Part shown: positions 1 through 64,000 of the stretch, one piece after another
How the letters are laid out: every line of letters begins with the position of its first letter
Position numbering within the stretch: position 1 is the first letter of the stretch
NCBI RefSeq assembly: GCF_964355755.1
Contig: NC_092670.1
Span: 24,476,795 to 24,540,794, forward strand
Reading direction: 5' to 3'
Length of the DNA stretch: 64,000 nucleotides
Origin: Antedon mediterranea
Lineage: Eukaryota > Animalia > Echinodermata
Notes under the pieces: generated by a model
What the model was told of the DNA's origin: nothing
Databases searched by the model: none
What the model saw: the letters and a program-made list of their open reading frames with translations, nothing else
Program-made: the position numbers and the translations under genes

Positions 1-75
1 AAATTTTAATAACTGCAGAATATTTTTAATTTTTAATCATTCATTGTTTTAATACAACTTTACTATAAAGTTCAT

Positions 76-683
76 CTACATGGTCATAAACATTATGACT
101 ACAGTATATGGTTGAGCTATTGTTATAAAAACTACATGGTCATAAACTTGACTACAGTATATGGTTGAGCTACTGTTATAAAAACTACACGGTCATAAAC
201 ATTATGACTACAGTATATGGTTGAGCTATTGTTATATAAACTACATGGTCATAAACTTTATGACTACAGTATATGGTTGAGCTATTGTTATATAAACTAC
301 ATGGTCATAAACTTTATGACTACAGTATATGGTTGAGCTATTGTTATACAAACTACATGGTCATAAACATTATGACTACAGTATATGGTTGAGCTATTGT
401 TATATAAACTACATGGTCATAAACTTTATGACTACAGTATATGGTTGAGCTATTGTTATATAAACTACATGGTCATAAACTTTATGACTACAGTATATTG
501 TTGAGCTACTGTTATACAAACTACATGGTCATAAACTTTATGACTACAGTATATTGTTGAGCTACTGTTATACAAACTAGATGGTCATAAACTTTATGAC
601 TACAGTATATGGTTGAGCTATTGTTATATAAACTACATGGTCATAAACTTGACTACAGTATATGGTTGAGCTACTGTTATATA
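76..683. repeat. Tandem array of ~11 x 56-bp units, each carrying the palindrome GTCATAAA-C-TTTATGAC; candidate subterminal repeat
   Basis: Unit CTACATGGTCATAAACTTTATGACTACAGTATATGGTTGAGCTATTGTTATATAAA starts at 76, 132, 185, 241, 297, 353, 409, 465, 521, 577, 633. Two units carry a 3-bp deletion. Confidence 0.95.
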
Positions 684-796
684 CAATTATGAAATTGGTT
701 GAAAATTAAATAATTTTTTTTAGATTCATTATACATGTAAAATTCCATTAATGTGCACCCTATTGTGACAACCAGTGAGTTGTAAAACTCCCTGCA

Positions 797-3700
797 TTAA
801 CTTTCATTTAAAAAGTCATCTCTTAATTCTTTTAATTTAACAATAACATTGGTAGGCAATCTACTAGTTGGTGTTAAATTAAATATACTTATCACCTCCT
901 CCTTCGATATTATTTCTCGCCATTCTTGTCCATCTTTTTCACACAGAACAAACCGGGAAGTATACGTTCCAGTGTACCACACTACTTCTACCTCATTGTT
1001 ATTTATGCTGAATATTTTGCCTATCTGAGGCCATTCTGTGGGATATCTCCTTAAAGCTGTTGCTACCATAGCACCAACATCGAGTTGCTGTGGTGGCTTA
1101 CGCTTCGAAAATTTACCAATGTGTACCTAGTAGTGTGGGAGAAAGCATAGAAAAGTCATAATCATTTTTCTTACAACCCTAAAAATATAGAATTTTCGTT
1201 GATGCATTTGCTTGATGCAATTATGAGATCATATATCCCAAATATAAGCACTGCTTTAAACTATGTTGCATTACATGTTTCAAAGATGTAATTTTGAAAA
1301 TCTATAATATCTTTATCATACCGGTCTTATTTCATTTTCATTATCCGAGTCACTAATGTCTGTCTCGTTTCCATCAGATTCCTCCCTCATAGGGCTTGCA
1401 TTGTTGTCATTAAAAATGATGTCATGGAGCAAAAATCCCTGTTCATTTCCTAAAAAAAAAGAGTACGTATTAGTTTTAAAAAGTAAATAATATACATTCA
1501 TACAAAATATCATGATATATTTATGCTGAGGTGTTTGTTGCATAAAAGCTGGGCCAATACATTGCGCACCATGCTAATCAGATGCTGATTGATTGATTTT
1601 ATCTTATGAATTAATCAGGAGGCATGTTTCTCTAGTGTACTCCACTAGATATCGTTCATGTTATTTGATAATTTTAGGTTCTCACATAAAATGATCAGTG
1701 GAAGCATGCATTGGTGAATGTGACCCAACATAGTTGTGTGGAGTAAATAGTTGAATTTTGTTATAGCTGCTGAATCTATACTAAAATCAAAATTCTCTTG
1801 CTAACCAAAAAATATATGTGTAAAATGGTGAAACATCACACATGCAATGTAGTACAGTACATACCTTCTGTGATCTCTTCTATATTATTTAAAAATTCCT
1901 CCCACCAGTCACGTTCTTCTATTCGCAAAAAATTTGCAACAGACGCCAGACTTTTTTTTAACTTTGGTATATCTGCATTACTAAAATCAGGAGTACACAA
2001 CACTGGTATATCAGCAGGGCTTTCCTTGAGCAAATATGGAAGTGTGTCCATTTCTCTTGCACATTCACACCAAGTACAATCCGTTGACCAGTTCTTATAG
2101 GACATGATGCATTTTCCGGTTTGAGCCAAAACAAACTTAAACTGGTGTGGTTTGCTGTGGTAACGTATGTCTTGCATGTATGGTACTAACCAGTTCTTAA
2201 TGTCATGCAGATAGGAAATGATACTTGATGTAATCGGCAACTTTTTGTACGAGTTTTCAACAGCACTTCGAAGATGATCAAGTGTAGATGCTCTATATTT
2301 GTTCAGGTATTTGGCCACACATGAAAATAATTGGTCAATATCCTCGTGAGTGTGACCCACCATTAAAAACCCAATCTTTATCTGAAAGAGTAAAAGAAGT
2401 AATGATTTAAAATTAAAACTTTTCAAAGCAAAATAAAAAAAATACATTTTTAGTATATTTCCATTTTTTCCTCATCTAGTTAGACTAGAATGTTATTGAA
2501 TATTTTATGTCTTAATAGATAATTACCAATAGTAAATTAATTACTGTCCTATTAGGCTGGTGGAAATCACCCAACACAGGGGATATTTTGTGGTGAACGA
2601 GAACAGGGTAAATGAATGATGAACTGGGTTCTTTAAAGTGCACTGTGTATACTGTTTTATTATTTATATATCATTTATAAATGTATAGTCATTTACCTTT
2701 CGAAAAATCTTTAACTCTACAAGAAGAGCACATAGGGCAAAAACAAATCTGTTTTTATTATCCTTTCCGCTATTGTCCAACTGCAGATATAAGACTGGTG
2801 GTAGAGGTTGTATCTCTGACAGCACCGTCAGCATAATGTTGCAGGTTAGGTTTGAGTCATGTGGAAACTGCTTTAGGTCAATGAAGCAGTGCCCATGTCG
2901 CCCATGTACCAGAACACCAGTTACATGTGTGGCTAGTTTCCACATCTTCGACGTTTCTTTTGATTCGCAAGCAAAAGATGGTAAATCAGTCTTGCTTTGG
3001 TCCATTCCATCGATAATTATTGACAAATACTTGTTGGGATTCTGTCTTGCTTTCTGCATATGTTTATAGTACTTTCGACGTTCAATACTGAAAAATTAAA
3101 ATCATATGTTTATAGTTTTATTTTGCATTTAATAATAAATTTTTGTTTTGTTTAGTTATATGTTATCTATTAGCCGATGACAAGATGAGACAATGCTTTA
3201 CTTCTAATCTATTAAAATTATTGATTAAATGTAGAGGTTTTTTGTATAATAATGATTTTGTTTATCTTTTCTCTTTTTTTGTTTACAACCACTTTTATTC
3301 ATTCATTGTTCATACACAATAATTATTTTCATTTTCTACCATTTTTCCCCGTTATTTTCTGTTTTATTTCAATCACTCTTAATTTTATTAAGTTAGAATT
3401 ATTTTTAAAAACACTAATAATACTATAGAGGAGGTATACAGTGGAAGCAATAATTATTTTTCCTATCTATGGTAATACCGGGTATACAAGTTCAACAGAA
3501 TTTCTTGTTGAAAGGTTTAAACTACTGGTTTTGTACACAAAATAGGTAGGCATACTTACTTTTGTTTTCGTAAATGCTTCTCTCTCTTCATCATTAGTAT
3601 TTGCCGTTTTTGCTTTTGATTTGTCTTGTGCAGCTCAAATTTTATTCTGGTGCATTTGCTGCATTTTGCAAAACGATTTTCCTATTAAAAAAAATTGAAA

Positions 3701-6700
3701 AAATACAGCACGTAAAAATATAAAATTAAACAAATTTTGCATTCAATATAGTGAATGTAGGGAAGGAGTTGTGAGGCCCATCATAAATGCATCTGGATTG
3801 TACAGTATGTTTTTCCAGTATTTTATTATGAATGAAAATTGAACCTACAGGACTTTCTGCATAACATTGAAGTGAATTTATAAAAATAAGTTAAAAAATA
3901 CTTCAGTCAATGAAGATGACATGGATTTTGTCCATTGGTACAAACCATAATAAGTGTAAAAACGTAAACATACCTCAGGTATTACAATATGCTTGAATTC
4001 AACACACCAAAACTTGTAGAATGTCGCTAATGCACACACATCTTCATTTCTTAGCTCAAACTCATCTTTCATATGCATGTACACATCATGTTTGGTAAGC
4101 GTTGATGGTAGATGGATTTGTCCATTAGTTGGCATTTGATCACCGTATTCATTACAAAATTTAATAAACCAAGCCCGACACTGTTGAGTTGAATTGCTAT
4201 ATACCATCTTTCTGGTGAAGTTGGGTGGTAAAAGATAACAGCATCCTTCTGAAAAGAAATAAAATGTAAATTTCAAATATTAGGAATTTCAAATACTGTA
4301 CTATTTTATTATTGTTTGGTTTAATCCATTGATTAATGACTTATGATCATTTTGCATTATCTTTCTAACATAGTGTTAAGCATATTAATTTTATTGTGTA
4401 AAAATAATTAAACAATAATCAAATGCATTCTATTCATTTAAAAAAAAGTTATTCTCCACTCCTCGTCAGATCCTGCCTATGTCCCTGTATAATACGACTA
4501 TAAGTATAATGGAAAGTAATCTTCACACAGTCACAGTAATCTTTCCGTTTCAGCAACATTAAAACACATACATTAAAAGTAATATTAACAGCATGTAAAA
4601 TTAAATAATGTAAAATGTACTGTAAAACTAAACAATTAATTACCAATAGCTTGCTTCCTTATTTTGTAAAAAGTTGACCGGCCAATACCATTTACTAACA
4701 TCCATGCTTTTGCACAAACTTTGTTAGCACCAACTAGTAGACAGATTTTGGTGGCACCTCCGGATGTGCTGAGATGTTCATTGAAATATTTAAGGATCCA
4801 ACAGCGTTGTTCATATTCGGTCATTGCTTGAAATGCTTCCCTTGTCTGTTTTATTTCTCTAAAATTTAGCATACCAATGCACATTAATGCACAACAGCAG
4901 GTCAAATACAAGTTGTGTATTGGCTGTAGGTGATTCCTTTTCCTTTTTTCTACAGAAAGAATAAACTTACATTATCCATTGGCAAAAAAAACAAACAAAC
5001 AAAATAACAATTATATGGTACCAATTGCGGAAAATGTGATCAGTCAATACGGTTTCAGAAGTTTTGGAGGTTACGTAAAACTAGGTGACTAATTCGCATT
5101 AATATATAGATACTTTTAATTCTTTGACAAACAATTTTTTTTTCGGTTCAGATAATTCAATTTCAATTTTCGAGTGTTCAATTACAGGTTGCATGGATGT
5201 CACCAGCTTTTTGGAGTGCCGGTCGGCAAATTTTCGGGGGGGGAGGGGGGGTAACCCCGGGCATCCCCCCCCCCCCCCGGGGTTTGTCGTTATTTCAGCG
5301 AAACATAAAGAATTATGAAAATAAATAACAACAAATTGCGTCAGGTCTAGGCCTAACCTTGTACCACCGGGGAGTCGCCGTTATTATTCGAGAAAACAAA
5401 AAAACGCTCACGAAATGAATAGCAATAGATCGCGTCAGGCTTAGGACTAGCCTTGTAGACACTACGACCACTAGGCCTAGCCAAGGCTTAGATAGATGCC
5501 CCCAAAACCCTAAATCTGAATTCCACAAAAACGGACCCTTCTTTATTTAGGCCTAATCCCTAATCAAATAATGTAGATAAATTATTAGCCTAGACCTTAC
5601 TACTTGTTGCTCAATATAATGTTCGTGTTCTTTTGCGCGAGAGTTTTTTAGCGTATTCGCGAATTTTTTGTTTCACAACTGTGCGGCTAGCATGTATGTG
5701 TAGTGCATGGCCGGCAAGAACAGAGACACGTGTTTATGGGTTAACTGAAGTTCAGCAACCTGAAGTTATCCCAGGGACGTGTAATTGTACCATGCTCGGC
5801 GATCATAAACGAACGAACTTGCCCGGTCTCACTGAACCATGCGCATGTTTTTTTATTTTTTTTAATAGTTCGTAGAGTACAAAAATGTAAAACTAGTAAC
5901 ATAATATAATTAAAGCAGGGTGACAAAACATTCAGCAATTAAAAATGATTTTGTTTGGGTCTATGTAGTTGTACATTTTTAATTACTGCGTACTTGTTTG
6001 TATTTTTAATCTGTGCAAAATAAAACGCTTGAATGGTCGCTATGTGAACTTTAAACTTGTACACTGTGCTGTGTAGAGCACGTTGTTCGCCATGACTCAC
6101 AAGCTGTAACAATGAATACCAGGGCAGGGTAGGCCTGGTATTGTGTTACAAATAAAGTAACGTACGTAACCACGGAAACATTTGCTGTAGTCTTTTGTCT
6201 TATCTATATGAGGCTAGCTTGTCTGTTATTAACGATGTGCTAGGTAAAATGTTTTAGTACGAATTTTAGTTAGGCATAGGCCTAATATAAATATCGTAAT
6301 GATTAATAAATAATAGTGGTGGTCGGCAGCCTGTAAATCCTGGTCGGAAATGTTGAGTGCTGGTCGGGGCCGACCAGCGCCGACCAGCGTGGTGACATCC
6401 CTGAGGTTGTGCAGGTGCCTTGTTCATTGGACAGTCCTACCTATTTACATACCATACAGACATAACATTAGAACCTGACCATAGAATCAGACACAAATGG
6501 AAACAACCAGCAATTTCCATATCTTTTAGGTACAGCACAACCATCAACATCAAGCACTATTTAATAAAAGTAGTTTTAAAAATTAATGACATATCAAACT
6601 TACCACTACGCTTACTTGTGTGATTAGAGATTTTAATCTCATCATCACTTGATCCAGATGAATTAAGGTAATTAGTTTCTACAGTCTCTAGGCCTCCTGT

Positions 6701-7067
6701 ATTTCTCTTGCAGGCTAAATAAAAATATAGTAGTTTAATATTTATAGCAGCCTATGCAACATACATGTACAGTAATTCTTCATTTGGGGTAACTGGTGAT
6801 TGATAGCAGACATTTTCAAATTTTGGATAGTGGAAGATAATATTTTGATCCAGGAGCTATAGGCTTTATGGGAGGTTATTACCATTTATCCTTTTTTTTT
6901 CACCATTATTCTCATCGTTATTAATAATGAGGTTTTTGTTGTATTTTGTTATTTCTGAAGAATGCACCTTTGTAATTATTAAGTATGCTAATGATTTAAA
7001 GGTGTAGTAGGGAAGTAAATCTAAATAAATAAACTAGCCTCTATAGAGGATACTAATATCTACTGGC

Positions 7068-7108
<41 letters not shown>

Positions 7109-9235
7109 TTATTAGGCTGGCTGCTTAAAAGGTAATTCCCTACCCAAGCCTAGATGAAGTTTTGTATAAAGTTGGTAGGAGCCCTACTAAGAAAGGTTAG
7201 CAAAAGATCATGGTTAATGTTATTGCTACTGACCTGCTGATATGTCATCATCGGAAGTATCGACATCGGAAGTATCGACATCTGTTGTAGAAACCTCCCA
7301 TGCTTTTCTCTCTGCTGCTGGAGGGACTTTGGTAGTTGTTACTAGACAAACAGAGTCTATGTTGTAATCAGAAAATGTGCAATTTAAACTATTATCATAG
7401 AAATAATTAGATACATTTATTGTTTAAAAGGGACTGCTAATTTCAATTTTTTATTTTATGATTCCAGATCAATTATTTATTTTACATATCAAAATAATTT
7501 CTTTTTTTTCCAGTAAAAAACCCTTGCCAAGGGGACATTATTTTGTTCCTGAAGCCTTAATAGGGGTTATACTGAACGTAACTAGAGGTGGTCCAGTGAA
7601 ATAGAAAACGTTAACAATGCAAACTTCTTTGTTAAGAACAATCTCAACGCACACAATTGTGTTATAAGTACGGAAAGGTAAATCAACAAAAAAAAAACTA
7701 TACTCAACGATAAATGTCCCAATCGAATACGACATTGCTACCTCCCAGATCGGGCCCATAAAAACATAGGGATAGGCCTAGAGGCGGCCTCTACTCTAAC
7801 CTAGTAAATAACTACATAACATGTCATTGTATTGTTAAAGTTACTGACCTGCTGACTCTGTCGGTATGTCATCATCAGAAGTATCGACATCTGTTGTAGA
7901 AACCTCCCATGCTTTTCTCTTTGCTGCTGGAGGAACTTCGGTAGTCGAAATCCCAGTAGGTGACCCTTCTGTATCATCAACAGCAGAACATCCATTATTG
8001 ATTGATTGAATTGAACCGTTCCCACGTACAATTAGGCCTACTTCATCATCTTCACTTGAAGAATAGTAAAGCATACGCTCAGTTGGATAAGCAGTGCTGT
8101 GTGTTGTTGTACTTGACAAACAGATTCTGTATCGTAATCAGAAAATTTGCAATTTGATTAAATTATTATCATACATAATTAATTAGATATTAAATCAAGA
8201 ATGATTCCACCAAAATTTTGAGTTAAAATAACGATAGTGAAGCATATGAATAGGCAAACTGCCTAAAAATTGACATGTTTTTAGAAACTATTCTCATCTT
8301 CCACCAGAACAGAAAACAACGCCTAGGCTTAGAGTACTTATATACCAATAGGACAGGGTGTATGTAAATGAGGAAGTAATTAGCATGATAAAACAACAAG
8401 GAATGTAGGCAACAAACAATCATATGGCAAGCGTGACGCCTATTCATCAAATGCCTCACTATCGTTATTTTAAATAATTAATTATATGCCACACATCGTA
8501 AAACATTATTGAAAATGTGTATGTTTGATCTCTTCTTTGGGACACCCTTTCCCACAAACAAGTGGATATAGGCCTATTAAGGGGGCCGGCACACATTTTG
8601 AGTGTAGGCCTACCTGGCAAATGGTTGATTACCCCTATTAAGTTTTTTCTATCCCAAACACAGTACAGTACTACATACTAAAATTCCCATATGAATAGGC
8701 CTAGGCTAGAGCCTATCTCTAGCTAGGCTTAGTAATAAGTAATATTTACTAGGCCCAGGCCTAGTACTAGGCCTAGTAGTAGTAAATAACTAGGCCTCTA
8801 GGCCTACCTAGGTATGAACATTCAATTCATTGTTGTAGGCTAGCCGCTAGGCCTATTGTATTGTTACTCACCTGCTGCTGCTGACTCTGTCTGTAGGCCT
8901 ATGTCATCATCAGAAGTATCGAAATATGTTGAAGAAACCTCCCATGCTTTTCTCTTTGCTGCTGGAAGAACTTCGGTAGTCGGAAGAACTTCGGTAGTCG
9001 AAATCCCAGTAGGCGACCCTTCTGTATCATCTACTCCTAGGACTAGGCCTAGGCCTAGGCCTTCTTCATCGTCTTCACTTGAAGAATAGTATAGCATACG
9101 CTCAGCAGTTGGAACAGGGTGTTCTGTCGTGCCATCATCAGAAAATGTGATATTCATAATGTTATTATCGTAGAAATATGCATCGTCTTCGCTTGAGTAT
9201 TGAAGCATTAGCTCAGAGTCGCTTATCATGTTCAT
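797..9235 (-). CDS. Multi-exon Sola1/DUF7869-like DD(D/E) transposase-like protein (~843 aa)
   Basis: Phase-consistent GT-AG exons 9235-8872, 6714-6616, 4949-4644, 4248-3974, 3681-3560, 3087-2697, 2381-1865, 1449-1322, 1126-797 join without stops. Motifs: CCC..C..VCAKAW, RFAKCSKC, SIIIDGMDQSKT, LYLQLDNSGKDNKN, FLMVGHTHEDIDQLFS, and a C-terminal PQIGKI..EVEVVWYTGTY domain. The two 5'-most exons are less certain. Confidence 0.85.
5192..6403. mobile_element. Non-autonomous hAT-like element in a transposase intron
   Basis: Terminal inverted repeats CATGGATGTCACCA / TGGTGACATCCCTG, flanked on both sides by AGGTTG (partial TSD). CGACCAG subterminal repeats; no coding capacity. Confidence 0.6.
7067..7108. 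repeat. (TAG)n microsatellite
   Basis: About 13 perfect TAG units. Confidence 0.95.
7233..9180 (-). repeat. Three diverged tandem copies of an acidic exon-like module (..PAAKRKAWEVS..DTSDDDI..SAG|GT)
   Basis: Copies at ~7233-7400, ~7848-8180 and 8872-9180 share sequence and each ends in a phase-1 donor CAG|GT(C/G)AGT. Confidence 0.85.
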
Positions 9236-9389
9236 GATTTAACAAATTGATAAAAGAAATGAACAATATACGGTTTTATGTTCATTTAACCGTCATTCGC
9301 ATCTAATCTTTGGAAAAAGCGCGAACGAATTTGATTGGCTGCTGATCAACGTTATATTTCATGTGACGTCGTCAACGTCCAATGCAATT

Positions 9390-9637
9390 GGAGCTGTGGC
9401 TTGGTGGTTATGATGCTTGGCTACCAATCTAATGGGTCCTGGGTTCAAGTCCTGTCATATGTCAGGGTTTTTTTCTCATGACAATTTACAACTCCACTCC
9501 CAAAGACTTAATAATAAGTCTTTGTTTATGTAGAGCATCTTGTGTATATGTTTGTCTTGTGAAATTATTAAATAGTTTATCCATCCTGTAATTGGCGGGT
9601 TACTCGCTGTTGGACGAGTATGAAATAAAATAAAAAA
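9390..9637 (+). mobile_element. tRNA-derived SINE with LINE-like 3' tail
   Basis: A box TGGCTTGGTGG (~9397), B box GGTTCAAGTCC (~9442), A-rich end (GAAATAAAATAAAAAA). The 3' part resembles the LINE tail at ~33598-33650. Confidence 0.7.
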
Positions 9638-10619
9638 TTACAATACTGTACTTTATTCATTTTAAAACAAACTGAAATTGTCCACTTTTCCATTACTGAA
9701 ACTGATTTAGGATCAACCTGAGTTTTCGGCATGTATTGAATATAGGACTATTCCATTATTATTTATAGGGGTGTTAGTCAATATGTTGGGTTGGGTGTGC
9801 CAGGCTTGATGAGGCTTCTATTGTTCGTGTCATTGTGCCAATTGTTTTGTATTTCACTGTGTTTGATAAAAACAAACAAAAAACTGCTGCTATAGTTAGC
9901 CTATGTGTCTGTAAATTATATCGTATTTTACACTATATTTATATAGCCTATAGGCCCTAACATGTTTTTTACCGTCAACAGTTAAATCATATCATGTTTT
10001 ATTTTACATTTCATGTAATATTATTATATGTTTTTTTTTCTCAACAGCCGAATCAAGTTATATAGCCTCTTACAAATAACAAGAAAAAATACATTCAAAC
10101 GTTATTCACAATAAGGAGAAAACATATACAACTTATTTAATTTATGTTTTAATTTATATAAATCCAAAGGAAAATTAATGAAACAACGACAATGATGTGG
10201 GTATCAGTGGCTGGATCTCAATAGAGATACAAAAAAAAAAGCGAAAAGCTAAATCAAAACGATAAAGTAAAACAGCCAGAAAAACAATTTATATAAATAC
10301 ATCCATGTTTGTTTTTTTCTCAACAGTTTATGACTTTAACAAATTCAGTACACTTAAAGGCATAAGATTAAGCAAAACATACATTGTGTAACATATTTAA
10401 TTTAAGGTATATATGTTTTATTTCATCGACCCAGTTTTAAGTGTTATTTAGTAGTGTCATGTTTGGTTCAACTCAATGAGTTAGCAATGTTCGTGAGGTT
10501 CTCTCTCCAGCTGATCCTGACACAAAAACTAAAATAGTCAGAAATAAAATTGCAGAACTTTCTCTCATGCAACACACACTAACCCTTCCCCGGACCCCAG
10601 TACAGGATATATAGGGCCT

Positions 10620-11130
10620 ACACTGTTAAAAAAATTCTTATAAAAAAACTGTAAATTACTGGCAATCTGAACGCCAGTAATTTACCGTAATGTAGAATTA
10701 CAGGTACTGTTGAAAATAAATTACTATAAAACTACAGTAAATTACTGTTGGTCATAAAGTCGGTTGTCTACCGTAATGTAGAATCACAGGTACTGTTGAA
10801 AATAAATTACTGTAAAACTACAAATTACTGTTAACTTGAAAGTCGGATGTCAACTATAACGTAAAATCACAGGTACCGTTTCTAATAAATTACTACAGTA
10901 TAATTACTGTTAATCTGAAAGTCTGTTTGTCAACAATAACGTAAAATCACGGGTACCATAAAACTACGTAAAATTACTGTCGATTTCAAAGGAAGTGGTC
11001 TACCATTAATGTAGAATAATGTTGATAAATAACTGTAAAACTACATTAAAATTACTGTCGATTTCAATGGTCAATGGTAATGTAAAATCACAGGTACCGT
11101 TATTAATAAATTACTGTAAAAGATTCAGTG
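10620..11130. repeat. Degenerate AAATTACTG-rich tandem repeat starting CACTGTTAAAA (second copy 12030-12540)
   Basis: Recurrent AAATTACTGT / AAATCACAGGTAC / GTAATGTAGAAT units at a ~60-80 bp period. Confidence 0.75.
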
Positions 11131-11600
11131 AATTCCAACCAAATAAAATATTACAAAAATATAAGTACCATACAAACAAAATAAATACATGCCAATAATC
11201 TTATTTCATGCCTTATATTAAAATGACCATCACATAAATGGAAGGTTTATTCCAGAGTACAGGACCTGGATGTGGTAGATGGACACTTAACAATGAGAAT
11301 TATATCGTCGGCCAAGAATGAGTCTTTTTATCAATAAAAAATATTAATCTCTTTCTCTTTGAAATCTTTTGTAAGTTCATTTATATATAATATTAACAGA
11401 ATTAGAAAGAGAGAGACAGCCTTTGTGGGTTTAAAAAAATGGATAATTTTCAATATAAATCCAAATTACTGAAAAAAAGACAATGTTGTGGTTATCAGTG
11501 TGGCTGTGGGTATCAGTGGCTTGATCTTAATAAAGATACAAAATAATATAAATAAAAAGCTAAATCTAAACGATACAATTTAAACAACTAGACAAAATTA

Positions 11601-11655
11601 GCAGAGCTTTCGGGCAAAACTAGCCCTTCATCAGTGTGTAGAAATCAAGCGCTGC
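11601..11655 (-). ncRNA. Hammerhead ribozyme-like motif of a Penelope-like element remnant
   Basis: Minus strand reads GCAGCGCTT..ACA-CTGATGA-AGGGC-TAGTTTT-GCCC-GAAA-GCTCTGC: both catalytic boxes, stem II and a near-perfect stem III. Confidence 0.65.
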
Positions 11656-12659
11656 CTGAGTGGACTGGAATAAAAGAAATAAAACAAAAGAGGCATAATG
11701 CTGGTGAAAAGAGTGAGATTAGAAAACAATAAAGATAGCTTGGTATATATAAACAATTTAGAAATTGAATTAAAAATCAACTCAAATGGTGGTTAATATT
11801 GAAACATTAAATTTAGGTAGTCGATGGAATAATTTTACCGATCTGGGAATATGTTCCTAATGTTAAGTCAAAATATTTCGTGGTTTTAAGTAGTAATTCC
11901 AAGTGGTTTTCATGGTTCTCTCTCCAGCTGATCCTGACACAAAAACTAAAATAGTCAGAAATAAAATTGCAGAACTTTCTCTCATGCAACACACACTAAC
12001 CCTTCCCCAGTACAGGATATATAGGGCCTACACTGTTAAAAAAATTCTTATAAAAAAACTGTAAATTACTGGCAATCTGGACGCCAGTAATTTACCGTAA
12101 TGTAGAATTACAGGTACTGTTGAAAATAAATTACTGTAAAACTACAGTAAATTACTGTTGGTCATAAAGTCGGTTGTCTACCGTAATGTAGAATCACAGG
12201 TATTGTTGAAAATAAATTACTGTAAAACTACAAATTACTGTTAACTTGAAAGTCGGATGTCAACTATAACGTAAAATCACAGGTACCGTTTCTAATAAAT
12301 TACTACAGTATAATTACTGTTAATCTGAAAGTCTGTTTGTCAACAATAACGTAAAATCACGGGTACCATAAAACTACGTAAAATTACTGTCGATTTCAAA
12401 GGAAGTGGTCTACCATTAATGTAGAATAATGTTGATAAATAACTGTAAAACTACATTAAAATTACTGTCGATTTCAATGGTCAATGGTAATGTAAAATCA
12501 CAGGTACCGTTATTAATAAATTACTGTAAAAGATTCAGTGAATTCCAACCAAACAAAATATTACAAAAATATAAATACCATACAAACAAAATAAATACAT
12601 GCCAATAATCTTATTTCATGCCTTATATTAAAATGACCATCAAATAAATGGAAGGTTTA

Positions 12660-12867
12660 TTCCAGAGTACAGGACCTGGATGTGGTAGATGGACACTTAA
12701 CAGTAAACCACAGTAAGAATGTTGTTGATCCAATAACAGGAGTCCACACTCAAAACATAGAATCCTACTGGAATCGTGAAAAATTAAAGTTAAAAAGAAT
12801 AGGTGTAAACGGGAATGGTTACCGGAATACCTTGACGAATTTATGTGGCGAGAAAGATATGGCATAA
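12660..12867 (+). pseudogene. Merlin/ISXO2-like transposase C-terminal fragment
   Basis: HLTVNHSKNVVDPITGVHTQNIESYW followed, after a frameshift, by YLDEFMWRERY, the typical ISXO2-family C-terminal signature. Confidence 0.85.
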
Positions 12868-14913
12868 TATAAATTAAACAGATTAAGTAAGTTAAAATAG
12901 TATATGTTCCTTGTGCCTTATTAAATAATGTTAAAGTCTTGTGCCTTATATTTGAATAAAGTTTGAAGAATGTATCTTTCGATCTAACGATTATTTTCTT
13001 GTTGTTTGTAGAGGCTATTTGCAACTGTTGAGAAAAAAACCAAACATGGATGTATTTATATAAATTAAAACATAAATTGGATATTTTATATAAATTAAAT
13101 CTTTTTCTTGATCTTTTCTTGTTATTTGTAGAGGCTACTTGATTTAACTGTTGAGTAAAAAAACATGTTAGGGCTTATAGGCTACTGTATATAGTGTAAA
13201 ATACGATATAATTTACAGACACATAATAAAAGCTATAGGCTAACTACAGCAGTAGTTTTTTGTTTGTTTTTATCAAACACAGTGAAATACAAAACAATTG
13301 GCACAATGACACGAACAATAGAAGCCTCAACAAGCCTGGCACACCCAGCCCAACATATTGACTAACACCCCTATAAATAATAATGGAATAGTCCTATATT
13401 CAAATACATGCCGAAAACTCGGGTTGATCCCTGATTCAACCTAAAGCCATAGAAATGTAAACTAAAATATGCGTAGTGCATGAATATAGAGTAACAGTAA
13501 CATTTCTAGTTTTTAATCTTTCTCAGTTTACTTTTAATAATGCTTTGTTTTTTTACGTTTTGTTTTATATTTGAAGATATCAAATTTGTCAGTGGTTTGT
13601 CATGACAAATTATACTTTTTAAATATTTTTTTAAATGGTTTTTATGTATATTTTTTTTAAAATATAATTATGTTTATTTACTCTTGTTGCACATCTCCCT
13701 CATTGAGACTGTGCCTCTGATAAAGAGATACAAAAAAATTCATAACATAATTAACTGTACGCCACATTAAATCTTTAAAAAAAAGTTTATATAAACTTTA
13801 GATTCTATCATCAAAACACTTCCCCTATTATGATCAAATCATCTTTCATGTAAACTTGGCCTATTTTTCAGAAATGAATATCCTTATAGTAATACGATGA
13901 GTGGTAAGTTCAGAGCTTGGGATTTTTTTAGGAAACAATGAGTTTGAAAGAATCCCAATTTGATTGGTCAAAATTATCGCTACTTATACGTCCGCTATAG
14001 ATGGCGCTTTTTTTCATACAGATAACTACATAAACAGAACACAATTGTTAAAGAATAATTAATAATATTAAAGAACCAATTCTTTTAATTATTCCTTGTC
14101 TAAAAATTGTCCCCATGTATGGCAAGATATTCCTAATTTTATCGTACTTCATCTTTAATTGTCTGTACACACGAACCATGTTATCTGTATATTTAAATGA
14201 TTGTTCACACAATTTATTATATCTTATGTATTTTTATTGTTTTACTAAGTTTTATGATTGAAATGCAGTATAGATAACCAATTCGATAGTGCTTAGCACT
14301 CAAGAAAGGAAATCCCCAGGTTGCTTTTTTGCGTTGTTTGACTGCATGAAAATTTAATAAAATAATTCTGTTCGATCCTTTTCCTTCATCTATATGGCTT
14401 GTGTTTTTGTAATTTCTGTGTGCATGCTATACATGTTGGCTTCGTCTATGAATTTGTTACCGATTGGCTATTTCCTTTGATTGTTAATGCGTTGGTGGTT
14501 GGTTACAATCAGGCCTGCATATTATTTTTCAAAATTATAACATTTTAAATTTTGTTGTAAATTGATGCTTTCAATAATGATTGTAGATCATTTTCACTAT
14601 TTCCAATGAGAATTATATCGTCGGCCAAGAATGAGTCTTTTTATCAATAAAAAATATTAATCTCTTTCTCTTTGAAATCTTTTGTAAGTTCATTTATATA
14701 TAATATTAACAGAATTAGAGAGAGAGAGACAACCTTTGTGGGTTGAAAAAAATGGATAATTTTCAATATAAATCCAAATTACTGAAAAAAAGACAATGTT
14801 GTGGGTATCAGTGTGGCTGTGGGTATCAGTGGCTTGATCTTAATAAAGATACAAAATAATATAAACAAAAAGCTAAATCTAAACGATACAATTTAAACAA
14901 CTATACAAAATTA

Positions 14914-14968
14914 GCAGAGCTTTCGGGCAAAACTAGCCCTTCATCAGTGTGTAGAAATCAAGCGCTGC
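14914..14968 (-). ncRNA. Second copy of the hammerhead ribozyme-like motif
   Basis: Identical to 11601-11655. Lies downstream of a decayed ORF end resembling the Penelope GIY-YIG terminus (W..TLKT...F.LNI) at ~15170-15230. Confidence 0.65.
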
Positions 14969-15849
14969 CTGAGTGGACTGGAATAAAAGAAATAAAACAA
15001 AAGAGGCATAATGCTGGTGAAAAGAGTGAGATTAGAAAACAATAAAGATAGCTTGGTATATATAAACAATTTAGAAATTGAATTAAAAATCAACTCAAAT
15101 GGTGGTTAATATTGAAACATTAAATTTAGGTAGTCGATGGAATAATTTTACCGATCTGGGAATATGTTCCTAATGTTAAGTCAAAATATTTCGTGGTTTT
15201 AAGTAGTAATTCCAAGTGGTTTTCATGGTCTGCCCTGTCGTGAAAGAACGTCTCAATTGACACATTTTAAAAAAGCTTTTTGGGCAATTTAGGGAATGAT
15301 ACACCTTGTGGTGCATTCGGATTTTCAATTACTTGCAATTATTGTTCATTCCGGATGATAACAAAAACACGTTTGGTTGATTATCTGAAAATTATGCAGT
15401 ATGCAGTTGAGAGGTTATTTCATGACGGGGCAGAAATATAGGCTAATAATAATTTGTTTTGCACAATGCATGGTTAATATTAAACATCTTTTTTTATGCA
15501 AGTCTTCCTTATTACTTTCATTTAAACAAAACACAATTAAGTCACCTATGTGCGCTCACTTTGCTTTTTCACTTTGCAATGTTATCGATAACTTTAAACG
15601 AAGGGAGCCAACCGAAGCGCACCCGCATCATTTGGACGCAATCATAATGGGTTTTTGGACCGATGTCTTATTAACGTTCCCTTTTGTAATGAAAATTATG
15701 TATAAAGGGTTTTTTTTCGGACCGACATAAAAGTAATTCGAGATTCATGACATTTTTCGTTCTTTAATTTTTAAATGCCAAGGAGAACTAAAATTAGCAA
15801 AAGTATAGTCACGCGAGGGTTTATGAGTGCTATAGGATGCAAGTACAGC

Positions 15850-16945
15850 ACGTTAGTAAATCAGGAAAGGTATGGATGATTTGTATAATGATATTGTTTG
15901 TGCTCTATCTAGTGCCTCCAAAATGTGTTTTAAAAATAAGAAAATAAAAAATGGGACCCACATTCCAGGGTGGAATGAAAATGTCGCAGAATGCCATAAT
16001 GTGGCTAGAGAATCATTCCTTCTATGGGTTAATAATGGAAAGCCTAAATATGGTTCATTATTTGAGGCGATGCATTTTAAATGACAAGATCTCAATATAA
16101 AATGAGTTTACGCTAGTGTAAATCAGAAGAAGAACAGCATAGGGCTGATTCTATGGTTAAGTTTTTATTAAAAAATGATTATGCTGATTTGTGGAAAAGG
16201 TTTATAAGTCTAAATCATGTACTCCTGTTCTTACTTCTTCTTTCTTGGAAATTTAAGAAATACTTACAGAATCTTTGGATAATGTTAATGGTGAATATGA
16301 TAATTATAAGTAACCACTGGGCAGCTCATTTTGAGGAGCTGTTTAATTGTGTTCATAATGATAGTAATAAGGATTATGTTCACAGTATACTTGTTAATTG
16401 TAATGATGATTGTGGTTGTGAGGTAAATGTCCAACAGGTAGCGGGCATTATTAAAGATTTATCTAGTGATAAATTGTTCCGATTTTAAAATCTAAATCAG
16501 GTGATATTACGAGTAAAAGCAATTAGGCCTATAGCTTTAGCGGGTGTGGTATCTAAGGTACTAGAATTTGTATTAATTAAATTGTCCGGAGATAGTCTTA
16601 AGTCATCTGACCATCAGTTTGCGTTTAAATCGGGTCACTCCACAGATACATGTATATTAGTCTTAAAACAAGTTGTTGCATTTTATAGTCGGCAAAATAG
16701 CCCTGTATATGCTTGCTTTCTTGATGCCTCTAAGGCATATGACAGATTAAATAACTGGACTCTTTTTTAAAAATTGTTAAACAGAAAGATGCCAACCGCA
16801 ATTGTAAAATTGTTATCGTGTTGGTACTCACAGCAACAGTTTTGTATTAAATGGGGAAGATCTATCTCCCGATGGTTCTATGTAAGAAACGGAGTGCGAC
16901 AGGGTGGAATCATGTATCCGTTACTGTATAATGTTTACATTTCCC
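15850..16945 (+). mobile_element. Decayed non-LTR retrotransposon RT fragment (RTE-X-like, clade uncertain)
   Basis: IPGWNE..ARESFLLW..GKP, RPIAL..SKVLE, QFAFK.GHST, CFLDASKAYDR, NGVRQGGI; broken by stops and frameshifts. Confidence 0.85.
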
Positions 16946-19534
16946 AAGAACCAGTGGGAATATTAAAAGAAAGCCGATCACGTTTACTAACATCTTTTAA
17001 ACGGAGTTTTGGACGACGATATCAAATGCCTGTTGCCACTGAATTGGACTGTGACTTTCATATCTTGTTTTTACGTGATATTAGGATTTATTGCTAAAAA
17101 TCATATACAGTATAACCAAAGTTAAATATAAACTATGAAATATGAGTCTATAAAACATTTTAACTAACGCTTGAACTTTTTTTAAATTAATGTGATTGTA
17201 AATAGGGGCCTACCTGATTTGTATTAAAATGTTTCTATAATTATCAATTATTCCTTATATTCATCTGAATATAAAACAAAAGTCTACTTCCGAATTGGCA
17301 GGGTCGGAGTCACTATAATGTAATTAGCTACCCCATTTGGACGGAAAATAATAATAATAATAACGTTCAAATTACTAATATAATGTTCAGATACTTTAGT
17401 CTAATACCACCTCAGCCCGACCATGGGTTTGGTTAGAGCATTTTTTAGGAATATGGACATAGCTTAGATTGCTAGCAATTTCACTATTAACTCTTGATAA
17501 TATCACAGATAAGTTTAAAGTTTTAAAAAACCGCTGATTATAGTTTCAAGCAATAAATAGATAGGACTGGACATGCCCTCTAGAGTAAAACTAGGTAAAA
17601 CTATAGGAATCCATCCCAAAAACGTATTGGATTTGTTTCCGTTTAAAAAACTTTTCATTTACAATAATTTTTAGTTCATACATTAAATGCCAAGGAAAAC
17701 TAAATTTAGCAATATTATTTGTTTAGGGGTGCAAATAAAAGTGAAAACTATAGACAAGATGTAAAGTAGTCTAATGTACCGTTTCTTCGATAATCTTAAT
17801 TTTACCTAAATACCTATACTTTTATTCAGACATTCCGGATTTTTAATCCTCTAAAAAATAATGTTAGCTAAAAGTAAGAGTGCATTGCCTGGTCTATATT
17901 CCTGAAAAAAGTTTTGTCGTCTCTCGATTTTATGATGCTGTGTCCGATTCTATAAATACGTTTTATATTAACACTGGCAGTATTTATCTATATTAACGAA
18001 CACATCCCTTTTTACTTTCCGTACTTTTGAACCTTCTGAACATAGTCTGGTTATACTGAGATTGTTTATCTAATTGAATTCGTATCATATATTACGTAAT
18101 ATTAGGATATATTGCTAAAAATCAAGAAGTAAATAATTGTTCGGGTTGAGTGCTATAGGATAGAATTACAGTTATGAAAAATGTAACGAACAATACACTT
18201 TAGAAGTTGTTTGAATCCCATCTAGTCTACACGCTTTAAACTATTTTAATTTGATCGTAAATACCTATATTCGTGTCATTGATATTACACGATTGCGACA
18301 TGAATTTTCATCAAAGTATCATACATTAAAAGTTATGCTGGTGATTGTAAATGAAAGCTCTTTTAAATGGCAACCATATACCATACGTTTCTTATAGACC
18401 TAATCCGTTAGAAAATTAAAATACTTTTAAAACTTTTAATTTGCATCTCCTATTTAGGCATCAAAACTTATTGTCTGTTGTCCCTTAGATGAAAACCAGG
18501 CAATCTAGCACCAAAATAATTTCGTAATTATATACTGTAGGCCTAGTGTATATATTAATATAAATCACTCGAATAATGACAATACAAGTTATTGCCTATT
18601 CCCTATCGAAGTTAAAAGTTCTTCTGTATGACTAAGATACAGTCACTAAAGGCAATATTGTATGTATGTTACCTATTAAATACAAGCCCGTACTTCATCA
18701 TTCAACATAATTAATAATTTCGCCATGCAAACTTCGAAGTGTTTTTTTGTATACTTTACTAAGTACTTTCCATGTATTTTAAATAGTCAATTAAGCTAAG
18801 AATATAGAGCACCGTGTTTTTATAGGTTCAGCTTTTAAATGTGTCTCGTTGTGTGCTTTGCATCTGTTTAAAAAAAAATCGTCACATTTGTCTTAGCTTT
18901 CGGAGTCAAAAATCTCGAATGACTTTTATGTCGGTCGAACAAATTTATTATGATGAACTCGTATGTTGATTCTCTCTCTCGGACAACATCTTTATAAAAC
19001 TGGCTAATCGTATCTCAGCGGTATCAGGTCGGCTGTCTTCGTTTTGCTTCTAGATATCGCATTAAGCTATTAGTAGGCCTACCTGACATAACCGAGCTAT
19101 CAAAAAGCGAACTTCAATAACAGAGGTGACTTATTTGTCCCAAATTTAGTTGAGAATGTTTTAAGGCCTAAACGAATTATTATTACAAAATTTAGTGGGC
19201 CTATATTATAAAGTGATTGGTTTAATGAAATTAATAACAAAGACTCGAATTAAAAAGTACAGTATAATTAATCATGCACGTGTAAAACAAATTATTATAT
19301 TAGCCTATATTTTAATGCCAACACTTTTCCAATACGTGCTTAAATTGGCTTTGCTTGTTGCTTCATAGAAAATCATAACCAATTAATTGTCTAACCAAAA
19401 ATGTCATTTATCTCATACACTGTAATATTTGTAGTGAGTGGTAAAAACCAAAACACTCTCCGTATGAGAATGACACAGAGATCAGCTATAAAAAACATTA
19501 AAGTTTTTCTGTAACCGAAATGTTAATTCAACCT

Positions 19535-21875
19535 ACTTGCAGAAATCGCACAGGACTTTTAATGTAGTCCTGTTGCTTTCAAAAATCATGTCGCAATCGT
19601 TTAATATCTTATATCAATGACACGAACATATTAGGTTGTCAAATGGAGCGACAAAACTCGCAAAGACAAAAAAACACTTGGAATTACTACTTAAAGCCAC
19701 AAAACTGTTTGATCTTAACATTAACATACTCCCAGATCAGTAAAATTATTCCATCGACTACCTAAGTTTAAGGTTCAATATTAACCACCATTTGAGTTGC
19801 TTTTTTTTTAGATACAATCCTAATTGTTTATATCTACCAAGCTATCTTCATTGTTTTCAGCTTGTGCCTTGATCCTTTGTTTTTATTTCTTTATTCCAGT
19901 CCACTCAGGCAGTGCTTGTTTGCTTCACATTCTCAATTTTGTCCTTTCACTTATAAAGGGCTAGTGGATTTATATTTAATGTTTTTTTAAATTTCTGTTG
20001 TTTTAACTCACATAATGTCTAAAAGATCGCAATAATAATGAAGCTTTTGAAATGGATGTAAAATATTCATATTCTCAATTTTGTAAAAGCACTTCCACTG
20101 ATATAGTATATTATCCTATTAATTAAATATGACAAGTTGTACAGGTAGTTTCAGTTTTTATTTTCTATTGTTTTTGTATATTTTTTTTTTAAAGTAATTG
20201 TGTTGCTTAAATCATGGAGGTATAAACATATTTTGATATGCTTAAATGTTGTATGTGTGCCACTGTTAAATATGTGTTGCTCCAAATAAATATTATTATA
20301 TTATTATTACAAGGTACAGTATTCATTTCTGAAAATTATATACATAAAAGATGATTTGATCATACAGGAAATTGTTTGAAGATAGAATTTAAAGTTTAGA
20401 TTTAACTTGTTTTAAAGATTTAATGTGGCTATACTTTGATATATTATAAACGAATTTAACAAAACTCTTTGAAATTTATAATTCTATTGAGCCTATATGC
20501 ATGGTACGGTCACTGTTACTCTTTATTCATTGATTTAAAATTCAGGTTAGACTTTTAATTAGAAAGAAATAAACACACCAGGGTTAAAAGGGTTAAATAA
20601 TCCATAATTAAGCGATATATCTACACTGTGAGACACAAAATGCTTTCATAAAATTACACATTTATACCTTTACTTAATAATAATATTTTATAATAATTCA
20701 TTTTAACGGCACTACGCCTACATGATGATCATGGGTAGCTAATGGTATGGGGTTCCGACCCTGTATGCCACTTTTGGAAGTGTTTATATTGATGTTGCAA
20801 ACAATTTCATTATCAAAATTTATATGTAGAAGACAAAACTGATTAATTAGTGTGCATGATGCATATAAGAAGTAATTACTGAAAACTATCATTGTAGTAC
20901 ATTTTTTATAGTATTAGTAGTACTTTATAGTATAAAGGGTGTATAAAGTTGTGCCTTTTCAAGCATGATTTGAGTGATATTTGTTTTTGGGGTTGGCAAA
21001 TATTGCGACAAAATTGTAATGTCCTTGACGTTATTAATGCCTAATTTCCGTGACAGAGATAAACCCTTATATCAATAACATATCATTGGGGGTTTTTTTT
21101 GATCTAATGTGATATAAAGGGATAATCGCAGAAACAGCACAGAACTCCGAATTCCTAAAAATGCTCTAACCATTAGTCCCAATCATAGTCGAGCTGACGT
21201 GGGTTTGGACTTCCAAATATACACAACCTTAAATTACCACTAAATTTCAAAAACGTTGCGCCGGTTCTGAATATTATATCTAATCTGAATGATATAGGCC
21301 TAAATGAATAATACTGATACTTGCAGAAACCGCAAAGAACGTTCAATGTATTGCATTCAAAAGACATGTCGCATTCGTGTAATATCTTATATCAATGACA
21401 CGAACATATTAGGTTGTCAAAAGAAAAAAAAAAACTTGGAATTACTACTTAAAGCCACAAAACTGTTTGATCTTAACATTAACATACTCCCAGATCGGTA
21501 AAATTATTCCATCGACTACCTAAGTTTAAGGTTCAATATTAACCACCATTTGAGTTGTTTTTTTTTAGATACATTCCTAATTGTTTATATCTACCAAGCT
21601 ATCTTCATTGTTTTCAGCTTGTGCCTTGATCCTTTGTTTTTATTTCTTTATTCCAGTTCACTCAGGCAGTGCTTGTTTGCTTCATATTCTCAATTTTGTT
21701 CTTTCACTTATAAAAGACTAGTGGATTTATATTTAAATGTTTTTTTAATTTTCTGTTTTTTAACTCACATAATGTCTAAAAGATCGCAATAATAATGAAG
21801 CTTTTGAAATGGATGTAAAATATTCATATTCTCAATTTTGTAAAAGCACTTCCACTGATATAGGGCTAGTGTTGC
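19535..21875 (+). repeat. Direct repeat pair (~19535-20105 and ~21320-21860) of Penelope-like 3' end sequence
   Basis: Near-identical ~550-bp blocks, homologous in inverted orientation to 11620-11915. Degenerate hammerhead CACTGATATAGGGCTAGTGTTGCCC at ~21855. Confidence 0.75.
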
Positions 21876-23518
21876 CCATAATATTAATAATAATAATTTA
21901 TTTGGAGATTACACTTTTACAACAGTGGCACTCGACCAAATGGAAGGTGCATCCATATATTATCCTAATTAAATACGATTTAATGTGGCTTTACTTTTAT
22001 ATATTATAATAATATTTTATAATTATTCATTTTAACGGCACTTTGATAAAACAATGTTATATATCATACTATTGCACCTTTATTCATGGGGTGACCTACT
22101 ATAACCTTACACTATTATGGAAAAAAAGAAAAAAAAACCAAATAAGAATTGTGAAAGTTAACCCAATGTATCACAGGTGTGACTTGGCTACACAATTGAA
22201 AAATTCATTATATAATAATATCATGTGCATGCAAAAACAAAATTGTATTATTAAATGTGCATATCATTTATTTGTCCAATATAATTTTATATATTAGTTT
22301 AATTTATTTTTCTAACGCCTAGTTTGACAGGCCAACTTTGAAATTGAAATAATCTTTTCGTTCGACACAATATTTCAGAGATACGTGAACATTTGATGAT
22401 GGTCTATCCGATATGACTTTGTTTTTTTGTACATAAAAAGTGGACAATTTTGGTTTAGATCAATGAATGCTTAAAATTGTTTTTTTTTTGTGCTATATTT
22501 TTCAAGTTGATATCTGGAATACTATCAACGCTTTTATCTTATAATACGCGATATATTCATATTTTTTTACAAGAAAATAAAGTATTGATCACTAGCTTGT
22601 TTTTATGTATTTAATAACTATTCTAAGTTCATTTTAAATAGGCGTATGTTTATATTTTAATGATTCATGGTAAACAATTATAAACAGCTTCAATATTACA
22701 CAGTAGGTTATTCAAAAGAGACGCACAATTTATACGGACGTGTTTTTAACGACAAAATTGACCAATCAAAATGGAAATAGTCAAAATACAATAATTTTAT
22801 GTTCATTGGCTACCCCACCAACAACCTAAACTTCAAATAATAAAAGATCCCTGTAATACTGTATTTAAAAAAAAGCATATTTGCAACCGAAATTTCTTAT
22901 TTTATAAATATAATATAAATTTACAATTATACAAAACAATATACAACTGCTTATAAAAAAGGAATTTAATTCAAGAATTTTAATTTAGTTAAAATATCAG
23001 GATTTCTTACTTCAATTTGATGTTTCCTTTAGAGGCGCTAAACTTTTGAATATATGATTTATTTATTTTTTGGTCATATGTTTTTTATATCATGTTATTA
23101 TGTTATGTGCAAATAAAGTATTTACATAGTTGATATATATATATATATATTATGCAGTGTAGCATAGGTGAAATTACGGGAGCCCAATATGAATTAGTTT
23201 GAAATGGTAAAAATTATTTTACTACAGTATAAGTAGATTAAAATATATAAGTTAATCTATGAAAATGATTATATATTACTGGCAGATTTTATCGATCTCT
23301 ATCGTGCAAATAATACTCGTTATCGATATGAAATACGATTTGCACTTGAGTTTTTCTTCCTGCTGATCTGTAGCTTTAGTATAAACAATGTGAACAATGC
23401 CCAAACAGGGAGTTGACTAATAACTCCCTGGCCCAAATAAAAGATCGTAACAGTGTGAAAGTGCGTCACTCGTCACCCAACATTGTTTGTGATCACTTCG
23501 TTATCGCATTTGATAAAA

Positions 23519-26500
23519 ATGGACTGGAGGTTTTGTGTAGAGGAAGACAACATTGCTTATCTAATAATTAATAACACTAGGGCAATAAAGCATTCTGATG
23601 GTGAAAAGTTAGGCAAGGTTATAAAATTTACCAAAACAACTAAAGGCAAAAACTGGCTTAAGGTAAGATTGTTGTGTTCTTCTAAATAATATAATTTTCT
23701 TTTAATGTTTTTAGGGAACCATTCTTCACCAGTCTTATTACTTTATAAAGATGTTTTATTTTCCATTTTGCAGTTTTAAAAAGTGTTTCAAGCCACGCAA
23801 TTATTAGTTTTATCAGTATTTTCCCAGGGGCACAATCTTCAGCTGTTTAATAGGCCTATTATATTTGGATTTTATAGGCTTTCTGATTATAATATATATT
23901 ATGATTTATTCGATTATTTATTTCATCTAATTAATTGAAATGTTGTTTCAGGCCTAAAACTAAATTGTAATATATCTTTACTATAGGACCATTGATACTA
24001 ATTTTGTTGACCATTTTTTTAACATTAAAGTTTTATATATGATTTAAAAAATGCATTTTCATCAAGAGCACCAACACTGAATATTAGGGTGTAGTGTGTA
24101 GACTTAACAACTATATAAATTTCTATGTTTAGTTATTTATTTAATTAAAAACAAATTTGCAATACTATAGATTGTTACAGAAGAAAGCGACTGTAGTAGT
24201 ACGCTTGCTGCAACCAAAGTATTGTGGAGCAAATTCAAACCGGACGAAAATTGCCCATTTTGCAAATGCAAGACAATTGACGACCTTACCAAAACATTGC
24301 AAACATTACGAAAGCGAAAAGCTCAAGATGCTGAAAACGTAACTACAAAGAGAACAAGAATTAACATAAAGACAATCGACGAAACAATCAAAGAAAAGAT
24401 CATTGGTTAGTATATGAAACAATTGTTATTGAAGTTACATACTGTACCATGCCCCATGGACAAGAATAATTATTATCTGCTTTTGTTTTACTGTAGTTTA
24501 CAATTAAACAAACGTTACTGTTTTATATTTTTTCAAATGTTTTGTTGAATATGTCACATAATAGTTATTCACTTTGATCTTGGATAACAAAAACTGTAAT
24601 TTTAAACATAACTCACAATAACTATAGGCCTAATCATGATTAGATTTAATGTATCTACAATTCGTTACGTTAAATTAGTATAATCTGGCTAGATAAGTAA
24701 TTATACGTACTAGGCCTATTAAAATATAAAGCGGATGAACACATTTTTCGAAGATGAACGAACTACAGATATTTTGAACACAGGTTTTAACTTCTTATAG
24801 TTACTCTATTTTCTATTTGTTTTATTGTTATTTAAGTTTCAAACAGTTATTATAAAACGCATAAATAGATTCCGGTCATTCGATTGGACAATTTTCTTTC
24901 ACATGACTACTACTAGCCTTGCAAACCCAGACCTAGCCCGGATGCTAACATACACTAGGCCTAACCTTCCTAGATATTGTGCAAAATACCTATATAAATT
25001 CAAAATTAACTAAAATATAAAAAAATAACATGTGCAGGGTGATCTCCATGCACTCAAGCAGGCAGGGGGTGATGATGTCCTGACACTACCTAGGCCTAGA
25101 CTAAACGGCCTATACTGTATGGCAACGTTAAATTTTTAGGATATATATTGTTATTTAAAAAATAAAACTAATATTAAAATATAATGTCAATCATTTTTTG
25201 TAATTCATATAATTTAATAATGTATCCTTTTTCTGAAAATGTCCAACTTTGTATGTAAAACAATTTTTTAAAATGTTTTTTACTGATGTCGCAACTTGCA
25301 ATTACTGTGGAATTCCCCATTTTAGTAAAAAATAAAATTGGTTTTTAAATATGAAAATCCTATCATAATAATAATACAATGACATATTTATATTAAGTTG
25401 TTTCATATTTGAATTGTGAAATACAGGTAAATGATTTCACTAAATTGTAGTAGTAGGCTGACATTATTAGTCACCGACACCCAGATTAGCCAGGACATAA
25501 GATTACTACGATGCTTGATCTAAATCCTGGGGAGAATACTTCCTTGTTGTATAATCATAAGATGTAATATTTAACAAACTGTCATTTTACGTTTATAGGT
25601 CTAGTTGCTGTGCCAAGAAGTTCGATAGTAGCGCCGCCATCGGACTTACTACTTCGCAAGATCGACCAAGATTTTGTTTTAAAAATTCAAGAAACGCTTA
25701 CAAAGGACGGTCTGGTGAACACGATACTACCTGTATTGCTTAATAAAGAACATTACGATTTCTTTAACAAACAAGAATACGAGAAGTGTATTTTTTATTC
25801 ACTTGGCGGAAATCATTTAAGAACAGCACTGTCAACAATGAGTGAGAATATATTTAAACAATTAGAAGTGGCAGTCTATTTTGATCTAACAAAAACTGAA
25901 TCACTACGTGTGGCATCTCGACATAATTTCGTCACAGGTAATACTCACAAAGCAACTTTTGAAGACAACGTTGCAGTATGCCGTAACATTTTGCAAGATT
26001 ACAATGACAAAGATGCCAAAACGGCTTCGACATGGAGGAGAAAGTGTGCAGAGGCAATTGGCAAACAATCGTTCGAAAAAAAGGTATTATTAATATTATT
26101 TAAACATGTTATTTAGGACTCTAATATATAAAGTTGTAATTAATAATGTAATGGTGATATAATTAATAATAATGTTGTAATTCACTGAACTGCTAATTAA
26201 GCAACTAGTGACAAGGCATAGCAGAGAAGGTCACTTAGTTGTAAATTGCCTAGGATGGAATGGTAAATAATACATTTATACCATAACTCATAATAATCAT
26301 TCATTGATGTTAACCAAAAACATACCGCGTGACAATTGGGCATGTCGCTAGCTAAAATCCAATCAAATGGGAAAAATTCTTGTTCTTTGAGTCATTACTA
26401 TTGTCGTTTGTACAAACGACATTAATGAACTAACAAAATAATTTAATATTCAATTGAAATCTATTTTATTGTTATTATAATTACAGTGTTCAAGGAAATA

Positions 26501-27149
26501 ATTTTGCAACGGCGCAATTGTATAACCTTGCTCGAGAATGATGGGGAATCTGAATTAAGATCCAGATTAGTTCGTTTCAAAGAAGAAATTGAAAACAGCA
26601 TTCAGCTTGAAAATGGAGCCCAATCGGATGGTAAGTTTAAGTTAAATTAACTTTATTGTTTATCTATTGTCATGGATGCTAATACGAAGAACAATATACA
26701 AGCGATATTGTATACATTCAATTCGCAATACAATGCTGATGATTTGATGTTTGTAGTGCAATATACTGCTACTTTTTGTTCAGGAATTTTAAAACGGCAT
26801 ATTAAGCTGTATTCTCATAACTTGGACGGCATACTATGCTATCTGTATTGTAAACTTGTATAAACACAGCCCATGCATTTAATTTTTAATGAATATTCAT
26901 AATACCCATAATCAATTTCTGACCCAATTTGAAACATATAATAATACAAATTTAAAAAAAAAGATTCTCTATTTTAAAATTTTGTTTACACAGAGCTTCT
27001 AAAAAAATTATACAACTATTTAGAGGTCTATTAAATAATAGGGCCTTGGTTTATTCATCATTTCAGATGAGGACGACAGTACAGATGAGGAGGTTGAAGA
27101 TAATGCGGAGATGGCAAATGAGGAGGACGACTACACATTTCCGGGGTGA
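23519..27149 (+). CDS. Multi-exon ParB/Srx-like domain protein, probably internally deleted, with a possible DNA amino-methyltransferase C-terminal remnant
   Basis: Exons 23519-23662, 24171-24405 and 25599-26083 splice in phase and contain LLLRKIDQDFV..ILPVLL..YSLGGNHLRTAL (ParB-like GG.HR box). Exons 26487-26630 (RRNCITLLEND..LRSRL) and 27067-27149 (acidic tail, TGA) splice to each other but are out of phase with exon 3. Confidence 0.7.
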
Positions 27150-27287
27150 AAATAGCATTCATGATACTGGACACATGCCTTGCAGTCACATTTTATATAA
27201 CTTTTCAAATTAATTTATTAAATTTATTCTGTGCCTTGTGATGTTTATATATATACTGTATATACAATTGAGAGACTAGTACTGTTC

Positions 27288-27365
27288 CGCCGTACTACGA
27301 CAGTGGTCTAATGGTCATCTGCATATCAAGCAGAATGTTCCGGGTTCGGATCTTGGATTGGGCAT
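27288..27365 (+). mobile_element. Degenerate tRNA-derived SINE head
   Basis: AGTGGTCTAATGG A-box-like and GGTTCGGATC B-box-like motifs; related fragment on the - strand at ~60300-60340. Confidence 0.45.
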
Positions 27366-27732
27366 TCTCACTGATTTCCTCATATTTATCGTTTAAAATT
27401 AAATAATTAAATTTCACTGGGCGGTTTAGAATTATTCTGTGCCTGTGAAATGTATATATCTTTTAAATATTTTCTACTACAATCACGTATAAATAGTTAG
27501 TAATGCATATAATACTTATTTTACTAGAAGCCGAGTTTAATTCATTCTAAATTAATAACCAGTGTTAGTGAATAAATAGTTAAAATTTATCAGTTCTTTA
27601 ATTCTTTGATGTACGGCTGAGAAAAAACACCTTATGAGTGTATTCATGTTTTGTCATTAATAAAAAGCTTGTATAGCACACTAAAACTTTGTCTACTAAT
27701 TATTTTTACAGAGAAATTCTTGTATTTCTGAA

Positions 27733-28128
27733 GTCATAAATTTTATGACCTAATGGCAGCTTCACAATCATGTCATAAATATTATGACTTATGTGAAAAT
27801 AGTCAATACCTTGAAGCCCGGAAATCACAGCCTCATGTACTATAACCAGTGTATTCCGAGACATAACATGTAGTTTTAAATTGTCATAAATTTTATGACC
27901 TAATGACTGCTAAATTAATGTCATAAATATTATGACTTATGTGAAAATAGTCAATACTGTACCAGGAAGCCCCGAAATTAGTGCTTCCTGTACTATACAC
28001 TATAACTAGCGTATTCCGAGACTTAACATGTACCTTTAAATTGTCATAAATGTTATGACCTAATGACTGCTAAATTAATGTCATAAATATTATGACTTAT
28101 GTGAAAATAGTCAATAGGCAGCTACCAT
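27733..28128. repeat. Tandem array (150-160 bp period) with six GTCATAAA-T-(T/A/G)TTATGAC palindromes, ending at GGCAGCTACCAT; candidate right end of the large element
   Basis: Palindromes start at 27733, 27772, 27883, 27920, 28043, 28080. Confidence 0.9.
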
Positions 28129-28949
28129 GTCGCTCGAATAATACACGCTGTTATCTGCTGTATATAGCCCATCACTTTATAACTTTTTTGTTGAATCTAA
28201 TATATTATTACCGAGTATAAGGTGGTTAGGAGCTAATAATACTAAGCTTTAGAGCTGAGTGGAAATGGGCCGCTACTACTGGTAATTACACCAAAGTGTT
28301 TTGTGTATGATAATCGAAGTGCAGCTAGCTCTGCCAACAAATGCATGGATTAATACATTCATTTATAAAAATAGTTTTTAACACTCAGCTAGCTTTTATC
28401 TCATTATCATAAATGAAAACAAAAAAGAATTGCCCTTTTCAGCTACAAATAAAAACATATCATCCAAACTAATAAACAGAAAAAAAGAAACAATTATTCA
28501 ATCAATATTATAGTTTATCGTTAAAGTAAGTTGATATATTTATGTTTCATTATACATTGTATTAAACTAGTTAATGTCGATGTATACATTTATATAAAAC
28601 AAGGTTTTGTTTATTAATATCTCAGCGTTACTAAAATCAAAATATAAAACAAAACAAATTATACGGCAAGTTTATGCAAATAAAAATAATTATAAGAGGA
28701 AATGTTTGTTATCGCTAAATTGTAGTATTTTGATAATATTGAAATCGATAAAAATCAAAATATGCATATTTTACGATTTTGTATACATTTTAGCTATGAA
28801 TGGCCAAAATTCAAGTAAATGTCGATTTTGTTGAATCTACACAGACGTATAATGTTTGTACTGAAAATAAAACGTGTTAATATCGGGTATCTCAAGAAAA
28901 ACAACATGCAAAATGCCATAAAATGATAATAAGTACATCAAAAACATTT

Positions 28950-29445
28950 CAGAAAAAATTGCTTCCACCAGAATTGTTTTATTCCTCTGTTGTTCAATCA
29001 ATCATTTCTTATTGTATTATTGTTTGGTTTTCTCATATCAATGTAAACAGTAAAAGTCAAATTCAGAGATTAGTAAACAAGGCCAGCAGAGTTATCGGTG
29101 TAGAAGTGAAATCTTTAGATGAAATGTTTAATACATTCATACTTAAGAAATTTGACACAATCTATGCAAGACCCATCACACCCATTACATTCAGACATCA
29201 TTATAAGTAGATCAGGAAGGGTTAGACTGACACAGGAAAAAATATCCACAAACCGTTTCAGATTTTCACCAATGTACATAGCATGCAATTTATTTAACAA
29301 AAACTTTTCAAGATAGTCACTTGTATCATTTGTATTTATTTATATAGTTATCACATCGTATTATTTCTTCTACTCAGGTGCAAAACATATCTCGAAATTG
29401 TTAACAATTTTGACAATTAAGTTATCTTGTATCTTGTATCTTGTA
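28950..29445 (+). mobile_element. 3' fragment of a Rex1/Babar-like LINE
   Basis: FYSSVVQSIISYCIIVWF..IQRLVNKASRVIG..DPSHPLH..SGR..TNRF, followed by a (TATCTTG)3 tail. Confidence 0.75.
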
Positions 29446-30718
29446 ATTGTAAAATACAAATGTTATCAATAATTTTAAATTAAAAACCTTTTTAAATACG
29501 GATTTAGTGTTTTAAAAATCGTCAGGTTATTCCATATCTGAACAGATACAATTTACTACATTGATGTATTGGTTAAATATACAGTATATATTTTTTAATT
29601 CTTTACATTAAAACAATAATAAATTGAAGAAAGTGTATTAATTAATTAGTAAATCTATAAAAATCTTTACGTAATTATTAACAAAAATAAAATTGACTAA
29701 AGTATAGATTTACCTATGCAAAACATGATACATCTTCAATTGCTTTTCTCAATAAATATGTCCTATTTTATAACACGTCATTATTTAAAATATTACATCT
29801 TCTCACAGTGGGTTAATGAGGTGCAAGTGCTGAATTTACGTAATTGTATGATTCATTCATGTTTGATACAGAAATTAACATTGTTTATAAACCAATAGCT
29901 ATTTTAGTATGAAGCAGCTTTTATTATTATTATATTTTTATCATTACACAATTTTTTAATATTATACTAACTAATATATTTTTATTAATATTATTATAAT
30001 AATAATAATATATCAACAATTTGTTAAATAATATTTATCGCATAATATACAATCTACGATAATTTAGTTAATTGATATATAAAAATTTACTAAATCAATA
30101 ACATCATTTGAATAAAAGAACAAATCACACATCTACACATAATCAAACATCGTATAGGCCTACTCTATCTCTAACAATTTTTCTTCTATCGACTAAAGCC
30201 GAAGTATAGTCGTTATCTCGGGACCGTCCTATGGTTACCACAAGGTAGGCTTACTTCATTAAGGCTTCTATGAATGGATGTACTGGTTTGGGAGCATGAA
30301 CGCTATAGGTAGACCAAAGCCAGTACCGTTTTGATTACGATCAATCGGGAAATTACCTCATGACATTATGATTAAAAAAATATAATATTAAATGATCTAA
30401 ATACATTCTTACAAAATCTGTGTATGTTTTATAAGATTTGTGTTATACAAAATAGTTAGGCGGTAATTAGGAAATAGAACTACAGTGAAAAAATCTCATT
30501 CCATTTTCATTAGGCCTATCCAGATTATATAATTAACGCGATATGGAAAGCAACTGCGGTGGGAATTTACACAAATGTGTCAAAATTCACCATCTTAGTT
30601 TCACTAGCACATACAGATACAAATGATTGTAAATTTAACTTTTACGCAATTTACGTGTAAAAATACTATATACAATTGTGTACAACTATTTCTAGTAAGC
30701 TTACATAACATACACATA

Positions 30719-31651
30719 TCAAATGCCAACTTTTGTCATCTTAATTTCTTGTTGAAAGTTTGGTTTGCGGGAATTGCAAGTAAACATATGTACGATAGTG
30801 TACAGATACGGATTAATGCACGAGTTGATAGGAATTATGAATGATGCCGCCCAAACATATATTTCCTCTGGAATTTTCCACTTTCCGTCTCTGAACAAAT
30901 CCCCATCAATATGACAGGGAACCAACAGCAGAAATCGGTGAAAACTATTATACCTAATTCCCAAGCCCTTCTTGTTAGATCCTTTCGTATTCTTATCTTG
31001 TTAGCATTAGCTCCTGATCTCTTAACAGAGACGAAAATTGCGACATAGCTCGCTGCAATCACGATAAAACCTAAACTATTGAATCCAATAAAATGGCAAT
31101 AGCATACTTCCAGCCTGGCCATCGACTTCTTGTTAGTGGTAGTGCAAGGCAAACACTTTGTTTGCCATAGTAGTTTTCACCAAAATACGATATATTGATA
31201 AAGTCTACTCTGTTTGCAAGTGGAAGAAAACTGAGAACAACCTAAACTAACCAGCTAATACCGATAATAATTTTACATTTTGTACTGTTTAGCCGTTTTA
31301 TAGTGAAAGGGTTCACGGTGTGAACTGCACGCTCAATACCATCAATGTAGTTACAGAACATTTACTGAAGAGAGTAGAAATAGCACCGGCAAAGCTACAA
31401 AAAGGAAACTGCATTAGTAATGAGCATGGCTTGGACCTTATTAAAATTATTATTATTGTTGTCCTTGTTATTAAACCTTCGTGATAAAATAACAATTCCA
31501 TTACCAATGACAGATGAAACACCAATAACCAACATCAATACTCTTAACACTTCTCGTTTTAGTAAGTCTGCACAGGAAGCAAACGCATCTGTTGGTTTGC
31601 AGACATCAATGGCACCCACGAGACAACACAGGCTAAACAAATCTGAATATC
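30719..31651 (-). pseudogene. LRR-type rhodopsin-family GPCR (GRL101/RXFP-like) 7TM exon, disrupted
   Basis: LCC..C.P.DAFASCADLL..VLR hinge, GENYYG..CLP, IVFTDFCCWFP, IPINSCINPYLYT. Several frameshifts and a TM2 deletion; splice acceptor at ~31652. Confidence 0.85.
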
Positions 31652-32864
31652 TGAGAGAATTAAAAAAAAACAAAGTTGTAAAGAAATGTGATTTTGTACA
31701 TCTGTCCTGCCTCATATATTTTTCATTTGCAGTTGCATTTAGCAGCTACTTTTGTACGGATTTAAATCAGCGTAGAAGATGGCATCGACAAGCTTAGCCA
31801 ATAAAGGGGACATTAAAGAGAATCAGTTGGATACAGTTCTGCGAAATAATTGGTAAGTCAACCTCTCCCAATACCGAACTGGTTTCACAGAAAATATGGT
31901 ATTCGGAATGTGTTTTTAATGGTAATGAATTTGGGACTGTTTGGGACTTTCTGGTTTTTGGAGAGTGTCATAATGAGAGAATTGGCTGTATTCTTTAAAT
32001 TGAAGGTCATAAAATATGAATGCGCGTACAGTTCCAAAACCATAATTAAATGTAGTAGGTGCTTGAACAGAAATAATAATAATAGTATTTGTAAGTGTAT
32101 GTGTATCCATGTCTTGTCAATACTTACAGTTCTTGTAATTCCTTCAGTTGTTCAAAAGTTCTATCTCTGTATTTCTGTAATTTGTTTTCCCTTAAGTCTC
32201 TATTAATAATATAAACAACCCGTTAAAACCACAATGATGTTTTCAAGTGAGTCGGTGAGAGATTGCGCAATGAATATATTTATATTGTTGGTTGGTAAGA
32301 TATGCTTTTGACTGGTACGTTTGGTCGAAAAAAAATGTACCAGTATCCGGTTTTTGTTTGTTTAAATTTAATTTACACTATTTGTATTTAAATTAAGTTT
32401 TAATTAATAATTAAGTTATTGCATTACAGCACACACTTATAGTAGAAATCATTGATTTGATGAGACATGGTCTACCATTACCAAGCATGTTTATTCAATT
32501 TTACTGTATTTTTATCACTTTTTGATATTACTTGTGTTGTATTTTGTTTCATATCTATAGGGTATTTATTTGATTATAAATGTTACCCTATTACACCCAC
32601 AACAAAAAATTAAGTGAACGCCCCGAAAAAACCTTTCGCAAACAATAAACGCCCCGGGCGGCGCGTTTATTTGAAATAAAAATACGGTACCTACCAACTA
32701 AATACAAAAATAGAAAGGTCGAATGGTGGACAACAACATTAAAAAAAACAATAGAGACTTCAGACATATACAGAATAAAAATACTCACATTTTTTTCAGA
32801 GATGTCAAATCAGAAAACCCATGGGCTGGTAATGTACTCATTTTGTTCCCGGACAACTCCCTTC

Positions 32865-33662
32865 AAAGCAAATGTAAATCTTTGTGTATCACTCTGAAGA
32901 CAAAGCCTATTATAACCAAATATAAGTTGAATGATCAGGAATTAGATTGTGTTAATTCTCAAAGGGATTTAGGAGTTTTAATTGATAGTAAGTTAAATTT
33001 TTGTTTACATGTTAATTATGTTGTATCTAAGGCAAATAGAATGCTGGGTTTGTTATGGAGGAACTGTAGATTCATGTGCAATGTTGGAGCACGACAGTCG
33101 TGCGCCCCCACCTGGAATACTGTTCAGTCATTTTTAATTCAATTTCTTGTACTCAATCTCAGTGTATTTATAATGTTCAGAACAAATTAATTAGATTCCT
33201 TACTCGCACTTGTCCTAATTATAATGTTTCTCTTATTTATTTCTCTTGAAAATCGTAGAGTTGTTTTTGATATGGTTTTTTTTATACAACTCATTCAATT
33301 CCGTTTATGATTGTCCTATTGTTGCTTTGTTTAAGTTGAATATACCAACTTGTACTCGCAGCAAGTGTTTGCTTCACGTTCCTTGTGGTCGTGTTGAATG
33401 CACAAAACGAGGTATTTTTCAGCGGTTACCTAACACATTTAATAGGTTACTTGCTACTTTTTTGGATATTGATTTATTTTATGATAGTTTAAATGTATTT
33501 AAGGGTAAAATTTTTTAATCTCTTTAATGTTGTGATCTTTGTTTATGTTTTTGTTGTTTATTTGAATACATTTTATAGTTTATTATGTTTAGATTCAACC
33601 TGTTAGTGGCGGTTTCATCGCTGTTGGTTGACAACTGAATCAAAATAAAATTTAAAAAAAAA
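32865..33662 (+). mobile_element. 3' fragment of a CR1-group LINE
   Basis: RDLGVLIDSKLNF..HV..KANRMLG, RPHLEYCS after a frameshift, 3' UTR and A-rich tail. Confidence 0.85.
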
Positions 33663-36600
33663 GTAAACACAATGCCCAGTAAACATGCAAATTAACTACA
33701 TTGAACACTTTTTAATTAGCATTAACAAAAATTAAACGTAATTAAGATAATTAAACAATTACAATATTTCCAGAGATTTACTATATTGAACAATGGCATT
33801 ACAACAACAATTAAACGTAATCATAAGTAATAACAATCATGGAAGATGGTAAATATTGTAAATGCGCTTTAACATGCATACAAATATTTGTCTTCTGAAA
33901 TCACCGTCTTAAAACATTCGGTGGTCATTGTCTTGTTGTTTTTTAACTTCTATACATATATGCATCTATATATAAATTATGGTTAATTCTGACATAGGCG
34001 AGCACAATGCAAAAACTTTGGTACAAATCTCCGCCTTGGATACCTACTTTATCTATCTGAGATGTACCGCGAAACGTAGATTTGATAACATTAGTGTTCA
34101 CAGCGACGCTATTGTTCCATATTTCTATCTTAGGAAGATATTATAACGAGTTTTTTAACACAATTTATGATTTCAACATTAGATTTTCATCTCAATTTCA
34201 ATTCTTCCCGGTCAAAGTAATTTCCGGGTTTAAGATAAGTTCACCTTGCAACAACCTGGTTTCAAATATTTTCTCTCTTTTATACACAAGGGAGCAGTTA
34301 AAATAATAGATTTGACCCTAAAGGTGACTGGAAACAGGCACTTTCCATCAATCAATACAGTGTCCCTTTGGAAGATGAAAAAAAAACCAGATATATAGTA
34401 GGACTGGAGCTTAAGTTGGCCATTAATCATAGCCATTTCAGTTTTTTGTTTATTTTAAAACATACCGCGCGCGTGTGTGAAGGTACAGTAGTTAAATAAT
34501 AGGAATTATACTGCAAATTAATAAAGATCAAATTAAATATACGCCATAAAGAATCAGAATATATTGTGGGGAATAGTATTATAAAATTACATAGGGAGAT
34601 TTGATGATAAGACATTTTTCGAGTGAAATCCCGATAGCTGAGTTTTATTGAGTAAGCTTGCAGGAATAACTGTAGGCTATCTTCCTGTGTCCCGTTAGGA
34701 CCGAGATGTCTGCCCATGTTGCAAGCCGTAATATCTTCTTTCTTGGGCCCACTCTGTCACGGCAGTTAGTTTCAAAAGATGATTAAATTAAATAATGTAT
34801 TAATAATTATTAGGATGGTATTCATTTGAATAAACGCCTCTCCAATAAAACATCACTTTGAATAATAACCCCCCCCCCCCCAACCCAACTATCTAATAAA
34901 CGTCCATCCACATATTTATAACAACACAATTATACTATTTGTAGTAGAATTCACCGCACTGTTATTTACAATTTACCAAGCATTTGTTATTCTTTTTTAG
35001 CACTTTTCATATCTATTAGAGGATTTCATTTGATTATAAATGTTACCATATTATTAAAACTACAAAATTTAACATATATCCCTCGAATAAGCACCTCCCT
35101 CAAATGACCTCCGCCTCCCCAAAGGGCCCTACCAAACAATAAAAACTGTACTTTTAAATGTTATTAATCATCTAAAACACTGTGAAACAAAGTAGTTTAG
35201 TTTTACGAATGTCAAGCATTTTCAATAATGGTAACCGACAGAAAACGTATAAGGAGAACATTATCATTCCGAGAACCATCGTCTACACTTCCTAGAGGGG
35301 GAGCGAGCGAAGCGAGCTCACCCTCTAGTAGGCCTATACATTAAATACTTGTTAAGTAACTTAGATGTGAATATCTAGACCTAAATATGGTGTTGTTCAT
35401 TTATAGTTTTAAAACAAATCTCTAAATGTTTAAATATAACAAGCATACTTACAGTACTTCTAATGCTTTAAAACTATCAAATGAATTGGCTGGCAATTTA
35501 CAAATGTTTTCACGCATATTCCTTTAAAGTAGTAAAATAGTAAGATAAAATATTTTAAATAACTAAAAAGTAATGTTATCCTTTTTTATATCATTATTGT
35601 TACTTTTCAATACTTTATCCAAACTAATTAAAATTGTTAATTTTCCAAAATGAATAGTTGTTTGATGGTTGAAATAATATGTATATTTAAAAAATACACA
35701 TGTTAAACTCGCGGCATAAAAATTCACTTTTTACCTAAACTTTTAATCTGTTTTAATGCTAACACTTACCATTGAACATTAATAGGAAAATCTGTTTATA
35801 CAAGAAACAGAAACTGTAAGTTGAACTCTAGGTAACGTTGTTACACATTACGATTGGTGGCCTCCATTGTGTACGACTTTGTACACAGTGGGAAAGCCAC
35901 TTCGCGTTTTGACCGTTAAATCGTGTAAAATCGACTTACTTCCGCATTGACGATTTTGAAGCGCCACCTATCGTTGAAAACTGAAACCACGATTTTTCGT
36001 CGCCTAGCAAATAAGTGCTGTTTTATTTTAAGCTCTCATGAATATTTAAGAACCGCCCAACATTACCTATTATGGTAAAAGCATTTCCTAATAAGTATTA
36101 TTGAATAACCAATCGGGTTCCTTCAAAGAAACCGAAGCTAATACAATACATGTGGCGACTGAAGTCGGGACTCGTGAAATTTATAAATGTGGTAGTAACG
36201 ATTTGACTACTGTTTTGTTGTCCATTTTCTGAATAGTCGAAGGTGCATCCCAACAAATTAAAAAAATTATAATCAATTGTTTTATCAAGAATAATATTAG
36301 TTTAATCGAGTATGATATATTTCTATCCTGTTCAAAATGTGTTGGTGTATTCTCAGGCCTCGAAAGGTAGGTACATTTTCTAGCTGTGAGCGTGGTTTCG
36401 GCAACGCGAGACACGTGTGTCAGTATAGGCGATAGCGAGACGTGTGTTGTACTGTGTTGATGCTGATCCGATAGTCGTTAAGTTGTACTGATTACGAGTA
36501 TCATTGGTCCTGGCCGGCCTAGCCTGGTGATCTGATCCCCCCCCCCCCCCAACAAAATACTTTTTTTCAATCAGTATTAATATTATTATTTTATTTTTCA

Positions 36601-36782
36601 TTTATTATTTGATTTATTAGACTCAATAGATGCCTAGCTAGACTACTAGTACTAGTAGGCCTAGATTATATAAATAAATAATAGTAAACACTGTAAGTGT
36701 AATTTAATTAATAAAATACAGCTTTCATTTGCCTTACTTTTATGTCATCATATAATATTATAATTATATATACAACCAGACA

Positions 36783-37254
36783 TTAAGAAGATTAACCAAA
36801 TTCACACTAGAATCCGACTTGGTTTCAGCTGTCTCAATTCGCATTTATTCTTACATGGACTTCGGGACAATCCAAATTGTACTTGTGGCTTTAATGTTGA
36901 GAATCCGCTTCATTTCTTATGTTACTGCCCTAATTATAATACACAAAGAGATATTCTACTTGTAAGCGCTAACTCAATTATTGAGGATATCTTAGCCAAG
37001 TTTTCTTTAACATTTAATTTTACATTTTTAAGTGAAATTTTTATTTTTGGTTCCGATCTTCTTTCGAATTGTGAAAATGCTTTATTATTTTATTATGTAC
37101 AACAATTTCTTGTTAATTCTGGAAGATTTAATTGATGTTTCTGTTAGTTGTTTTAAAATGTTGTATTTGTTAATCTGAGGCGCCTTGAAGCTAAGATGGT
37201 TCCATCTTGTAAGGCGCCTCTGTGTAATATACTGAATAAAAAGAAAAAAAAAAA
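36783..37254 (+). mobile_element. Extreme 3' end of a CR1-like LINE with poly(A)
   Basis: IHTRIRLGFSCLNSHLF..CTCG..E..HF..CP.Y zinc-knuckle-like end, 3' hairpin GAGGCGCCTT..AAGGCGCCTC, AATAAA and A tail. Confidence 0.75.
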
Positions 37255-38559
37255 GACATTAACATTTTTTTAAATAATATTTATTATTTTTTCTGACACT
37301 TTCAGGAATCGTTGATGATGCAGAGTTCTTTGTCTTTGTGACTTCAAACTGAGAGTGAAGTGGATAAAAAGATGACACCGGTACCTACCGACATTGTCAT
37401 ACCCAAACTATAATTTAATTATTTAAAACAAAATGTTGAATTACAAATATATATGTATGTTGCAGAGGATTTAGATGAATTACAATACAAATATTTATGT
37501 TGAATGCAAACCTACTACACTATACTCTGTAAATTATGTTATTGTCATGTGGTAGACCTTAAAAATTGAATATTTATTGTATGTTATTGTTAGGCCTATT
37601 TTATATTTTATTAATACTGTATTAGTTTAATATTACTGTTATTATAATTTATATTATACAGTACTAGTTTGTACATGTTTTTACCCAAAAAAATGAATAA
37701 ATAATTTGTTATTCAATCTAATTGCTTGTTTGTTCATCAATAACAAAACAATTGTAAGCAAGTATATAACAGTTCTTGTTAGCCGCTTATTTCAGGTCAT
37801 ATTATTAATATTAGCTAGGCCCGACGCGCCCGATCACAACGTCACTACGTGACTTTCCGCCCCTGAAACAATCGGTCGCTAATAGGGCTAGGCCTCGGAC
37901 TCGTATAAAAGCTATTATAATAGTTATGATAAATATTCCTCAACTAAAATGTATACTGTGATAAATAAACAAGTAATAATATACGTTGTATTGGAATGTA
38001 TTTATTTATATGAATTCTTTTACGCGGACAATTATAAACCTCGCGTATATCGTTCGATATAAATAAATTCATAAACACGATGACGATGGAACAAATAGTG
38101 GTACCTTTAGTTTGAATAGTCGGAGCTGCATCCCAACCACCGAATTTTGTATCTTAATATCGTATTCTGTAGATTATTAATTTTTCTAACAGGGATTTTA
38201 AATTCAGGACTGTTCAATTTTTCTAAATATTTTATTTTAATGATTTTCTAGGGTACAATTTCGGAAAAAAGACATTGGTTGATTTTGCCGTTAAATTACA
38301 GATTATCGTTTTGTTCAAATACATTTAATTTTACATGACAATATATTAAAACCATTTATGAATTTATTTCACTAACAATATTTTTCCGATAATCAGCTAA
38401 ATTTACAAATATTGTGTTTTTCCAACACCCTAAAATTTAGCAATTTTGAACTAAATTAGAAAAGTAGGGCGCCCTCTCCGAGTCGAAATTTGACACGATT
38501 TGTCGACTGGCTGTCCCACTGTACAACGACGATGCATAAGCCTACGCGGTCACCATCAT

Positions 38560-41080
38560 TTGTACTACCTGAGTGTATTTGATAAGTAAGGCAGGTAGCT
38601 CCCACCACACTGGAGAACAATAATATAAGCATGGCAGCACAAGTGTATTATAAAGATGGAGAGCTACACTACTAGGGGCATTAGATGTGATTAATCGTAT
38701 AATACCCCTTTCACACCAAAACTCCGGAGTGTCTCCGGAGACACCCCGGGGTTTATGACCATTCAAAACGTCGAGAAACTCCGGAGATACCCCTTTCACA
38801 CCAACCTAGCAACACCGGGGTTCATATAATAAAATTGTAAATGTCGCCCTCTAGTTTGTTTGTTTACATAGCGACGATCATTAGAATCATTTTAATTAAT
38901 AATATTTTAAATTTAATAATTACTTTCAAAAGTCTCAGAAGTAATATAATGTTTTATTGATACTACATATTATTTTCTAGACCCGCTATATATTTTGTAC
39001 AAATATTTAAAGTATTTTGAAATAAAACTAAAGCAATGAGTGATCGTGTGAGGATAACCTTTTGACCCGAAACACTCCGGAGTTTGATGTTGGTACCTTT
39101 CACACCAAAACACCGGGGTGTCCCCGCAGTTCGCTCTCCGGAGAATGTTCAGCTGTTCAACCCCGCAGTTTTAAACTCCGGAGTTGCTTGATTTTACCTT
39201 TCACACCAAACAGCGGGGCGTCAACTCCGGGGTGTCTCCGGAGTGTCTCCGGAGTTTTGCTTTTGGTGTGAAAGGGGTATAAGACCAATAAGACGGTTAC
39301 AATTTGATACTGCATCCTGAACATGATTGTCCCATGACAAGTTACTTTGTATTGAGCAGCCTAAAATGTTTAATGAATCATTACAATCTAAAAGTGTATC
39401 AGAAATGCTGTATATAGGTTTGGGATATCCTCTTCTCCAAGTAAGTCGCATAGATTTGCATTTATTGGGATTCAGTTTGAGGCAATTTTTTTTTGCCCAA
39501 GAATCAATAGACGTTAGATCTTTTTGAATATTTGGGTCTGAATCCATAGTGCTAACATTGCGAAAAATGAACACATCATCAGCGTATTGTATAATACTAG
39601 ATGTAATGTATAGATGGAGGTCATTAGCATACATGACAAAAAGCAACGGACCCAAAACAGACCCTTGCGGCACGCCTGATTTAACAGGCAACCAGTCTGA
39701 AGATTATCCTTTATATACAACATGCTGTACACGATTTGATAAAAAAGAAGTTATCCAGCTTAAGGCAGTGTCATTGATATTGAATGTCAACAATAGCTTG
39801 CGGAGAAGAATATCGTGGGATATGGTATCAAACGCACGGCTGAAATCCAAAGTAATAAGGTCAACGGCTGGCGTTTTCGAATCAAGTGCACGTAACCAGT
39901 CAGTGGTTGCTGACACCAAGGCTGTGGTACAGGATCGACCAGGAATAAAAACCGTGTTGATGACTCGCCAACAGGCTGTTACTTTGGCAGTGGTTAAGAA
40001 TTTGTTGGAAAACAAGTTTTTCCAACATCTTGCACATCACCGACGTAAGAGACACTGGACGATAATTAAGTAAGTTACTTTTGTCACCCTTTTTGAATAT
40101 AGGAACAACATTTGCACGCTTCCACAAAGTAAAAATTTTACCACATAACAGCGAATGATTAAAAAAATTTGTGATAGCCGGAATAATTACCGGACAAGCG
40201 AGTTTAAGCATCCGAACATTCACACCATTAGGACCAGAAGCTTTATTAGCTGCGAAGTTTTTGATAACAGATTCCACCTGAAAACGTGAAACATGAAAAC
40301 CGGCAAGAGATGGAATGTCCAAAGTTGGTGAAGTGAGACTCACATAATTAGGGGAGTCACTAAAAGAACTCACAAACAACTTGTTAAACTCGTTGGCGAT
40401 TTGAGTAGGGTGTCTTATGGTATTGCCTTTAACCACAAAGGAGTCAATGAGTTGAGATGACTTTCGCTTGCTTTTTATAAAAGACCAAAATGACTTCCGG
40501 TTATCTTTCTTTCTAAACAGATTGGTAATGAAGTCACTGTATGCTTTCTTAGACGCGTTGCGTACTTTATTTCGTATACATTTGTATTTATTCCAAGCCA
40601 AAGTACTGCTTAATCTACGAGCTTTTTTAAACAGAGCCCGTTTCTCAAGAATAAGTCTATAAACCACAGGCAATATCCAGGGTTTGGCTTTTTTACGGGA
40701 GCGACGAACTGGAATACTATCATTGACACAAGCTAGAAGGAAATCCGAAAACTGATCCCATGCCGGCCACATTGATGTCAGTGAAATCAATTAACTCCCA
40801 TGGAGTCAACGAAATTAGGCTCTGATAATGTTCAACGTCTGCTTTATGATACTGATAATTTCACGGACCACGTTGGGAAGTTTTCCAGGAGATCCGCGAA
40901 TTCTAAACGTTACCATGTGATGGTCAGAATTGGCAAGACCTGCATCAATTTTTACTTCACACAATCGATCCGGACGGGAAGTAAATATAAGATCAATTAT
41001 TGTATTAGAACTAAAATCATTCGATGATCGAGTTACGTCAAAAACTAGCTGATCAATACACATAGCATCTGCTAAAGACT
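38560..41080 (-). mobile_element. Decayed CR1-group LINE ORF2 (APE endonuclease end plus RT), interrupted by a MITE
   Basis: DLIFT..SDHH, YRPVSLTSVMCKMLE, LDFSRAFD, SGVPQGSVLGPLLF, YADD, LYNTLVLP.L.YCSPVW; multiple frameshifts. Confidence 0.92.
38703..39279. mobile_element. PIF/Harbinger-type MITE
   Basis: TIRs TACCCCTTTCACACCAAAA / TTTTGGTGTGAAAGGGGTA with TAA TSD (38700-38702, 39280-39282). Removing it restores the LINE frame NRLIGL|IRLI. Confidence 0.9.
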
Positions 41081-41732
41081 TTAGGTTAGTTTTTAAGTTC
41101 TGTAATAGGATTTAGGTTTGTCTAAATGATCTAAAAGAGGATGTTAGAAAGAAATCAGAGCGTCGTCAACACCTCGCTACTCCTGACCTTTTTTAAAAAT
41201 CAGATAATACTAATACGTACATTACATATAGTTACCAATCTGAGAGATTTGAAGACGGATTGTATTTTGCGTTTAATGCGAACGTCAACTGTTTTATACT
41301 TTTAAAATATACCGATTAATTCGAATGCATTTTTCTCTCAAATAGTGATAAAAACTGATCACGCATATACTTCTGCTAAATGTGTGACAAATACATACAT
41401 GTGTTCAAAATGCGTGTTTCATTAAAAATCACTTTAAATTGCGAGACCGTCCCGCACGATGCGAGACGCTTGGTAACTGCATTAATTTGTTTTTAAATAA
41501 TACTTTTTATTTCAACTTCATTTTACATTGAATATACCACTTTTCTTCATTGTTAAACATTACTATTAAAAATGTTCTACATGAAGTATACTCTCCGTGA
41601 CAAACACATGCATCTGTATGCATAATTTAATTATCCCATAGCGTTGGTTTTGGGTAAATTGAATCACCAGATGATTATCAATGTATATTGTTTACTTCAC
41701 TAACAAGTTCAATGTATTCTATTCCTTTAAAG

Positions 41733-42465
41733 TTTATTAGTCGCGTGGAAGCGACTCTATAGTTCACTATGTCGGTCAGTCGGTCTGTCGGTCTGTCGGT
41801 CTGTCTGTCGGTCCGGTATCACTATGCGTTTTATCGCTTTCTGACCTTATCTTGATATCAGTTTAATCTAGCTAAGTCAATTTTTCACAGTATATTCCTT
41901 ATGGCCAGGAATCGATGTGGTTATGTTTTCAAGGTGCGCAATAAAAAATTACGCGGTCTACGCACGATTTAACGAAATCACGTTTGTAATCATATCTTCA
42001 CAACCATGAATCACAATTAAATAAAATTTGGTACTCATAAATTTCAGGGCATAAATCATCATATGGCAATATAATTACGTGCGTAGTGCATGTAACGCAT
42101 GCGTACGCGCGCTTAAAATTTTCAAAATTTATTTTCGATGAAATAAGAGTACGTTTCAGTCAATTTTAAGCGTTTACAAAATTTCCATGAGTGCGCAGAT
42201 TTTTGCGCGCGCACTGCACGTTAAAATGTTATTGCGCACTCTTTTTGCCCGATTTCTGTTTTCTTGACTTACTTTTCAACTCGAAATTACGTTATACGAG
42301 CACGTCAAAAGTGACAGGCTACGCACGTGTAAATTAAAAAAATATAACTGTTTTTAAACATTTCAACATTTTTAAACATGTTCAGTAATTTTGGTCAGTT
42401 GGTAGGTTGGTCGGTCGGTTGGTAAACACTAAGCACGCAACTGCAGCCATCTATATGGCCTTGTT
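41733..42465 (+). mobile_element. Helentron-associated (DINE-1/HINE-like) non-autonomous element
   Basis: 5' subTIR AGTCGCGTG with local inverted copy, GTCG/GTCT microsatellite, 3' subTIR CACGCAACT, hairpin GCCATCTATATGGC and TTGTT end. Confidence 0.7.
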
Positions 42466-43379
42466 AATTGCCCATTGAGATATTTCAGCGCGTCTGATTG
42501 GCTACATCCTTCAACACATGCTATCTATATATACATTTACGTGAGTGAAGAATTCGGTAAATCGTTGGTTGGTTCGTACTTTCGGTACTGATTTTAACCA
42601 CCTGATGTAACCCTGTTTACTAATTAAATTGAGTTAGATAATTAGTTATTGACGTAAAACGAATTTAGGTTCAATGAGTTGCCCCAAATAGTGGTGTTTC
42701 CCTATCGTGGTATACACTGTCTAATGGATGTCCATCTTGAAAAATACCCGCACACTATAATACGAGGATGCTTCGCATTTACCTATCCTTCTACGATAAT
42801 TGTTTTAATAGCTGAAAACCGGCGACCTAGATGGTTATAGTTATATAAAATAATAGTAGCTTCGAAAGTCACTTTGTTTTGTTTACTTCTGACATAAATT
42901 GTATATTACGCGTCGACAACCAGTCAGTACATTTCAAATTTACTTTATTATGTTTTAATTCAACATTTTCCTTGCTAAATTTCATGTAGAATTGCATTTT
43001 GTGTTTTGTTTATTTTGCATACCGTAACGTAGCTGGATTGAAAGGAGTTGCATGGGACGGAGGACAAAGTTTGTGTGTCATGGCAAGGCGAGCTCAGGGT
43101 CCTGTTAGATTGCCTTGGTCGTATACAACTCCTCTTTGATTCTTTCTTACGTCTCTATCACGATGCATCAATTTCAGAGAAATATGCAAAAGAAGAGTTT
43201 GAATATACCTTTCATTAACATGAATGATGAATGATTGTAATAACAACCTTTGCTCACCGTAATATTTATTTCATATATTCTTGAAAATTATATTAAATTT
43301 TCTATCAGACAAAAGCATTCAACTTATCAAACAACAGCAACATTGTTGGTAATTATGCCTTAAAATTCATATTTCCATT

Positions 43380-46300
43380 TTAGGAACAACCTGGAACGTT
43401 GTATGCATGATCACACACACCAATGTTAGGATTGAACACAGTACCCGGTGCACAAGGTCTGTGCCACATCCTACCACCATTACATTCATAATAGTATGAA
43501 CAATCGTGTGAATCGGCGAATAAACCGTCTTGTTCACATTTGAAAGAATCACCATCCCCTCCACCATCTAGAAAACGAAATCAACATTAACCAATCAATA
43601 TTAGGGAACTGAGACATCAGCTGGTTTCAGGGTGTTTAATCGTTGTGAGTGGCCTCATCACCCAATATTCCAAGGCCAATACAATGTAAGATTAATCTAT
43701 TGCCTTTAATATGTTTTCATTCATTTTTAAATGAATTTAATAATTTGTTTTCTCTGATTTTTTTTTATGTTTATGCGGCACTTTTTCGTTTCATTTATCT
43801 GACTTTATTTTAACAGGAATTTTGTTTTTTTCCCAATTATTTATAATTTAATTTCTACTTGACTCTTACGACTTCATTAACATTTTCTGTTTTCTTGAAC
43901 TGTTTTCTTTATATTTACAAATTCGTCACTCATTACTTTTAGTGGTTGGTGGAGCTGGTTCCTGTGTCACTATTGGTTCCTGTGTCACTATTGGTTCCTG
44001 CTGTGTCAATATTGGTTCCTGTGTCACTATTGGTTCCTGTGTTACTATTGGTTTTTGTGTCATCGCAACCGGTTTCTTTGTGGTTGATATTGGTGGCGAT
44101 CCGTCATCCAATGCTTGTTTAATCTGGTTGATAAGAGGATATTTGCCAGATTCACACAATGAGCCACCAAAGTCATCAAGATCCAATGTCCATACGATCA
44201 CCCCTCCGAATCCACTGGCCTTCAGCCAGTTCAACTAACAACATCAAAACAATTTCTAATTAGAGCTATAATGAAGTCTCTTATTAAGCACTTTATTTTA
44301 TTTTCATGATAGTGGACCCACTGCAAAATATTAACCAATCAGAACGCATATAGATTAAATCATAGGTTACGTCATGGCTCCGGTTGGTTTTTCATATAAT
44401 GTGTACCATGAATGCAATGTTTTGGTTAAATGCTGGTTCATCGTGAGAATTCCAAGAATGTATTCACCTTTTGTAATATCCAGAGCCCAAGTAACTTCGA
44501 AAAAAATTTATTAATTTCCATACAATAAATGGTTAATTTCTTGAAAATACAGGTGGCTAACACGGTGAGAGGTAAAGAAAAACATATTTGCATTGTGTTT
44601 AAGTTCGAAGAAAATTCAATACTGTCGTCAAACATATAAAAAAATCATAAGCAACAACGGAATAAATTACGAAAAACAACCTTTTTATTTTAATTTTCTC
44701 AAAAGAATGTTATATCTTTTTTCGGAGTAAAGTGTTCATGCATTTTGTTTGTGCTGCTGATATATTTTATGGAAATGCTATATTTATCCGAATGTGCTAC
44801 TCGAAAAGAGGAGGGTAACACTGTCTCTTAGCCATCGGGATTTAGTTCCCTTTTGTGTTCTAGCCACTTACTTTGTGGTTGTTTGTTTATTTTTGTTTTT
44901 TATGTTTTTGGCAATAAAGAATAAGAATAAGAATTTAAGATTCATTGAGTTCCAAGTTTAAGCCTAGAAAGACGAACAAATGTTCTTGTGTTCCTCTATA
45001 GTGTAATGGTGTAATTTTTTATTTGTATAATATTTCTAATACCGTACTTGTCTAATCTTACTTTCTTAAATTGAAGTATGGTTAATTTATATTTAATACA
45101 ATCATAATTAGTAATCATTTTGTTCTGGTGAAGCCAGGTTTAAAGCTCTATTGAGCTTATTTGTTCTGTTTTTTCCCGGCTTTGCATATTTTATTTAAAA
45201 CTTTGAATTAATCTGTAACAACGTGTGTGATGCATTGTGAAATAAAACGAATAAAGATGATTCATAAAGATTGTGTAGATTATAAACATGCTGTTTAAGA
45301 ATAGATTTTGAAGTATGGATGTAGTTAATAATTAGGTCTACTATAAATTAACTAACAAAGTACCTTTATCTTGAAGCTATAAGAGTTATCATAGCCGACC
45401 CATTGGTTGCCTTTGTATATGTACGGGGCTTGAATATAATTGTCAAAAACGGTTGTTCCTCCTTCTTTGTCAATACGACAAACCTATTTAAATGGTAAAG
45501 ATGTTCATTAATTAGCAATGGAGTTGAAATAATATGTTAAAAGTATATTTCTTTTGTTGAGTTTCACCCAGTTAACAAAAGTAAATACAGTACATTCATA
45601 TTATTCAATGCAACTATTATTATGTTTCACCCATAACAACAAATAACTAGTAAAATTCAAAGTGCTCATACCAGTATAAACTCTCTTATTTCTCCAACTT
45701 CATAATTATGGGAGTCTAATTAATGCAGTTTCTTAAAATGATCTATTGAGATATTAAAATACTGTATATCTTATCAACGTAAATCAATTAAAATAAATAA
45801 ATGTTTAATCATTTATTTTATTAAATACAAATGTTGTATGCCCATGCCAACGATAATTTATATAGTGTAATTGAAAGCTATCGGAAAAAATAAAATGCAT
45901 GTGTATTACCTCATAATACGAGATGAAACCATTCTCCTTGGTGTAAATCCCGGCATTGCCTGCACCACTAACCGGAGCGCCAATTCCATTTACAGATGAG
46001 CTCAGTGTAAAAGACCGGCCGTACGTTGCAAACCCAATCATAAGTTTGTCTTTTGGGCATCCTCCATCCACCCATTTTTTAGCTGCCCAACTCTTATGAT
46101 TAAGAAATAAACACAATAATCTAGGAAGGTTTAAATTGAAGCCATTACAATAAAGTTAAGTAAGAGTAGTTACATTGTTGTTGTTGATGATGAACATATC
46201 ATCTTTTTCAAGCCGCGGTTTAAAGCTTGGTTCCCACTAGCGACGCAACCTACGCAACGTAACAAAGTGCCCTTCCGATAATTGTGTTTGCCCCCGCCTG

Positions 46301-49300
46301 CGTAAATTAAACCTGCGACTTTGCAGCACTGTTGCATCGTCGTTTCCCACTTGTGATTACGCAATACAGCACCTTGCGTCGATACGTCGCTTTTAAGCTT
46401 GGTTCCCACTAGCGACGCAACGTAGCGAAACCAACGCAACGTAAGAAAACGCACTTCCAATAATTGTGTTTGCCCCCACCAGCGTAAAATCAAACCTGCG
46501 ATGTTCTAGTGGGAACAACGCTTAAAAGGCCAATTTACACAGACGAGCGGGTAACGGTAAGCGGTAATAAGCGAAAACCCGCGTGGCTTTTCCCATTTAT
46601 ACAGCGCGCGGAGTTCGCAAAAGTAGGTGCGTGTAGGCCTCGAGGCTAATGCATGAATAAGTCACTGCTGGCCTGGATGTGACTGACTGTCGGTAGGCCT
46701 AGCACACACAGACCTAAGTTTTAGAAGGACTTTTTGCCTAATAACGTACTAAAATATATATTTTCTTTTCACTATCCTTATACGAACAATTAGTCACGTC
46801 GTAGGTGTTTGTATTTCTGAATAAAAAGAAGTTGCAAAACCCAAAGCACGTCTGGTAGAAGAGAGTCTATATGATATATGCAGATGATATATGTTTTCGT
46901 TTTGGCTGTCAGTTTATCATTGTCAAAACAATCCATTCTCTATGGTAAATTTTTTTAGCGAATACTGATTGTTAAACAAAAATAATTAAATTATTAAATA
47001 GAATATCAATACAAAAAAAAGCATGATTTAAAGAATAAAGAGCAGTAATTAAAAGTATTACGTCAAAAAATCAAGCGCCGTTTTTTGTAAGAAATATTTC
47101 TTGTTACAATTGCTTTGCGCGTAATGAACAATAATGAACTTACTATTGTAAGTTTTTCGTCATCACTGTTCGCGCCTTCAGGTGCTTTGAGGGCGCTGTG
47201 GTGACCAGTTACGGTTTCCCAAGAGCCATGAAGATCGTAAGACATCAAACCAATCCAATCCAACTCCCTAAAGTAATTCAAAGTACAATGATATCAGCAT
47301 TTCTATTGTATGTTGATGGCAACTTGTATTTCGAACTCAATTCCAAATAACCCGTTTACCTTGACAATAATTTTCAAATGAAAACGGAACACCAAAAGCC
47401 TCCACTGATTATTCACAAACAGAAAAAAATATATTTTCAGTAAAAAGAAAACATTCTAATGTTTTAATAAAGAATGAAACGTAATCCATTATGGCATCAC
47501 GTTGTCAAAAAGTGATACAATGTAACACTTATATATCATAAGAAAAACATATTTAAAGACTCCCCATATGCTACCGTACTACTGTATCACTGCGCACCAT
47601 TCAACCCTCACAATCATACTAAATTTCAAACAGATTAATCCTAAATTCACCCATTAATTAATACTAAATCAAATGAGATTATTAGTAGACCAACTAATTA
47701 TAAGTGAATAGTTGTTATACAATTTTTCCAACGGTGGTTGTTATATTATATTTTATTATATTATTATCATATTATTTTTTCAAATTTTGTCTAGGCCTAC
47801 CGTGGTATTAGTTTTATTTTATTTATTATTTTTAATTATTTGTTTATTAATTTATTTTTATTTTATTGTAAAGGCAATCCCTCCACAAGATTCTAATTTT
47901 TGGGGGGGATCCTGCCTTCGTCCATTTTTCTAAATTATCTCTTGCCATTATTGTTTTTGTTACTTTTTGTCTTTTGGACGTAAATACATGTTTTTTTAAC
48001 TGAATTGAATACATCATGGACGAAAAAAATAAATAAATCATTTCCTCCATGGCATAAGATACGATAAGATAATAAGATTTATAGAGCGCACATATCCACA
48101 AAGTGCTCATGAACTTACTTTGCTATTTTGGCGATTTCATATCCACCATCAATATTTAATTCTCCAGCAGCTACAGCAGCTGACAGTAGCAGTGTGGTAT
48201 TACCAGTGTCTGCAGCCTCCTTGTCATACGCAGCACGGAGTTCCTATCAAAATAGTACAATCGATTGATTCATTTACTGTATTCATAATTCATATTTAAT
48301 ATACCGATCAATCATGAACCGGTAGATTGGCAGATCGATGTTAGTAATCAATTATAAGTTTACCAATACATTGAGATTATGGTTGTTGGAAAATTAATAA
48401 TATTTAGTTTATATTTATTTATTAATGTATTTATAATTATACATTATACTAACCCAACAAACGTTCTAATATGAATTTTAAAATCACTTTGAATTCTTTC
48501 CATAATAATTATTGATAATAATATTAATAATAATAATAATAACACTACTAATAACAATAATAATAATAAAAATAATAAGTCATCTTACCTGAACCAAAAG
48601 TGTGAAACGTTGTTTATCCTCTGGAGGGCTCCCTCTAGCACCTGGATATTCCCAATCCAAATCCAATCCATCAAAATCACGATCTCTTAAGAATGTAATC
48701 GAGTGAGAGATAAACTTCGCTCGATTAGCCTCCGTTGCCACCATCTTCGTGAAGTCAGCAGATCCCATGTTCCAGCCGCCGACAGCGAGTGCAACTTTCA
48801 GGTCTGGGTTTTCTTGTTTTAAGCTAGTTACCTAATTAAAATAAAGAATAGATTATTATTCGTATTTTTCCAGTTAGTTACCTGTCAATCGAATAATAGG
48901 AAAAAACCGAAATAATAATAACAATGTTAATATAATAAAATAGAAGATTGATCAGATATCATATTATATATCAGATATAAGCCCTATCTGAAGAGGTTTT
49001 TTAGCCGGATGAAGGCGACTAAATTTTGCTAAAGCCGTTAACATTACCGTATAGATTTACAGGTTTTAATTTATTATACCAGGTGTACACTAAAAGACGG
49101 AAAATACGGTGGTGCGAACACATTAATTCATTTATGTATTATCTTACGGACGGTATAATTAGTAATTTTCTAATATCTTATCTCTAATCTCTACATAGAG
49201 CCCAGTACCAGTAGTAGACATTGAAATGCATGTACATCTGGATATTATGATCATTGTTTATCAAAAAACAGGGAAATTGCATCTAAACTTTCGTGATTAT

Positions 49301-49893
49301 TAGAAGAGTATGTCTTATAAGGCTTACCTGATCATACATACCAACTGACCATTCCGTAGATTCATCATTCCATTCAAATGGTGCTAATAATCCGTTTTCC
49401 ATTTTGGCAAAGGAGTAAACTATGTGGGTGCAAAGGGAGGGGTCAATATTAGCGGGTGTGTACTTGGCAACATCCGATCGATACTGAGCCCAATTTGTGT
49501 AGTAACATATACGTTTGTAGCCTTCACTAAATTCTAGATTATAATAAAAGAAAATATTTTATTCAGAATGAGGATATTCACCTCTTACTAAGATTAGACG
49601 CAACGCAAGGACCTAGACGCAACGTAAGCGAATGCATGACAAGCGACAATACATCTCTTGTGATTGGTAAACAATCATTTACGTTTGCGCATCTAGTGAT
49701 CATTACTGATAGCGGCTATTCTAAAAATAAACATTTATTTTCTCATGACACCCTCATCCTCACCACGCAACTCAGTTTATTTGCCCACCAGTACAAATAG
49801 CCTTCATGGTTTGGTTATAAATTAACATTGTGATATAAAACACAACATACCTACAATGCCGAAGAAGAGAGCTGCAACCAAGATCAACTTCAT
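43380..49893 (-). CDS. Secreted GH18 chitinase with Pro/Thr linker and C-terminal CBM14 (chitotriosidase/AMCase-like), copy 1
   Basis: Exons 49893-49851, 49533-49328, 48831-48589, 48243-48119, 47267-47144, 46092-45910, 45483-45364, 44234-~43937, 43567-43380. Signal peptide, [10 protein letters not shown], intact [28 protein letters not shown], 6-Cys CBM14. Confidence 0.93.
43958..44062 (-). repeat. Coding 18-bp minisatellite (PIVTQE)x5-6 in the chitinase linker
   Basis: Repeated CCAATAGTGACACAGGAA on the - strand. Confidence 0.9.
46221..46525. mobile_element. Harbinger-like MITE(s) in a chitinase 1 intron
   Basis: AAGCTTGGTTCCCACTAG (twice) .. CTAGTGGGAACAACGCTT inverted ends, with TAA/TTA flanks. 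Confidence 0.6.
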
Positions 49894-50273
49894 CTCTATC
49901 TATAAAAACGAAAATACTAATCCACCACATTATATAGCAGGGTAGAATGTTGTAATCTCACTATTCCTTGATTTATTCATTCACATTTATTCAGCAATAT
50001 ATATTTACATTATATAAAATGTAGTCGTAAGACCCTTTGAAAAAAAGAAATATCACTAAGAAAATCATGAAATAAAGTTGAGGAAGAAAACAAAAAGTAT
50101 AAAAGTAAATAATATATCGAGATAGCAAAAACAAAAATGATAAAAGTAAATAATATATCGAGATAGCAAAAACAAAAATGATAAAAGTAAATAATATATC
50201 AAGATAGCAAAAACATATGGTGGCGATACAATCTACCCCCAGTTAGAAACTATTTACAGAAATAGAGACTTAC

Positions 50274-50340
50274 CTCGATTATATTTAATATCAAAGTTGA
50301 AATTGATTGCTCTAGTTGTTCTTGAATCTTTATATAGTCT
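50274..50340 (-). promoter_or_regulatory. TATA box and short non-coding first exon of chitinase 1
   Basis: CTATATAAAG at ~50329-50338 and donor GAG|GTAAGT at 50274; same layout upstream of copy 2. Confidence 0.6.
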
Positions 50341-51882
50341 CTGGATACTGTTATCTCCACGAGACATCGACATCAATGTTGGCTATCCCTTCCTGATTTT
50401 GTGGAAAACCAACACACCTTCTAAAGGATAGTCAGTTCAATTCTGATGTGTTCGCCTTTAGAGACTGGTCGATATGTTATAGCACCATGGCCTGCCTTAT
50501 TTTCTGTGGTCAAATAAATCTTGGAATTGTGCGTATAAACATGGGTGCAGAATGTCTTTTAACCTCTACAATATTGTTACTTTATGCAAGGACGACGTAC
50601 GCACAATGCAAATAATTTGACCAATCACAATCTACAATTCGAATGATCCTTCTCTTAGGATTGGTCAAATTGTCTTGGCATTTTATCCTTGCTTCCAACC
50701 AACTGGAAACCACGCTTCAACGTAATAACAATGTCTAGAGAAAACCACTGTTTTACTATGGCTCGGATCGTTTCAAAATAATAAAATAAGAAATGAGTCA
50801 AAATTATCATTATAATATTATTCATTATTATATTATTATTATTTGTTGTTAAATCATCATCGAATTAGAAAGCGTACTATCGAATAGAAGCGCGGTTTGT
50901 TTGGTTTATAAGAGCATTCCAATTGGCCATCATTCGTAATACAATAGTAAAAAGTAAGGGATGATTATGTTATTTTCTTTGTTTGTAGTTTAAGTGAACG
51001 CACCTTTATTTATAGGTGTGCCGCTGTTATAAAAGCGTATGTTCAATAAAATAACATATATTTATATACATTTAAATTCACCTCGTTCAGAGTTCTTTAC
51101 GCTCAAGTAGAGGCACATACTTTAATTGTTTAAAATGTATCGTTATCACTTTTTATACAGTTTTGTCTTAACATGGCGCATGCAAAAATCAGTGTGTTTT
51201 GTAGTTAGTTACTTTCTCGTACCGGTATAATATTGAATATGTTGTATCGAAATGTTCTTGTCAACCAACACCGTACAATGTTCGGCGTCTCTTTGTTTCC
51301 CTTTATCCTGCCATCTTTCAGATAAATCATTTAATATCCAGATATTTTGCTTTTTATTGGTTCCCATAAACTTTCAGATGAAAGTTTTTCCAATATTTTA
51401 ATTAACCAGTATTGGAATTAAATGAACTTTAATGAATATACAATAATACATTTATTGTTCAAATAAGATTTATTTTTTTATCACATTGAAATCAGCAAAA
51501 CTCTCAAAAAAGTAACAATTGGAAAAATGATAATCTTTTTATTCAGTCTTGATTATGGTTAAGCCATTATATTTGTTCTCATTTTAAGAACAACCTGGGA
51601 CATTGGCGGGCCAATCACATGCATTATTGGCTGGGTTGAAAACAGTGCCACTTCCGCAAGGTTTGTGCCACATGTTACCGCCTGAACATTGATAATAGTA
51701 TGCGCAATCGTCTGGGTCGGCAAATACACCGTCTTGTTGGCATGTGAACGAACCACCACCTCCTCCACCATCTAGAATACAATATAAACTGTCATTAACT
51801 AACCATTTAAATTTAGTAGGTATTTAAAATCCGTTTGCTGTTTTATGTCGTAGGCCTATCTGCATATTTAACTATTTTATAC

Positions 51883-52055
51883 TCGGTGGCGTAACGCAGA
51901 GACATGAGACCCCTGTTGTTTTGAAACCCTAAGTGGCCCTCCAATTACGCTGGAGGCCTCGGACGTATTTAGCCCTTTTCGACATATTTTATTGTCTTTT
52001 GGCCCACATTAGCTCCGGACCTCCTGGGTTTAGCCATATCCGTTATACGCCACTG
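51883..52055. mobile_element. Short hAT-like MITE
   Basis: CGGTGGCGTAA .. TACGCCACTG inverted ends. Confidence 0.5.
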
Positions 52056-53907
52056 ATTACACTGAAGCCTCTCCATAAGTCATTTTTTCCGGCTCCAAAT
52101 ATTCATCAGTCACATATAGTTCGTAAATAATAATATTCTTTATTCATTTCTTAAATAAAGGCATTAAATTATTTCTTTTTTCTTTTATTCATAATTGATT
52201 TTATCTATTTTTATACAACATGGGAGGCCTTTTTTCACATATTATTTGTACTATTTTGTGATTTCATTTTAAGTGATATGTTTCAGTGTAGTTTTCTAAT
52301 TTACAAATTCGTCACTTACTACTTTTGGTGGTTTGTGGGGCTGGTTTCTGTGTCACTATTGGTTTCGGTGTCACTACTGGTTTATTTGTGGTAGGTTTTG
52401 GCGGTGAGTATGTTGGCACTGGTCCTGGACCTGATCCACCACCATCTAAAGCATTTTTAATCTGGTTGATGAGAGGATATTTGCCAGACCCACATACTGA
52501 ACCACTGAAGTCATCGAGATCTAATGCCCATACGATCACACCTCCGTATCCATTTTTCTTCAGCCAGTCCAGCTAACGATGGTAAATAAGAAAAATATAA
52601 ACATATACGCAACCATTAATGATACGTTTATTTTGTTCCAAATTGAAAGGAGAGTTTGTGGTTGCTCATTTCAATAGTAACAGTAATAATAATTGTTGTG
52701 TCCAGAAAGGAAATTATATTGGTAAAGCCTAATTAACCAATATTTACTAGGTTGAAATGAAAACATGAAACATGCGACTGTAGTTATACCTTTTACTAAT
52801 ATACTATAGTTATTGACTAGCGAAGTGTGTGTACCTTAATCTTATAGCTGGCGGAGTCATCATAACCAACCCATTGGTTACCGTTGTGCATATATGGAAC
52901 TTGTATATCACTGTCGAAAATTGATTTCCCGCCATCTTTCGTCATACTGCAAGCCTAAAAATTTAAAATAGTTGAGTAGTCCTACTTTGAAATGTTGTTA
53001 ACTAGTTAGTAAAAGAAATAGGTGGCGATTCATGGACTTTCCCATTGAAATAACATGACTGAAATTATAATTAACAAACACACAGAGAATCACAGGATCC
53101 AATCAAACTAGAATTAGAATGTTTTTTTATCAAAAGGTTCAGAAGCATTTTCGACAAAAAAAAAACCTAGAACTGATTTTGAAATGTTGTTTTTACAGTT
53201 TTGTCGTTATTGTTAATTGATAAACGTTTTAAAATCGAAATTGTTGTAACATCCAAAATGTCTTTAATTTTATTTTAAATTGTTGTATTAAAATGCGGTT
53301 TTAATGTCTTCTATAAGTTAGTACGTCCATTTTTTAAGTATAAACCTCATTTCGAAGGAATGGCATGGGCAAGATTGATCCACTTTATATTTTTTCGATC
53401 GATACCGTAAGTAAGTTTAGAATTTAATTGACTTTAATTGAGTACTGATCACCGGGGTGGTGTCATTAGATTGGTCTGAAAGCACCACTGTCATGTGTCA
53501 TTTAGTTTAGACAAATCTTTCGTTCGAAAAACTTTTTTAAATATACATTTGTGTGATAGTTGAGCTTGTTGCGTGTTACTGCTTAGGATACCTCATAGTA
53601 GGAGATGAAACCCTTCTCTCTGGTGTAAGTCCCGGCATTGCCTGCACCACTAGCTGGAGCGCCAATTCCATTTGCAGATGAGCTTAGCGTGAATGACCGG
53701 CCGTACGTTCCAAATCCAATCATGGGTTTATCCTTTGGGCATCCTCCTTTCACCCATTTGTCAGCTGCCCAAGTCTAAGAAATAAATCGAAACATTTTAA
53801 AAATCTATACAAAATTAATTATAAGCTGAATTTGTTTTCGATGAATATGACGTAAACCAATGAGTTAATGATGAGTGAGGGTAGATCCTTACTAGTAATA
53901 ACAATAA

Positions 53908-54520
53908 TAACTAGAGGGTACTCCGAGAGTACAAACCTCCGCCTACTGTAAAATTCCCCAACATAAAATGCCCCCTGAATATTTTTTTTTTACATTTTTT
54001 TTTATTAGTTCTAAGTGTAAATATGTTAAAAGCACACTACAAAGTTGTGGATGACAGTGTGGTGTAATGGTTATGTATCCAGCCTCTCACAGTTGAGATC
54101 GCTGGTTCAAGTCCCACTGAGGGTTTTTTTTTTTTTATTATTTTTTTATTTTTTATTTATTTTTTTTTTGTGGACATTGATCTTTGACCCTGACCCTTCA
54201 AAATTTAACCACAATTATATGATGTGTCATTGATCATTGTGGCTAAGTTTGGTGAGAATCGGATCAAAACTGTGGTCTCTAGGCAGTAAAATAGTTTTTT
54301 GTTAGTTGTGACCTTGACCTATGACCTTTCCCCCTCAAATTCGAACTCGTCCGAGCTTTTTGGGCATAGATCATTGTGTCCAAATTTGGTTAGAATCAAA
54401 TAAAAACTGTGGCCTCCAGGCTGTTCACAGACACACACACAAACACACAAACACACAAACACACAAACACACACACAAACATACAGGGGTGAAAACATAA
54501 CCTCCTTGGCGGAGGTAATA
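53908..54520 (-). mobile_element. Helentron/HINE-like element containing a tRNA-like segment
   Basis: Minus-strand start TTATTACCTCCGCCAAGGAGGTTATG, (GTGT/GTTT)n microsatellite, TGACCTT repeats, other end GGCGGAGGT..GTACTCTCGGAGTAC..CTAGTT. A/B-box-like segment at 54051-54120. Confidence 0.7.
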
Positions 54521-55114
54521 ATAACTTACTATTGTAAGTTTGTTGTCTTCATTGCTCGCACCTTTGGGTGCATTGAGGGCGCTATGATGACCAGTTACTG
54601 GATCCCAGGAGCCATGAAGATCGTAAGACATCAAACCAATCCAATCCAACTCACTAAATTCAAAGTGCAATGACATCAGAATTTCTACTTTATTTCGAAA
54701 GCAACTTGTATTTCGAACTCAATTTAAAAAAACAGCCGTATACCTTGACATTAATTTTCAAAAGAAAAGGAAACACCAAAAGCCTCCACTGATTATTCAC
54801 AAATAAAAAAAATATATATTTTCAGTAAAAAGGAAAACATTCTAAATGTTTTAATAAAGAATGAAACGTTATCCATTATGGCCTCACGTTGTCAAAATGT
54901 GATACAATGTAATACTTATAAATCATAAGAAAAAACATATTTAAAGACTCCCCATATGCTACCAGTGGGCCTAGACAAAAGTTGAAAAAATAGTATGTAA
55001 AATAACCGTCGGAAAAAATGTATAACAATTATTCACTTATAATTAGTCGGTCTACTAATAATCTCATAACAGATTGATCCTAAATTCACCCATTAAATAC
55101 TAAATCAAATGAAT

Positions 55115-55513
55115 TAGGGTTGGTGAGTACCCTGCCAAAATACGCTAGAATTTTGCCAAAATACCCAAATTGAGGAGGCTATGCTTTGCCAAAATACGCA
55201 AATCATGCCAAAATACGCAAATCTGCTTTGCCAAAATAATAATAATAATAATAATAATAAATAATATATTTATACAGGATAAAACAATCAGATAACAGTG
55301 TATCTGTTTTACATTGTGGTCCTGTCTTAATCAAAATACACAAATTTGGCATGATTTGCGTATTTTGGCATGATTTGCGTATTTTGGCAAAGCATAGCGC
55401 CCTCAATTTGCGTATTTTGGCATGATTTGCGTATTTTGGCAAAGCATAGCCTCCTCAATTTGGGTATTTTGGCAAAATTCTAGCGTATTTTGGCAGGGTA
55501 CTCACCAACCCTA
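55115..55513. mobile_element. MITE with TAGGGTTG termini and TGCCAAAATACG subterminal repeats (hAT-like)
   Basis: TIRs TAGGGTTGGTGAGTACCCTGCC / GGCAGGGTACTCACCAACCCTA; absent from the paralogous intron in copy 1. Confidence 0.8.
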
Positions 55514-57827
55514 ATTCATTTGATTTAGTATTTAATGGGTGAATTTAGGATCAATCTGTTATGAGATTATTAGTAGACCGACTAATTATAAGTGAATAAT
55601 TGTTATACATTTTTTCCGACGGTTATTTTACATACTATTTTTTCAACTTTTGTCTAGGCCCACTGGTATCATATATTTATTTTAATTTTATTTCATTAAT
55701 TAATTTATTTTTATTTATCTTTTAATTAATTTGTAAAGGCAATCCCTCCACAAGAGTCTAATTATTTTGGGATCCTGTCTTCGTCCATTTTTCTAAATTA
55801 TCTCTTGCCATTATTATTTTTGTTACTTTTTGTCTTTTGGACGTAAATACATGTATTTTGAACTGAATTGAATACATCATGGACGAAAAAATCAATAAAT
55901 CATTTCCTACATGTCATGAACTTACTTTGCTATTTTGGCGATTTCATATCCACCATCAATATTTGATTCACCAGCAGCTACAGCGGCTGACAGTAGCAGT
56001 TTGGATTTACCAGTGTCTGCAGCCTCCTTGTCATACGCAGCACGGAGTTCCTATCAAAATAGTACAATCGATTGATTAATGTACTGTATTCATAATTCAT
56101 ATTTAATTTACCGATCAATCATGAACCTGTAGATTGGCAGATCGATGACGATAAAGTTAGTAATCAATTATAAGTTTACCAATACATTGAGATTATGGTT
56201 GTAAGGAAAATTAATAATATATAGTTTATATTTATTTATATTATATCTATTTATAATTATGAATTATATATCAACCCGACAAACGTTCTAATATGAATTT
56301 TAAAATCACTTTGAATTATTTCCATAATAATTATTGAAAATGATAGTTTGTCAATCATTCACAGCGCTTTAGCATTTAATCCTAAATAATGTCATCTTAC
56401 CTGAACCAAAAGTGTGAAACGTTGTTTATCCTCTGGAGGGCTCCCTCTAGCCCCTGGATATTCCCAATCAAAAATCCAATCCATCGAAGTTACGTTCTCT
56501 TAAGAATGTAATCGAGTGAGAGATAAACTTCGCTCGACTAGCCTCCGTTGCCACCATCACCGTGAAGTCAGCAGATCCCATGTTCCAGCCGCCGACAGCG
56601 AGTGTAACTTTCAGGTTGTTTTTCGTATTTTTCCAGTTAATTACCTGTCAATCGAATAATAGGAAAAAACCGAAATAATAATAACAATGTTAATATAATA
56701 AAATAGAAGATTGATCAGATATCATATCATATATCAGATATAAGCCCTATCTGAAGAGGTTTTTTAGCCGGCTGAAGGCGACTAAATTTCGATAAAGCCG
56801 TTAACATTACCGTATAGATTTACAGGTTTTCATTTATTATACCAGGTGTACACTATAAAAAGACGGAAAATGCGGTGGTGCGAACACATTAATTCACTTA
56901 TGTATTATCTTACGGACGGTATAATTAGTAATTTTCTAATATCTTATCTCTAATCTCTACATAGAGCCCAGTACCAGTAGTAGACATTGAAATGCATGTA
57001 CATCTGGATATTATGATCATTGTTTATCAAAAAAACGAGGGAAATTGCATCTAAACTTTCGTGATTATTAGAAGAGTATGTCTTATAAGGCTTACCTGTT
57101 CATACATACCATCTGACCAGTCCGTAGATTCGTCATTCCATTCAAATGGTTCTAATACTCCGTTTGCCATTTTGGCAAAGGAGTAAACTATGTGGGTACA
57201 AAGGAAGGGGTCAATATTAGCGGGTGTGTACTTGGCAACACCCGATTGATACTGAACCCAATTTGTGTAGTAACATATACGTTTGTATCCCTCGATACAT
57301 TCTGTACAAAATAAAAAGGAAAATTAGGAAATGAATATTATTCTTATTAACAGAGAAGAGTTATAATTAGTAATGCAACATCTGCTCCTAATTGCGTTAG
57401 TGTCAACTCAGACAGCGTCGTACGACGAGCAGGGGCGGACGCAGGGGTGTTGCTCCAGTTGCCCGGGCAACACCCTCAATTTTATACAAAATATTTTTCA
57501 TCACTATTAAAGATCCCATTTCATATGTCATATCTATAATATCTATATATAACGGCTGTCAGAGAATATTGTATTGACCACAGCAGCGTACGTTTTAACC
57601 AACATTCAATTATACCACCAGTGTTTTAAAGTCTTAACACGCGTGGATTTGTGTCTCTAACAGAGCAGCACAGATCTTATGACTGGTGTAACGCCATGTC
57701 TTTTTTGCCTCACCTGTAAGTGTTTAAGATCAACACCGAGCAATTGTTTAAAACTGTTTCTCTCACCCTCATTTCCCATCCCTTTAATTTCTGGTGTGGT
57801 GGATCGAGAATTTCAAGATACGAATTA

Positions 57828-58035
57828 AGGCCAACTCAGACAGCGTCGTATGACGAGGCCCGACGTGTCGTCTCGTCGGGAGAAAATTAAACATATTTAT
57901 AGTTCTCGCAAAGACCTAAAAACTACGCCCGACGCTATCGCAAGGCGACTCGTTTCGTTGGGATTCAACTCAGATAGCACCGACGTCGAGTCAAGACGTT
58001 TCGTCGTGCCTCGTCGTACAACACTGTCTGAGTAG
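57828..58035. mobile_element. Harbinger-like MITE (partial second copy at ~57405)
   Basis: ACTCAGACAGCGTCGTATGACGAGGC .. GCCTCGTCGTACAACACTGTCTGAGT inverted repeats. Confidence 0.6.
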
Positions 58036-58704
58036 AATATTGAGTCCACAACCTTATATTGTTAGAATAATTGAAAACATAAGAAAGGTTTTGTCAAGTT
58101 TAAATTTAGAGTAGAACTAGAAGGCGAGAATGTTAAATTTTAATTTTCATAACTTATATGGTCAACAAATTTTAGTCTAAATGTAACAATGACTGACTAT
58201 GAAAAATAAGCCTGATCATCTTGCAACCTTATTTTATACATTTATTTAGGGAAGTAAAATTTCATTTTTTCCTGATTTGTTAAAATGTTAACATCATTCG
58301 ACTCACTCGTCGACGCATGGAATTTCGATTTCTACCACTCCATATTTCGAAACTGGAAGTCAAAATGTGTCTTCCCTCTCATGTTTAATTTACTTTAATT
58401 GCTTTAAACTTAACTTACCCGCAAAGCTGAAGAAGATAACTGCAACAAAAATGAACGCCCTCATCTCGGTAAATATGCCTATAGGCCTAAAAGAAAAGAA
58501 AACATCCACATGCATCGTTTACAGTAAATGAAAATATAGGTTTAGAAATACAGTTTAACGAATTGTATAACGGCCGAAGATACAAATAATGAAACTAAAA
58601 CATAGGATATCACGTTGACGCGCTGGTATGTTTTCCTATGCGTTGTAAAAGAGTTACAAGTAGACTATACTACACACAATCATAAAGAACACAGTTATAC
58701 TTAC

Positions 58705-58775
58705 CTGCTGATGATCGATTCTCAAAATTGATATTAATTGTTCAAATTTTGTTTTTAATGTCCTTTTTATATACT
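58705..58775 (-). promoter_or_regulatory. TATA box and non-coding first exon of chitinase 2
   Basis: TATATAAAAAGG at ~58762-58773 and donor CAG|GTAAGT at ~58705. Confidence 0.6.
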
Positions 58776-61700
58776 TTTGATAAGTGTGCGTTTACATAAT
58801 CATATCGAGGCATCGCGCAACATATTATGTTGTTATTGGATTTTTGTGGGAAAACCACCACACCACCCAAAATTGTGTCACGTAGAGATGTGTATTTTAT
58901 GTAGATTAATGTTAAGCTTCCAATACTAATGGATCATGGGATGCAAAGCTGAACAAAGATTTTCTTTTTATAAACTTGTACTCAAGTATGTCTTCCATTG
59001 TTCCATTGTAAAAGTTATGATTTTTTTCTTAAGATCTTAATTTAAGATTAGGATCTTAAGGCTACAGGAAATAAACTTTTCTCTGTAAGATCCCTGCAAA
59101 CTATATTATGAGTGAAAGAGAGTTTGTACGTTTGTTTGTGTGTTTGTTTGTTCGTTGTTACTGCACATAACCTTACATATTGGGTATCAAAATGACCGGA
59201 ATTGTACCGGGAATGTTCTAAACTACATTTCAACATCATCCGCCATCTAGGATCAAAATTAGAAGGGCCAAAGTGTGGTCAAAATGGCCCACTTTTCCCC
59301 ACTATCGATGTTTATTCGTTATAAAAATTTCTGTTTCTGCACGTAACCATACATAAGACCGCAATTGTACCGGGAAGGTTTTAAACTACATTTAAAAAAT
59401 TCCCCGAAACCGGGTTTTTTTGGGGTGGGGGGGGGGGGGTGGGGGGGGGGGTAGGGGCTGGGAGATGGAGATACTGGAATTTGGAGGTAATAGAAGTACA
59501 ACATAGGCCTAATTGGAACTGTACTGGGAAACGTTACTACATTTGAACTGGTTTTTTGGTAATTGTGGCGCGGGACGGGGAGAGGAGAAATAATGTAGGC
59601 TGGGGAAGAGGTAATTCAGCGGTATCCAAATTAGATATTTTAGCCAACGATCAGCTATGTATCGCCCTCTTTAAGACGCTAAAGTTGTTGAATTGTGTCC
59701 ACAATTGTACCTGGAAACTATATTTCAACACCATCTGCCATCGTGGATCCAAGTTTGGTGGGATAGGGTGTGGAAGTTGGGGTTGAGGGGATAGTGGGGA
59801 TTTTGCTTAGGTTAGGGCTGGTAGGCTATCAAATTGACCAGATTTGTGTGGTAAGAAATTATATTTTAATCATCCCTGGGAATGGGCTGAGAGTTTGGAG
59901 TGGGTATGTAGGGAATGGGAATGTTTTAAACTGCCACTGAGGGATTATGGGTTGGGAGTGATGGCTAACATAATTTGAACTGGAAACGTCACACATCACC
60001 CAGTATCTGGGGTGTTGGAAAAGTTACTATATTTGAACTGTCCATGGGAGGAGTTAGGTTTGTTGATTGTGGTTGGGATGGTGAGAGGAGAAAGAAGGCT
60101 GGGGGCCGCAGTATCAAAATTAGATATTTTAATTATCAGCCAATATGACACCTTATATTCATTTACACAGTTTACAACGTACTGAAAACATAGGCCTATC
60201 ATAGCTATGTATACCCCTCTCATTTTTAAGCTAAAGTTGAATTGAAATTTGTCCTGGGAAGAACTTAAAAAATAGTGGGGTATTAACAGGCAAAAAAAAA
60301 GCTTCACATGCAGATGTCCTTACCATTAGACCACTGGGGCTTTCATGGTATTGTTCAAACTCGATTGGATAGCGACTCTTTCACACTCTCGGTGTGGTAT
60401 TGTTGAATAATGTGAATCGAAATACAACACCATTATGACACAATTACAATGCTCGGTTTTTCTGTTTCGAGGATCAGTTTAAATTACTCCAGTTGTGGCG
60501 GGGAGGGGTTCGGTGGGAAAGGCCTGAGATAATTTTCAATATCGCCAGAAGCTTCTTTAGTTCTTTGACGACATCCATGGTTTGCCGTTCCAATAAAGAA
60601 ACGTTTAACGTATTATACGCATAATCAAAAAAGATTCTTGTTTTCAAAGTTTTTGCTTACTTTGGGTAATCAATTGTTTATTCTAGTTATTATCTTTATA
60701 ATTATTCATTAGATAGCCATTGCATCTGTTGTCGAAATTATCAATTTATTTACTTCGTCCTAACAACAACTTTTGAATTCACAAGTTTCTACAGACGCTT
60801 ATCATGGCTGTGTACCAATTGGCATAAACACTTCTCGTCGTTATACATTGTTATATTTTCTGTAGGACATTGGTATTTTGTATCCCAAATGTCAATGTAA
60901 ATGTCTGGGAATGCAACTCACAGTGTACTGGGCTGAAAGCGCACAGGTGGTGTTGACGACATACCGTACCACACATTTCTTCTCCCTTTAGTTTATTGGA
61001 TTTAGCTAAAAAATCCCTTGTTGAAAACAAATTGCAAGAAAGAAGTGTTTTTATATGAAATAGGTTCTTTGGACACTACAGAATACACCTCTATAAGCGT
61101 TAGGACGTTATTCGTATCCGGACAACTCTACTGCCATACTTTGAGAAAATCGCTTAACTACATTTTTTTTCGAAATTAAGATTTTTGTCTTATATGACTC
61201 TGGGGGTAGACTCAAAATATTTCTATAAATATGAAATTTATGATAATAAGTATTATTATTGTTGCTTATCTACAAACACCTATTGAAATAATTTGACAAA
61301 AGGCCTCAACTACAGTAATTGACCAATCAGATAACAGTATGATGAATAATTATAATGAGGCAGATTAATGCTCTTAGGAGAAAGCCTTTTTCATATATTT
61401 TGTAAATTGTTTACAAATTACCTGATCTAAATTACAGTTATAATTTATTTTAACTAAAGTTACAAAATGTTTTGGTAAATTTTTATAAAAAATCAAACAA
61501 ATTAACCGCAAAAATGCCCTGTTTTCGAAGTATAATTCCCGGCCATGTTTAAGTACAAATAATTTGATAAAAGGCTTTATCTGCAATTTGACACCCCCCC
61601 CCCCCCACCACCACTAAAAAAAAACAAATAAAAAAAATAATAATTGAAAATGTTGTCAGATATTTTTTAATAATTTACGTTTGAAATATATTCATTTGAA

Positions 61701-61959
61701 AATAAAATATACTACATGAACTTTTGTAATGAAGAACAAAAACACATTTTGGTCAAATACTCAAAGGTAGCTTTTTATAGATAAGCCCTTTTCTCAAAGT
61801 ACAGCAGTATACCCTCTGGACAATTACCACCCAGACAACTACCACCCTGACAACTACTACCCGGACAACTACCTCCTAGGGCAACTACCACCCGGACAAT
61901 TACCCCCTAGGGCAATCACCCCTAGGATAACTACCAACTAGGACAACTAGAGGGATATA

Positions 61960-62220
61960 GGGAGCCCTCCAGAGGTTAAACAACGTTTCACATTTTTGGT
62001 TCAGGTAAGATGACATTATTTAGGATTAAATTCTAAAGTGCTCTGAATGATTAACAATTTGAAGTGATTTTAAAATTCGGCTTAGTATAATGCATAATTA
62101 TAAATACTAAATAGATATATAAATAATAAATATAAACTAAATATTATTAATTTTCCATACAACCATAATCCCAATGTTTTGGTAAATTTATAATTGATTA
62201 CTAACTTAATCGTCATCGAC
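61960..62220 (+). pseudogene. Inverted chitinase exon end plus intron fragment
   Basis: GSPPEVKQRFTFLVQ|GTAAGATGAC and the following intron match the reverse complement of ~56145-56445. Confidence 0.85.
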
Positions 62221-63378
62221 CATACGTTTCTTCTCCCCTTAGACAATCTATTATTATTTAGTATGATATTAGATACTACAGATTGTTTTGCGTTACATAT
62301 AACATCTGTTCTAGACCATACTGATCACATTTTAACTAAATTATTATTATATTACAACAATAATTTTAAAAAACAAAATTATTTAGCATAAAATGGTCCA
62401 GAAAAAGTCAAGTGTAACATAATACGAATGAAAAAGGCAATTAATTAAAAATATATTGTCCCCTTAAAAAGCATTATTATTATTATTGTTTTAATATTCC
62501 ATTTTAATGTCACATAATAATAGTTATTCACTTATTGTACGCCAAATCGCCAAAACAAAACATTCACCTGAAAACTGTAGGCCCTACCTAATCTAACAAA
62601 ACAGTCAAATTGTCAGACAATGCTAACTCAATCGTCATCGATCAGCCAATCTACTCAGTGGTGTGGACGACATAGCGTACCACACTCCCTTAGTTCATGG
62701 GATTTAGCTAAAAAAATGACACTTTTTGAAAGCAAATTGCAAGAAAGAAAGGTTTTTATATGAAATAGGTTCTTTGGACCCTACAGAATACATCTATAAA
62801 CGTTAGGACGTTATTCGTATCCGGACAACTACCCCTATTGGACAACTAACAACAGGGGCTGTGAGATGGACAAGTACAACAATTAAAAAAATACAGCGAT
62901 ATAAAGATATTATCTTTATAATTATTCATTAGATAGCCATTGCATCTGTTGTCGAAATTATCAATACTCAAATACAGATAATAAACTGTATTTACTTCAT
63001 CCTAATAACAATTATTGTGTTTACACAAACAACTGTTGAATTCACAAGTTTCGCTTATCATGGCTGTGTACCAAATGGCATAAACACTTCTCGTTATACA
63101 TTGTTATATTTAATTTCTGTAGGACATTGGTATTTTGTATCCCTGATGTAAATTTAAATGTCTGAATTTATATGAAATAGGTTCTTTGGACCCTACAGAA
63201 TACACGTATCCGGACAACCACCACCCGGACGCTTTTTTTTTCCTATCCAATTAAGCCAGAAATCATGAATAATTAATTACCTTCTATTTTCTATTATTAA
63301 GAATTGCAAGATAGTTGATCTACTTCCTAAATATACTGAACCTAACCCTCTAAATAATCTCTCAAATATTACAAACAA

Positions 63379-63697
63379 CCCTCCAGAGGATAAACAACGT
63401 TTCACACTTTTGGTTCAGGTAAGATGACATTATTTAGGATTAAATGCTAAAGCGCTCTGAATGATTAACAAACTATAATTTTCAATAATTATTATCGTGG
63501 AAAGAATTCAAAATTGATTTTAAAATTCATATTAGAACGTTTGTCGGTTTAGTATAATGCATTATGAATACTAAATAGATATATAGATAACAAATATAAA
63601 CTAAATATTATTAATTTTCCTTACAACCATAATCGCAATGTTTTGGTAAATTTATAATTGATTACTAACTTAATCATCATCGATCTGCCAAGTCTAC
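63379..63697 (+). pseudogene. Second inverted chitinase exon end plus intron fragment
   Basis: [13 protein letters not shown]|GTAAGATGAC and intron match the reverse complement of ~56128-56440. Confidence 0.88.
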
Positions 63698-64000
63698 TCA
63701 GTGGTGTGGACGACATACCGTACCATACGTTTCTTCTCTCCTTAGTTCATGTGATAGCTAAAAAAAATACCTTTTTAAAAACAAATTGCAAGAAGAAAGG
63801 TTTTTATATGAAATAGGTTCTTTGGACCCTACAGAATACATCTATAAATGCGTATCCGGATATTCACCCCCTGGACATTTACCCCCCGGAAAACTACCCC
63901 CCGGACAACCACCACCTGGACAACTACCCCCTTAGGACAACTACCCCTTTAGGACAACTACCCCCCGGACAAATACCACCCCCCGGACAACAAACCCCTT

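Follow-up and report, generated by a model that had tools for sequence, protein, structure and literature searches.

Known systems with ParB-like genes and the crinoid locus

Sola1-1_Ec32 of the alga Ectocarpus is 21.5 kb long and carries a Sola1 transposase, a ParB-like accessory gene of the ParB-methylase type on the opposite strand, a 282-bp TIR and a 4-bp TSD, according to the accessible part of PMC12477816. A cargo of this type is already known from that element. Giant size, a presumed Sola1 transposase, an opposite-strand ParB-like gene and nested insertions of the kind usual in such giants are shared with the element described here, which resides in an animal and whose accessory protein has no methylase motifs. 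The crinoid element also has palindrome arrays beyond both stop codons, whereas the word "palindrome" is missing from the main text of PMC12477816; with its left end outside the window, any counterparts of the algal TIR and TSD would be predicted ones. In the red alga Bostrychia, Plavaka (EnSpm) elements with PAG1-3 have tandem inverted-repeat arrays beside ParB-like genes, and binding of the ParB-like protein to its own element has been proposed (10.1101/2025.02.11.637652, accessible part). The ParB-like gene and adjoining arrays are shared with the crinoid element, while Plavaka differs in its transposase superfamily, in a ParB domain fused to a 2OG oxygenase, in a separate methylase-SET gene and in having three accessory genes. 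ParB-HTH methylases of algae and fungi are described in the accessible part of PMC4738411.

Judging from predicted structures, bacterial ParB-parS and KorB-operator systems would share with the crinoid element a ParB/Srx domain, a KorB/Spo0J-like helical domain and clustered palindromes; they differ in that the crinoid motif GGNHLRTA lacks the arginine patch, no ParA was seen and the host is a eukaryotic transposon. CACTA (TnpA/TnpD) and Harbinger elements likewise pair their transposase with another protein that binds DNA and carry subterminal arrays of repeats, but their transposase and accessory folds are unrelated to those of the crinoid element, whose genes are head to head. Among the open-literature matches listed, no animal case of the Sola1 plus ParB-like design was found in print, and the literature search returned no paper on DUF7869 or on DUF3723 together with ParB. 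The window, the whole 64-kb stretch of Antedon mediterranea DNA analyzed here, likely holds a large Sola1-type cut-and-paste transposon that is one copy of a young multi-copy family; for this reading, together with the ParB-like protein as a helper at the arrays, we put the probability at about 0.6.

The two genes and their predicted products

The core of the DUF7869 transposase-like gene lies on the reverse strand (797-4949) and comprises seven exons (4949-4644, 4248-3974, 3681-3560, 3087-2697, 2381-1865, 1449-1322 and 1126-797), 688 codons without internal stops and six GT-AG introns. Putative acidic 5' exons, partly duplicated, probably extend it across 6604-9235 on the same strand, with predicted exons at about 9235-8872, 8111-7849, near 7.3 kb and 6714-6604. 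Two exons of the gene matched PF25273 (E 4e-36 and 6.5e-33), and the DUF7869 profile had no match among the sequences of solved structures. The model of sister copy P0045 (pLDDT 81) has a predicted RNase H fold of the integrase/mariner type; its residues 191-370 aligned with SIV integrase (Z 8.0, rmsd 4.5, 139 aligned) and with Mos1 (Z 7.5, rmsd 3.3, 159 aligned), and TnsB, IstA and MuA were at the top of the Foldseek results at E 0.002-0.02, all above 0.001. Three aspartates that are nearly invariant among relatives (D216 in 33/33, D294 in 35/36, GHTHED-D in 37/37) sit on core strands and the last helix of the predicted model, which further contains its own winged-helix domain at 74-150 and a chromo/Tudor/PWWP-like tail. 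The original prediction of a DDD-type transposase agrees with this predicted fold, the aspartates and the intact frame in the window, and the DUF7869 protein is likely such an enzyme. The Sola1 label is one we presume from known motifs and from analogy to the Ectocarpus element.

The ParB-like accessory gene lies on the forward strand (23519-27149), opposite the transposase gene in the same unit, and has six exons (about 23519-23662, 24171-24405, 25599-26083, 26187-26261, 26486-26629 and 27066-27149). Its first exon, 23519-23662, is suggested by the reading frame and by likeness to the N-termini of relatives, and two spliced GT-AG joints were seen in run X5, which we guess to be RNA although none of the runs is recorded as such. 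At 25604-26037 run X1 gave no coverage, which is uninformative. The protein is predicted to combine a ParB/Srx domain, encoded by exon 25599-26083, with a KorB-like helical domain. It matched sulfiredoxin at E 0.005, its Anneissia orthologue resembled ParB_N at TM 0.62-0.64, and the ParB-side model matched KorB, Spo0J and ParB-parS structures at Z 5.2-6.0 (KorB-operator Z 5.9, rmsd 3.9, 109 aligned; ParB-parS Z 5.2), all below Z 8 in a list headed by a designed protein at Z 6.4, with Foldseek E above 0.001. Pfam ParB had no match in 28 relatives, and the sequences of solved structures, searched with one exon, gave no match. Word-based searches with this protein returned crinoid matches only (two each, from 797 and 5310 candidates), and a profile search with the family returned 361 matches. 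The family alignment contains no stretch conserved enough to serve as a scan pattern. The motif GGNHLRTA is without an arginine after the histidine as found in sulfiredoxin, and this arginine is missing in most of 60 aligned relatives. The arginine patch of ParB is a nucleotide motif, and this CTPase motif is missing in the window protein.

A methylase had also been proposed for this gene and is unsupported in the crinoid protein. Both methylase motifs (catalytic and SAM) were looked for in the C-terminus of sister protein P0005 and neither was found; the methylase score was matched by 41 of 1000 shuffles, and the profile result, 0.1% alone and 36% for the clade, was not significant. A methylase is present in distant relatives, PF01555 having scored above cut-off in 5 of the 28. 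Viewed for a decayed methyltransferase fold, the C-terminal part modelled poorly (pLDDT below 50 at 331-412), with beta-class methylases at E about 1, and no methylase stood among the 50 VIA rows of the fold comparison, which scarcely cover that part. In the crinoid lineage the accessory protein resembles a scaffold for binding DNA from which the enzyme motifs have gone. Two jobs have been proposed for it, and they come apart here: the ParB-like domain, the helical domain and the arrays persist and the methylase motifs do not, a pattern that points to DNA binding as the conserved job. In the window copy a deletion junction at about 26174-26186 on the forward strand takes out P0005 residues 143-416 (about 274 codons), and with them the larger part of the helical DNA-binding-like domain and the stretch that follows; the run X3 contig stops at 26173, and 205 loose letters before 26187 correspond to the missing exon. 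The window copy would thus need accessory protein from another copy.

A dispersed unit with palindrome arrays

Both genes and the right array form one dispersed, young, multi-copy unit. In P0005/P0010, window positions 2836-2964 are joined directly to 25793 across 22.8 kb, in window orientation and without GT-AG at the junction, and left and right proteins occur as the near-consecutive accession pairs XP_071941517/518 and XP_071944308/311-312, which we take to be neighbouring genes. The fused protein and the consecutive accessions thus indicate that the two genes travel together. All four listed contigs with the right gene hold the left gene, and two hold the left gene only. Near-identical copies are spread over several chromosomes of Antedon mediterranea, and the border to the unique flank is sharp; nine left-gene proteins share 98.8-100% identity with the window and lie on contigs of seven different lengths, and P0046, which matches the window copy at 370/370, is probably the same copy. 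Contig depth was 1538-1700 in the element and 265-308 in seven flank contigs of run X3, and 48.5-52 against 6.3-9.9 in six flank contigs of run X1, a rough figure from one sample that puts the element about 5-6-fold over flank. The depth step excludes the flanking receptor gene.

As first described, each of the two divergent, intron-containing genes has an array near its stop codon, 114 bp away on the left and 584 bp on the right. The arrays have different units and share the palindrome alone, apart from scattered 10-mers in the arms. The left array (76-683) consists of 11 units of 56 bp, while the right array (27733-28116) has about 2.5-3 units of 150-160 bp with two palindromes per unit, 37-39 bp apart. 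Of the 11 and 6 palindromes originally counted, the six on the right stand and the 11 on the left become nine full ones and two shortened by 3 bp. The invariant core is a 7-3-7 palindrome of 17 bp, GTCATAA-N3-TTATGAC; its 15 sites all fall inside the two arrays with none elsewhere in the 64 kb, against a chance mean of 0.33, and a count of 15 was matched in 0 of 100 shuffles. Pattern matches in viral contigs numbered 13, with no DUF7869 relative among them, and in 60 loci the palindrome occurs singly only; Rfam had no match across positions 1-31000 of the window. An RNA or virus reading found no support.

The proposal that the whole region is one mobile element with a ParB-like gene holds for the genes and right array, and fails in placing the right terminus at 28128. 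In each of two runs from a single sample, a contig spanning 28087-28640 is unbroken at element depth; the multi-copy right arm (28117-28879) keeps high depth to 28879 or later, which rules out that end; letters 28117-28130 resemble the spacer of the right array's first unit. The left-end letters predicted from this terminus are therefore unsupported. A depth step and a joint suggest that the right terminus lies within 28880-29532. Sola1 target duplications are 4-bp AWWT (PMC3845634, accessible part), and our guess for the terminus is 29532, followed by ATAT, which fits AWWT; there are two other candidate ends. Within this interval a 5'-truncated LINE-like fragment (28978-29444, forward strand) is flanked by a 6-bp duplication (28972-28977 and 29445-29450), and contigs without it exist (joint 28970>29444). 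No TIR or TSD was seen: between 1-760 and 27600-30700 the inverted matches do not go beyond 10-mers, and, as had been expected, the window does not reach the left end. TIR/TSD chemistry seems to us probable for the unit.

Further insertions lie within the span. A MITE-like insertion in an intron (5192-6403) has 14-bp inverted ends (13/14 match) and a 6-bp flanking duplication. A nested element (9710-13430) has inverted ends of about 290 bp that match at 91%, duplications in its interior and, at 12637-12864, a weak IS1595/Merlin-like fragment (E 0.016). Between the genes lies a decayed LINE reverse-transcriptase fragment (15860-16950, forward strand; RVT_1 at 16489-16767, E 3e-6), and nested and duplicated repeats lie in 9.7-23 kb; nested repeats take up about 14 kb of the span.

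Proposed role of the ParB-like protein

In the proposed mechanism the DUF7869 protein would cut at the element ends, a ParB-like dimer would bind the palindrome arrays, and the bound protein would assist in keeping these far-apart ends joined. That the ParB-like protein binds the arrays seems to us rather probable; that bridging the ends, and not gene regulation or self-marking, is its main job is a tentative proposal, somewhat short of an even chance. Among 80 metagenome DUF7869 loci (median 3.2 kb), a ParB-like frame reaches E<0.01 in four, which belong to three families, and in every case it lies upstream on the opposite strand (best E in a reversed control, 0.64); five have a repeated palindrome of their own against 0 of 240 shuffles. 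Only L052 has both: one of the five palindrome-bearing loci has the ParB-like gene, and three of the four ParB-bearing loci are without an array of at least three copies. Among invertebrates, where head-to-head linkage had been proposed as a check, no adjacent left/right accessions were seen in the 10+10 clusters sampled, including Lytechinus pictus and Ptychodera, which have both genes.

The protein might bind the arrays and act instead on chromatin or transcription, marking, shielding or repressing like KorB, ancestrally through N4/N6 methylation. Such roles are proposed for algae in the accessible parts of PMC12477816 and 10.1101/2025.02.11.637652. The predicted KorB-operator match, PF01555 in some relatives, the chromo/Tudor/PWWP-like tail of the transposase and a methylase-SET gene beside DUF7869 in L065 point the same way, and in L052 two palindrome sites lie between the gene starts, so that regulation fits there as well as bridging. 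The crinoid C-terminus without methylase motifs speaks against this reading, as does the lack of any full palindrome between the genes in the window, and we consider it unlikely, though the strongest competitor to bridging. Still less probable is that the subterminal palindromes are binding sites for the transposase, with the ParB-like gene a mere passenger. Transposase binding to subterminal sites is known in many cut-and-paste elements, this transposase has a predicted winged-helix domain, the accessory gene is broken in the window copy, and four of the five palindrome-bearing metagenome loci have no ParB-like gene in the contig; these contigs, however, are too short to prove it missing, and the head-to-head pairing recurs in three unrelated families. 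In Plavaka elements, which use another transposase, arrays again accompany the ParB-like gene (10.1101/2025.02.11.637652, accessible part).

Two separate mobile or duplicated pieces lying back to back, or a segmental duplication, would account for the 14 kb of unrelated repeats that separate the genes, the lack of visible termini and the two contigs with the left gene alone. The fused protein at another locus, the consecutive accessions, the same palindrome at both arms and a depth step that leaves out the receptor gene make this very improbable.

If the transposon reading is right, a design reported in 2025 from brown and red algae would also exist in a young family of animal elements, and DUF7869 would gain a likely function as a DDD transposase. 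With its 17-bp site defined, its transposase intact and its sister copies nearly identical, the family makes the role of the ParB-like transposon protein directly testable, and transposon tools for large cargo would profit from a factor able to pair distant ends. More speculatively, and we think improbably, giant transposons of eukaryotes, including those of animals, may have captured a ParB-parS-like module, made up of a dimeric reader and, on each arm, a palindrome array specific to the family. The module would serve to bring together ends tens of kilobases apart or to tether the element after excision, and would have been swapped among Sola1, Plavaka and, should the likeness to DUF3723 hold, Starship elements. 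If true, this module would be what lets giant transposons grow so large.

Transposase-like and accessory genes

The original prediction of a two-gene element with palindrome arrays proved real and largely as inferred, save for its right end and a methylase. The left gene runs from 4949 to 797 (-) in seven exons with six GT-AG introns, 688 codons and a single terminal stop; two exons match PF25273 (DUF7869). Nine A. mediterranea proteins, spread over at least seven contigs, are 98.8-100% identical to it. Since P0046 matches at 370/370 residues, including two absent from every other member spanning them, it is probably the product of the window copy itself and was excluded as an independent copy. 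The structure model of another left-gene protein, P0045 (alignment of 37 sequences, pLDDT 81), predicts a winged helix (74-150), an RNase H core (191-370) and a chromo/Tudor/PWWP-like tail. The predicted core resembles integrases and mariner transposases (Z 7-8), and TnsB, IstA and MuA rank top for the model in Foldseek, every E above 0.001. D216, D294 and GHTHED-D are near-invariant in the DUF7869 alignment, motifs which we take to be of Sola1 type. A transposase intron holds a MITE-like insertion (5192-6403; 14-bp inverted ends, 6-bp flanking duplication), and toward its 5' end the gene has an acidic exon in three related copies (7215-9105).

The near relatives of the right, ParB-like accessory gene (23519-27149, +) are nine A. 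mediterranea proteins on at least four contigs and one Anneissia protein. A profile search returned 361 cluster representatives; among the ten looked up were proteins of a sea cucumber, an acorn worm, a sea anemone and sea urchins, the last with several copies on separate chromosomes. The family profile matches sulfiredoxin at E 0.005, and the predicted domain of the Anneissia orthologue compares with ParB_N models at TM 0.62-0.64. The crinoid model was built on the sister protein P0005, which begins with 43 foreign residues; the model resembles KorB, Spo0J and ParB-parS at Z 5.2-6.0, a designed protein scoring higher (Z 6.4), and ParB tops its Foldseek list (E 0.026). Pfam ParB was found in none of 28 right-gene relatives; PF01555 was above cut-off in five. 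The proposed methylase is unsupported in the crinoid protein, whose tail is at most a decayed remnant because both methylase motifs are absent, its methylase score is equalled by 41 of 1000 shuffles, its match to a methylase profile reaches 0.1% by itself and 36% for its clade, and the region is poorly modelled.

Residues 143-416 of P0005 have no counterpart in the window copy; in sequencing run X3 the absent exon is visible as loose letters just before 26187. Run X5, taken as RNA by guess, contains two GT-AG joints within the 3' exons that three other runs lack, so some copy is likely transcribed. A fungal DUF3723 cluster ranked third (score 0.95, 173/256 shared) in an Atlas feature search with residues 110-290 of P0001, orthologous to window 25599-26083. 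DUF3723 is a Starship accessory gene; our literature search found no publication on it together with ParB.

Palindrome arrays and extent of the element

Tandem arrays lie at 76-683 (56-bp unit, 11 copies) and 27733-28116 (~160-bp unit, 2.5 copies). Scanning the 64-kb window gave 15 palindrome sites, all inside the two arrays (chance mean 0.33; reached in 0/100 shuffles), with GTCATAA-N3-TTATGAC perfect in every one. The six copies expected on the right were recovered, while the 11 on the left became nine, plus two units 3 bp shorter. As originally noted, the palindrome is the sole sequence common to both arms, which otherwise share scattered 10-mers at most. Elsewhere, a perfect 269-bp inverted repeat encloses a 52-bp tandem array (54954-55674).

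In P0005 and another sister right-gene protein, P0010, window 2836-2964, which is a transposase exon read in antisense, is fused directly to 25793, with the window's orientation kept and no GT-AG at the join. Seen in protein, this fusion is best read as a copy at another locus with 22.8 kb deleted. Two left and right pairs stand out among the accessions, XP_071944308/311-312 and XP_071941517/518, the latter reduced to the 3' ends of the two genes; accession order is presumably gene order. Retention of both 3' ends would suit transposon deletion derivatives. Since ~14 kb between the genes holds nested and duplicated repeats, the core itself is perhaps closer to 15-17 kb. A Merlin-like nested element occupies 9710-13430 (~290-bp inverted ends, 83-bp repeats, 800-bp duplication).

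The right end placed at 28128 did not hold: one contig spans this position unbroken, and element-level depth continues to 28879. Contig depth across 23158-28879 is 1167-1765 in X3 (881 at 25377-26173) and 43-54 in X1, versus 265-308 (X3, n=7) and 6.3-9.9 (X1, n=6) in flank contigs from 29388 on, a ratio of ~5-6-fold in which depth does not equal copy number and both runs are one sample. The right arm is also present in a second organism (runs X6, X8). Because contigs of depth 35.5 (X1), 57 (X6) and 730 (X3) skip a LINE-like fragment (28978-29444) flanked by a 6-bp duplication, the element may extend slightly beyond 29444; alternatively, these contigs could be another repeat. Our guess for the terminus is 29532, followed by ATAT, consistent with the AWWT target-site rule in the part of PMC3845634 consulted.

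A rhodopsin-family receptor gene (30719-32200, -; 7tm_1 E 5e-7) with apparently shifted frames is outside the element, as its depth is at flank level. Further right, a repeat a few kb long and present in many copies (35900-38300; matched in 4/4 runs by long contigs of very high depth) is followed by tandem chitinase-like genes (43400-60300, -) in a ~8-kb duplication (Glyco_hydro_18 E 2.5e-8 on one exon).

Related loci and published elements

The predicted head-to-head linkage recurred in metagenomes and not among named invertebrate clusters, where a thin sample (10 + 10) held no adjacent left and right accessions. Among the best 80 of 566 metagenome DUF7869 matches (median 3.2 kb; 12/80 with >2.5 kb upstream), a ParB-only profile at E<0.01 hit four loci, always upstream and on the opposite strand (best reversed control E 0.64). 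Two of the metagenome loci, L024 and L031, are one family; their accessory frames (L024:711-4283, -; L031:3-1151, -), head to head with DUF7869, join an OTU protease domain to a ParB-like domain and carry a DPPW word near the end. Five of the 80 loci have their own repeated palindrome, each distinct (0/240 shuffles). L033, L049, L051 and L080 have 4-11 sites each, and L052, the only locus with both a ParB-like frame and a repeated palindrome, has some sites inside the transposase gene and others between the two genes or past the accessory gene. A methylase-SET gene lies upstream of DUF7869 at L065:2360-5746 (+), and L052:3-824 (-) and L020:1-564 (-) hold a SET-like frame and a DPPY-bearing frame beside DUF7869 genes; all three resemble PAG2 of red-algal Plavaka elements.

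According to the portion of PMC12477816 consulted, Sola1-1_Ec32 of Ectocarpus measures 21.5 kb, has a 282-bp TIR and a 4-bp TSD, and carries a ParB-methylase gene on the strand opposite its transposase. The ParB-like gene opposes the transposase in both elements, whereas the crinoid protein is missing the methylase motifs. Excerpts of a Bostrychia preprint describe ParB-like genes adjoined by inverted-repeat arrays and propose self-binding (10.1101/2025.02.11.637652); algal and fungal ParB-HTH methylases are described in PMC4738411, and PMC5751038 and PMC4455052 were also consulted. No published animal example of the two-gene design was found in the literature searched, and the preprint's supplements may list more cases.

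Possible role of the ParB-like protein

Most likely, the DUF7869 protein would excise and insert the element via inverted ends, while a dimer of the ParB-like protein would read the 7-3-7 sites. Binding could serve to mark the element itself or to repress it, or the protein may act as a scaffold uniting distant ends. Each array sits past the stop codon of its gene, leaving the stretch between the two start codons without one. The crinoid protein, for its part, no longer has the methylase motifs, nor the arginine that would follow the motif's histidine. On these grounds we favor the putative scaffold over self-marking or repression. In CACTA elements, TnpA brings distant ends together, and by analogy the ParB-like protein may play a comparable role in pairing the ends of the crinoid element.

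Follow-up and report, generated by a model that had tools for sequence, protein, structure and literature searches.

What is a gene that joins a ParB-like pattern to a trace of a DNA methylase doing, spliced, in an animal genome? The gene lies in a window of 64,000 nucleotides from the feather star Antedon mediterranea (NC_092670.1, 24,476,795 to 24,540,794; all positions below are those of the window) and matches RefSeq models of the same species. An earlier note on this DNA proposed that it had lost exons and that its full-length relatives would be transposon-borne methylases. We find here that the first proposal holds and that only part of the second does.

A gene with an internal deletion

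The earlier note drew the gene with five exons, quoting a ParB-like pattern in exon 3 and the word RRNCITLLEND in a later one. Both are present and all five exons have GT-AG borders, but a sixth, a remnant of the penultimate exon, had been overlooked (Table 1). The clash of phases that the note saw is also real: exon 3 exits in phase 0, the exon at 26487 requires phase 1, and the five-exon join terminates at residue 293. A cryptic AG at 26200-26201, within the remnant exon, would restore the frame and yield 383 residues that contain the database protein P0011 exactly; the corresponding splice, 26083>26202, is absent from contigs of the four sequencing runs examined (X1, X4, X5 and X8). Splicing of the gene is seen in X5, which we guess is probably RNA, no run being recorded as such. 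This run has the two GT-AG joints given in Table 1, joins exon 2 to exon 3 and joins exon 3 to an exon missing from the window, which is evidence of splicing and not of expression level. A phase-1 donor at 25938 could also have restored the frame; we ruled it out, as exon 3 in X5 reaches 26083.

The missing exons survive in other copies. A search with exon 3 returned one longer protein among 605 candidates, itself an A. mediterranea RefSeq model, and all nine members of its cluster are Antedon models, lying on scaffolds of four different lengths. The model P0004, of 516 residues, runs from the middle of exon 3 through the missing part into the last exons. Its residues 141-416 (276 residues) have no match in the window, and its residues 417-441 are identical to 26187-26261 at 25 of 25 positions (tblastn). 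Contigs of three of the four runs (X1, X5 and X8) carry missing-exon sequence ahead of 26187, and because they continue differently from the window before that position, other copies are fuller and the breakpoint is fixed at 26186/26187. The exons thought to be lost between exons 3 and 4 are thus accounted for, both in P0004 and in the contigs. A coverage gap at 25544-26186 in X1, X4 and X8 carries no evidential weight. What the window holds is therefore a transposon accessory gene with an internal deletion, which has taken away most of the predicted DNA-binding domain.

Where they can be aligned, and exon edges excepted, the paralogues are 96-100% identical to the window, and three of them differ from exon 3 at two or three of the 82 residues compared. 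On sequence comparison, the family in Antedon is multi-copy and young. In X1 the contig depth is about 45-60 across 17000-28700 and 7 at 32199-32895, which is no more than a hint of the multi-copy extent. Each of the Antedon models seen is incomplete; adding the remainder of P0004 to exons 1-3 puts the intact protein at an estimated ~664 residues. Separately, contigs of run X8 over 26187-27305 show that a second organism has this element too, roughly 90-98% identical and full length at the breakpoint.

Table 1. Features of the accessory gene and of the element around it, in window coordinates
Feature	Position	Strand	Details
Left subterminal tandem array	37..764	.	56-bp unit; 9 full palindrome copies at 83-600
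Sola1-like DDE transposase (DUF7869)	797..4949	-	PF25273, E 6.5e-33 and 4e-36
Transposase exons	4949-4644, 4248-3974, 3681-3560, 3087-2697, 2381-1865, 1449-1322, 1126-797	-	
Antisense stretch of the transposase gene	2836..2964	+	fused to exon position 25793 in P0004 and P0009; 43/43 residues identical
Three repeated acidic exon-like blocks	7233..9234	-	GT donors
Exon 1	23519..23662	+	starts with ATG, 48 codons; splice to exon 2 unobserved in reads
Exon 2, basic linker	24171..24405	+	53% identity to Anneissia homologue; end joined to exon 3 in X5
Exon 3	25599..26083	+	ParB N-terminal-type domain (GGNH, HN motifs) and start of helical DNA-binding-type domain
Deletion breakpoint	26186/26187	+	removes exons for P0004 residues 141-416
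Penultimate-exon remnant	26187..26262	+	holds the place of the degenerate SAM-binding motif I; usable from 26202 through a cryptic acceptor; joint 26261>26486 in X5
Exon with RRNCITLLEND	26487..26630	+	last helix-strand-helix of methylase fold
Last exon	27067..27149	+	acidic tail, stop; joint 26629>27066 in X5
Right subterminal array	27733..28096	.	6 copies of 17-bp palindrome as three pairs
Insertion, LINE-like 3' end by eye	28971..29443	+	skipped by contigs in three of four runs

A Sola1-like element around the gene

The neighbour of the accessory gene is a transposase gene on the opposite strand, whose seven resolved exons join into a single open frame; its 688 residues include CxxC, DGMDQ, DNSGKDNKN and GHTHED blocks. 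Its second catalytic block corresponds, by eye and unscored, to positions 82-107 of the published Sola1 profile, the one profile used for comparison (from the accessible part of the supplement of PMC5751038). In the window copy the transposase is potentially usable. The acidic blocks at 7233-9234, on the same strand, are possibly 5' exons of the transposase gene. Its last exon (797-1126) encodes a compact, beta-rich, aromatic domain that looks SH3/Tudor-like by eye and has no Pfam match; a chromatin reader is possible.

The two genes stand head-to-head between two arrays of a 17-bp palindrome, GTCATAA-N3-TTATGAC. This palindrome occurs 15 times in the 64 kb against 0.07 expected, and every copy falls in one of the two clusters that flank the genes. 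A further link comes from P0004 and P0009, in which part of the transposase gene, read in antisense, runs into the ParB exon; going by these models, another genomic copy has lost about 22.8 kb, fusing the two. That fusion, the open transposase frame and the flanking palindromes bear out carriage by a transposon, as the earlier note had supposed.

Nested repeats counted, the element is 28 kb long or more. Because contigs of three of the four runs skip the insertion at its right, it probably extends beyond 29444. No inverted match was found between positions 1-6000 and the right flank, and the termini were not located; the left end probably lies outside the window. Between the two genes, broken reverse-transcriptase-like frames on the plus strand (15860-17097), LINE-like by eye, are probably a nested insertion. 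The intervals 10595-15200 and 19662-21857, also inside the element, hold several direct repeats of 150 to more than 300 bp at 95-99% identity, together with inverted copies of one repeat family.

The rest of the window has features of its own. On the minus strand, 30719-31745 contains frameshifted GPCR-like (LRR-GPCR-like) fragments, probably a processed pseudogene, and 39221-40790 contains pieces of reverse transcriptase (PF00078, E 2e-14 and 0.003). A duplication at 43376-57322 has a spacing of about 7.8 kb, 75-99% identity and 18-bp coding-like repeats, and a perfect 269-bp inverted repeat surrounds a 183-bp core at 54954-55674, in the manner of a MITE.

A predicted ParB-like half and a probably inactive methylase-like half

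What kind of protein would the full-length gene encode? Pfam and NCBIfam gave no match for exon 3 or P0004, PDB sequence searches returned only weak sulfiredoxin matches, and exon 3 folded as a single sequence reached a pLDDT of 40. A homologue, P0013, matched ParB in PHROG at E 0.0056. Our AlphaFold model of P0004, in which only the second half of the N-terminal domain is represented, is confident over the helical region. Each of its best 10 Foldseek matches in the PDB is a Spo0J, ParB or Noc protein (E 0.007-0.16, probability 0.87-1.00, 193-203 columns), and the most probable match in a viral structure library is a ParB-like protein (probability 0.97), with no match in either library at E 0.001. 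VIA-align placed KorB at the top for residues 96-226 of the model (Z 6.4, rmsd 3.7, 97 aligned), tied with designed helical repeats, and a ParB-parS complex at rank four, tied with unrelated helical repeats. The ParB-like fold proposed for exon 3 in the earlier note thus finds support in the Foldseek matches, and the full-length protein is predicted to be ParB-like in both its N-terminal and DNA-binding domains, a likeness that goes beyond sulfiredoxin.

Homologues extend well outside Antedon. HMMER found 55 relatives among 1.84 billion representatives. Twenty were looked up, of which nine have no species and 11 are named animal proteins, from a brittle star, two acorn worms, a sea anemone, a nemertean and three bivalve genera; a separate homology search added a second crinoid. 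These sequence matches spread the family over at least five animal phyla: it is present in echinoderms, hemichordates and molluscs, in a nemertean and in a sea anemone. Word-indexed homology searches gave 1, 2 and 1 proteins and are weak negatives. Transposase linkage was examined in Antedon alone. A 56-residue protein labelled Rhodanobacter (P0066), which clusters with an Actinia protein (the cluster of P0047), is likely contamination or a mislabel. Phage relatives were absent from a tblastn search with P0013, and five stretches of viral contigs yielded none that was confirmed.

Across 41 aligned sequences, R19, G69, G70, N71, A76, H108 and N109 are near-invariant. Such conservation in homologues from so many phyla bears on whether the gene does nothing for the element, being either a passenger in decay or a host gene that segmental duplication has amplified. 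Truncations or deletions affect many of the annotated copies, and that of the window has lost 276 residues, as decay would have it; yet, besides the conserved residues, spliced transcripts of the full structure are present in X5 (probable RNA) and the head-to-head layout is fixed and resembles that of an algal element. We regard a gene of no use to the element as very unlikely.

The arginine of the ParB GxxR box is tied to the CTP clamp. Only 2 of the 48 proteins with a GGNH motif have Arg at this position, which makes CTP clamping doubtful; from sequence, a CTP clamp in this ParB-like protein is uncertain. Transposases, too, typically bind palindromes in subterminal positions. The palindromes might be subterminal repeats bound only by the transposase, with the ParB-like protein acting elsewhere, through non-specific DNA or chromatin binding or through a ParB/Srx site that hydrolyses nucleotides or works as a nuclease. 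The arrays do lie close to the two ends, as one would expect of transposase sites; near-invariant R19, N71, H72, H108 and N109, with the GxxR arginine lost, suggest a changed active site; and the sulfiredoxin matches fall at the GGNH motif (E 0.7-1.9). The structural matches, however, cover the N-terminal and DNA-binding domains of ParB, Noc and KorB, which are palindrome binders, and red-algal elements are described as pairing a ParB gene with inverted-repeat arrays despite a transposase of another superfamily (bioRxiv 10.1101/2025.02.11.637652, in its accessible part). We consider a role away from the palindromes somewhat unlikely, though it is the main alternative.

The C-terminal half is harder to model. 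For an Atlas model of P0004 residues 300-485 (mean pLDDT 0.59), all ten structural matches are PF01555 clusters, at TM 0.64-0.75, and three of them are phage ParB-methylase fusions. Our own AlphaFold model, with residues 327-441 below pLDDT 50, did not reproduce the methylase fold, and the lack of methylases in its fold-search lists is uninformative, that part of the model being of low confidence. Against a profile built from 11 genuine beta-class methylases, this region of P0004 beat 499 of 500 shuffles and both P0013 and P0065 beat 500 of 500, whereas P0067 scored at chance level (98 of 500 shuffles reached its score). The Atlas matches support the amino-methylase domain that the earlier note had supposed deleted: the lost part is predicted to comprise most of a beta-class N4/N6-methylase fold. 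Prokaryotic ancestry of the protein is likely, given the predicted fold and the phage ParB-methylase fusions.

The catalytic motifs tell another story. With the register anchored at the C-terminal end, where the KP...S..GD.VLD block aligns to P0004 414-436, NCLGWN falls at motif I of P0004; the same position is YHTRNS in P0013, eroded differently (hhalign probabilities for the alignments that give these registers are 3.6% and 1.6%). None of the 71 proteins compared, P0004 included, contains [DNS]PP[YFW], most being fragments and only those of Antedon and four others reaching the region; nor does any of the 71, again with P0004, contain DxFxGxG, most ending before the methylase region. In looser versions of these motifs, the reference methylases keep DxxxGS in 10 of 11 and a DPPY-like word in 7 of 11. 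MAFFT aligned the C-terminal domains inconsistently, and the motif IV position was judged by eye only. Because P0004 has no DPPY/SPPY and its motif I reads NCLGWN, the methylase domain is probably a pseudo-enzyme.

The earlier note expected full-length relatives to be 4mC/6mA methylases, and had named beforehand a lack of methylase motifs in paralogues as speaking against this; the near-full-length P0004 lacks them, and we set the expectation aside. An active 4mC/6mA DNA methylase on animal transposons would now have to use atypical motifs or reside in unseen copies. Few animal C-terminal domains have been sampled, the fold matches N6_N4_Mtase and the phage fusions, and the Ectocarpus protein is predicted to methylate according to the available text of PMC12477816. 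With the catalytic tetrapeptide absent throughout P0004, its glycine-rich motif I gone and motif I eroded in another way in P0013, an active enzyme seems very unlikely.

Proposed self-recognition and known systems

Our preferred reading, to which we assign a probability of roughly 0.6, is that a giant, multi-copy, Sola1-like transposon carries this gene as its accessory gene, and that the product is a ParB-type protein with a likely inactive methylase fold that would recognise the element's own 17-bp palindromes. The exon structure, the deletion, the linkage to an intact transposase, the two-sided palindrome arrays and the loss of methylase motifs are observations on which it builds; the ParB N-terminal and DNA-binding fold and the beta-class methylase fold enter it as predictions. 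By analogy with ParB on parS, the protein may dimerise on the palindromes. Once bound, it would mark or gather copies of the element, so that transposition is aided or silencing resisted, and the dead methylase fold would serve as a binding, scaffold or reader module. The deleted window copy, without most of its DNA-binding domain, would be non-functional and dependent on other copies.

A broader and more tentative possibility is that giant transposons across marine invertebrates carry a ParB-parS-style self-recognition system, in which a ParB-derived protein loads on the palindrome arrays at both ends in order to pair, shield or license these, and the methylase has become a pseudo-enzyme reader. 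If true, no ParB/parS-like system would have been seen at work in animal chromatin before.

Few transposon accessory proteins recognise the element that carries them, and those of the ParB-methylase type in algae are so far predictions. A young, spliced, multi-copy animal version provides both a protein and a defined 17-bp candidate site, which makes the idea of self-binding testable. It also suggests that the methylase half can lose catalysis, as it probably has here, while ParB residues stay conserved, which argues for binding, and not the writing of 4mC/6mA, as the function that was kept. Such genes should be taken with caution as evidence of 4mC/6mA in animals.

How does this design compare with known systems? 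The closest is Sola1-1_Ec32 of the brown alga Ectocarpus, a 21.5-kb element with an opposite-strand gene for ParB-like and N4/N6-methylase domains, as the available text of PMC12477816 describes it. Like the Antedon element it is a giant Sola1 with nested insertions and an accessory gene opposite the transposase. Its protein has 1104 residues and is predicted to methylate; that of Antedon belongs to an animal, has ~664 residues, has lost the methylase motifs and is accompanied by palindrome arrays on both sides. The likeness described is one of design. The Plavaka elements PAG2 and PAG3 of the red alga Bostrychia share with it a giant DNA transposon that carries a ParB-like accessory protein and a methylase domain, next to arrays of inverted repeats that have been suggested as binding sites. 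In the accessible part of that preprint (bioRxiv 10.1101/2025.02.11.637652), they differ in belonging to the EnSpm superfamily and in dividing ParB and the PF01555 methylase between two genes, with fusions to 2OG-oxygenase and SET domains.

Phage fusions of ParB_N to N6_N4_Mtase have the domain order and folds predicted for the Antedon protein, as far as PMC4738411 could be consulted, but they are intronless and prokaryotic with catalytic motifs intact, and neither tblastn with P0013 nor the viral contigs gave a phage match at the level of sequence. Bacterial ParB/Spo0J, Noc and KorB resemble it in the predicted N-terminal and helical DNA-binding fold and in nearby palindrome arrays, whereas the Antedon protein has mostly lost the GxxR arginine and carries a C-terminal methylase fold; no ParA partner was seen for its gene. 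N4CMT of bdelloid rotifers is likewise a spliced bacterial beta-class amino-methylase fold in an animal. In contrast to the Antedon protein, which is transposon-borne, ParB-fused and motif-less, it is a host gene, active and chromodomain-fused, that keeps SPPY, and the available portion of its study reports no other eukaryotic homologues of the enzyme (PMC8885841).

In the literature searched we found no animal report of a ParB-methylase transposon design, though one may exist in subscription papers, in Repbase entries or in the closed supplements to the Bostrychia preprint; in the accessible text of PMC10294476, ParB and methyltransferase have 0 mentions each. What is new against these systems is that the algal design is now seen in animals, with its catalysis probably lost.
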